Below are positions 1 through 64,000 of a stretch of 64,000 nt of DNA, one piece after another. How positions within the stretch are numbered: position 1 is the stretch's first letter; the number at the start of each line of letters is the position of its first letter. A program made the position numbers and the translations under genes. The DNA is from Sphyrna mokarran (lineage: Eukaryota). Location: assembly GCA_024679065.1 (NCBI GenBank), contig JAGIQG010000011.1, forward strand, positions 41,540,001 to 41,604,000, written 5' to 3'. The notes under the pieces are model-generated. The model was given only the letters and a program-made list of their open reading frames with translations, searched no databases and was not told the origin of the DNA.

Positions 1-525
1 ACATGAAAATTTGCATCACGATGCATCACATACTCCAAAATGTACCTAAGAACTTCTTCTATAGATCTGATTATTTTAACACTACTGTATATGGGCCACT
101 GTTTAAAGAGTATCTCTGTAATAAATTCAAATCGTACGTTCTAACGCGGTTGCTCATGGTATTGCTACATCTGATTTGCAATTGCTAAACAAATTATTTT
201 TTTTCCTGAATGTAATGGTTTTGTAAGAGGTGATGGCCTGGTGTACAGTACGCTTGCCCGAATAGCTGTAGCGTGTAAAATTACTGAAGATCTATTTCTA
301 AACAAAGTAAATAATTTGCCCTGCATTAGATAGGACAATTTCTTAGAAAATATTCTTGTTAACGTAAACTTGCTAATTCATACTTTCAAACAACCATAAC
401 ACTAAAATAGTCAAATCAGAATAGTAACAATATCCCAGAGTGGACAAACTGCAGGGTTCCAAGGTCCCCACTAAACCGTCACAGTATCAAAGGTGTCGGA
501 TCACGGTGGAATCCGTATCCCCCGC

Positions 526-2725
526 TCATGAGAAAGTGAGGTTAGTGGTCAGTTCTCGAATTCGGGTTTCTCTGTTCATTTTCTTCAGCTTCATCCTACG
601 ATTTTGAAACCAGATCTTGACTTGCCTGTCGGTCAGATTCACGCTCTTACTTATCTCTAGACGGCGCTCACGAGTCAGATACATATTAAATAAAAACTCT
701 TTCTCCAATTCCAGTGTTTGATATTTTGTATAAGGACACCTCTTCTTTCTTCCGCTCTTTGCTGTGAGCCAGTTGCTTACCGGGGTTTTCAGCTCTTCTA
801 TCAGAAGTAAGAAACGAGAGATGAGATTTTAGCAAATATGTCCCTACGACAACTGAACTTCAAATCAGTTTCAGCCAGAGTAGCTCTACGCAAAATTACC
901 CCTTCAAATTATACACAGACCGCAGCGATACGCTCTTTACATTTTATCAAATCGTCCAACAAAGATACACATAAACTGATGCGATTTAAAGAGAAAATCA
1001 GTGACTAGATCAAGGGAGCTAAAAATATGCTTTAGCAGATTGACAAATAATGTTACACCATATACCATTTATTGTAATGCACATTTTGAGACAGGTTTCT
1101 TGATGAATTATAAAATATATGCCAGGCCGATTTAAGATGCACTGAAAACAGACAATTTGTTAATATTGGATGAGTAGTAGGCAATACCATTACTTGTGAA
1201 TGGAATCTAACGCTACGGGTTGCAATAGGAGTTTCACCAATAGGTCGTTTTTCAACTTCATAGCCTAAATTTACAGATTGTGAAATTCTGACAATATAAA
1301 CGTATGTGGCCATGATAATAATTCCGGAGGTAAATCTTAAGCTATTAAACATACTACCGCTGCCTCTTATCGAGCAGGTTAATTGGAATTTATGTGCTAG
1401 TATGTACTATATGTGCCGGTAGTATTTCACATTCTTCGAATGAAACTTTTATTTCTGGGTAGAGTATATCTTATATGAGTATATCTTATATATCTAACAA
1501 ACTGTTCAAGGGAAAGTTACAATTCTTCTACAGACCAAGCCTTTCTCACTCACCATCTCCAAGACAACAAATGATGCAAATAACGCTTTTATTTCACAAT
1601 ATCCGAGCCTGTGCCGTGCTGCTAAATATATACGCAGTTGCTTTTAATATGCTGCATGTCGTGTATGGCACCAAACGTTTCATATTGTATCTTAGAGCTC
1701 GCCAACGCCAAGATGAAACTATTACTGTTATACTGACATCTGTAAATGATTTGCTAGTCTTTACTACGTCATTAACAATTTCATGGAATTGTTGGCCACA
1801 TTTTCCAACAACTCGTTGTAATAAAAGGAAATTGTCCTTTTATTCAAACTTATGCAGACTTGGCGATCAGGGGCACACAGAACTTGCCAAACATATTACC
1901 ATGGTAAAGTTACGTAGTGGCTATGCAAGTTTTTGCATCCGCTTTACGATGCTGCCATGTTCATATTAAATCTTTTAAATGCTCACCTTTAGTCTCATTG
2001 TCCGATTGTTCCGAGCTGGATTCGGCTTCCTCAGCGGTTGCACTGACCTCCACTAACCTCGGTTTTGGCTCTGGAGTTTCCACATATATTCCCTTAATGG
2101 GCTCCTGTGCGCTTGGCTTCTCGTTTATTTTCCTCTCCATTGAAGGCTGGCTTGATACCTGCAGTTTGCTGATAAGCCCTAGGCTCGACTGCGGCATTAC
2201 ATTGGCGCTAATTTCCCCAGCGTGATTGTAGTCCAGGCTTTTTTCCAATGGATAAGCCTGACAGAGTCTGAAATATCCCGGGATGGGAATCTCAGGACTT
2301 TCAATGGAACAGCTTTCCGAGGCCAACCTGGGATAGGCGGGAATTGCGGTAGGAGTGAGTTTTCCCCTTTTATCAGAATTATACATGCAGCAAGTGTTTT
2401 CTTCCTTTATGCTAGCAGGAAAGGAGCACGTGGGCATCTGTGGAGTAACAGGTTGTTCAATTCGGCATGGTCTCGAAGGGTCAGCCCAGCCATCCACCTG
2501 AGATAAATAAGGATGAACGCTGATGCTCATATTTTGATGGCTAACCTCTCCTCGTTTAGTCATGGTCGGGAGCAGTCCACAGGTCTGCATTCCGTAAGTT
2601 CCCATATCCGTGCTCGATGGCATGTACATGGAGCTGGTTGAATAGAACCCGTCACCCCTACAAGCACTAATCAGGGAATCTACTAAAAACGAGTTAGTGG
2701 CCGGAGAGCTGCTGGGACAGGACAT
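526..2725 (-). CDS. hoxd10: Homeobox protein Hox-D10, 2 exons: complement(join(526..797,1987..2725)), 336 aa
   Basis: N-terminus [23 protein letters not shown] is the group-10 signature. Donor AAAG|GTGAGC at 1987/1986 and acceptor TCTGATAG|AAGAG at 798/797 (phase 1) give ...[93 protein letters not shown]. The D assignment comes from synteny with Evx2/lnpk and the C-terminal tail. Confidence 0.97.
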
Positions 2726-2890
2726 TTTGGAGAGTAATTTGAAGAAGGCAGATGATGTCCTTTGTAAGCTGACATCTCTAACAAAACATTCCCTGTGTAA
2801 TTGTGGATGCCTCTGTACAAACGCATGACTACTGAGCCAATGGAATTTGAAAATGGCCTTGAAGCACTACCTCCCCGCACATCACATGAT
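2726..2890 (-). promoter_or_regulatory. HoxD10 5' leader and proximal promoter (uATGs, CCAAT box, E-box)
   Basis: Minus-strand ATGs at 2789 (ATG TTT TGT TAG) and 2775. GCCAAT at 2836-2841 and TCACATGA at 2882-2889. The TSS cannot be determined from sequence. Confidence 0.55.
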
Positions 2891-5800
2891 CCACAGTCGG
2901 TTGAATTTGAGCTTAACTGTGGACAACAGCGACACCTACAACTGCAATTCCAAAGTGGCGCCCGCTCCAGCTCATCCTGATCCCTATAGAGATGCCGGCT
3001 CAAAGCTTACAGCATATCCATACCACAGACCGTATCATCTTATCCCAGTTATCGTCAGAAAATAATTAGCATTCTGCTTGTAAAACACAAAATTCTGTTT
3101 GTTTGATAAAACACAAAATAAATGAATCGAATAGGAATTAAAGAAAATCACTGCCATTCCTGACCACAGGGAAGTAAAAACGGAGTTATTGAGGGAAAAT
3201 GTCGGCAAAATGAAATGAGTGTAGTGCAGGTTTATGGTCTGAATGTCTTTATAGTTTCAAGGAGTCCGGAGCAGCTGGGATATTTCATTGTGTACATTCT
3301 ACACATTATGCCTATTAATCTGCATAACTTGCTGGATTATGCATTTTATTTTGCTATAAGCCAAACATTTTGTAAAATCAACGAATGGCATGAAAATATT
3401 GCAGACTCATCAACATTCATTTGATACTTTCGTGCTGTTATTGTGTGGATGTACACTCTCTTTAACTGCAAGTATGCCAAAGTATTTTAATGCATAATAA
3501 AACCAATCTTTGTGAGTAAAATTGAACCGCCATAAGAGTGTTCAAATTAGAATAATTGTTGGCTCCCTCCCACTTTGTCCTTTCCATTACTGTAGTTGGA
3601 GTATAAACATACTGGTGTTGATAACACACACTACGATAATGTCGTTTTATGCGAATATTTGCACGGATACCCTCCGCGGTTCAGACCGTGTGTGAGAAAA
3701 AGACGCATTTTGCAATTCTTGCCATTATTTTGTGTTTCATTTTCATTTAATAACTATCGTTCGAGTTCAAAGTGGATTACCCTATCCAAAAATTCCACTT
3801 TTAACTTTGGAATTCTTACACATCTCCCTGCTGCAGGTGGGAGGCTTCGTTGTTGATCATCAATAGAACCACTCCACAAAATAGGCCGGAAATGCATCCG
3901 CACTCCATAGCCGATAAACAAGGGAAAAGACACAGAGCTAGTCTGTCTGTTTTCCACAGCAAAGCCCGCGCCGCTTCTTCACGGGATTCAGATGGGTTGG
4001 TGGATTTTTTTTGTGATGCCTCCATTCGCAGGCAATCTATGGAAGTTTCTACATGGAGAAAATGTGCCACTTAACAGCACTTGCCCATGTCCGATCACAG
4101 GGCGAACCCTCGAGGGTTCAACAAAATCCAAAGGACGACAGGCATCAGCGATGGAGGAGCAAAGTGACATTCACACAAAGGCATCGAGATTTTCCACTTC
4201 GCAAGACGGGGACAGTGTCAGGGTCAAGGCTGCCATGGTGTCCTCATTTTTTTATTTATTTGGAAATGTAATGATCATCTTCAGAGTGTTTTCGGATTGT
4301 GTGAATTTTAGTATTGTACTAAATGTCTAAAATTCTACAAATATTGAAAATATCGAATCATGAGAGCAGCTATAAATATTTGCGTGTAAATTATTAAGAA
4401 ATACAATTCTTTTCGCAGATAACTTGTTTATTATTATGTTTATTTTCGCATCTCTGTTTCTGATTTGATAGACTTTCTGGTCCAAATCTTTACAGTCTGC
4501 TCCAAGGCGTATCTGCCTTTTAATATTTGCATTTGATTCGTGCTTATAGTGATTCGAATCCAGAACATTACTTCAATGCTCTATAGCCTATCTCTGCCAG
4601 TCCGGTAAGAATGTGTTAGTCAGGTTTATATTTCTATAAAGTGTATCATAATCCTGTTCTTAACATCCAACCCCGATTCAGCAAAGGGCTTACAAAAGGC
4701 GCTGGAATTTGTTTATTAAGCTATGTCTTTTTGATGTGAAGTCACCTCTCCAAATCTTAAAACGTTCTGAAAGACGAGCAATATGACATGGCAAATAATG
4801 CACCCAATTGAGAACATCATACATTATTGATAAAATTCAAATTAATTTATTCGGTGTCTTGTCTAAATTAAAAATGGGAATAGATGTGCTTTAATGTAAA
4901 ACTAGTCTTCCAGGCAAGGGCAAAACTAACAGTTCAAAAACAAAAGATTGCTTTACTTGGGCACTTGGAAAATCATGGACGTATTTACGTGCAACATGAG
5001 TGAATATGTGCAAAATATAGAAATAAGATTGATGCCTCCTGACTTCTTTATTATTTCCTCCGTCAAATTTCCACAACAGCCGAAAAGCCCAATGCTTACA
5101 CCGCCTAACTCTGAGCGCAATTAATATCCTAGTAAAATAAAATACAAATCGCCACCGCTGTTTTACTAGTGACACTGGATACTATTCATTAAGCACACTA
5201 GGTAGCACGACTATATGTGGAAGTATATCTGGAATAATACGATACTTCAAGAATTTTTCCAAGCAACATACCGACCTCAGTGGTTTGTTTATAAGAAACA
5301 GTGAATTGTTGAACGGGAGCCAACAATATACTGCCAGCCTACAACGCTTCGCCATATTATAATCAATATTCAAATCCATGGCAAACAAAGCCAAAACGAC
5401 GATGACTTTTCTTGCGAGCGATTAGAAGTAAAGAAGCTAGCGGCTGTGACTTCGGTAGTAGGGCGAGATAAAAACCAATGCCGCTCTGTTTTTCAGACCA
5501 CAGATACTTGCAGCCTTGAACGAGAGAATTCTCTGCGACGTGAGGCCTGCACAGTACAAAACTCCTATTTATGTACAAATTGCTGTCCCAAAGTTAAATA
5601 ATTCTCAAAAGACGAAATGCCTCGATGTTGGAATAGGCAATGCTTAGCACAAACGTGTTTTTATTAAGAAGAATTTGTTTTTCACTCAACATGAGACAAT
5701 TCGTTGCTCAGTAGCCGTGACTTACGCCGCCATTTATTAGTCACAGTCAATGCGGTAGGATAAAGAAAACAGCATTAGTTACCGGAATATTGCAAAGGAA

Positions 5801-8800
5801 AACATTACCGCAGTGTACTGCAGTTTTTTTACACTTATGCATATATTTATTGGGTATAAGTTGCTATGTAGAAAATTTGTTACATTTAAAAAGCTACTTT
5901 AATATTTCTACCTACATTTATTACTTACTTACGAACTAGCATAGTGTTGATTGTATCGAGATGTTTATTAACAACACAATGATAGAGGGTTATCATATTA
6001 AGTTCACACTGTACCAATCGCATGCCAAGTAAACAAAACAATATAATTGCACGAAGCGGTCCTCCATGATGTATCATAAATGTTCCTTTCAGTGTACTCA
6101 AATAAAATTATAAGTCTGTAAACCTGTATCATAAGACCCCTAGTATGCCAAAAATACCCTCATAAAATATTACGACTGCAGACACACGAGAATTAACAGC
6201 TATGAAATCTTTGAACTATAAAGTGTCCTGGTATGCAGTGGGGAAGATTGCAATATCAAACACAGTTATCATGAGAGTACTCTCAACTCACGCAGAGCCT
6301 AGTTTAAGTAAAGGCAAGGTAATATTAATAGCAACTAGAAAGTGAACTGACTGATTCGTCTCCTAACGGTGCTTTAATGTTTAATAACCTAGTTATATGC
6401 TGTTTATGGGAGAAATGTTACACACAATCCTCCTTAAATTAGTTCTAATGATGGAGATTAATTAAAACCTCGTAATGCATTAAAGCGCCAACGTCGAATG
6501 TGATTTGCTGGAAGGATTTTATATCAGACAAGCTTCATTAATATTAGATTTAAACAGGAACATGAAGCAATAGTGTTGCATTTACATCGATTTGCAATGG
6601 AACAAGGAGGAACATTTCCGTTCCGTACACATGTACAAACATCACCAACAATCGATTGTCAAAACGAGACAGAATCTCGGAAGAAGTACCCTTGCCTCAA
6701 AAAAGGTGGAACAATTTTAAATCACTATAGTCACTACGAATGTTTGGATGGAATTGCTTATTCCTTTGTTTCTCCTGCAGTGTTGACCAAACAGATGGCT
6801 CCATGCTTTGATAAAGGCTCACATTTCTCCCTTTACACTTCCCACCGGCCTAAACTGGCATGGTCTTGTGACCATGAAAGCGTCAGCCACTTCTACCTTC
6901 ACTTTCACCTTGAATTTTTCTGACCGTTTTGACACGCTCAGAACTCGAAATTAAAGGAGTAAACACGAAGCGTGTGCCACTAATTTCACCATCTTGTTTG
7001 CAGTCCATCAGACAAATGTAGAAAAGATTAAATGTTCCATAAACGTCCGGTTAAAGTGCACGCGAAGCTTCCCGTTAGGCTAATTTTGTTTGCCGCCACA
7101 GTTGCCCATAGCAAAACGTTGGCTCTATTGTTAGTGCCTGTAGATACTTCGGAAATATGTGTGGTCGCTGGGTATTTGCAGTTAAATTGTGACCGTAAGC
7201 CCAATGATAATGTACAGGGCTTTTATTATACCTGATTACAAAACGATCAGCAACAGAGTTCAACATAATTTCACTCCTTGTCACATTAAACAAGTTTTGG
7301 TGGTATTTGCTGTCAGTAAATGTTTGTCAATAAACAATTGCCCCAGCTGAATATCAGCCTTTCCATATTTTAAATTATGCATTTCATAATGCTGTATTAT
7401 CATCTTATAAACAAGGAGACAGGAAAAATGTTTCCCTCCAAACTATTTTAAACTAAAATGATAAAAATTGAGCAAAATAAAAGTTCCTTACACAACACTC
7501 CACTAAATTGACAGAACCGAATGGAAGGTAATTGAAAATTATGAGCCAGCCAGCTTTGCTGCGAGAAAGAGAAAAACGCTCGGGCACTTTAACTCGTGTT
7601 CTAAAATCTTCATCAGCACAGTCAGAAAACTTAAAACACTGCCCCCCCATCCATTTAATACTCGAGCCATTAATGAGATTGGAGCGGATATTAGTGCCAA
7701 TTACAGCAATAGACCACTTTCACAATGTAAAATTATCTTGCATTTATCTTGCGTTTATTCCGTTTTACAGTAAGAAATTAAAGGATGTCTCTTCTTATAC
7801 GTTTAAATATTTCAAATTGCTCTTACTCTCGCAAAAGAGAGAGAAAAGTCTGCACGTTAAGTCGGTCCAGCGGGCTGTCTCGCTGATTTCATTTAAATGG
7901 CTCGCCGAATATGACCATCAAATATTCCTCGTTTCCACACTATGAGAGAGTGGGGTAGTCATTGATTTTCTTCGCCGAAGTCAATACTCCGGTTTTCAGC
8001 ATTCCCTTTTCACTTTTGCAAACGAGGGGAGGAATCCAAAACGCAACAGCAGTGTGAACGGCTTTCCTTTGTCCAGTAAGAGCAGAAACGAATACTGCAG
8101 TTAAACATGTCATTATCGAGGCGAATTGTATAGCCGGAAGTATTATTTGGCTGTCCAATACTATTCATTTCATAATCTTGTTAAGTTTGTATGGATTGCG
8201 GGGACACCTCATGGGGAAAACGTTATTAAGAAAGAGTTGTTTTAGATATTGTGCTGCCATGTAAGCCGCTACTGCTTCGCCAGGATGTGAACAGAACTCC
8301 TTAGGTCATTTCTCAACAGCGGCTGTTTGTTTTAACAATTTCCATCCTTTATTACATTGTTTCGCATAGTTTTCTTTTCAAATTCGCGGTAATGTGTTCC
8401 CTCAGTTTGCTCCATACTTTCAGAATGTTTTTTGGGGCTGTTACAAAAAATAGACCGGACCTGATTTGATCTTCGTATGTTAAAAAGAAACCTTTGTTTC
8501 GACCCCAATACTTTACAACTTCGTTCAATCTACACCCAACAAATCCGATCAACAAGTTTAAGACAATATATCGAGATAATCGAACTGTCCAACTCATGAA
8601 ATTGGAAGGTAGCTTTTACTCATTCTGTACTCATTACGCCGAAAATGAAACGCCTTAATTTTTAAAGAGTGCTAAAAACCGAATGAACCTGCAACTACAT
8701 TGAGCTGGCTTGTATTTAATTCCACACTTCAGCAATAATGTTCCAGATAAATGGCAGGAATAAGGAGAATTTTATCGTTCGGAATACTTATACTATTTTG

Positions 8801-9483
8801 GATTTTTTCATATTCATCTCTGAAATATATTATCATAGCATTGCAAGCTGTCGCTTAGTGCTACAATGCGCCGCCGTGTGGCTATTTGCAGAATTAACTA
8901 TCTCGGCAATGACTATCACTGTAAACTAGTCTCCCTGTTTTGACACTTTTTAATGAGCCTAATCAAATTATATATGTCATGGTCATTTAAGTAAGATATG
9001 CAAACAGTAAAGTCATACTTAGATCAGTATTGTATATTATAAGAATGCAGTGAATGTCCAGGTTTACATCGGAAATTCTATTGAGTCGTAAATTACGTTT
9101 TCTCTCATTTCCATGGAAACCGACATGCTCGTGGGCGATTGGTATAGTATTTGGACGCACGATGAACATTTTTGACTCGTTCGGTTTGCAAGAGAATAAG
9201 CTATAAGGAGATATAGTGCTCCTATCAGCTCAGCATGGGAGAACAAAGAAGCCTTCGTACTTATTAATGCAAAAATACTTCGGGTGTATTACTCAATGTA
9301 ACTTTTAGAAACGTACACACATTCAGTTAAAATAGAGATATGTTAAGGAAATAGCGTTTTCAGATTGCTTGTGGCCTTCAGCACACGCACTTTAACAACA
9401 AGTTATAGTTGTTGAAGTTTTTGTCTTAAGGAGGGAAGCTGCAAGAACAATCCAACAGCCACCAGGCGCCTATGCCTTCAAAA

Positions 9484-9526
9484 AGGTTAAAGGTGATGAC
9501 CTTGACATTATAGAAGTTCAAAGACA
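9484..9526. promoter_or_regulatory. Nuclear-receptor half-site cluster between HoxD11 and HoxD10
   Basis: AGGTTA-A-AGGTGA-TGACCT-TGACAT...AGTTCA-AAGACA; contains an exact TGACCTTGA (reverse TCAAGGTCA) at 9497-9505. Confidence 0.45.
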
Positions 9527-11117
9527 ACATTATAAGAATTCTCTTTTCAACATATACCCGAGCATGCTCACGAGGAGATGCGACGTTGTCAGTATCACCC
9601 TGGTCTTCATTAGGTTTAACAAATTTGATTGATGTAACTTATGTAAGATGTAGATTTTTTTCAAATGGTAAACTTTGTCAGCTGAAACGTCCTTGTGTTC
9701 GTATTCCTGTTAAAAATCTGCTTACTTTGATTTGTTTCGATTCTTTTGTTTGGTATGTGGTGCAGGAGCCTTCCTTAGTGACTAGAAGGTGTAATAAGTC
9801 GCCATTAGGCTGGTTAGAGCAGTGAACTTTACGATGTTGTCTAGACAGTTCAAGGTTTTGTAAACAGCAATGCTATGTCATGCGGCACGGAAACTAGGCA
9901 ATTCTTTTTCTTTCCTCGAAAAAAAATTAAACGTTTTGAGGACTCTTATTTACTATGTCACAGGGACACGGATTAGTTTCAAGTTATCATATGTTATTTA
10001 TACATGTAAGTAATTCCTTCTGTAAGAATTTCGTTTAATTTTGATTATACGCTGCCATTGCCCCCTTTCTCACCATGAAATGGAAAAAATATGTCAATTA
10101 ATTTCCAGATGTAAATATGTTTCCTCCAATTTTTTTTTCAAATTGCAATTAACTATCATGTTTATCGGCGAACAGCCAGGTCAAATTTCGGCTTTTCGTT
10201 TTTAAACAGAAACACTCGTGAGGACGCATTATACATGAGCCAGGCAGTAATCTGTAATATAAACAAAAAAAAAGGAACTGGAAGTATTCAGTCGATGAAA
10301 CACCATCTGTTATACTTCAGATTTCCAGTATCCGCATTACTTTGTACTTTGTGTAGTAAATAGCTATGTTTTGGGAGATTAACGATATTGGATCTTCCGA
10401 ATGAATTGGTGCCCTTAATCTGGTCTGCTTAGTATACTCAAATTCATTTAAAAAAGTTTATTTATAAGATTTCTTCGAAGACTTGTTTTCATTTGAGACA
10501 GAACACATACTAACACATGCATTTATCATGAAATGTCAACTAGTTTGTAATCTTTAAACAGAATTGTTAACATTGCAACAGGTTTAGACATTTCTAGCTA
10601 CGATATGTTAGAGTTAATGAATGAAATACATTGGAAAAACGTAAAATAATAAATATGCATTTCTTCTTTTCATGGGAATACATACACGTTCAACAAGAAT
10701 GGTTAGTTTGGCTATACAATGACTAAAACACAAATAGAAAATACTATATTATTTGATTGACCTATCGCTGTGAACGAAAGACTGCTCCATTCCAGCCCCC
10801 AATTACCCCGGTTTATTGTTAAAAATGAGCACGCTGTTTTTTTTATGTCGCGAATCAAACCTCTTCCGTTAGAATCGAATAACACAAATACTGAGGTAAG
10901 GATGTTCCCTAATTTACATTTCGGCCATGATTCCCGCACAACCGTGTCACCTTAAATTCGATTCTACGTCGATCGCATTAAGGGCCGTCTGCTTTCCAAA
11001 GAAGAACAACAAAACTATCCCTTCATACTTGCAAGTCACTCCATCTGTAAATAAATATCGACTAAGGCAATGGAGAGTTGGTCGGAGAGAATCCACCAGA
11101 GTTAAGATGTATCATAG

Positions 11118-12508
11118 TCACAGTAAAGGGTTGCCAGTAAAAAAGTGAAGGCGGTCTCTGCTAAGTTTCTTTTCTTTCATTCTTCGATTCTGGAACCAAA
11201 TTTTCACTTGTCGATCGGTGAGGTTTAACATTCTCGATAACTGCAAGCGCTTCTCTTTGTTTATGTAAACATTGAAGAAAAATTCTCGTTCAAGTTCCCG
11301 GATTTGATATTTGGTGTAAGGACATCTTTTCTTTCTGCATCGCAGAGCGGCTGATGGAAACACAATAAAACGTAAGGTTACAAAGTATCAAATAGCAACT
11401 GACGTGTTCTTAATTCCTTCTACATAAACTCGACAGCAAATGTTGTAAATAATGTTCGGCTTGCCCAATATATCCTGATAGGACTATTTACTAACTGATG
11501 ATTTTTTTAAAAAAAAATGAAAAAGCTTAAATTGGGTTTTCTTTTATGAAGCATTATTTTCCTTACACTCGCATTGAAATCAACAATCACAGGGAAAACT
11601 ATCATAATTAAAACTTTGCCTTGTTACCCTAGAGGAAACGCCTTGGCAATCAATAGAAAACAGAAAAAAACCCTCCGGTGAAATTGCAATGACTATTGAA
11701 ATCATTATATAAAGTGAAAATCGACTATTCGTGATTTTACATATTCAAAAAGCCCACCTAAACCGATTTCCCGTCGTAAACAACCTTTACAACTTTAAAA
11801 CAGATCTTATAGGGTATATAAAATCCTTCGTCTGCTTATAAAATTTCACATAAAATCTGTGAGGCAAAATGTGTTGGCCCTGTATTCTAACGCCGGGTTA
11901 CTAATTCACCTACTGGATAGGCTGCTTTTGTCGGCCACACCATTACCGGAGAACTCCACCGTGGTCTTTTCGGTCGCAGTTTCTTTTCCCTGCCGGGAAG
12001 AAACTTTCTCAGGTGCTGAGATACTCTGGCATGCCGACACAGACTTTTCGGGCAACTGTTCATAGTTAGCGGAGTCAGAAATCCCATAAGCCGTCTCAAA
12101 GAACTGATCGAAACCTTGAGGGAGGATTCCATTCCTGCCAACAGCAGTGTAGAAATTGCAAGATGGATTTGAACTTCCACGCTGGCTGTATACGGAATCG
12201 CTTTTAAACAGCATTCCCGCCCTGCTCGGTGGTTGCATGTAGTCTCTATGCATGATTTCTTCTGCCGTGCAATAAGGAGCATAGCTGCTCCTGTAATGCC
12301 ACTTAGCCGGACGCTCTAAAGCGTAATCTCGGAACGCCACTTCACGGACAGGTTGAACCTGGGTTAAATTGGAGGAATAAGGAAATGTCATTTGGCAGGA
12401 GGTGCTCTGCGGTAAAAATGTGGAGAAATCTGGGGCTGAAACATAGTACGTGCAGCTGGGCAGATACATACTGGAGCCGCAACTACCCAGGTCTTCAAAC
12501 TCTGTCAT
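11118..12508 (-). CDS. hoxd11: Homeobox protein Hox-D11, 2 exons: complement(join(11118..11350,11914..12508)), 275 aa (an in-frame upstream ATG at 12562 could add 18 aa)
   Basis: Group-11 motifs [24 protein letters not shown] and [18 protein letters not shown]. Donor TCCA|GTAGGT at 11914/11913 and acceptor TTTCCATCAG|CCGCT at 11351/11350 (phase 1). Homeodomain [57 protein letters not shown], ending FFTGNPLL*. Confidence 0.97.
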
Positions 12509-12624
12509 ATTTTGCTTTCGAAGTTGCGAGGCCGAATTATCAGGATTGATGATGTTAAACATGCTCCATCTATTCTACCCTAAAAGCGTATGAACAGGGC
12601 CGGCGGAGAAAAAAATTGGAAACG

Positions 12625-12680
12625 CAAGTTGACGTGCAATTCATCTTGATTGATTCTAAGGCTAAACGAGTCATGTGATC
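12625..12680 (-). promoter_or_regulatory. HoxD11 proximal promoter elements
   Basis: TGACGTG near 12630, PBX-type TGATTGAT at 12647-12654 and E-box GTCATGTGA at 12670-12678, all 120-170 nt upstream of the ATG. Confidence 0.45.
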
Positions 12681-15600
12681 CAATGTAGAAATTACCATAG
12701 ATCAGTTTTGGTCATTAAGATCCATCCTTTGGAACTCGAAGGTAATACCGTCGAAATTAGCCTATCGCCTTCCAGGCGGTGCTAGGTAGCCGCGCTCCCT
12801 TCCCAGTGCCAATGATTTGCCCTCTGACTAAGTATAAAGCAAACACAGTAACAAATAATTTAATTGACATACCGCACTCTGTCACAGATACCTTTCTATA
12901 TTTGGAAACTCCAAAAACATCGGCGCTGTTTCATTAACTGTTGAGGTCGTGTCCATAATATAAAACTATATTCTACCAAATAGGCAGAATTCTTACTATC
13001 TTAAAATATAAAACTTTATTTTTCTACATGCGCTAATACGAGTAACAAGGGGGAGCTCCAAGTCATTTCGTGGTGGGTGAACCGAATCACAAGATCCTGC
13101 CTAAACTCTACTTCAAGGTCGGATTGACGTGTTAACAGAGTTTTATTATAAATCTCAGAGTAAGGAAATTAGATGGAATATGTCTATTCAAGGACGATAA
13201 CGACATTATTCACTTTTATTTCGAAGCTGGTGGCTTACAACCTTTCGATTCGATTTCTAAGTTCGGATTTGACATATGCCATAGCCAAGAATGTATACAT
13301 GATTAAAGCCATTCCCTACCGCTGAGCCTCATTATGTTACCGCCAAAAAAGATGTACTTCATTAATTGTCTAGATATTATTGTTTACATTACGCAAATTA
13401 ACCATCCAATGATCGCGCGAGTTTAACACTATCTTCGACATAAATCGTAAATATGCAAATTAAACAAGGTTTGGAGTTGGGTTCCTCTAGAACTGCATCG
13501 CTATTTTGACATTAACGTTAAAATATGGTTGCACTGCAATATTTAAATAATGACCATAATATCAGGCTTGCTCGAGGCGTACATTTCTCTTTGCAATTTC
13601 AAAAGTTAATATCCATGATTTGCATAAATTGGAAACGACATGTGGAGACTCTGTTGGGCAACTGGAGTGAGTTCAGAAATCTGAGAATACAAACGAGTGC
13701 ATCGCCGAGTTATTCCGTAATCTCTCCCATCGGCAGAAGCCAATATGTGGAGTCTAATTAAATATCTGCAGGAAAGCGAAATTCTTGTTTGAATAGCTTT
13801 CGAATCTGCAAATATGGATCATCTTCGATCTTTTTAAGCGGAGGCCAATCAAGTATAAGATATATAAGCTGATAACTTCCATGTAACAGCTTGGAGGGTG
13901 TGGGAGGAGGCAGCTCCACGGAGAAAAGAAATCATATTTAATTATGGAAGGAAATCTACTCATGTTGCAATTTGCGCTTATGCACTCATTAAATATTGCA
14001 TGTCATTATCTCGTTTTCCATTTATCCCTCAAGACCGAGCAGGAGGTAGCGCTCTGATCAATATTTGTTTACTTTGGTCGGATTGCAATAGACAAATAAT
14101 ATTGTCCGTATATTTCAATTAGCCAAAGATTATGTGTAATTAATTCGAGCAACCTGAGGATAGTCCCATTTCTCCGAAATGAAACATAATAAAATGTAAA
14201 TGCCATTGATTCCATAAGTAATAATTGTTCGGTTGTAAAGTAAGTTTCCTAAAAATGGATTTAAATTAAAGGTTTGAATCACACCAGTGTGTTAAGTTTC
14301 GATTTGTTCATTCCATTCTCGTCAAACTTGCACAGGCACTTCTAAAATGTAACATCCGACTGTTGTTCGTATAAAGTGTGTGACCTGGTATCGTTTTAAT
14401 TAATAGGAACTAAAACGCAGTATTGTCTTTGTGTATTTATTGTAAAATAATAAAGATAATTAACCTCAAATTAAATCAAAATTTGAAATTTCCTAACGCA
14501 GCACGGCTGACTGATCTAGTATGTCGACCGTGATCACCGATACAGCAGAATGAGCCACATTGAAATGTAAATAGCATGTTGAGCATTGCCCCGGCACAAT
14601 CGTTTGAAATAAGGAACCTCTCACTTATAAATATTGATTCATTTTTAATTTTCTTCCTTTGGAATGTAATGCATCCTTTATGTAGTTAATAAAAGCATCA
14701 TCGTTGCGTATTCTATTAATAGATTACGGAACTCGCTTAAGCATGTCCTGGATATAATATGGCTTTCCTTTCTGCGTATAATGGTTTTAAGGCTCAAACG
14801 TACTGGCCATGGGCTCGATGTCATTTCCAAGCAATTTCCAAGCATCAACCGTTATGAAGATACGCACTAATTCAGTCACATAGCATTAGTCCTTGTGTTA
14901 GAAGACCCAGTTCAATACTATGGCAATGGCTGTGAATGGAAAGGGAATTAAAAGTGCCCTTTGTTCTCATCTCGTGTTCAGATGACCAATTCGGCCCGTA
15001 TTGAATGTTAAATGCGGACAAATACCTAACAACTTGTTTAACATCGACGGGGGGAGGGGGAGGGAAGCAAAGGCGGTTCTGGTATACCAAGTAAAGAGTT
15101 TTATAGGATATAAGTTAGGATCATTATTCTCTTACACGCATGGAGCAAAAAGGCGACGCACAGAGAAAGTTTGTCTGGCGTATTTCTTTCTTACTCAATT
15201 CTTCAAATCGACGATTTGTTCTTTCACGTTGCCGTCCTCGGCAAAATATTAGCGTCTTCGTCGCTTTTTTTTTGAATAGAGCGCGGCGTTAAGTATTTCG
15301 AATGTGGAAAAAAAAAGCCCTCATTAGTCAAGCGAAGTCCACGATCAGTAGGTATGTTAGACTTGTGCAATGCAAAAAGAGACACTAACTTGACCTTAAC
15401 TTTGTTATGGCGCCCCCAGTATCTGGAGAACATGTACAGACACTGTCTGGCAGCTCGACCCATAAAAGTGAGATGAAAAAGAGATTCCGAGCCATTTCGA
15501 CCTAATGTCGGACAAATTTCCAAAGCTCTGGATTATACTGCGGCAAATATGATAACCTTGATACATTTTGGTGCTGGAGTAATTTACTGTACACAATTAT

Positions 15601-18600
15601 CGCACAAATTATTGGAAATTACACTCTGGGACGATGTAAGCACAGTTATTTCCACTTGCGGTGTAATGATTGAAAGGGGCGGGTTGTGGGTGGCGGTCAG
15701 AAATTCAGCACCAACCTCAGGTCTCATCATCCCCCCCAAACGCAGCAGTTGGAAAAACAGAGCTTTAGCCATTTCCCTCCGTTTCGAATTCAATTTGAAA
15801 GTCAATTTACAATGCCGGAATGCTGGGCTCTCTGTCTATTTTTAATTAATGCTTGGACTAGAAATGTAATCACGCTGTTAGCGCTAACATTTTTAACATT
15901 AGCGAATGCATGGCCTCATAGATTTTAAAATAAAGCTCACATGTTGATGAATGTGCATTAAAATGTTTAGGACCTTTTAGAGACACGTTCGACCAATTCC
16001 GACGAATTGGAGGCGGTAAGCGGGGTCGCATTATTTTCTAATCTGACTCTTATGGGGGTCTTTTTGGTGTTTGTTAGAAGCTCCCTCACTACCACCCATC
16101 CATACTGCTGACCGACGTGGCGTTTTTATTAGTTCACAGTGCTTCTAAGACAAGCTCACGAAATTCAATCGGTTCCAAGTGTACACTCATCCCAATTCTA
16201 CCCGACTTTTTAAAATTTAGGCAATGTAAATTACTTTATGTAACCCTTTTCATTGTATTTATAAATATGTGCAATTTCATGCCAAAAGTTTGTATTCCTA
16301 GTAATAGATTTTGATGAAACCTTTAATCATTTAAATACATGTTTTACCTCTGGTGATAGTGGAGGAACCTTCATTTCAGATTAATGTAGTTTAAGTGTTC
16401 TTTCCCATAGCACCTGTCTTTTTGAAATGCAAAGTGGCATCCACAATAATAGCAACCTTTCTATTCATTTCCATCACCCAGACATTGCAGTACTGCGCTG
16501 TAACATCTGGGCTGTAGGCATCTACATTAATTTCTTGGAGCTGTTACAATCACGGGGACCAAGGATATGAAAAGTCACTTTGACACCCGCAAATTATTAA
16601 ATGCCAACCCAGCATCAAATTAATGGCATCGAAATAATTTAAAATGGGTGTACACATTGTTTGCATCGAAAGTCGTATTTCTATATCTCGCCTGAAAACA
16701 AATTCTCCGAATTTCATAGGCCTAATTGTCGATGCACACTTTAAAAGAAATCTGGACATAGTTAAGGCCTGTTGCCAAAGCAGGTACTGCCTAGAAAATG
16801 CCCAGAATTAAATATCTAATTACCTTTAATCACAGAGAACTTTCATTTGCGTTGATGTATTTTATTAAAGCTCCTTTAAAGGTTCATGAAATCGCACAGT
16901 GCATGTTTAATTAAAGTCCAGACAAATGGCGGGGTTAGAAGTAATGGCTGCTTCTGCCCACCCACGTCCTGATTTGCGAGAATGAGAAGCGAAGTGACTG
17001 CAACTCATTCATTCTCGTTTATATTTTTTGCTAACTGCCCAGACTCAAGTACAAAGATTACCTCCACCAAACCCCCACTTTAATAAACATGACTTATTCG
17101 CATCGAAATGGAACTTTTCATTTTTAAATGAGGTAGAAATCCGCTATACTTGTGACCGTCAAATCGAAAAGAATGAAGGAAGCTGGCACTGCCATAAAAA
17201 GAAAGTGCAACAATAATTATCAAAAGAGGTTGATAGCACTTGACTCCACTCTTAAAAAAAGCAAACATTATTTCCAAACTTCTAAACTATTCCAAGAAAA
17301 ATGTCCCAGCGGCGAATTGAATGGTCGCCAACCCGAATGGAACGAATGAATAAAAGTCGCATTCTCGTTTCAAATGAAAGAAATACGTGGCGCCGTGCGT
17401 CCGGGTCAAACCATATTCAATTTACAGCAAAAGGTTCAATTATTCCATTTTATTTTGTTTTGTAAGTTTGCCTTTTTCGTACAGAAACTTCCTGTCTCTG
17501 ATTATTAAGAATGGGAGTTATTGTAAACTAATAATAACATCTGAGAAAGGAACATTATTATGGTTCGATGGAAATAGGGGCGCGCTGTAAATGAAAAGCA
17601 GCAATTTTCAAACTAGCGAGTTAAACGGGTTGTTACAGAATCAAATTCCAGCTGAATACATATACATGTGCACTGGATGTATTTTTATATTGTACGCTTT
17701 CTATTGGTGTCCCGCTCTTGCGTTACGATTGGGGTATGAAAACACAATTGAAGATAACTGTTTGTCACAATGCATCTGGATGCAACCTCCTTAAATATTG
17801 CTGTTCTTTCTGATCCGAATTTTTAGAAGCCCCAGATTTTGTACAATTTAAGTTCAAGTAGATCAGCAAGCACTGAAAGTCTACAGACCTCCCTATCGGA
17901 AATTGATGGGCGAAAATTGTTTAGCGCGTATGCACAGTGAGCAGGCAATATTGTTCCAGCAATAATACAATCATGTGAAGGCGATTAACTCCGAAACTCT
18001 GTAATCAGTCTATTTAGCAAGTCAAAATTTACCATCCTCTAACCTATGCATCAGGTGGATATTATGCGTTCCCAATTAATCGCTATTGTACAATTATTGA
18101 AACTTATTCTGAAATCAGACGTTGACTTACTGTTACTGGAGTGGAAACGACTGCAATAAATCATTTGTGGAAAAAATTGCGAGGCGTGCTTCTTTATTTT
18201 TATTTAGCTCAATATGGGCCTTTAAAGGGTCCCAGAAAAGTACAATTCCATAACAATGCATCACCCCTCTGTTTATTATTTTGAACTTCTGGCACCGTTG
18301 TTTATTTATTTTGTTCTATGTGTTGCATTCAATTTTTGCAGAGCAACTCTGAATTCGGAAGCCGAAGTTCTTGCTGCTTTGAAAACACTAACTATACTGG
18401 GCAGTCACAGAACGTCAATAATATCAACACCTTCCCATTCACATAGACCACGAACACCTATTGTGGACCCGAATTGTTAGCGAAAAACAAATGCAATAGC
18501 CCGAATGGATATGCATCTTTATCAAATTTCCGCACACCCCTGTATTAATCAATTGTCCCGCCTCCGGCTTCACAACACGTTTACAAAACATAATTTGTAC

Positions 18601-19194
18601 ATACAAATGAAAAATTCCTTCGTCCTTCATTTTATTAGAACTCAATTTACATAGGTAGAGTGCATGCATAATATTTATATATTTAAGATTTAAATTCGAA
18701 TGTTCCATTCTAATTACCTGTTGTACTTACATTCTCAAAATGCAGAATATCTGCTTGTTACTCTTCTGGACAGTCATGTGGCAATTTTTTTTTAAAAAAA
18801 TGAGGAAACAAAATCATTACAAATGTCTTTGAAACTAATACATGATGATGAGAAGACGCCGGCACGTTATTCACGGACAGCAAAGTACAGGCCACAACAA
18901 GTCAAATTTGTGCCTAGCGATCAGTGTCCTGCTATAGCAAATGTTCACGAGGTATCCGTAGTTTGCATCTCAGTCCCTGTATGTTGCTGATGTTTAACTA
19001 AGCCAACACGCCATGGACTAGTGGCAGTGGCGATGTAATGTTAGATTGCTGTTTTATATGACAGCACATCAAAGGAGCACCTATCCATTAAAACAATGGA
19101 TATTCTTGATCTACATGCTTTCTGCAAGCAAGCATAATTACCATAAAAAGTTCAATTCACGACCTTGAAACTCACATTTGAACTTTACTTTGGC

Positions 19195-20791
19195 CTAAAA
19201 AAGTGAGAGTGTTTGTTCGCGCATTACAAGCCTTTTCTTTTTCATGCGTCGGTTTTGAAACCAGATTTTGACTTGTTGGTCGCTCAGATTCAGTCTATCG
19301 GACAACTCTTTCCTCTTCTGTCGGTTGATAAACTCGTTGGCGAGAAATTCATTCTCAAGTTCAGCTATTTGCTGCTTGGTGTACGGCTTGCGCTTCCTTC
19401 TTGACCTCACTTGGGTTGGACACCAGGGCAGACCTGCTGATAGGGATAGAGAAGAAAAAAAGGCTGAAGCAATCGAAACATTTCACCACCCACCACCCTC
19501 CCTCCCCTCCACACACACCCCTTCACCCCCCAATTCTAGAATAATTGACATTTTCAGCACTGTTTGTTCTTCCAGACAGTAGCATTTTTAACGTTGTTGG
19601 ATTTATATTGTTGCGGTTTTTTGAAATGATGTTGAAACTTCAATCAAAAGATATAGCATTCTCTATTTGTGGCACTTGGTCTTGATGATTTAGAAAAAAA
19701 ACATCACTAGTAAATTATTATTTTGTCTATCAAGCTGGTCAAATGACACAAATGCATTATTTCAATATTCAAGTATCTTAATATTCTATAGTTACTGCAG
19801 CAGAAACTCGCCAATTCTAACAAAGGAATCATCCTGAAAAATTGGCTTCATAATAAAATGGCGACAAATTCAGTAAAGATTTCTTCACCATTTAAATAAA
19901 TGTTAGTTAGAACCCAAACTGCAATGTTCAACCTTGTAATTTTAATTCAATTTCAAATATTTTGACCTATCATTCATGTGCCGCTGCCAAGCCTTCTGTT
20001 TCATTGTGTTTATTATCACGTCCTAATCATTTTTTGTTTGTAATTGCGAGAATCACTTCCCCGCTTTTTCTGAATACCGCAAGGTTTTCAGGTTCGTTGT
20101 TTAATATTCAGTCCATGAAATTCAGGTAAGGGTGACAGGTAGTACTTTTGGGAAGTCGGGATACTGCAGTTTTCAGAGGAGGATCGTTTGAATATTGCAC
20201 TGATACTATACCGTCGGAGGATCTGTTGCACACTGGCGTTACTGGTGACTGTAATGACACACTGAGGCTCACACTTTGCTTGATGCCATCATTTACAGTG
20301 GGAGAGTTGGAATTCAATTCAAAGCCTTGGTTATGTAATGACGAGCCATGCAGAGATGTTTCCACATTTGGGTATTCGTACTTGGCAGGATTGATGTTGA
20401 CTGAAGAGGGGATGCTGCTATCACTGGGATAAGACTGATTGTGTCTGCATCTCTCCTCCAGTTTCCGGCTGCTGTCTTGGAAGTAGTATTTGTTAGGCTC
20501 TTCGCCGGCCGCTGTCTTGTCTGATCCATGCTTATTGATGCTGATGGAGACTGAGTTGTTGAGGTAGGATTGAGAGTAGCCGCTAAAGGCGCGGCTCTGC
20601 GGCGGCGATGCGCATGGACTCGAAGTCCACGGGAGCGAGCACACCTCCCTGCGGGTGTAGGAGAGTGCTGGCGACAGAGTTGCCAGTTGAGTCCCATTCG
20701 GACGCAGGTTGGCGAAATAGAATGGCTCCGGACTGGTAAAATTTAACAGGGAGCCGACATAGCCTGAATTTAGCAGATTGTGATCGCACAT
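19195..20791 (-). CDS. hoxd12: Homeobox protein Hox-D12, 2 exons: complement(join(19195..19433,20212..20791)), 272 aa
   Basis: N-terminus [33 protein letters not shown] (group 12). Donor GACG|GTATAG at 20212/20211 and acceptor TATCAGCAG|GTCTG at 19434/19433 give [69 protein letters not shown]. Confidence 0.96.
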
Positions 20792-20859
20792 TTCCGAGGA
20801 ACGCGATCAGACCCTCTCTGTCCCCTATTTAGCTTCCAGACAGAGATAAACGAAAGACG

Positions 20860-20892
20860 CTCGCTGATTGGCTCCTTAGTGGTCACAAGACA
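20860..20892 (-). promoter_or_regulatory. HoxD12 proximal promoter, NF-Y CCAAT box
   Basis: Minus-strand AGCCAATCAGC (plus GCTGATTGGCT, 20863-20873), about 75 nt upstream of the ATG. Confidence 0.5.
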
Positions 20893-22502
20893 AGCGGAAA
20901 CAGCTTTTTTTTCTGGAACCGCCTCCATCCCACTTCAACTCACATCTGAAATGCCCAAGTACACGTCCGTGTGCACCTTCATCACACTCAATGCCTCTTT
21001 AGTCCGACGCAAACTCGCTGAAGTCAACAGGATGCATGCACAATTCAGAAAAACATCTTCCAATTTAATAAATTGGATACGCTGATTAAACAGATCTCTG
21101 AGTATTTCACATGCCCTAAACGGATTAACGCTTTATTGACCCCATGACTTTTTAAAAATAAGTAAGCTTTGAATATCCGAAATGCTCAAACGTTCTCGTG
21201 AATCTATCAAATCAATATCAGTAATTCCTGTAAATTTCATAGCTAAAATTGGTAGTATGGTTTATCCGATCGTGCATTATTTTAACTGGTATCATCCATC
21301 TGCGTGGAATAAAAATAAAGCGTTCATTTAAAATACCACAGATGTTTTATATTTTAACCCGTTATTTTTAGCTATTTATTAATGGGTAGGTAATATCAAT
21401 CGCTGTGCGAAGGTCATCTGTGTTTAAACAAGCCATGTTTTTATCGTCTGAGTTTGATTATTTTTGTTTAAAATAAACAACGAATATGACGGTAAGCAAT
21501 GACAATGTTTCAAAACTAAACACATGAACATTAGTGTGAATTATCTATAGGTTTTAGAAAATGTATTCTGCGCCTAACTAGTTAAGGTATATTTTACCAT
21601 TCGAATAATCAACTAACGCACCAAATATAGCGCGATTAAACTCATTCGACTTTTCCAAGTGAACAAAGCTCCACATCAGCATAGCGTCCAATGTGATATA
21701 AACAATGGGCATCTTTCTTAATTCTCGCCGTTGAATTCAATTACCTAAGACAGTTTTGATTTTTAGAAAAATAGCATGTTGATTATATTAAAATGTGCAT
21801 TCATTTATTAGGCGGAAAGGAAAATGGGCCGGTTCTTGGTGCGGCCACAATTGAGTTGAGTAATATTGCACAGTCCTTTTGTGTTTGACAATGTGCGGCT
21901 TCAAGTAAAAATGTTGAAGTTAAATTCTGCTGTGAGTCTGTGTTTACAATACTCGCGTTTCGATAATATCCAGTAAATTGGCGGTGGCCTCCCTTAACAT
22001 TAGACTGCAACATTTTATATTTCCCAAGAACGCTGCCCGTTATGCGAGGACGGCGAAGTCTCATTTTATCCTTAGAAAATTAAAACGTTGATCTCAGATT
22101 GTGGAGTAAATGCCAACATTTGCAACGTTAGTGTCCAAGCCAAAATAACGCACTTCTCTTTTGCATCGGCTCCTCTTTTCGAATTATTAGAAACTTATTT
22201 TAGGCCGATTTCTTTTCTTAATGCATCACATTTCTCAACAATGAAAACATTAAGGCGGCTGGTACTGATTTAACAATTTAACAATAACAATAATATCAAA
22301 ATATATCGATAGCAGACTAAATTAAATAAAGAAATAAATATATTGCGTCTACCTTGTTGAACTATGTAACTAATTCTGGGGACAAATATGACTTTAGATA
22401 ATTCAATCTGAGACGCCGTTCCTAAGATAACAAAACAATTTTATTTATAACATTGTATCAACTACAGAAATGTAATATTTTAAATATTTTTATTTCCACG
22501 AC

Positions 22503-22529
22503 TAACTTACAGACTTGGTCTGTAAGTTA
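22503..22529. repeat. Perfect 12-bp inverted repeat with a 3-nt loop
   Basis: TAACTTACAGAC-TTG-GTCTGTAAGTTA, read directly. Confidence 0.85.
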
Positions 22530-23598
22530 AGAATTGACTTTTTTCTGCTAATGTATGTATTTATCTAATTACAATTTGACACGAATTGACCCTTTCTGTT
22601 AAAATCATGTGCTTTAAAATCAAAGCAACACCGCCACCACATCCTCACCGGAAAGGAAAACCACCGGTCGATCTTTGTCCCTTTTATGATCTCACAATGC
22701 CCTAAAAATGCCGAACCAGTTTCTTTAGTAAAACTTCAAAATCCAAGCGTAATTGCGAACAAGGGGCGCTGAACAGAAGGCGCGTCTACACCTAACATTT
22801 ATTGCAAAAAAAAACCCCTCGGAATAACTCCAGAAAAATGAAACTCCTCAGTTCAAGGTCAATGTCGAATGGGGATCAAATCGCCATGTTTTTTCAAAGA
22901 TATGTTGTTAAACTTCGTTTTAGTGCAAAATGTGCTTTCAAATGAAAAATCACCTCAGGTAGGAACTGAGCACCCTACCAAGAAAAAAATGAGGTTTTCA
23001 TTAAAATTATTGTAACCAAGGAAGCGAATGGGGAGAAGAATCCACACTTTCCAGCTATCAGGACAAACACTGCTTTATTGTTCGTGATGTTTTCTCAAAG
23101 CTCTCATTCCAAAACCATCGTCATTTCAATACAGTTTGTGAGTATCTGTGGTAACTGAGATAAGAACATGCTGAAGAAAACACAATCGTACAATTTCTGT
23201 GTTATGTCTTTCACAGAAACTAGGAGCAAGGCTAATTCACCTACATTCTTTTGTTTACAATATAACATCAACGCCGGGCTGGTGCTTTGTCATCCAGGAT
23301 GTGAACGCCAAACTGGCTAACATGTAAAAAATACAACTTGTTGCACAAGCTCGGGAACGTACACTAAATTTAATGGATGCAAAATGTTAAACCCCAGATA
23401 ATTAACAAAATTGAACACCCGGTATTTGCAAACTTTACGTAGCTGGAGTTGAAATACTTACTTTCAGCGCGCTTTTCTTGAAAAACACGCAATGCTGCTA
23501 TCTAAGTCGCTAATGCAGCCTTTCAATTAAGATCTTGAAAGAAACAAATGTTGGCCTAATTAGTACTTCTGACACTGGTTTGCAGCGTAAAGTACGAA

Positions 23599-23789
23599 CG
23601 ACCATCTTGTGGCCCGCGTTTCAGTGGCACTAACGATTATGTTGCATCGTGTTTTACGGCGGATTGTCCAGTAGATGGCGAACTGGCTCTGCGATCAGGG
23701 TAGTCCTTATTATTCATGATGCTAAATAAAGTCAAGGTCAAAGACCATAACGATAGTCAAGGTCAATGGTAAATAGAAATTTGACGTCA
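23599..23789. promoter_or_regulatory. Dense cis-regulatory module between HoxD12 and HoxD13 (2 CTCF-like motifs, 2 TCAAGGTCA, 1 CRE)
   Basis: Minus GGGCCACAAGATGGTCG (23599-23615); plus TGTCCAGTAGATGGCGA (23665-23681); TCAAGGTCA at 23732-23740 and 23757-23765; TGACGTCA at 23782-23789. Confidence 0.6.
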
Positions 23790-26336
23790 GATCGCTGAAC
23801 ATCCTTCAAAAAATGCATCTTGAAATCACGGAACTCCGCCAAATTCAAGGAGAGAAAATCAGGCAATCTGCACGCACATGTTTAATATGACAGAATGCGA
23901 AGTTTTATTCAACTTAATAAACCACGAGGCGTTTCAATTTCCTTCTGAGGTTGAGGAAGAGAACCTATCCCGATGCACAGGAATATGGTTAGAAAGTGTT
24001 AGCAGATGGTAAATATAGATGCCAGGGTCAGGAGAATTATCACCTACTAAGGTCACGCTCATATAAATGCCGCCAATCGCACTTAGCTTAATTCTAAACT
24101 TCATCACTTAATATTTCTATTTTAAACAGGGGGGCTGATGGCTCTCCTTACTTGCTTATCCCGACATCAATTTTCCTTCAAAAAGCTACATTCACTCTCT
24201 TACGAATATATTATTCACATCATCATGTTTTACTTTCATTTACATAGCGAGGCCGACAGGAATGATATAACCGGTGTTAAAACATCTGCGCCGATATTAC
24301 AAGACTGCTCACTAAATGATTCATTTTAAATTTAAGATTTAAAATAAGCATTAGTTCAATTAGTTACACGTTGGATTGCGCTTAAGAATCAAATAATATG
24401 TTTGAAATCACATTTTGCCGTAACGCTCTTCAAAGTTGTTAGCTTGGATAACTAACTGCCACACGGTTTATTTACCTAATAATCCTTCATGGGAAACCTT
24501 ACAAATTATTGGAACTGTTATGTGAAATGAGTACAACCCCCCTCTTGAATTAACCGCTACATAGGCAATGAACTAATGGCGTGCGATCGATGTAGTATTT
24601 TCTTTAGCCACCAGACTCTAGTGGCTAAGACCATATTTAAAATGGAACTCGCCACACAACTCATTTTCTGCTTTCAATTTGGTCCTAATCGTAAGTTGTT
24701 TCAAAGCGCAACAAGCAGGAAACAGCACATGTTTCAAATAGTTTAATTTTATATTTACAAGATGCGCAGCAAGTGAATACTGGGGAAAAAAGTCAACATA
24801 AGGTATCATTCTTATTATAAAGTGGCGGATTTCAACACACTCATGTTCAGCTCTTATGGTTTGTTAATACAGTAATCCCTATTTATGCTTAAGTCGTTTA
24901 GAAGTTTGTGTCCCCCAAGCCCCGCCAAAATGCCGCTGTACAATGTAACTTAGTGACTTATGAAGATGTGTAAATGCGAGAATGCGAATATTGCTGAATT
25001 TAATAGAAAATATGGCGATGTGGCAAAACCAAAAAAGTTGGATTCATTTACAGGAAAGATAAAACTTGAAGACAATCAAAGTGTGACTTGTTTTAATATT
25101 CTACACGGCATAATCAAAGAAAACCATGCGAGTTCATATTTAACTCATCTTGGGTAAAGAAAATGATGGACAGAATGAACAAATGCTTGCGTTAAAAATG
25201 TACATAAAACATAGAAATAACGCCGAACGTATCCGCTAATTTACTCGTATAGTTATCATGATTACAATAATGAAGTAATTTAACTATAGAGCGCAACAAG
25301 TTACTAATTAGAAAACAGCTGTAAAAGGCACCGCATTCAAAACGACCAAGGGGCTTTCAAATATATTAGCGTTTCTTTTGAAAATAACAGAGTTAAAGGG
25401 ACAAAAGATTCAAAATTCAGAAACATAGATTCTCATACTTTAACGCATAACTTTTAAGGACATTTTAGATTCGACCAGCATTTCACTTGAGACTGAATTT
25501 AAGTTTAATGGTTACATTTACTGAGGACAACATAGAACACTCTGCAGTGAAAAAAGGAAGGTCCTTTCAGTATCTAGGCTAAATAATTTATTATGAAAAT
25601 GATTGTAAATTCGCTGCCGATTAATATGATAGAACATCTTATGAGATTGTACCGCAGTTGATCCGTAACTATCCCACTTATATTTAATTTCTAACTGGCA
25701 CTGATTTAAAATGGTATTTTTGCAATATATTTTCAATCATTTACAAGAGAATGGATTTTGTTGCCAGTATATATGATTAGCATTTGAACCCATTCGCAAT
25801 GTAGCCATTGTACCTCTTGCAAAGTATGGCTGAAAACTTATATGTTAAATAAGGATGGCTTTGCATTAAGAAAGTTATAAATACGTTCCATTTAATGTCA
25901 ACGTTTGTGTTTAAACGTGTTATCAGTTGTAGTCGCCATTTTATCTGTATATTGCAAACCCTCCAGTAGCTCAACTGAACCCTCGAAACATTTACTTAAA
26001 ACTGATCGAAGCATTACTTTGCAGCAGTATTTGCAATGTCACTCGTGAAAATAATCCAGCACGGTAACATAATACAAGGGTGTGAACGTGGAGCTGTTCA
26101 CCTTTTCAAGATTGCCTTATTTCTTTGAAGGTGGTAAATGAAGTCAGATCAAGTATCTTTTTTTAAGCAAAGATTCGCACAAAACATTTTGTGGAAATTG
26201 TCAGTTTAAGATTTTTTTTGTAAATCCGAAGATGTGTCTTCAACGCCTCCCACATTCATTTGGTTCCCTTTGCTAACAGGAAAACCATCACATGTAATTT
26301 ACAATGGGCCAATACAGGCTACTGATATCTGCCGTA

Positions 26337-27611
26337 TCAAGGTATATTTTCTTTGACTTTGGAAACCACTTTCTTTTCTTTGACTCTCCTGTTCTGAAAC
26401 CAGATGGTAACTTGTCTCTCGGTCAGGTTGGTGGCGGTTGATATCCTGCGTCGTTTTTCCTTGGTTATGAATTTGTTTGTGGCGTACTCTCGCTCCAGTT
26501 CTTTGAGCTGGGTTTTCGTATAAGGGACCCTTTTTTTCCTCCCTCGCCTGTAAATGTTTATATCAGTCTGATTGTGCATCATGTCTCCTGAGAGGGAAAA
26601 TGCAAGTTAGAAGAACATTTAACTTCAAAGCAGTAGCACTTCAAAGAATGTTATATAAAAAAAATTCTTTCCCACATTTTTGAGTTTTGAAACGTACTTT
26701 AAGTAACTCAGAGATATTTATTCATATGGCCAATGCCATATTCCAGTGTATTAATTCACGCGTATGGTTATTCTGTGTTCCAGGTGTTACTAGTCCGAAA
26801 TACATTAATTATTAAAAGCTAGCGAATTCCTGATAATATTAAAAACCAAACCAATTGGAATTATGTTATTTCCTTTGAATTTAAAATAATTGTAACTTTT
26901 CAGTGAAAATTATTTTATAATACCTGAGAGAGGAGATTTCCAAAAATGTGGAGTCTGTGTCTGATCTTTAGGACAATACACTTGACCGTTCCAGCCATTA
27001 GCAAATGACCAGGGCTGATAGCCCTCCATGGAAATTAAGGCTTCATGCCTTGGCTCTCCGTGGCCGCTTATTGTGGGGACTACTGGAACGTCCAAATAAC
27101 CAGAGACCCGTTGGTATGGATTGGGGTAACTCTGATAAAATGCAAATTCTTTTGCCCTGGATGATACCTCGTCAGTGGGGACAGGGGTATTAGTCAAACC
27201 AGAAACGTCCATGTATTTGTCCACTGGATAACCGGCTAGAGATGCATGCGCACCAGATTTCAGTCCAGTTTGCTGAATGCCAACATTACGACAACTGTAA
27301 TAGCTGCTTCCAAAATGATAGCCGTAACTGATCGCTGGGTTTGGAGGGCTTGTCGGAGCTGGGCATGGGCTGCATTGCTTAGCAGATTCAGAAATGACAG
27401 AGTGCGTTCGATCTCCGACTGAGTAAGCGGGACCCGAAGATAACGAGTTGTGATGAGCTCCAAATGCAGAGGGAGAGAGAAAATTCCTGCATTGATTTGA
27501 AGGGACGTTCCCTCCCAGTCCTTCCATGTCCGAGTTAGCTGTGTTGTTTCTGTTGTGTAGGTACCTGATTGTATCAGTCCTCCAAGGGGCTGAAAGAAAA
27601 GAAGCTGTCAT
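26337..27611 (-). CDS. hoxd13: Homeobox protein Hox-D13, 2 exons: complement(join(26337..26587,26924..27611)), 312 aa (alternative start at 27527, MEGLGG)
   Basis: Group-13 motifs [52 protein letters not shown] and NGWNGQVYC. Donor TCAG|GTATTA at 26924/26923 and acceptor CCCTCTCAG|GAGAC at 26588/26587. Homeodomain [58 protein letters not shown]. Confidence 0.97.
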
Positions 27612-27634
27612 ATCACGACCCACTGCAAACTAAG

Positions 27635-27745
27635 TACTGCTTTATAGAAGCAGCCCCGGGAGTGAGAAGAGGTGCTTATTTTCACTGATTAGAGTGTGCA
27701 CTGGCCGAATGAAACCTGATAGGTCGATTCTGCCCACGTGACACA
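27635..27745 (-). promoter_or_regulatory. HoxD13 promoter: TATA box and E-box
   Basis: Minus-strand TATAAA at 27646-27641; CACGTGAC at 27735-27742. Confidence 0.55.
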
Positions 27746-30700
27746 GCAACTGGAGCTGGCTTCAGCAGTTATTGCAATCTCTTCCCGATGTTAAAACCAT
27801 TTAATTTTTCCTGAATTAATTCACTGTAATTGACGACTTGATCTGTTGTGCATTGGAAAGAGAAAACGTGAAGGTGCTTTCTAAGGCTCTATTCTTACGG
27901 TGTTCGCTGAGATTTATTATTGATACCTTGCACGAAGTACACTTTGCAGGATCTGCAAATTATACGTATAGCATACATGAGATATTCTTTCAGTCGATTT
28001 TCTATTCGGCATGCTTTCTATTTCAAACAAAGTTTGGGATATCTTTTGCGAAATAACAAAGTCAAACTGGCACTGGATCATATCTTTTTATCAATGCACG
28101 GTGGTGACAATTATTTGTATTTTCGGATATGATAACGAAGCACTCGGCAATGACCTGCTTAGCATCAACATGTGTCGTTCAAGATAGTCTATAAATTTTC
28201 TAGGTATAAATCCACGCTGCATGCATGATTCTGCATACAAATGTGAAATGGACTGCAAAAATCATCCTTTTTTTCTAACCAGCTCTAAGACGGTCCCATA
28301 GCATTCATTTCCGCTCAAATCCTACATATTCTAAATCTTCAAAAACTCGAGGGGAATTAATCGGGTCGATATTTATTTTTCGCTTTGATATTCGATCTGT
28401 TTTTAAAAAGGCGATTTTATTCATTACTTCCCTTGAATTCGGCTTCCTTAAGTCGGAGGTATGGAAATTGCGGATGTCTGATACTTAATTTTGATGTACT
28501 TGCGATATCCTTTATTTTGTATCATCCCATTGCCCTTTTGCACCGCATCATTTTCACATTTTGGGATTAGTTTGCATTTTACATCTAATTCGACAAATGA
28601 CTCCAAATGGTCAAGTATCGAAACATATTTGTGGCAAAAAAATAAAGATATGATATCGCGGGAGGCCGCGGTCTCTCAATTAAGGAAGCGCCGCATTTTT
28701 TTTCTGCAGGCCTTGTTTTGGTTGTCTGCGATCTGTAAATGTGGACTTTGTGGCAAAGTTCCCGAGTATGATTGAATTCTCCCTATTGATATCAAAAACC
28801 GTAAGACATGAACATAAATATTCAGCAATATAACCGTGCTACTGGAACTAGGGCTTGTTTTGATTCCATCTTAACAATAAGATGAGATGTAGAAAAATAT
28901 TTACATTTTCCACCAAAAGACATTTCCAACAGATATATTCCCAAAGTTGCGAAATCACGTTTTTGACACAAATCGAATAATACTTTGCAGCTTACATTAG
29001 GATAAACGGCTCATTAAGTGCGGTACAAATATTGCCGTGTGTGCGATTAAATAAAAACGAAGAAATCCCATTCTCGGAAGATATTTGATGAAATTATGTA
29101 TTGCAGATATTATGTATTAGATATTATAACAAAAGTCTCAGGGACATTTTACAAATGTTGAACGGAAAATAGGAAGAATTTGGCTAACTGTGACTTGGTT
29201 TTCAATAGGTAATATTAGGGCAAACTGAGCGTTCATCTTACTCGTCCACTGCACATAATTCCACACCTTCCTCAAGCCTGCGGAGCGGGTCAATTCCATG
29301 ACGAAGTGAACATTTCAAATAAAATATCAGAATGCTTCGACAAAGATAATTGAAAAACTCCAAACAAGTAGTCAACGGGATTCTGAGTGCCAGCAAAATA
29401 AGAATTACGGCATTTTCAAATGAAGCTTTTCTAAATTTTGCCTTAATTCTTCCCCTCAGCCCCCGAATTCATAGAGAGGACATGTGCCGTTATTTCACAG
29501 AGAAAACAGATTCTGTCTACAAGCGTCGGTGAGGTGGAGAAATTAATGAGCCAATTTCTTTGCACTAAATTATATTCATCCATTCCTGCGAATCCATTGC
29601 TTTATTTTTCTTGAAAAGATATTCTGTACTGACTTGATGTGCTTCGTTTATATTTAGTGAAGTCGTTCCCACAGCCTTTAAACAAAAAGACGAAGAAAAA
29701 GGATTTGAAATCAGCAATGTTGATCCTTCCTATTTGAGTATCTAATTTGAATAGGTGCAGCGTCTTTATTTAAGAGCATGTGGGCCGTATCTTTCGTCAG
29801 AAAACGAAAACAAATAGCAAGTGAGCAGTTCCCATTTTCAGTGAGAGAAAGAAGAAACGTGCCAGCGACTTATTTCGGATGGCTACTTTTATTTAGAATT
29901 CCGGCCAAAGCGCAGGATCGGATTTAAAAGTATGTCGCTGTCTCAAGTTGGTCGCATCAATGGCATTGTAGACAAAGGGGTTCTTGCCGGAAGTAGATGA
30001 AGTCCAAGGTCAAGGTGGAGAGAGAGGGAGGGGGCGAGGGAGAGGAGAAGAAAGATGGTAAACAGCGGTTTAAAGAACTCAACAGCTCCGTTGGATTTAT
30101 GTGAAGATTTCAAAAGATTGAAGTTAGCTGTGAATTATAACATAGCTTTGCAAAATTGTATAGTCTTGCTAAACCATGTCAGGTTAGTAATACCTGTGGT
30201 GCCATATAAAGTTAAACAGTAATTTACGTATAGGAATGTGTGTTAACTTTCTGATTCAGAACCATTTGGTAAATAAGACACTAGAAAATGGAACAAGAGT
30301 CAACAGGAGGCTAATGGTGAATGCCCGATACCAATTTTCGACCCAAGCTAGGGATGGGCAATAGATGTGACCTTGCCGTCTTCGTTTGTATCCCAGAACA
30401 AAACAAAAGGAGCGAGTCAGTTGTTGTAAATATTAACAATCCCGCATGTTGTTGACAAAGGGTGACAGTAAATGTTGCTGTTTGAATGTTGCTTATTCTC
30501 AATGTTATTTACTATAATGTGCTGATATCATTCATTTCACAGAATTTCAACTTCAAGACATTTCCATTTTTAAAGCATTTATTGGAACGTTATGTTGCTT
30601 CCGAGCGATCCTCTATCACCCTCGCTCTCGCCCCCCATTCCTGTCGAAGTTCAACATCAACTTTCCACTGTCGCTTTGTGAATTCTGTGGACAGCCGTGA

Positions 30701-32881
30701 CTGGGGAATCTCCCTCCGAAATATAAAACGTCCTTTATTCTTCTTTGTTCATTAAAATTGATATTCTTTCCCTTGTTGCGACTTACTTGACCTATTCAAA
30801 CTAGTACTTGCGTTATTGAAAATAGCATTTATTGTTTAATATATTTATAAGGTGTTATTCTGAACGATCTTTGGATTATCAAGCCATTTGTTACCATAAA
30901 GCAATAATAAAATTTCTAATTTAAACTCGAAACTGATTATATGGATAATTCTTTTTTTATACCTTGCCATTTTAAAAATAATTGTCAACAATCGCTATGA
31001 ATTATTAGTGATTATTTTCTTTTAGACAACCTGTTACATATTTTTCTAATTATAACAATTAGAAAACAAGCTTTTCTAAATCTTAACCACTGTTGGATTA
31101 TTTGCACCCTGAATTCGTGGAGCAGGGGACCACACAATATAGTACGTGCAAAATTACTCCCTGAAATTTGAGCTGCAAGCATGTTAAATTTGGAATTCAT
31201 AATGCGGATGTATTTAAAGGGATTTTCTTTAAAATTAGTTAACGATAATAGGTAGTTTTAAAAAGTTGATAATTTATATATTCAGCTAGCAATATTTATT
31301 AAAGTGAGACTGACTATGTTATAGGTCATATGAGTCCCGTTTGAAAGCACAATATCGTAAACATGTCTTTTTAGTCAAACGGAATGGTTGATATCAATAC
31401 ATGAATGAAACCAGATTACACGCCACAAAATGTTCACCATATTTTTTCTTCCCAACTGGAAAATAAGTATGATATGTCCCTAGCTGTTACAATTCCAACC
31501 GTATTACTTACCATACGTTTTTGAAATTAAATCGTAAACAGTTGCTAAAACTAGATCCAAATTTGCTTGAGATGTTTCAGGCATACATAAAAATTATCCT
31601 TGCAGTTAAAATGCATCTATATAAAATGGGTTTAGTCTGTCATCAGTAATCAGGGCGACGAAATATATTTTTAGTCTGACATTGCTCGCAACCAATTAAT
31701 CATTTGATGTTGTGAAAGTCTCCTCCCTCGCCTTTTGCACGTATGTTTCAGTTGAACCTACAAAAATAATTTATTGCATTAGGAATACATTGCAGCAAAC
31801 GATCATCACACGGTCTAGGCATCTTAAAGTGAACTCATTATAAATATTTCAACAGTTTTGAAGTTCTACGTACCTGAAGGCAATATGATCATATTTAGAA
31901 ATAAAGTATTTGCTTCATTCAAATGCGGTTGTTATCAGCTATTGAAATAGCGTCACGTTCCTTTGAGCGATAAATATAACTGAATGCGTCGAATTGTTTG
32001 CTGGGTTGACAGTACACGGAGCAATAAGTTTGTGTAAAACTTTGTCAGATAAAAACCATTGCATTTTGAAAGAAAATAGTAGTTTCTAAAGCCAGCTCTT
32101 CTGTAAGTATACCAGAGAATTTATCTGGGGGCTGATAAACGTTCATTTTCCCTAGGATTATATATTCTATACGAAATGACTTTAACTGTAACAGCCCAAA
32201 CTGGCACCTAAAATGTATTTCACTGGCAAGGCACTGAATCTATCAATGAGCGGGAAAACAGTTCGCTGATAGGGTGTCTGGAATTCAAATATAGTCCCAA
32301 TGACACCATCTATGCCTCTGCCAGCGAATTAGAGTGGCATTGACATAAACGTGTTTCCACAGTGCATTCAAAAGAATTTCAGAATTTTTCAAGCAGAAAT
32401 CCCAGTTTGGACAGTGATGTTAAAGGAATTGTTGAAGATATACTCACCCCAGTGTCTTGTTTTACTCTAGATTGATGTAGAAAATAAATCAGTTCGACAG
32501 CTTCGTTTATAAAATTAACCAGCGCCAATTTCATTGTTCGGACCGCATGCCATTCTCGTGCTCCTGACTATTTACACATTTCTCTGATGCATAAACAAAT
32601 TGAACAATATGTTATAGACTCGTGTGTTTGTTAAATCTTTCACTGCTGAAATTGCTATTTCCCCACGATTTGCAATGGTCTTGAATACAATTTGACGCAA
32701 ATGTATTCACTTCTCTACAAGTCTATCACAGAGCAAAAGTCGACAACAAGTGAAACGTTATTGAAGGGCAGTTGAAAAAAAACGAACAGGGGGTGGAGAC
32801 CTAACTAAACCCTGGTTTTAAAGTGACAAATTTTAAATTCTCTTTTCCTCATTTGGAAACAAAAGATGTAAACTTGTCACG

Positions 32882-32915
32882 CTGCAGTTATCATTTCCCA
32901 CCAATGATGGCGCTA
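32882..32915 (+). promoter_or_regulatory. Candidate CTCF site with upstream TGCAG module
   Basis: CTGCAGTTAT-CATTT-CCCACCAATGATGGCGCTA. The right half GATGGCGCTA fits the CTCF core and TGCAG sits at about the usual upstream-motif spacing; the left half is degenerate. Confidence 0.4.
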
Positions 32916-33089
32916 CCTGTCTACCCAGCGGGAGACTCTGATTCCAAGTTGGTAAGTTTGCATTGGCAGTTTCTTGGCAGTTATAAAGGTAGACATAAGG
33001 ATTGCAATGGGAACGTTGAAAGGGAACAAACATAGTCGTAAGATTTTGAATCTACAGCCATTAACTGTTACCCCCAGTGTCTGTCTATA

Positions 33090-33410
33090 AGGAGATTTAG
33101 ACAGCAATTATTGTGTGTTTTCCCCATGGCAGAATTGTCTTAAGACCAAAGGGCACAGGTTTAACCTGAGGAGTTGGTGCTTTAGAGGGATCTGAAGGGA
33201 AAACAATCATCCAGAGGGCGATGGAAATACGGAACACGCTGCCTGGGAGAGTGGTGGAGAAAGTACTCTCGCAACATTTAAGTCGCATCTGGAGGAGCAC
33301 TTAAATTGCAAGTGCTGGTAAAGGGGATTAGTATGGATTGGTATTTGATGGTCAGTATGAAAATGGTCGCCCGAAGAGTCTGTTTCTCTGCTGGAAGACC
33401 CTATGGTTAT
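33090..33410 (+). mobile_element. CR1-type (HER-like) LINE 3'-end fragment inside the Hox cluster
   Basis: Shows CR1 ORF2 C-terminal/3'UTR hallmarks: ACCAAAGGGCACAGGTTTAA (TRGH-like), CAGAGGGCGATGGAAATACGGAACACGCTGCC (QRV..WN.LP-like), CATTTAAG..CATCTGGA (FK..LD) and terminal CCGAAGAGTCTGTTTCTCTGCTG. Resembles the CR1 ends at 59.6-60.0 kb and, reversed, at 55.2-55.5 kb. Confidence 0.8.
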
Positions 33411-33589
33411 CATGCTGATTATATTCCATAGCTGCTTGAAGAATGTAAGGCTTAAAGACTTCTGTGTCACTGTGAGTCCTACAAAGGATTATAATGAAAT
33501 AGACATTAAACAAGAAAGCAATGACTCTGTTTGAACAAAGAAAGTCATTCTCTTGCCGTTGTGGCATTGTTCATCCAATGCTGCAGTGT

Positions 33590-33730
33590 CTTATGTTCGA
33601 TGTTCCATATCACCGAATGCAAATTAGCTAGTCATTCATTCGTCTGTCTGTTGTAGGACATTGCATTTCCCAAATTAGCTGCTGTTTCCCTAGATAAAAA
33701 TAATTCTGTTTCAAATCATTTTTCATTTTC
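33590..33730 (+). mobile_element. Highly decayed DeuSINE-like remnant
   Basis: TTAGCTAGTCATTCATTCGTCTGTCTGTTGTAGGACATTGC...AAATTAGCTGCTGTTTCCCT aligns loosely by eye with the clearer copy at 53375-53445. Confidence 0.35.
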
Positions 33731-35629
33731 CATGGAGAATAATTTTGAAAATGACAAAATTCAGGGTTTTCAAAAGAAATGTGACACTTAACAGTCTTTT
33801 TAAATGTTCAGTCAGGACCTTGAAAACTGAAATATCTGAAAAATAACTAATTCGACTGACTAATTGTAAATCACTAATTACAACAATTCTTTTCAAATTA
33901 TTATGAGGCTTGTTATACCTTTAAAACATTTCTTTAGACATTTACAATTGATATCAGAGTGTGGCTTTTGAAATTCAAATCAGACTTTTAGTTAAATTAC
34001 GAATTAAGAAATTATGACAGACAATTGCTCAAAATATATTTCTTCCTTGCAACTTCTCTAATCATTGGATAATCGCTATTCAGGCACGTGACGGCAGCAT
34101 GATTTTATTCCCTCTATTGGGAGAGTCTAGTGGACTGCTTGAGGTTTCTTTTGTCACTTGCGACTTTTGCTTTCAGTTATTTGTATTGAAGATATACCAG
34201 AGACGGGTCTTGGGTTTATGTTTTCTGGTTGAAAAACGCACATCTGGTATACGCTCTTTGCAATTAAACAATATGACCACCACAGCAGAAAGTGGGCCAA
34301 TGGGCTTAGAGTCAATACAATCCCTCCAGTGTAGAAAGAGGCCATTTGGAAGTATTTTCCTTTCCTCCTGACGTTTTCAGTCCAAGCCCAGCTCTGAGGC
34401 AACTATAAATATATTGTCATTTACACAAGCAAATAAATGGGCGGATAAGTACGCTGGGACGATCGGGAACAAATCAGAAGTAGGCAGATATTACACTCAG
34501 AATATATCCTGAAATAACTAATTCATTGCACTTGGGCAACATGGATCGGTTTGGCTGACTGATGTTCCAGTTATCTCTACAATTAAACAAAACACTCTGT
34601 TCCATTATAACTCACTGTTATATTAAACAAAAGTATTTATTCTTTTGAGCTCAATAATCCATAGCAAAGTACTCCGCTTCCGCAACCACCGCAATGAAAC
34701 ATCATTTCAATTGTTCTATTTCTTTCCGAAAACCGATCTGGGGTTATCGGCAAATCAGCAGGAAAAATGTATAACTTTTAAGCTGTTTAAATTTTAATTT
34801 TTATAATTTTTAGTCTGTATAACTTTTAAACTGTGAACCTTCCAACTGCACAGCTTTTAAAACTGCATCTAAAAGGAGAATAGCAAATCCATTATGAGCT
34901 ATTGAGGAAATAGTCTAAACAGATTGAAATCCATTCTATTTCATAAGCTAAATGTCGCCATGAATGTTAATATTTTTTACATCAATACATTGCTGTCTTT
35001 AACTAACCAGTGTTGGTCCATTCCCATTGAATCCCAGCTATGTGCTTTGATTGAAGCCTGTAAATTAATACATTGTTGAAACTGAAAATAAGAAAAATGT
35101 TTTAAAGCAATTTTGAATTCAATATTACTGGAGGAGGGCCTTCATGAAATTGAGAAATTTATTCGAACATAACACGCAATTACTTTGTACGATTATATGC
35201 ATTCTGAATCATTCCAAATTTGAACAATATTGTTTACTATCCAAGAAACAATCTCCCTGGCAATCAAGATCATTGTTATCATCATTTAAGCATTAAAGGT
35301 AACTTTTAGAAAAGCATTCATATTATATAATGAATGGTAGTCATTATTTTAGAACGCCAAGCTGCGAATTTTTTTTAAGAATCGAATTTGGCTCAAAGTG
35401 TAAATATTTCTTGTTCGTCGTCTTTAGTACTGTTTCACACAGAAAATTCACACCAATATAACAAAACTTTTCGCTCTTGTGCATCTCTAAACGAAAAACA
35501 TTGAAAGAAAAAACGCCTAATAATGGATATGAATGGATATTTGAAGAGAGGTGACTTTGTCGTTACACATCCGAATATACGTTTCTCTAACACATAAAGC
35601 CAGTCTTTCTTTGACAAAAGGTTCGGGTT

Positions 35630-37334
35630 TCACAGTCCGGGATAACCTGACTTTACCGACTGTTGTACACGGAGAAGCTTTTTCTCTTTCTGCCTCTGAT
35701 TCTGAAACCATATTTTGACCTGAAAAACAAACAGATCATTTGAAAATGGCAGGTGGTTAACAATAACCCCTTTAAAATTGCAGTGAAGAAGCTGTGCCCA
35801 CCTGTTGATCAGGAAGGGAGACGGTGTTGCGAGAACAGGTGCGTCCTGTAGAAATTGGAAGGGGATTCTCTTACCTGCCTTTCTGTTAATCCTAACTTGA
35901 ACGATATGTTTAATCGAACTTCAGGGGTGAGGAATCGATTATTTTCAAAAGCCATTTCCAGTTCAGCGATTTGCTGTTTGCTGTAAGGAATTCGTTTTTT
36001 CCTTTGTCTATGTATCGGGTTTTGTGATGTGGACCATTGGGATGCATATCCCAAAGCTGGGGAAACAACAATCCATCAACGTGTTGAATTAGCATGAACA
36101 CAATAGTTGACATTCACAGCAGCGTATATGTCTTTACCTACTTATACCGTTTTCCTGTCTACATGAACTCCATGTTAATAAAGTATACAACAGTATCATT
36201 TACCCTCGCTTATTTTAATTGATGTTCGTTAATTTAGCGAAGTTTATTTGTTAGTCAAATAAAGTAACATTGTCCAGTGACGAGAATTAATATCACATAT
36301 AATTACTTATATACTTTTGGTTCTCATCCCTCTTCTTGTTTATTTGAATGAATAATTCACACTTTACCAAAGTAAATCGTTTTCAATTGATCCTTTTGCT
36401 GCATTTACATATTTTATATATCTAAAAAGCACATTTTTGCTTTTGATCTCTGAAACATTTCATTGAGAAATAAAGACTGAGCAATTGAATTAAGTCGGAC
36501 TAACATAAACTAACCACTCCCTTTGATATATTTCTCGTGTTGAAGACATATCCTGAGATTTATAACCGCCCTAAGGGAAAACTGACTATTTTAGATCTCC
36601 TAAAGTTTAATGGGCATATTTTTTCCAAAATGGTATTTGAAGATGAAATCCCCAGTTCACAGTAAGTGCAACAGTCGAAAGTAAAATACAGAGCACCCAG
36701 TGTTACTAAAAGACAGGGAAGACAATATTTTAAAAAATATATCGCAATTTTTAACTTATCCAACATGGAAAGACGGGTATACAATGTACGAGAATGTGCT
36801 GTCAGACTGACCTAAATGCCTTGGGACACCGGCTATTGCCGGGTTGAGCGCTCCTCCTGTAAACGGTGCCTCGCAGTACTGAGAATGGCTGAAGGCAGCC
36901 ATGCCCTGATTGTTGGCATCTGGCTGGTCAGGTGCAGTCCGGGGATATTCTAAAGGCCAATGTTGGTAAATTGGGCAGTTTGTAGGGTATTCACTTCTGG
37001 TGCACAGGTTGTGCCGGTAGCTAGTAAACGAAGGTATATGATTGTCATTTCGAAACTGGTTTGTTGGGAATTGTTCTGCCGCAGGTGACATAGCAACTAT
37101 CTCCCGATCTGCGCTTCCGAACGATCCATAAGTCGAAATATCTTCGGAGTACAAACTTTGGCACTTTCCACTTGAAGTGGTTTTCAAAGGCGGTGGGACT
37201 ATAGCCGAAGAATTGCCACAATTAGTGGGGAGTACTGGTGCCATTTCCGTAGGCCGCACTTCATCTTGCAGTATTCCTGTTTTATCGCTAGATGTCTCTA
37301 ACGTCAGTTTGTATTGCAGGGAAGTCGCATCCAT
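35630..37334 (-). CDS. hoxd14: Homeobox protein Hox-D14, 3 exons: complement(join(35630..35719,35875..36056,36812..37334)), 264 aa
   Basis: Lies between HoxD13 and Evx2 in Hox orientation. Intron 1: donor TTAG|GTCAGT (36812/36811), acceptor TTTCCCCAG|CTTTG (36057/36056). Intron 2: donor CAG|GTAAGA (35875/35874), acceptor TTTTTCAG|GTCAAA (35720/35719). Homeodomain [44 protein letters not shown]^VKIWFQNQRQKEKKLL has the Hox14 WFQNQR signature and an intron after residue 44. No stops or frameshifts. Confidence 0.95.
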
Positions 37335-38801
37335 CTTATAACTTCACTAAATGACTATGTTCAATCCAGCCACCTGCAAATATAATCCCTCTGCTATTTT
37401 TCTGTCCTTACTTGCCAGCGTAAATTTCTCTTTGTTCCAAACGTTGAGAATAATATGCGTGGCAGGCACTGAGCAAATACTTTAACTACCACCTCCCAGA
37501 AATGGAACTAAACGATCCATTAAGTGCACAAACTACACCCTGGTCCAAACTACCTGATCTTTTTATTGCTGTAACTCTACTGCAGTTGGTAAATAAAACG
37601 CAATGTGGACTCTTTGTAAATTAAACTTTGTGAGCAAACGTCAAGGACAGGGTTGCATTACAGAGTGACACACTTGGACTGTAGTTATTGTACTATTGAC
37701 TCAAGGTCAATGTTGAGTTTCTGCGATAATTTTGTGTCACCTTACTCTTTCGGTTTTTCTTTGCCTGACGTTCCACCGGTGATCTCAGGTGACACTATTT
37801 GATTGCAGGGCACTTAGATTTATAAACGTGCCGTTTTTTTAAAAAAAAGCTCAAGCAACGGAATTGAACAATCATTTAGTAGGAGTGAGCTGTGATCTGG
37901 AATAAACCTCTTTCGTGACATTGCAACTTGCGTCAGGCAAAAAGCATTTAAGCACATTTTATTGCCTGCCATAACCTTTAACGCTCTAGAATTACACCTC
38001 AAGATACCTGCATTAGACGATCGAACAAATATTTAGTCTGTTGCGGTGAACCTTCTTTGAGCTGGCTAAAGTGGACTACCACTGCATCCAGAAATCTGGT
38101 GCACCATACTTATTAATTTTAACCAGCTTTGCTAACTGATTGAAACTTTCCCTTCACATAGTGTTAAAGGCAATTAAAACAGAAATGACGGAGATCATGG
38201 ATTTTGATATCGTGCAACCTATTTTTCAAGAGAACGTCCTTGCCATTATCTTTTCTTTATATTGTGCTTAATATTCTTGCTCAGGTCTATTAATCAGTAT
38301 CATATCAATGTGAAAGAGAATTGATCTAATCCTGCACTCTACCGTCAGTTAACCATCAACCAGGCATACAAAGATTTTGCGTTTAGGACCGAGAATGAAA
38401 TTTCAGCAGACTATAGGTTATGAGATAAATCTGATGAAAATGTTACATTCAGTGGCTATTTTTGTCTCATCACTTGCCCTTTATAAAAATGAAAATTTCA
38501 AGATATGCATGTACACCTGTTTTGATAATGGCACAAGAAGTCAGTTAGCCAGCTAACTCCTCACCCATAAAATAAGAAAACAATGTTCCATAGGTTCAGT
38601 TTTATTTGGAAAATAAATACAAAAAGCAGACTTTTCAAATTATGTCGACGTAAGATCACTGACCAATAAAGAAAGGTAACTCATATGAATAGCAGATATT
38701 TTCATTTGGTTTCTAAAATTAATGTCCAAAAGCCGCTGGCTCTCAGAGAAATTAACTTTTCGGAACCTCTCTGAAAGTAATGAGTCTGTTAAAATCAAAG
38801 C

Positions 38802-52609: not shown

Positions 52610-52782
52610 CTCACTCCTGCGCTTTGTGTCTGTGCCTTTGCTCAAAAGCGGCTGGAAGGAACGGCGGGTGTCACGTGACGACGCCAGTTGGGGTGAAAGG
52701 TTGCGGGCGCCCGGGCTGGTTATGCGCTTGCGCGTTGGGATCGGCTGCTGTCGGCGTTAGAGGAAGCGGTTTGGAGTTCCAG
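52610..52782 (+). promoter_or_regulatory. CpG-rich housekeeping-type promoter and non-coding exon 1 of lnpk
   Basis: Local GC/CpG peak. Palindromic GTCACGTGAC at 52670-52679, NRF1-like TGCGCTTGCGC at 52723-52733 and a strong donor CCAG|GTGAGT at 52782/52783. Confidence 0.7.
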
Positions 52783-53319
52783 GTGAGTGGGTTACAGCAG
52801 TGGAGGGAGGAGGGGTGGGCTAACTCCGGGCCGGCGTAATTCGGCCGCATGCCTAGGTCTCTGTACCAGCGGTTGTCATGGGAGAGTCCGGAACATTGTA
52901 TCATGCAGCTTAAACCTTTGCTGCTGAGGTGCCGATCGGCAGGCAGGGAGGCCTGGCCAGGCAGACCGCTCCCCGCTTCAGGAAAGGCCCTCCATTATTG
53001 GTACAGCGCTGCTGATGATTCTCATACACACTCAGCTGCAAATGAGAGCTGACTGGCTGCCTCAAATATGCTGTAGGCCTAGGTATTGATGCAAAAGTGC
53101 AAGTGTTTCTATGCAGAAAGTGCGCATAGTTACAGTAAGATGTTTCTAAGCCATGCGAAATATCTGAGGCCCGGTTCATGCTTGTAAGTCGAAAGAACAA
53201 AAATCATTCTACCAGTACAAATTTCGCCAGATTTAAATTTCTTTAAATTTAATATTAAAGACAAGCGTATTAGTTAAGTGAACGTAAAAGATTCCATGAT
53301 ACTTTTCGAGAAAGAGATG

Positions 53320-53475
53320 AGCTTTTCTGGTGTCCTGGTCAATATTTATCCCTCATCCAGTATTAACATAAAAATTATCTGGACATTTACCTCATTGCTG
53401 TTAATGGGATCTTGCTCTGTTTAAATTAACTAAAGTGTTTTCCAACATTGCAAGAATGCCTGCACTTCAAAAGTA
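53320..53475 (+). mobile_element. DeuSINE-family (SacSINE1/AmnSINE-like) central-domain fragment
   Basis: GGTGTCCTGGTCAATATTTATCCCTCA...TTATCTGGACATTTACCTCATTGCTGTTAATGGGATCTTGCT...CACTTCAAAAGTA resembles the Deu domain as I remember it. Confidence 0.65.
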
Positions 53476-53851
53476 AGTTCTGCCAATGGCCTTGTCAAAC
53501 AAATGGTATAACTTTAAACTAGTAGGAGATTTAGAAATGTTAAAAAAAATTTTCACAATGGCACAATTATTTCCTATCTATAACATTTATTTTATCTAAA
53601 TATTAATTGCAATTTGGAATTTCCAGAGTGTTCACATTTTTTGCATTAGGTTGAATGTCTTACTGAGAGCAATGTTAGTGAAAGATTTAATATTAAAGTG
53701 AAACTTAACTTTATAGTATGTATCCTATATTGTAAATTTGCAATTGTATTTTAATGGGTGAATTTGTTTATTCCACAGATGCAGATTTATTTGTGGCCCT
53801 TCAAATAAATAGATTGGATTATCTGTCTTAAATAACTTCAGTAAAAACAAA

Positions 53852-53878
53852 ATGGGATTGATGTTTTCTTGCTGGAGG
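53852..53878 (+). CDS. lnpk: Lunapark ER junction formation factor, first coding exon (partial; MGLMFSCWR); exon about 53779..53878
   Basis: Acceptor TTCCACAG at 53771-53778, then ATG GGA TTG ATG TTT TCT TGC TGG AGG|GTAAGT. Matches the 9-codon vertebrate LNPK start (human MGGLFSRWR), has Gly2 for myristoylation, and lies downstream of Evx2 on the same strand as in tetrapods. Later exons were not found in the window. Confidence 0.8.
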
Positions 53879-53995
53879 GTAAGTGATCAATTGCACTTAA
53901 TTCAAATTATGTAATAACAACTAGCATCTAAATAGCTGTTATGAAATATGAGTACAATAGCAAGTCTTTATATGCAGTGAATTTAAAGGAGACAA

Positions 53996-54110
53996 TTTTC
54001 ATGCAATGTAGGCATTGGTGGCAAGGCCAGCCTTTGCTAATTGCCTTTGAGATGAGAGTGATGAATTGCTGCATGTGGAATAGGTACACACTGAAAAAGG
54101 GAGTTTCAGG
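53996..54110 (-). mobile_element. Short 3'-tail fragment of the LINE/SINE family also seen at 56.0 and 58.8 kb
   Basis: TTTCATGCAATGTAGGCATTGGTGGCAAGGCCAG...CTAATTGCC resembles 56010-56065 and the reverse complement of 58810-58855. Confidence 0.5.
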
Positions 54111-55189
54111 TTTTATTTTGTTATTTTATATGTAGAGAGAAAGCACATTGATAAGCCTGTTTATTGATAGACTGCATTTTACTATGGACTGTTCAAAATG
54201 TTTCTGGGAATTCTATTTTCAGCTTTATTTGCCTTTTAAATAAGTTGAGGTTGGAATATAAAGTTTTAGTGTGTAATGCTCCATAGTTTTCTGATTGACT
54301 CTGAAATTTGAAGAATGGTGTTGAGTATGGCTATGTTGCTATTAGTACCAATCTTGTCCTAAAAATGTTAATGAATTAAACAACAAACTGTGGCTGAATA
54401 GGAACTTGATAGTTGGGAATAAATAAATTATAATGTCCTTCATTTTGTGCTAGCTTTTTAATTCAAATGTATGAGAGGAGAGAAAATGATTTTGGGAATT
54501 CTAAATAGATTCTTGTTCTGTAAGTTGAATTGTAGACTTTTAATATTAGTGCCTGATGATGGATTGAAGCTGTTCAAATTACTGGCTAAAAGATGGGCAT
54601 TTTTGTTTAGAGAATTGGGGTCATACATTTGAGTCTTGGAGGGAAACGTTGACCTAAACTTTAGATTTTGAGAAAAACATGCAGTGTTGCAAGGGACCGC
54701 AGGTGGAAGGGCATAAAAGTATTCTTTCATAAAGACTAATAAAAAAAAAAAATTGATTTCAATCTCAGAAATATGGTCAATTCTCCAAGTTTTCTGTGAT
54801 ACAGATCAAAATGAAATTTGTCCTGTAGAAAGAAAGCCTCTTGCATGTTACCTACAAAATAGTATTTCCAATGAAGTTCAATGTTGTCTTATGCTTTATT
54901 TCCCCAAGTAGCAACAACATTGATTCAGTGTGACCTTGTGCTATTTTAATAAGTAGCCTAGTTGAAGGTTAATTGCTAAAGCCTAATGATAGCTTGTTGC
55001 AACATGCAACATGTCTCAGGAGTTTGGAGCCTATGAGCTTATCCCTGGATATTGACTTGACATATTTGATATAATTAAAATGCAGTGATTTCCCCATTGC
55101 ATCTAAAATATTCTTTTAACTCGGAACTTAAAATTTTGAAGTTATAATTATTATTTCTGTGCAAATGTTGTCAGTCACTCAGAGTGTAG

Positions 55190-55705
55190 CATGCACAGAA
55201 GCCATTTGGCCCGTTGGCTCTGGAAGAGAAATCCAGTTAATCTCTCACTTTCACTGTATCGCTACACTTTTTTTCACCTTCATGGATTTATCCAATTCTT
55301 CTTGAAGGCTACTATTGAATCTCTATCCACTGCTTGATCAGGCAGTGCATTTCAAATCCTAACCGTAAATGTACAAAAACGATTTTCCTTATGTCACCTC
55401 TGGTTCCTTCGCCAATCATTTTAAATCTGTGCCCCCTGGCTTTCAACTCTTCTGTGATTAGAAACCGATTCTTTTTATTTACTCTGTCTAAATCTTCAAG
55501 GTTTTAAATATCTTTGTCAAATCTTCCTTTGGCTTTCTGTGCTTGAAGGTAAAAAATTCCATCTTGTCCCGTATGTCTGTGTACCTAATTCTTCATGTCT
55601 AGAGTCATCCCGGTAAATCTCTACTGTTCCCTTTCTGAAACCTTCACATTCTTTTGAAAATGTGAAGCCAAAGTACTGCAGCTGGGTTGAACTAATGTTT
55701 TCTAT
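55190..55705 (-). mobile_element. CR1-type LINE 3' fragment
   Basis: The reverse strand carries CR1 3' motifs (plus-strand GCCATTTGGCCC, AGGCAGTGCATTTCA, TTTAAATCTGTGCCCCCTGG, GGTAAATCTCTACTG). Confidence 0.75.
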
Positions 55706-56004
55706 TGGTTTAACCTCTGGCTTTGGTTCTTTATGTCTCTATTTATGTCCTGATATTAAAAGATGCTGCCATGATTTGAATAGTAGTTTTTCAACCTCAA
55801 TTATTTGTGTAGTTAAATTTCCCTTTTGTACGTATTATAATTTATGGCTTTTTTGCTATACATTTTCCCTTGGGTTCAGCATCACTGGCCACTCCAGTAA
55901 GTAGACTTGTATGCATTTTTAATGAATTGACATACCTGCACAATACCTAGCTGTATGTGTCAAGACACAGGAATTGAATGGGAACTTTCACCACTGTATT
56001 TATC

Positions 56005-56900
56005 TTGTTCTTTTATGGGACATGGGTGTCACTGGCAAGGCTGTCATTTATTACCCATCCCTAATTTCACGTGAGCTGAATGGCTCAGCCATTTCAGAGG
56101 GTAGTGTCAGAGATCCTGTACCAACAATCTTAGGCACTCTTAGTCGACTTGAGTACAAACAGTGCTAGACATCATGCAAAATCCTTTAATGATTTGTGCA
56201 CAAAAAGAACCATCTTGTAGTTGTTCTGTAAGTATTTCTGAAGTTATAGAAAAACAAATTAGCAATTATATCAATTACAGCACATCAAAAATGAGCAATT
56301 TTTCTAATCCTTCATTTGCACACATTCATCAATTAAATCTTGGCTTTTCATCCTTAGTCATTTGATGAAAAACTAGTTTCTGCTAATCTTTTATTTACAT
56401 AGCATATCCCCATATCTTGCCTTTGGCATTTGTTGTGGAAAAATTTGGTTTTGCTTACCCTCCGATGAAGGCCAAAAAGCAGAATGTTATGGGACTTATG
56501 TGGATGAAGATTAGCCTGTTCATGCTGGAATAGCAGACACTGACTCCTTTGAAGGTCTGCAAGCTGATAAATGTTTTAAAAACTGTACAGAGAAAGCATG
56601 AAACATTAATTTGAGCATTTTAGCTTTTGCACAATTTAGCTTCCGAATAATGAAACTTCAATCTGAGCATTTCAACTTCCACAGAGTTAAGAATCAATCA
56701 TAATACCGTGGGTCTGCAATCACATATAGGCTAGATGGGATAAAAATGGCAGATTTTCAATTTTTGAACCAGAGATTTTTTCAGAAATTGTGGATAAATT
56801 TCACAGTCGTCATTACTGAGGCTAACTTTATATTCCAAAGTTATTAACCTATGTCCCCAGGGCTTTGGATTAATATCACTACACCACCATATCCTCCTCG
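56005..56900 (-). mobile_element. tRNA-derived SINE split in two (about 56005-56104 and 56684-56900) by a nested insertion
   Basis: The left part ends GCCATTTCAGAGGGTAG and the right part starts GAGTTAAGAATCAATCA...GTGGGTCTGCAATCACATATAGGC. Together they rebuild a shark SINE I recall (GCCATTTCAGAGGGCAGTTAAGAGTCAACCAC), with the head near CACTACACCACCATATCCTCC. Confidence 0.6.
56105..56683. mobile_element. 579-bp TG...CA-bounded insert, candidate solo LTR
   Basis: Begins TGTCAG and ends TCCACA. Flanks GTAG / G-AG are compatible with a decayed 4-bp target-site duplication. Confidence 0.4.
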
Positions 56901-57299
56901 GAATGTAATGGGGATATAAAACACAATATGAGATGTGCATTCTTCAGCTCACCAAAAATGTTATCTGATTTAAATTATAAACCAAAAAAAAATTAATGCT
57001 GAACAGATAAATAACTAACATTCAATATAAACAAAAACTTTATACCTTCAATTCTGAAAGAATAAATTGCTTTTATACTACTTGCAACAGAAAATTTATT
57101 TTTGATATTCAGTTACTCATGGTGAAATTTATTTTTGCTGGCTTTAGACTGCTGTGATATGTTGGAACCAAGGACTCTGGGGAGAGCATTATCTTTCATA
57201 ATAACAATTGATTATTTGCCATTTATTGGTTATCAATTGTACATAAATAGAGCTGTCATTTCCCATAAAATTCAGACGTCACTTGACCTTGCCTGTCTG

Positions 57300-58856
57300 T
57301 ACCTGAGCAGGTTGATAGAATTGAATAAATAAATGGGATAGATTCAGAACAGATCTAGCTGCTCAAAACTGGTCATCCATGTGGTGCTGTAGGGCTTCAA
57401 CAGCAGCAGAATTGTACATAGCCACAATCTGCAACCTCATGAACCAGTTTTTTTTTACCCTTACCATTGCCATCAAGCCAGAGAACCAATCCTGCATTAC
57501 TCAGGAGTGTAGGACAGGAGCCGCACCAGATATGCCAAAAAATGAGGTGTTAAACCTAATGAAACTACACCACAGGACTATTTGCATGCCAAATAGCAGA
57601 AACAGCGTGTGACAAACAGAGCTAAATGATCCCACAACCGATGAATCGCATCTAAGCTCTGCAGTCTGGCCACATCAGTAATGAATGTTGATGGAGAATT
57701 AAACAACAAGAGGAGGATGCTCCACAAATGTCCTTGTTTTCAATAATGGAAGATGTCTAGCACATAAGCCTAAAGATAAGACTGAAACACTTACAACAGT
57801 GTTCAGCCAGAAGTGCCAAATGGATGATCCATGTTGGCCTCCCTTGGAGGTCCCCAGCATCATAGATGCCAATCTTCAGCCAATTCAATTCATTCAGTGT
57901 GGTTTCAGGAAATGATTGAATGCTGCAAAGACTATGGACCCTGACAACATTCCAACAATAGGACTGAAAACTTGTGCTCCAGAACTTGCTGTGCATCTTG
58001 CCCAACTGCTTCAGTCCAGGTCCAGCATTGGCACCTGTCTGGCAAATTACTTAGGTGTGTTCTGCCCCCAAAATGTAGGTCAAATCCAACCCATTGAATT
58101 ACCACCCAAGTGTTATACAGTGCTTTCAAATGGCATTTACAAAGTAATCACCTGCTCACTGATGCTCAGTTTGGGTTCTGTAGGGCACTGAATTTCAACC
58201 CCTTCATTACATCTGTAGTCCCAAAATAAATAAAAGAGCTGAAATGAAGAGGTGAGGTAAGAGTGACTGCTCTTGATGTTAAGGTGGTATTTGACCCAGT
58301 GTTGCACCAAGGAGCCCTATTAAATCTGAAGTTGATGGGAATCAGGTGGCATACCTAGCATGAAGGAAGATGCTTTGGTTATTGGAGGTCAATCATCTGT
58401 CCAAAAACAATGCTGCAAGATTTCTTCAGGGTAGTGTTTTAGGCCTAACTATTTAAGGTTGCTTCTTCAATAACAGAAGTGGGCATGTTCGCTAATTGTA
58501 CATTGTTCAGCACCATTCACTTCTCCTCCGATACTGAAGCAGTTTGTGTCCATCTGCAGTCAGACCTGGAGAACATTTGAGTTTGGACTAATAAAAATGG
58601 TGAATAAAATTCTGCAACACAAGTGCCAGGCAAAGGTCATCTTCAGAGAGAATATAACCTTCACCCTTTAACATTCTGTACCATTACTATTGCTGAATAA
58701 CTAACATACTGGGGCTTACATTAACCAGAAACTGAAATGGACTTGTCATATAAATGCTGTGGCTAATTTACCACTTGATTCCCTGAGGTCTATCCATCTA
58801 TAAAACAAATATAGCCAGGGATTGCCTATATCCCATGAACAAATTGAAAAAAAACA
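57300..58856 (+). mobile_element. Degenerate non-LTR retrotransposon (CR1/L2-group) RT fragment with 3' tail
   Basis: KTMDPDNIPTIGLKTCAPELAVHLAQLL (ORF 57916), LDVKVVFDPVLHQGALLNL near 58270, QGSVLG near 58425 and a decayed MFAD(D) near 58485. Many stops and indels. Ends ATCCCATGAACAAATTGAAAAAAAA. Confidence 0.8.
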
Positions 58857-58889
58857 CTGGATGGATTTAAAATTGGTCAGAAGACATTG

Positions 58890-59998
58890 GAAAAGCTGCC
58901 TGTACTTAGTTGATAAGACACCAGGATTAGATGCGATGCATCCAAGAAAGAATGGAAATTGAGGACACACTGGGCATAATTTTCCATTCTTCCTTTGATC
59001 TGGGAGTGATGCTAGAGGGCTCCTTGTTTATAAAATGGAGTAAGAATAAGCCCAGCAATTGTAGACCAGTCAGTTTTCGTGGGGAAGATTCTGATAATTT
59101 GGGAGAAGATTAATAGTCGCAGGACACAATTTCAAAATTAGAGGATGGAAAGAAACTTGACAGCATTATGAATTGAAGTGAATATTGTAGAACATCAGAA
59201 GGACATAGACAAGCAGATGGAATGGGCAGGCAAATGGTGAATGCAAAGAAATATGAAATGTTTGATTTTCTTAGGAAGGAAATGGGCAGACAAGATAAAA
59301 CAAAGGGGACTATTCGAAAGGGAGATCAGCAGCAGAGGGACCTGGTGTACATTTGCACCAATTGAAAGTGGCAGGACACATTGCGAGTGGTTAATGAAGT
59401 ACAAGTATATTGGGCTTTATTAATAGGGACATAAAGTACAAGTGCATAGAGGTTATGTTAAACTTGTTTCAAATACTGATTTGGTCTCAACTGGCCAGTT
59501 CTGGGCATCGTGAAGGCATTGGAGAGTGCAGTAAGTATTAACAGAAATGGTTCAAGGATGAGAAGCTTCATTTCTAAAGATGGATTGGGGAAGTTTGGAT
59601 TGTTTTCCTTGGAGAAGAAAAAGCGGAAAGGAAATTTACTAGAGATATTCTCTGTCATGAGAAATCTGGAACGGAGTAGATAGCGAAAAACTGCAGTCAC
59701 TGATGGAAAAATCAAGAATTTAAGGGACATAGATTTAAGGCATTTGATAAAAGAAGCAATAATGGATGAAACCCTTTTCATGTAATGAGTGATTTGATCT
59801 GGAATATATTGCCTGAGTGTGTGGTGGAACTGATTCAATTGTGACATTTTAGTGAAGAAATTGCATTATTACCAAGAAAGGAAGAATATACAGGATTATT
59901 GAGAGAAGGTCCTGGTGTGGCACTCTGGGAATTGTGCATTCCAAGAGCCTGTGCAGACCCAGGCTGAATGACCTTTTGTGGTGTAACAATTCTGTGAA
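58890..59998 (+). mobile_element. CR1-type LINE, internally deleted RT-to-3'-end fragment
   Basis: DKTPGLDAMHPR, IIFHSSFDLGV, KPSNCRPVS, QKDIDKQMEWAGKW and GLFSLEK motifs, plus a CR1-like terminus GCTGAATGACC...TGTAACAATTCTGTGA. Confidence 0.8.
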
Positions 59999-60189
59999 GG
60001 CATGGCATGAGGTTTTTGTTGTTGGTAAGGCAGGGGTCTTACGGTGTAGAAAGACAATGTATTGGGAATAGGCACTGTAACAATGAGGAGTTTTATCTGA
60101 ATTCTAATTATATTTAAAATTTTATGTTTAGAGAAAATTTTGGTTACTGTCATGTTAGTATCAAGATCCAAGAAATACCAACCTCTAAA

Positions 60190-60340
60190 GTCTGTCTATG
60201 TAGTTGAAGTCCTTCGTCCTGGCACCACTCTGATAAATTCCTTTTTGTATCTTCTCCTAAATACCTTGACATCAATCCTAAAGTGTAATGGCCAGCAATC
60301 GGCATAATAATCTAGTTGAGGCCTAACAAGTGACATAGCA
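60190..60340 (-). mobile_element. Short CR1-type LINE fragment
   Basis: CCTGGCACCACTCTGATAAATTCC...CCTTGACATCAATCCTAAAGTGTAATGGCCAG...AGTTGAGGCCTAAC parallels 55580-55700. Confidence 0.55.
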
Positions 60341-62221
60341 TAAATCACTTGTTACGTTTCAGCTGAATTATTGTGTTCAAATCTGGCATCAGAATAAATC
60401 ACCTTCTAATAAAAATGAAAAACTGGAGGACAACTTAGCTGCTACAGTGATTTTGAGATTACCCATTTCCATTTTGGTTAAAAATGGTTATGATTAGACA
60501 TGAAGAAAGGGACAAACCAATTTAGTTTGACTTGCCCCACAGATCTTTCAGCTCATGCTCTTTTGGCTCTTGTGTTCTATAATTTAAATATAATTTTCAA
60601 AGTAATTCAGGCAGGTTTTATGCTAGTCGCAATTTGGAACTCAGTATTCAGAAGAATAAGTTTAAGGGTGCTGTTACATTGTCACATTTATCTCAACCTA
60701 TTAGCTTTGTTTCAATTCCATCCTAAAATATTTGTTTTCTTTAATTTGCTTCTTTGATAGTTTATTTATTTCCCCTTCCCAAAAGCATGGATTTGTCATT
60801 GGATACAATTCCACAGGCAATGATGGCTATCCAGTCTTTAACCCACGTAACTGCTGCTTATATTTGAGTCTTGATTGGTTTTAGCAGGCAGCCTGATTGC
60901 TGAACTTGACCTCATCTTTCATGATGGTTATGCACATGTACTCCAGGCAGGAATTGTTTTTTTTCCTTTTTTTCCTCCATACTGCATAACTTGGGAAAAT
61001 AAGGCCAGATGTGGTATCCTTATTGCTATCTTGGCTGGCATTAGTTAGCCCAATACATCAAAATCAAGTTGACACTTCCCTAGTTCTTTTGACTTAGCGC
61101 TTTATGATCAACTCAGTGAGCTTTCAGGGAGCCCTATATGCATTCACGTTGCTTTCTATTTGCATGGAAATTAGGATAATTTACCTTGTGACTTAATAAA
61201 CTTTATTTAAATTAATTGGGAAATTCAAGGAATACAAATACGGTTAGTGCTCTAACGACAAATGTAATGCATTTTGGTGCCTTATTATCCAATTATTATA
61301 GTTAAATTCAGTTTGCATGATTTGTGAATCAGTCAAGATTCTAGTTTTGTTTTCGTTGGAATGGGAGTCCAGCAAATCAGTCACTTGATATACACAATCT
61401 CAGTAACCCAAAAATGTCAAATAGAGTTTGACGGATACATAAAAGTAATTGATACTGAACATAAATTAGATATGACATTAATGACCAGACAGGCACTTAT
61501 GGATTCTGCAATCAAATTAAATTTTTCATTAACGGAAGAAGTAGTAACATTTTTTAATGTATTGAGTAAAGAAGCTCTAAATGAGAACATAGTCTCCTCT
61601 TGAAAAGCAGTACACCACCTCTTTGATCTCTTAAAGCCAACTAATCACTTATTGAATTACTTAGTTTTCTCTTTTACACTCTCTTTAAATCTGGAACATA
61701 ACCTAATCTCATGTGACTCTTCATCATAGTTTCTCAATTTAAAAACTGAAAAAATAAAAAACACATTATAGATTTCTCTACAAGTCAGTATTTTATAACA
61801 GGCTTTATTTAGAGATTATGCTGTTCATTATTATGTAAATTATAGAAACTTCTTGGCTTTTTAGTTCACTAGCAGCAATTTTTGTGAAACCATTGTTGGC
61901 GGAATCCTATGATGTCTGCAGTTGCTGCTGTTTTGGGCTCCCTTTTAGTTTCCATATAGCTTTCTTCTCCTGGTTCCCCTTGTTTCTGATAACTCTTCAG
62001 AGATATTTAAATGTTCTGTTGTTCAGTGGAATAGCTTTCGAATGGTTCGGTATTGTATTCTGATGTCAGTCTTCATCTTTTTTAATCAAAAAGAATCTAC
62101 GTCTTTTGAATTTAGTAGTGAATTTTTTTAACTGAGGATTGAAGGCACAGGACCAATGCACACACTGCAGGCAAGTAACAAAATTCAGTAAGGGAAATGA
62201 TCAAAGAATCTGACACTACTG

Positions 62222-62470
62222 AAGAAAGCCATTTGGCCTATTGAGTCTCAACCAACCACAATCTCACCCAGACCCTATCCCCATAACCTCATGTCTAGCT
62301 AGTTGCCCTGACATCAAAGGGCAATTTAGCCTGGCCAGTCTACTGAACCCACACATCGTTCAAACTGAGGAAACCCATGCAGAGATGGGGAGAATGTACA
62401 GACTCTGCACGGACAAGCCAGGAACCAAACATAGGTCCCTGGAGCTGCGAGGCAGCAGTGCTAATCCATC
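62222..62470 (-). mobile_element. HE1-like V-SINE (elasmobranch tRNA-derived SINE)
   Basis: Reverse strand reads TTAGCACTGCTGCCTCGCAGCTCCAGGGACC...GAGTCTGTACATTCTCCCCATCTCTGCATGGGTTTCCTC...GCTAAATTGCCC...GGCCAAATGGC: a tRNA-like head, the V domain and a CR1-like tail. Confidence 0.8.
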
Positions 62471-62679
62471 TTGGATAGTAATGTCCACATCCTGTGAATG
62501 AATAATGAGCGAGCAGAAGTGCACTTTCTAACCTGCTTGTCCCTTTGGGCACAGGGAGATGCAGAGCGACATTCAGAGCCTGAATACATAGGAAGTTGCT
62601 ATGTGTGTTTCTAATTTCCTCTAGAGTTGGAGGGGACATTGGCAAGGCTGTAAGTTAGGGGTGAGTTAAAAAGGTTAAG

Positions 62680-63470
62680 CGATGTTTCACTTGCAGCTCT
62701 TTCAGTTTAGTCGATTGCATTCACTGCTCCCAATGTGATTGTCTCTATATCAGAGACATCAAGCATAGACTAGGTGATTGCGCACAGACCGAAGGTGCTC
62801 AGCAAAGCAATCAGAACCCTGATCTTCCGGTTGCTTGCCATTTTAATACACGATCCTGTTCCTATGCCCATATGTCTGTCCTTGGCCTGTTGCAGTTTTC
62901 CAGTGAAGCTCAGCGCAAATTGAATGAACAAGATCTCATCTTCTGGCTAGGCACTTCTACAGGCTTTCGCTCTCAACATCGAATTCAACAACTTCAGATG
63001 ATTAGCTCTGTCCCACCTTGACCCCTTTGTTTTCATTTTATTTAATTTTTTACTTCTCTCTACCTTTTCTTTATTGTTTTCCTTCCCCCCCCCACTCTTT
63101 CCCCCTACCTTATCCCTGTTTTTCTTGCCTTTACTCCCGCTTTGATTCCCCTCCCCTTTTTCTAAATGTTATCTCTCTCCCACCCCTTTCTTCCCCCTCC
63201 CCCTCCCACATCTTCATCTGTCACAACTTACTTTCTGATTTCAGCTTGTTTGCTGTTTGGTCATTCTCACCCTTTAAACTCTCTATGGACTATCATTAGC
63301 AGCCTATTCCCCTGGTTTTTGTGACTATGATTCAGCTTTCATTCCCTCGCTCTGCAGTATAACTATCTCCCACATTCTTTTCCTTTTACCTTTGACAGTC
63401 ATCTGGACTCAACATCAGCTGTTTTCTCTCCCTACAGGTGCTGCTGAGATTTTTCAGCATTTTCTTTATT
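62680..63470 (+). mobile_element. Penelope-like element 3' fragment (GIY-YIG endonuclease remnant plus 3' region)
   Basis: Decayed frames read FTCSSFSLVDCIHCSQCDCLYIRDIKHRLGD...PDLPVACHFN...HMSVLGL...QRKLNEQDLIFWLGT...LNIEFNNFR*, followed by a pyrimidine-rich tract and a TCTCTCCCTACAG.TGCTG...CAGCATTTTCT end. Confidence 0.75.
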
Positions 63471-63719
63471 GGCCTGGCTGTATTTCTTTCTCAGCGCTCT
63501 TTTCCCTACAAATGTGGTTGGAAACTCCCTGTATAATGTGCTTACATGTGTCGATGTTATTTCTCTAAAGGTATTAAGGTTATTGACCCAATAATGCAGA
63601 AGAATGATTCTGATGCTGAACTTGGCTTTACAAAACCTGCTGATTCTAAGAATAAGGAATTATTAGGTGAGGCAGACGTTCACAATTTTGAACTCGCAGG
63701 GAAAAAAAGTGAATGGAGT

Positions 63720-64000
63720 TAGAATAGGCAACTGTCCAGTGTCGTCTTTTCAATATTGTGAAGATGTAGAGAGAAAGAAGTTGTTGCCGGGTGCTCCTTT
63801 CAGCTGCAGAAAACTCTTATTTTCAAAACTGAAAAATAAAAATTATGTTGTAGACAAAAATTTGGGTACAGAAAAGAATTGGCTGATTGAGAACAGCAGG
63901 TAGTGTGCAATGCTACATTTGAAAGGGATACCAGTGATTGAGGTGCCCCAGGGTTCAATTGCTAATTTACATCAAAATCATGAATATAACAGCAATTATT
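63720..64000 (+). mobile_element. Possible decayed CR1-type RT fragment
   Basis: AATTGGCT...CAGCAGG (NWL..R.Q-like) and GAGGTGCCCCAGGGTTCA (VPQGS). Confidence 0.35.

What the first reader, a model, noticed from the sequence alone, without database searches (positions are those of the whole stretch)
2683..2789. HoxD10 overlapping uORF looks like the HOXA10 N-terminal extension shifted by one base
Seen: a minus-strand ATG at 2775 opens [30 protein letters not shown] (stop ends at 2683). It starts 50 nt before the HoxD10 ATG, so it is out of frame and overlaps the start. A 3-codon uORF (ATG TTT TGT TAG, 2789-2778) precedes it. Recalled: human HOXA10 begins MSARKGYLLPSPNYPTT-MSC, a 17-codon (51-nt) in-frame extension very similar to the first 17 residues here. 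Inference: one ancestral upstream AUG became an N-terminal extension in one paralogue and an inhibitory overlapping uORF in the other through a 1-nt indel, giving a translational control switch between paralogues.
Basis: partly seen in the sequence, partly recalled or inferred. Interest (0 to 1): 0.72.

Follow-up and report, generated by a model that had tools for sequence, protein, structure and literature searches.

The report
Ancient Hox10 upstream start, shifting frame
This shark's HoxD10 gene has an extra, out-of-frame start codon 50 bases before the real one whose first codons match the 17-residue front extension of HoxA10 in bony vertebrates; it likely dampens HoxD10 translation a little, and its frame appears to have shifted several times in vertebrate evolution rather than once.

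Summary
Observation confirmed: minus-strand ATG 2775 opens a 30-codon frame overlapping the HoxD10 start (2725, 50 nt on); a 3-codon uORF precedes it. Not an assembly error: two contigs of related species bridge it without an indel, one spliced to exon 2 and reaching 2892. Homology to the HoxA10 extension is real (10 of 17 residues; score 33.9 against 1.8 for the next of 1029 ATG 17-mers). But the picture is not one clean switch. HoxD10 is in frame in an electric ray, a gecko, two soles and two rockfishes, with spacers of 48-65 nt overall. Hagfish and one lamprey Hox10 have MSA-headed extensions; 14 of 14 full-length cartilaginous-fish HoxA10 records lack one. HoxA10 extension changes are mostly non-conservative, pointing to constraint on nucleotides and frame, not peptide. 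Translation, start site and repression are untested in shark.

The parts
2683..2775 (-). Overlapping upstream ORF, 30 codons; ATG 50 nt before the HoxD10 start; context G at -3, T at +4; stop TAG at 2685-2683 inside the FLVD codons
2756..2775 (-). Most conserved 20 nt of the leader (head of the uORF); homologous to the start of the HoxA10 extension
   Evidence: 19 of 20 identical to teleost locus L001, against 10 of 22 for the next stretch and 94 of 126 in the CDS
2778..2789 (-). 3-codon uORF (MFC*), ending 2 nt before the second upstream ATG
   Evidence: its ATG is absent from teleost L001
2683..2826 (-). Further upstream ATG (2826) in the same frame as 2775, 47 codons; may lie in the promoter rather than the mRNA
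   Evidence: ATG also at -101 in L001
2837..2888 (-). Promoter-like block: CATGTG E-box-type word 2888-2883, GCCATTTT 2857-2850 (YY1-like, label recalled), ATTGG 2841-2837 (reverse CCAAT box)
   Evidence: positions; GCCATTTT and ATTGG kept in L001; function inferred by analogy with Hoxa9 (PMC9456764)
1987..2725 (-). HoxD10 coding exon 1; main ATG 2725 with A at -3, T at +4
   Evidence: splice donor at 1986 shown by the loose end of contig X5 record 9
526..797 (-). HoxD10 coding exon 2 (homeobox); total CDS 336 aa
   Evidence: the loose end equals the start of this exon

Best explanation
The ATG at 2775 is the HoxD10 copy of an old upstream start motif shared with HoxA10 and probably with cyclostome Hox10; in this shark it lies out of frame and likely acts as a weak, leaky overlapping uORF that diverts a fraction of ribosomes from HoxD10. 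Shown: position, frame, homology, presence in a spliced contig of a relative. Inferred: selection holds the first ~20 nt and, in bony-vertebrate HoxA10, the 51-nt in-frame spacing, but not the peptide; indels in the pyrimidine-rich spacer have moved the frame repeatedly, so the same AUG gives an extended isoform where it is in frame and a repressor where it is not. Also inferred: the AUG sits close to the cap and lacks G at +4, so most ribosomes would scan past it, and ribosomes that read the 3-codon uORF stop 2 nt before it and would skip it. The expected effect is modest (the tested Hoxa uORFs gave 1.2- to 2.5-fold).
For: Frame and overlap. Homology. Leader in a spliced contig reaching 2892 with no difference from 2511 to 2892. 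Mammalian HoxD10 read-through ORFs align in register with the shark leader, 22-24 of 33 residues in the main frame, implying the same 50-nt spacing in 4 of 4 such records. Mouse Hoxd10 has a conserved uORF inside its CAGE-defined leader, scored as translated from aggregate ribosome profiling (PMC8892498 sections 6 and 12). HoxA10 spacer fixed: 112 of 123 proteins exactly 17 aa, one 16 aa, one embedded in a longer ORF, 9 none. Non-conservative variant types 25 of 37 in the extension against 9 of 30 in the adjacent core, Fisher p 0.003. HoxD10 spacers 48, 50, 51, 52, 53, 57, 60, 65 nt; in-frame forms switch frame mid-leader (Narcine after about residue 9, Gekko after about residue 5-6). MSAW-headed extensions in hagfish Hox10IV (16 aa) and Lethenteron (31 aa). 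A milkfish HoxA10-like protein has Val where the downstream Met stands, so the upstream AUG is its only annotated start (P0286).
Against: No shark CAGE, ribosome profiling or reporter data. By analogy with Hoxa9 (CAAT box about 60 nt before the start site) the main start site could fall near 2775-2790, leaving the AUG too close to the cap to be used, or outside some mRNAs. Contigs cannot show a start. Which Hoxd10 uORF PMC8892498 scored is unknown (SI PDF unreadable). HoxD10 tolerates the in-frame state in several lineages, so repression cannot be essential. Most frame data are read from predicted proteins, not DNA: only the window, L001 and the laid contigs are DNA; annotation can omit a real extension (Megalops and Amia congeners differ). 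Mammalian uATG is implied by the read-through residues, not seen as DNA. Cyclostome likeness rests on three residues (MSA) and position; two Lampetra records lack the extension.
Confidence: 0.55

Rival explanations
1. The conserved 20 nt are a DNA-level core-promoter or transcription-factor element just after the start site (it contains TGTCA, the reverse of a TALE-type TGACA site, label recalled); the ATG is incidental, is hardly translated, and its frame drifts or is frozen by chance.
For: Conservation is nucleotide-like: 19 of 20 nt with a teleost, non-conservative residue changes in HoxA10, frame labile in HoxD10. It adjoins E-box, GCCATTTT and reverse CCAAT words; conserved Hox leader blocks have proved to be promoters (PMC9456764).
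Against: HoxA10 keeps exactly 51 nt across bony vertebrates, in both teleost copies, while HoxD10 spacers vary, which a pure DNA motif does not explain. Mouse Hoxd10 uORF was scored as translated. P0286 lacks the downstream Met.
Confidence: 0.25
2. One reading: one indel after cluster duplication fixed an extension in HoxA10 and an inhibitory uORF in HoxD10, and selection has kept this as a dosage switch between paralogues; exceptions are late and minor.
For: 15 of 19 against 5 of 98 in frame; 50 nt in shark and inferred in mammals; 0 of 40 N-complete HoxC10 proteins extended, and Hoxc10 also has a published uORF.
Against: In-frame HoxD10 in Narcine, Gekko kuhli, Solea (2 species), Sebastes (2 species) and two unnamed teleost records; third frame in L001; out-of-frame HoxA10b-like P0341; no extension in 14 of 14 full-length cartilaginous-fish HoxA10.
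Confidence: 0.18
3. Assembly error: a base is missing before the main ATG and the extension is really in frame.
For: The ATG follows a short A run; contigs of run X23 break at 2715-2731 and do not bridge the site.
Against: Contigs of runs X19 and X5 (related species, different studies) bridge the site with no indel; 7 of 8 cartilaginous-fish HoxD10 clusters start at the main Met; mammalian records give the same register.
Confidence: 0.01

Closest known systems
Conserved inhibitory Hox uORFs (Ivanov et al. 2022, PMC8892498; read: abstract, sections 5, 6, 7, 12, part 1 of 2 of the Discussion, term hits in 4 spreadsheets; SI Appendix PDF not readable)
   Same: [quoted passage not shown]
   Different: The paper's main text never names Hoxa10 (0 hits), does not test Hoxd10, does not take it beyond tetrapods and does not relate it to an N-terminal extension. 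Here it is in a shark, overlaps the CDS and has an in-frame counterpart in a paralogue.
HoxA10 17-residue N-terminal extension of bony vertebrates (annotated start of 410-aa human HOXA10; PMC9550837, passages only)
   Same: Homologous AUG and first 15 codons; same weak context (mouse primer shows G at -3, T at +4).
   Different: 51 nt, in frame, nearly invariant in length; here 50 nt, out of frame, ends at a stop after 30 codons.
ATF4-type leader: short uORF1 plus overlapping uORF2 (recalled, no call)
   Same: 3-codon uORF followed by an out-of-frame uORF overlapping the main start.
   Different: Only 2 nt separate uORF1 from uORF2, so delayed re-initiation cannot choose between uORF2 and the main AUG as in ATF4; uORF1 is missing in teleost L001.
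Hoxa promoter blocks once read as leader elements (Akirtava et al. 2022, PMC9456764; passages and supplement hits seen)
   Same: E-box and CAAT-type words just upstream of a short Hox leader.
   Different: That work did not examine Hoxd10 (0 hits).

Membership tests
Overlapping uORF | AUG upstream, out of frame, stop after the main AUG | tested here: met
Conserved inhibitory Hox uORF (PMC8892498) | AUG lies inside the mRNA leader as mapped by CAGE | tested here: inconclusive
   Spliced contig of a relative reaches 2892, but contigs cannot show the start site; no shark CAGE
Conserved inhibitory Hox uORF (PMC8892498) | Suboptimal context (no purine at -3 and/or no G at +4) | tested here: met
   G at -3, T at +4; definition
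Conserved inhibitory Hox uORF (PMC8892498) | Evolutionary conservation of the uORF | tested here: inconclusive
   AUG kept in shark relatives and teleost L001 and implied in mammals; frame and stop differ in teleosts, Narcine, Gekko
Conserved inhibitory Hox uORF (PMC8892498) | Translated, and represses the main ORF in an eIF1/eIF5-sensitive way | not testable with these tools
   No ribosome profiling or reporter; the paper tested only Hoxa1, a9, a11
HoxA10-type N-terminal extension | Homology to the MSARKG-type head | tested here: met
HoxA10-type N-terminal extension | In frame with the main ORF | tested here: not met
   50 nt; no indel in bridging contigs
Conserved-peptide uORF | Peptide, especially its C-terminus, kept across species | tested here: not met
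   Teleost L001 uORF is 22 codons and ends in another frame; in-frame forms change frame mid-leader
ATF4-type delayed re-initiation leader | Spacer between uORF1 and uORF2 long enough for re-initiation at uORF2 | tested here: not met
   2 nt; requirement recalled
Structured RNA leader element | Stable or known fold | tested here: not met
   z 0.62, 144 of 200 shuffles fold as well; 0 Rfam matches in 1-13000

The most novel reading that the evidence does not exclude
A single upstream AUG older than the jawed-vertebrate Hox cluster duplications works as a frame-tunable dial on Hox10 dosage: out of frame it represses (HoxD10, probably HoxC10 and cartilaginous-fish HoxA10), in frame it is neutralised into an extended isoform (bony-vertebrate HoxA10, and independently HoxD10 of an electric ray, soles, rockfishes and a gecko), so small leader indels would retune posterior Hox protein output lineage by lineage.
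Probability: 0.22. Interest if true: 0.68.

Novelty: new variant of a known kind. Interest (0 to 1): 0.43.

Why it matters
Conserved Hox uORFs are known, and Hoxd10 is on the published list. What this adds is a link not found in my searches: the annotated first 17 residues of HOXA10 and the HoxD10 uORF are the same ancestral element read in different frames, and it reaches back to sharks and probably cyclostomes. That questions whether the HOXA10 N-terminus is a functional peptide or a tolerated by-product, and it offers natural in-frame and out-of-frame variants of one leader for a simple reporter test of how uORFs and N-terminal extensions interconvert. The likely effect size is small.

Tried and rejected
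No whole genome is held for the window, so this shark's own HoxA10 and HoxB10 leaders could not be read. Run search listed no holder on record as RNA ('no RNA holder listed'); 4 of 23 listed runs were laid, all contigs; X1 did not cover the site and X23 did not bridge it. The metagenome scan gave 1 confirmed locus of 50 pattern matches, a teleost-like HoxD10, and no HoxA10 or HoxC10 DNA. The 9-nt head motif alone is not rare: 3 matches in the window, 1.08 expected, 12 of 100 shuffles reach 3. The sigma-70 scan does not apply to a vertebrate promoter and was ignored. No stable fold, no Rfam family. PMC2746220 (passages) has nothing on the Hoxa10 leader and no readable supplement; PMC7139118 (passages) and bioRxiv 10.64898/2026.03.29.707813 (passages; supplements closed) were not relevant. 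Paper searches answered; none listed a paper relating the Hoxd10 uORF to the HOXA10 extension; subscription papers and the SI Appendix of PMC8892498 (Tables S1, S2) were not seen and may do so. Earlier-findings look-ups: nothing by sequence; by words only unrelated uORF notes. One unnamed teleost HoxC10-like protein with a 10-residue extension unlike the MSA head (P0307; gene label is my reading) was outside the 62 counted.

Full report
Setting. The window holds the posterior part of a shark HoxD cluster on the minus strand. The ORF at 2725 is HoxD10: exon 1 is 95% identical to the Scyliorhinus canicula record and 74-91% to other cartilaginous fishes. Exon 1 runs 2725-1987 and exon 2 797-526, giving 336 aa.

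Observation. ATG 2775 opens [30 protein letters not shown], stop ending at 2683, 50 nt before the main ATG and out of frame. The 3-codon uORF is at 2789-2778 and ends 2 nt before ATG 2775. A third ATG at 2826 is in frame with 2775. Both 2775 (G at -3, T at +4) and the main ATG (A at -3, T at +4) lack G at +4.

Assembly error. Four of 23 listed runs were laid; all are contigs of related species. One contig of X19 spans the stretch, and one of X5 covers 1987-2892 with a loose end equal to the start of exon 2, so it is spliced. The only indels listed are at 3012, 3014 and 3053; the X5 contig has no difference between 2511 and 2892. X23 breaks at 2715-2731 and X1 does not cover the site. The 50-nt spacing is therefore real, and some spliced RNA includes both upstream ATGs; the main start site is not shown.

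Homology to HoxA10. Of 123 HoxA10 proteins examined (from the listed 120 of 138 hits, the listed 120 of 219, and one cluster member), 112 begin with exactly 17 residues before the core Met, one with 16, one has the 17 inside a longer ORF and 9 have none. The set spans lungfish, coelacanth, bichir, sturgeon, gar, both teleost copies, amphibians, reptiles and birds. The query contained the extension, which favours such hits, whose query did not, 15 of 19 HoxA10 and 5 of 98 scorable HoxD10 proteins were extended (3 of 101 lacked an N-terminus). The shark uORF head equals the consensus at 10 of 17 positions and scores 33.9 against 1.8 for the next of 1029 ATG 17-mers in the window (pairwise E 2e-4). 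A primer for residue 1 of 410-aa human HOXA10 confirms the recalled start for its first 8-9 codons (PMC9550837, passages), and a mouse primer shows the same weak context 16 nt from the cloned leader end (PMC9456764 supplement).

The frame has moved more than once. Among 138 HoxD10 records, 116 start at the main Met, 6 lack the N-terminus, 8 read through the leader in the main frame and 8 carry the upstream AUG in frame. The four mammal-type read-throughs match the shark leader in register (22-24 of 33 residues) and imply 50 nt; the four teleost-type ones imply 53, 53, 53 and 65 nt. These offsets are inferred from residues, not DNA. The in-frame records are Narcine bancroftii (48 nt), Gekko kuhli (51 nt; the record carries an UNVERIFIED_CONTAM flag), Solea senegalensis and S. 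solea (51), Sebastes fasciatus and S. umbrosus (60) and two unnamed teleost-type ORFs (51, 57). Narcine follows the uORF frame for about 9 residues and then the main frame, Gekko switches after about 5-6, so the indels differ. The one other DNA locus, L001, has the AUG at 52 nt, in the third frame, giving a 22-codon overlapping uORF, and lacks the 3-codon uORF. One unnamed HoxA10b-like record reads the head in a shifted frame (P0341). Fourteen of 14 full-length cartilaginous-fish HoxA10 records (15 of 25 cluster members listed, one partial) have no extension; this is only suggestive, because annotation can omit it (Megalops and Amia congeners differ), although Narcine HoxD10 was annotated with its extension. 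Hagfish Hox10IV has a 16-residue and Lethenteron reissneri a 31-residue extension beginning MSAW, while two Lampetra records have none; the likeness there is three residues and position. None of 40 N-complete HoxC10 proteins among 62 examined is extended. The ancestral frame cannot be fixed from these data.

What is conserved. Against L001, the first 20 nt of the uORF are 19 of 20 identical, the next 22 only 10 of 22, the CDS 94 of 126 (one pair only). In the HoxA10 extension 25 of 37 variant types are non-conservative against 9 of 30 in the adjacent core (p 0.003; variant types, not tree events). So the constraint looks like nucleotides plus, in bony-vertebrate HoxA10, length and frame; it does not look like a peptide. 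No stable fold or Rfam family explains it. Upstream lie CATGTG (2888), GCCATTTT (2857) and ATTGG (2841). In Hoxa9 a CAAT box lies about 60 nt before the start site (PMC9456764), which by analogy puts the HoxD10 start near 2775-2790 and makes ATG 2826 promoter sequence and ATG 2775 cap-proximal. This is inference.

Mechanism. Most likely (0.55) the AUG is a weak, leaky start. Out of frame it sends some ribosomes into a 30-codon dead end past the main AUG, lowering HoxD10 modestly and in a way sensitive to start-codon stringency, as shown for Hoxa1, Hoxa11 and weakly Hoxa9 (1.2- to 2.5-fold). In frame, as in bony-vertebrate HoxA10, it costs nothing and gives a longer isoform; a milkfish HoxA10-like record has Val at the downstream Met (P0286), which fits real use of the upstream AUG. 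Ribosomes that read the 3-codon uORF would stop too close to 2775 to restart there and could restart at 2725, shielding the gene (inferred from general re-initiation behaviour, recalled). Rivals: a DNA promoter element with an incidental ATG (0.25); one selected indel switch (0.18); assembly error (0.01).

What is known. PMC8892498 lists Hoxd10 and Hoxc10 among 13 Hox mRNAs with conserved uORFs in CAGE-defined mouse leaders, conserved from mammals to tetrapods, with translation checked on aggregate ribosome profiling. Its main text does not name Hoxa10. Its SI Appendix, which says which uORF was scored, could not be read. Ten answered searches listed no paper tying this uORF to the HOXA10 extension or to sharks; the library lacks most subscription papers.

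Verdict. A real and old feature. The uORF class and the Hoxd10 case are known; the shared origin with the HoxA10 N-terminus, the depth to sharks and probably cyclostomes, and the repeated frame changes appear undescribed. New variant of a known kind; interest 0.43.

Noticed in passing
window 12508-12725 (-): The next Hox gene (HoxD11 by order and recalled N-terminus, not searched) has six upstream ATGs within 165 nt of an in-frame ATG at 12562 that adds 18 residues before MTEF at 12508; PMC8892498 also lists a Hoxd11 uORF.
   Followed up: no
window 20773-20928 (-): Before the HoxD12-like start (20791; label recalled) an out-of-frame ATG at 20928 opens 52 codons that overlap the start.
   Followed up: no
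window 26910-27611 (-): The HoxD13-like exon 1 ORF (label recalled) has an in-frame ATG at 27611 adding 28 residues before MEGL.
   Followed up: no
window 36756-37334 (-) and 41567-44206 (+): ORFs that by order look like HoxD14 exon 1 and Evx2 exons, the latter with long alanine runs; labels recalled, not searched.
   Followed up: no
window 2511-2984: No substitution or indel listed here in contigs of related sharks, while flanks differ by several percent (13 rows of the table were not shown): promoter, leader and first 70 codons form one highly conserved block.
   Followed up: partly
window 2685-2680 (-); L001 377-383: The uORF stop comes from the Leu-Val codons TTA GTx of the FLVD motif in both shark and teleost; in shark a second TAG follows at once.
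   Followed up: no
P0286 (Chanos chanos HoxA10-like): The downstream core Met is replaced by Val, leaving the upstream AUG as the only annotated start.
   Followed up: partly

What the first reader, a model, noticed from the sequence alone, without database searches (positions are those of the whole stretch)
9484..37709. Recurrent TCAAGGTCA / DR0 nuclear-receptor motif across the posterior HoxD genes (candidate NR6A1 control array)
Seen by eye: exact TCAAGGTCA at 9497-9505 (reverse), 22853-22861, 23732-23740, 23757-23765 and 37701-37709. Near copies lie at 4215-4232, 13113-13121, 19160-19168 (reverse), 30004-30018 and 37641-37649. Several are DR0 repeats (AGTTCAAGGTCA, AAGTCAAGGTCA, ATGTCAAGGTCA, AGTCCA-AGGTCA-AGGTGG). 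A rough composition estimate gives about 0.5 exact hits per 64 kb, and I saw none in the lnpk intron. Established: TCAAGGTCA/DR0 is bound by NR6A1 (GCNF), and also by NR5A and ERR; mouse Nr6a1 restrains posterior Hox expression at the trunk-to-tail transition. Inference: an ancient, cluster-wide array for direct repression of the Hox10-14 genes, including HoxD14.
Basis: partly seen in the sequence, partly recalled or inferred. Interest (0 to 1): 0.75.

Follow-up and report, generated by a model that had tools for sequence, protein, structure and literature searches.

The report
Nuclear-receptor sites across shark posterior HoxD
A hormone-receptor-type DNA motif occurs more often than shuffled sequence predicts among a cartilaginous fish's rear-body Hox genes; several copies likely fall in regions already known to be conserved across jawed vertebrates, where they would give the repressor NR6A1 a direct way to delay tail-gene activation, but binding is untested.

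Summary
The window is a cartilaginous-fish posterior HoxD cluster (D10-D14, Evx2, lnpk). All five exact TCAAGGTCA sites and the listed near copies are present (5 seen, 0.65 expected, 0 of 100 shuffles). Caveats: fp17 also holds a strong CTCF-like motif; two near copies, perhaps also 22853, resemble a repeat tail; the lnpk intron has a perfect DR0; base-level conservation outside close relatives, posterior specificity and NR6A1 binding were not testable. Region IX is already a known nuclear-receptor silencer (recalled), and NR6A1 ChIP sites in Hox clusters were mentioned in 2022. Verdict: real, partly known elements; a testable lead on an open question, not a demonstrated NR6A1 array.

The parts
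9484..9508 (.). Composite nuclear-receptor element: DR1 (AGGTTA a AGGTGA, +), IR0, and DR0 ATGTCA AGGTCA on - strand (exact TCAAGGTCA 9497-9505); inside projected region VIII/IX (fp26, about 9424-9928)
9839..9858 (+). The window's only GTCTAGAC palindrome (Smad-binding element, recalled) directly followed by a DR0-like AGTTCA AGGTTT; in projected fp26
15385..15402 (-).
22850..22867 (+). Perfect-consensus DR0 AGTTCA AGGTCA plus a third weak half-site; near the expected place of region XI (no shark coordinate); unchanged in runs X20 and X12; also resembles a repeat tail
23668..23681 (+). Best CTCF-like motif of the window (1 mismatch to a recalled 14-letter consensus), 48 bp from the DR0 pair
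23729..23765 (+). Tandem pair AAGTCA AGGTCA / TAGTCA AGGTCA (25 bp apart) at the edge of projected fp17, in a block with 1 of 32 substitutions in run X20
37638..37709 (+). Near copy (37641-37649) and exact copy (37701-37709), 307-375 bp upstream of the HoxD14 start codon; in no footprint with shark coordinates; conservation untested
30001..30018 (+). AGTCCA AGGTCA AGGTGG, 2.5 kb upstream of the HoxD13 start; conservation untested
13110..13121 (+). ACTTCA AGGTCG, about 600 bp upstream of the HoxD11 start; in no projected footprint
19160..19171 (-). GTTTCA AGGTCG, 27 bp after the HoxD12 stop codon
2854..2865 (-). GCTTCA AGGCCA (NR5A-type, recalled) in projected HoxD10 promoter footprint fp32
4209..4232 (+). 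Near copy; aligns at 23 of 31 columns with a repeat tail from the lnpk intron, so possibly repeat-derived
30348..30406 (+). Repeat-tail remnant that contains the CAAGGTCA at 30368-30375(-); this copy is likely repeat-derived
543..2725 (-). HoxD10 (exon 1 2725-1987, 739 bp; homeobox exon about 543-814)
11118..12508 (-). HoxD11 (exons 12508-11910, 11350-11118)
19195..20791 (-). HoxD12 (exons 20791-20212, 19433-19195)
26337..27527 (-). HoxD13 (exons 27527-26924, 26587-26337)
35630..37334 (-). HoxD14, intact 264-aa frame in three exons (37334-36812, 36056-35875, 35719-35630), intron inside the homeobox
41567..44206 (+). Evx2 (exons 41567-41990, 43046-43293, 43583-44206)
60901..60912 (-). Perfect-consensus DR0 in the lnpk intron (counter-example to absence outside the Hox genes)

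Best explanation
The posterior HoxD cluster of this cartilaginous fish carries an excess of AGGTCA direct repeats with zero spacing, and the copies that map to conserved regions VIII/IX, X and fp17 are likely nuclear-receptor response elements through which NR6A1 would hold HoxD11-D13 off in trunk-stage axial progenitors until Gdf11 and miR-196 clear it. Shown here: the sites, their excess over shuffles, their spacing preference, and constraint of the fp17 block in one relative. The other copies (HoxD14 upstream, 13113, 19160, 30004) may belong to the same system but have no conservation evidence; 4215 and 30368 are probably repeat debris.
For: 5 exact vs 0.65. Strict DR0 (<=2 mismatches), clumps merged, 1-kb block shuffles: 9 vs 2.2, 0 of 120; with the five exact loci masked still 6 vs 2.3, 2 of 120. 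AGGTCA is the best non-microsatellite among 4096 hexamer tandem repeats (12 vs 2.1), and 2 of 60 shuffles have any hexamer as enriched. YCAAGGYCR 9 vs 1.6 in 1-38000, 0 in the rest (P=0.01 by length). Exon lengths equal horn shark in 8 of 10 exons compared, allowing footprint projection; footprints cover 4.7% of non-coding DNA yet hold 2-3 of 5 exact and 4-6 of 19 one-mismatch sites (P 0.02 to 0.0002). Run X20: 1 of 32 substitutions in projected fp17 vs 6.2 expected (P=0.009), none in the three DR0 12-mers. The 9484-9508 element overlaps DR1 and DR0 like the GCNF-bound Oct4 element. Nr6a1 loss moves Hoxd11 6-7 somites forward, makes lumbar vertebrae sacral and raises Hoxd13; putative NR6A1 ChIP sites exist in all four mouse clusters.
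Against: The 9-mer alone fails a look-elsewhere test (8 and 27 of 60) and an unexplained 9-mer, GCTGTTACA, is more enriched in the whole window (8 copies). With degenerate half-sites and merged clumps DR0 is 36 vs 26.7, 9 of 120, and 32 vs 26.5, 22 of 120 after masking. DR1 also reaches 6 vs 2.2 (2 of 120). Hox part vs rest is not significant for DR0 clusters (P=0.34). The first three bases of the upstream half-site fit consensus only 9 of 15 times (P=0.075; 13 of 21 with two near copies, P=0.024), so monomer NR5A/ERR sites fit as well. Invariance of the motifs in X20 is expected by chance (P=0.35), and 9 differing places in the other runs were not shown. fp17 holds a near-perfect CTCF-like motif that could explain its conservation. 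22844-22881 attracted repeat contigs in 3 of 4 runs. No binding data were reachable.
Confidence: 0.42

Rival explanations
1. The sites are real nuclear-receptor elements but are read by other receptors: COUP-TF or RAR/RXR at region IX, and monomeric NR5A2 or ERR at the extended half-sites; NR6A1 acts on Hox genes mostly indirectly.
For: The extended half-site YCAAGGYCR (recalled NR5A-type consensus) gives the cleanest contrast, 9 vs 0; upstream half-sites are only weakly consensus; DR0-like motifs recruit GCNF, COUP-TFs, ESRRB, NR5A2 and RAR/RXR; region IX bound RAR and COUP-TF in vitro (recalled); Chang 2022 and the 2024 review leave indirect action open.
Against: The region IX mutant phenotype (forward shift of the sacrum and of Hoxd11/d10, recalled) matches Nr6a1 loss; classical DR2 and DR5 spacings are not enriched; no F9-cell RAR/RXR peak at the six predicted mouse coordinate prefixes in the held part of one table (weak).
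Confidence: 0.28
2. Only region IX is a true receptor element; the other copies are chance, tandem-duplication or repeat-tail products that sit near CTCF sites, which are what is conserved.
For: Look-elsewhere result; 30368 lies in a repeat-tail remnant and 4215 aligns to the same tail; 22844-22881 matches repeat contigs at 81-86% over 37 bp; (AAGGTC)n runs are common in public sequence; fp17 has the best CTCF-like motif and is only 34-50 bp long in 5 of 10 species; a perfect DR0 lies in the lnpk intron.
Against: Excess persists after masking the five exact loci (6 vs 2.3); 9497, 23732, 23757 and 37701 show no similarity to the window's three repeat-tail copies; the constrained block in X20 spans both the CTCF-like motif and the DR0 pair; 22853 vs the window's tail copy scores no better than background (P about 0.2).
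Confidence: 0.3

Closest known systems
Mouse Hoxd11 region VIII/IX (Gerard 1993, 1996; footprint fp26 of Mannaert 2010)
   Same: Same position after the Hoxd11 stop (projected 9424-9928); dense cluster of AGGTCA-type half-sites; a Smad palindrome in the proximal part (Gdf11/Smad enhancer of Gaunt 2013; title seen, location recalled).
   Different: The 1996 work named RARs and COUP-TFs as in-vitro binders (recalled), not NR6A1; no sequence alignment with mouse could be made here.
GCNF/NR6A1 DR0 response elements (Oct4 proximal promoter, Nanog, protamines, Sox10, Zeb2)
   Same: AGGTCA direct repeat with zero spacing; at Oct4 a DR1 overlaps the DR0, as at 9484-9508.
   Different: Known examples are single promoter elements with binding shown; here the sites are spread through a gene cluster, mostly intergenic, with no binding shown.
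Hoxd regions X and XI, footprint fp17, and HoxD CTCF sites CBS5-9
   Same: Positions match by projection; CTCF-like motifs with the mouse-like orientation switch (inferred).
   Different: None of the papers read describes nuclear-receptor sites in these regions; fp17 carries no name or reference in the table.
Retinoic acid response elements of anterior Hox genes (DR2/DR5)
   Same: Same half-site family inside a Hox cluster.
   Different: DR2 and DR5 are not enriched here; the proposed action is repression of posterior genes.

Membership tests
NR6A1 (GCNF) DR0 response element | AGGTCA direct repeat with zero spacing, or the extended half-site | tested here: met
   22850-22861 fits RGKTCA x2 fully; 9497 and 23729 with one mismatch; 23754 and 37698 with two. 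The review prints the extended half-site as TCAGGTCA; TCAAGGTCA is recalled.
NR6A1 (GCNF) DR0 response element | Full upstream half-site (distinguishes dimeric DR0 from monomer NR5A/ERR sites) | tested here: inconclusive
   9 of 15 bases, P=0.075; 13 of 21 with two near copies, P=0.024.
NR6A1 (GCNF) DR0 response element | NR6A1 binds the site in vitro or in vivo | not testable with these tools
   The NR6A1 ChIP paper is not held.
NR6A1 (GCNF) DR0 response element | Site-dependent repression of the linked gene | not testable with these tools
   Only the trans phenotype in mouse is known.
Hoxd region VIII/IX element | Lies about 1.2-1.7 kb after the Hoxd11 stop, in the pan-gnathostome footprint fp26 | tested here: met
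   Nearest-anchor projection 9424-9928 and interpolation 9459-9952 contain the site; the distant HoxD10 anchor (9603-10107) does not.
Hoxd region VIII/IX element | Sequence homology to the mouse element at the receptor half-sites | not testable with these tools
   No bony-vertebrate sequence was reachable.
   0 of 32 X20 substitutions in 36 motif bases, P=0.35; block-level constraint at fp17 P=0.009; only 3 of the sites were covered.
   Anterior cluster not in window; flank contrast P=0.076 (exact), 0.01 (YCAAGGYCR), 0.34 (DR0 clusters).
NR5A/ERR monomer site | YCAAGGYCR extended half-site (consensus recalled) | tested here: met
   9 matches vs 1.6 expected, 0 of 150 shuffles.
Classical RARE (DR2/DR5) | Half-sites spaced by 2 or 5 bases | tested here: not met
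   Strict DR2 1 vs 2.2, DR5 2 vs 2.4.
Repeat-derived motif | Flanks align with an interspersed repeat | tested here: inconclusive
   Met for 30368, likely for 4215, open for 22853, not met for 9497, 23732, 23757, 37701 against three window copies.

The most novel reading that the evidence does not exclude
NR6A1 is the in-vivo receptor behind the region IX silencer and binds a shark-to-mammal conserved set of DR0 sites placed beside the posterior CTCF anchors and the Gdf11/Smad element of HoxD, forming a direct brake on the Hox timer that predates the split of cartilaginous and bony fishes and once included Hox14.
Probability: 0.2. Interest if true: 0.8.

Novelty: new member of a known kind. 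Interest (0 to 1): 0.5.

Why it matters
Whether NR6A1 represses posterior Hox genes directly is stated as unresolved in the 2024 review and was a reviewer's main demand on the 2022 paper, deferred by the authors. NR6A1 variants change trunk vertebra number in pigs and sheep. This analysis names specific 12-40 bp sites in already defined conserved regions (IX, X, fp17), so the question becomes one of a few alignments, one CUT&RUN track and a few point mutations. It also offers a candidate for the receptor acting at region IX.

Tried and rejected
Own genome not held, so no genome-wide background, anterior HoxD or other clusters. Read laying covered only 22730-23830 with 4 of 24 runs; the table was cut at 40 rows, 9 hidden (by subtraction 5 in X6, 3 in X10, 1 in X12), so only X20 is complete; X12 does not cover the pair. 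A third downstream half-site looked frequent but is not significant (14 vs 10, P=0.08). CTCF adjacency as a general rule: rejected as unproven, since 45 places match the recalled consensus at <=3 mismatches and only 23668 is a close match. Repeat-tail test (16 sites x 3 tails): sites were scored on both strands and background on one, so P values are too small by up to twofold; the hits for 30004 and 57284 lie beside, not on, the motif. RAR/RXR F9 peak table: first query format found nothing, second found no chr2 row for six coordinate prefixes, in a file cut when stored. Rfam: 0 matches. Earlier findings of the scan: nothing relevant. Ten paper searches listed no paper mapping NR6A1 sites to region IX, X, XI or fp17; several searches were noisy, only the listed top hits were seen, and subscription papers are not held.
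Full report
What the window is. ORFs, translations and Pfam give five Abd-B-class homeobox genes on the minus strand and an Evx gene on the plus strand. Exon borders were verified at GT/AG and compared with the horn shark column of Mannaert 2010, file 1: 8 of 10 exons compared have identical length (HoxD11 exon 1 is 599 vs 604, Evx2 exon 3 is 624 vs 603) and intergenic offsets differ by 1-179 bp. HoxD14 has an intact 264-aa frame with an intron in the homeobox. The window is therefore the posterior HoxD cluster of a cartilaginous fish close to, but not identical with, the horn shark record. The name lnpk for the gene from about 52700 rests on synteny and a recalled N-terminus. No whole genome is held.

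The observation. Because the word was picked by eye I tested it against all 9-mers: it ranks first in 1-38000 under Markov orders 2 and 3, eighth under order 1, and 11th-69th in the whole window, but 8 of 60 and 27 of 60 simulated sequences contain some 9-mer as enriched. The exact word alone is thus suggestive only. Geometry is more telling. With RGKTCA half-sites (recalled) only DR0 among DR0-DR8 exceeded all shuffles (45 vs 28.6, 0 of 150), though this falls to 36 vs 26.7 (9 of 120) when overlapping hits are merged and shuffles are local. With strict AGGTCA half-sites DR0 gives 9 clusters vs 2.2 (0 of 120), the best of 27 geometries; DR1 gives 6 vs 2.2 (2 of 120); with the five exact loci masked DR0 is still 6 vs 2.3 (2 of 120); the rest of the window gives 4 vs 1.9 (14 of 120). 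Among all 4096 hexamers repeated head to tail, AGGTCA is fifth after four purine- or G-run microsatellite words, and 2 of 60 shuffles have any hexamer as enriched. The extended half-site YCAAGGYCR occurs 9 times in 1-38000 (1.6 expected) and never beyond. Against this, the contrast with the rest of the window is weak for the exact word (P=0.076) and absent for DR0 clusters (P=0.34), and the lnpk intron has a perfect DR0 at 60901-60912.

Where the sites lie. Projecting horn shark footprints through the exon anchors puts 9497 in fp26 (regions VIII/IX), an unreported triple half-site at 15385-15402 in fp20 (region X), 23732 inside and 23757 inside or just outside fp17 (an unnamed footprint listed for 10 of 11 species), and 2854 in fp32. 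Seven projected footprints cover 4.7% of non-coding DNA in 1-38000 and hold 2-3 of 5 exact sites and 4-6 of 19 one-mismatch sites (P=0.02-0.001 and 0.011-0.0002 depending on projection; the tandem pair is not independent). 22853 is about where region XI should be, but the table has no shark coordinate for it. 13113, 19160, 30004, 37641 and 37701 fall in no footprint with shark coordinates. The element at 9484-9508 packs four half-sites as DR1, IR0 and DR0; the Oct4 element bound by GCNF, COUP-TF, RAR/RXR, ESRRB and NR5A2 is likewise an overlapping DR1 and DR0. The window's only GTCTAGAC palindrome (9839-9846) abuts a DR0-like 12-mer in the same footprint.

Conservation test. Runs from related organisms share 0.27-0.38 of sampled words. 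Four runs were laid on 22730-23830. X20 spans it in one contig with 32 substitutions, all listed: none in the three DR0 12-mers, one in the spacer (23746), and 1 in projected fp17 against 6.2 expected (P=0.009); invariance of 36 motif bases alone has P=0.35. X12 covers 22850-22861 unchanged at depth 2. None of the 40 listed rows falls in a motif, but 9 rows were hidden. So the fp17 block is constrained, but the motifs are not resolved from the CTCF-like motif at 23668-23681, the closest match in the window; mouse HoxD has four posterior CTCF sites of one orientation. No bony-vertebrate sequence was reachable.

Repeat origin. In X10, X20 and X12 unrelated repeat contigs aligned to 22844-22881 with 5-7 differences in 37 bases and loose ends that resemble a repeat tail also present in the window at about 55960-56110 (-). 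That tail aligns with 30348-30406, which contains the 30368 copy, and at 23 of 31 columns with the 4215 copy. 22853 aligns to the window copy without gaps at 22 of 34 but no better than background. 9497, 23732, 23757 and 37701 show no such similarity. Shark repeats may thus seed this motif, and shuffles understate the true background.

Mechanism. In mouse, Nr6a1 loss moves Hoxd11 forward by 6-7 somites, turns lumbar into sacral vertebrae and activates Hoxd13 and other posterior genes early. NR6A1 binds DR0 and represses through NCoR/SMRT and DNMT3 at Oct4. From memory, mutation of the receptor sites in region IX also shifts Hoxd11/d10 and the sacrum forward, with RAR and COUP-TF as in-vitro binders; I saw only the titles. 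The simplest joined reading is that NR6A1 sits on region IX and the other conserved DR0s while the trunk forms, and that Gdf11 both removes it and activates region VIII through Smad. Binding, reader identity and repression are inferred (0.42). Rivals: other receptors read the sites (0.28); only region IX is real and the rest is chance, repeat debris or CTCF neighbourhood (0.30).

What is known. Chang 2022 states that reanalysed fibroblast-type stem-cell ChIP data show putative NR6A1 sites in all four Hox clusters, without positions in the passages seen; a reviewer asked for ChIP and the authors deferred it; the 2024 review calls direct action unclear. Ten searches listed nothing that maps NR6A1 to regions IX, X, XI or fp17; the library lacks most subscription papers, including the 1993-1998 Duboule-lab papers, which may already note these motifs, and the ChIP paper.

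Papers and what was seen. PMC9755267: passages, section 8, passages of supplements; its preprint 10.1101/2022.03.21.485239: passages (supplements closed); PMC10909835, PMC10335938, PMC5588924, PMC11659552: passages; PMC3091776: passages, section 3 parts 2-3 of 5, supplementary file 1 whole; PMC12957460: passages and a supplement search; PMC4446430: passages, file list, supplement searches (peak table cut when stored, file 1 unreadable). Gerard 1993 and 1996, Beckers 1996 and 1998, Herault 1998, Gaunt 2013: titles in reference lists only, content recalled. Gurtan 2013: nothing; its peak list would bear directly on the claim.

Verdict. Observation confirmed; interpretation partly supported. The sites are most likely a mix of real nuclear-receptor elements in known conserved regions and weaker copies of uncertain status. 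New member of a known kind; interest 0.5, because it turns a stated open question into tests at named sites, while the ancient, cluster-wide, NR6A1-specific and HoxD14 parts remain unshown.

Noticed in passing
window 8437, 13882(-), 16540, 31483, 32187(-), 47796, 48231, 60670: The 9-mer GCTGTTACA occurs 8 times (0.5-0.9 expected), more enriched than TCAAGGTCA over the whole window; flanks share no obvious repeat; unexplained.
   Followed up: partly
window 9839-9858: Unique GTCTAGAC palindrome directly abutting a DR0-like 12-mer in projected region VIII; a possible Smad-versus-receptor switch.
   Followed up: partly
window 15411-15417(-), 22756-22769(+), 23668-23681(+), 38804-38817(+): CTCF-like motifs in projected regions X, XI-like, fp17 and XII-2, with an orientation switch like that of mouse HoxD; only 23668 is a close match.
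   Followed up: partly
window 23502-23830: Constrained block wider than the published fp17: 1 of 32 substitutions in run X20 over 329 bp (bounds chosen after seeing the data).
   Followed up: partly
window 35630-37334: Intact three-exon HoxD14 with an intron in the homeobox.
   Followed up: yes
window 22853, 23757, 37701, 40564(-), 44631: Five copies share the longer word TCAAGG(T/A)CAATG (0.02 expected in 1-38000), two of them flanking Evx2; could be a third half-site, a SOX-like site or repeat ancestry.
   Followed up: partly
window 30348-30406, 53995-54075, 55960-56110; 55270-55647 and 59510-59886: Remnants of a repeat tail, and two diverged inverted copies of another repeat in the lnpk intron.
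   Followed up: partly
window 58940-58999 and 60303-60375: Imperfect palindromes in the lnpk intron.
   Followed up: no
window 47592-47755 and 48314-48493: Two assembly gaps (N runs) between Evx2 and lnpk.
   Followed up: no
L001-L119: (AAGGTC)n runs and recurring repeat families rich in TCAAGGTCA are common in public metagenome contigs, several with shared flanks (for example L008, L034, L036, L044).
   Followed up: no
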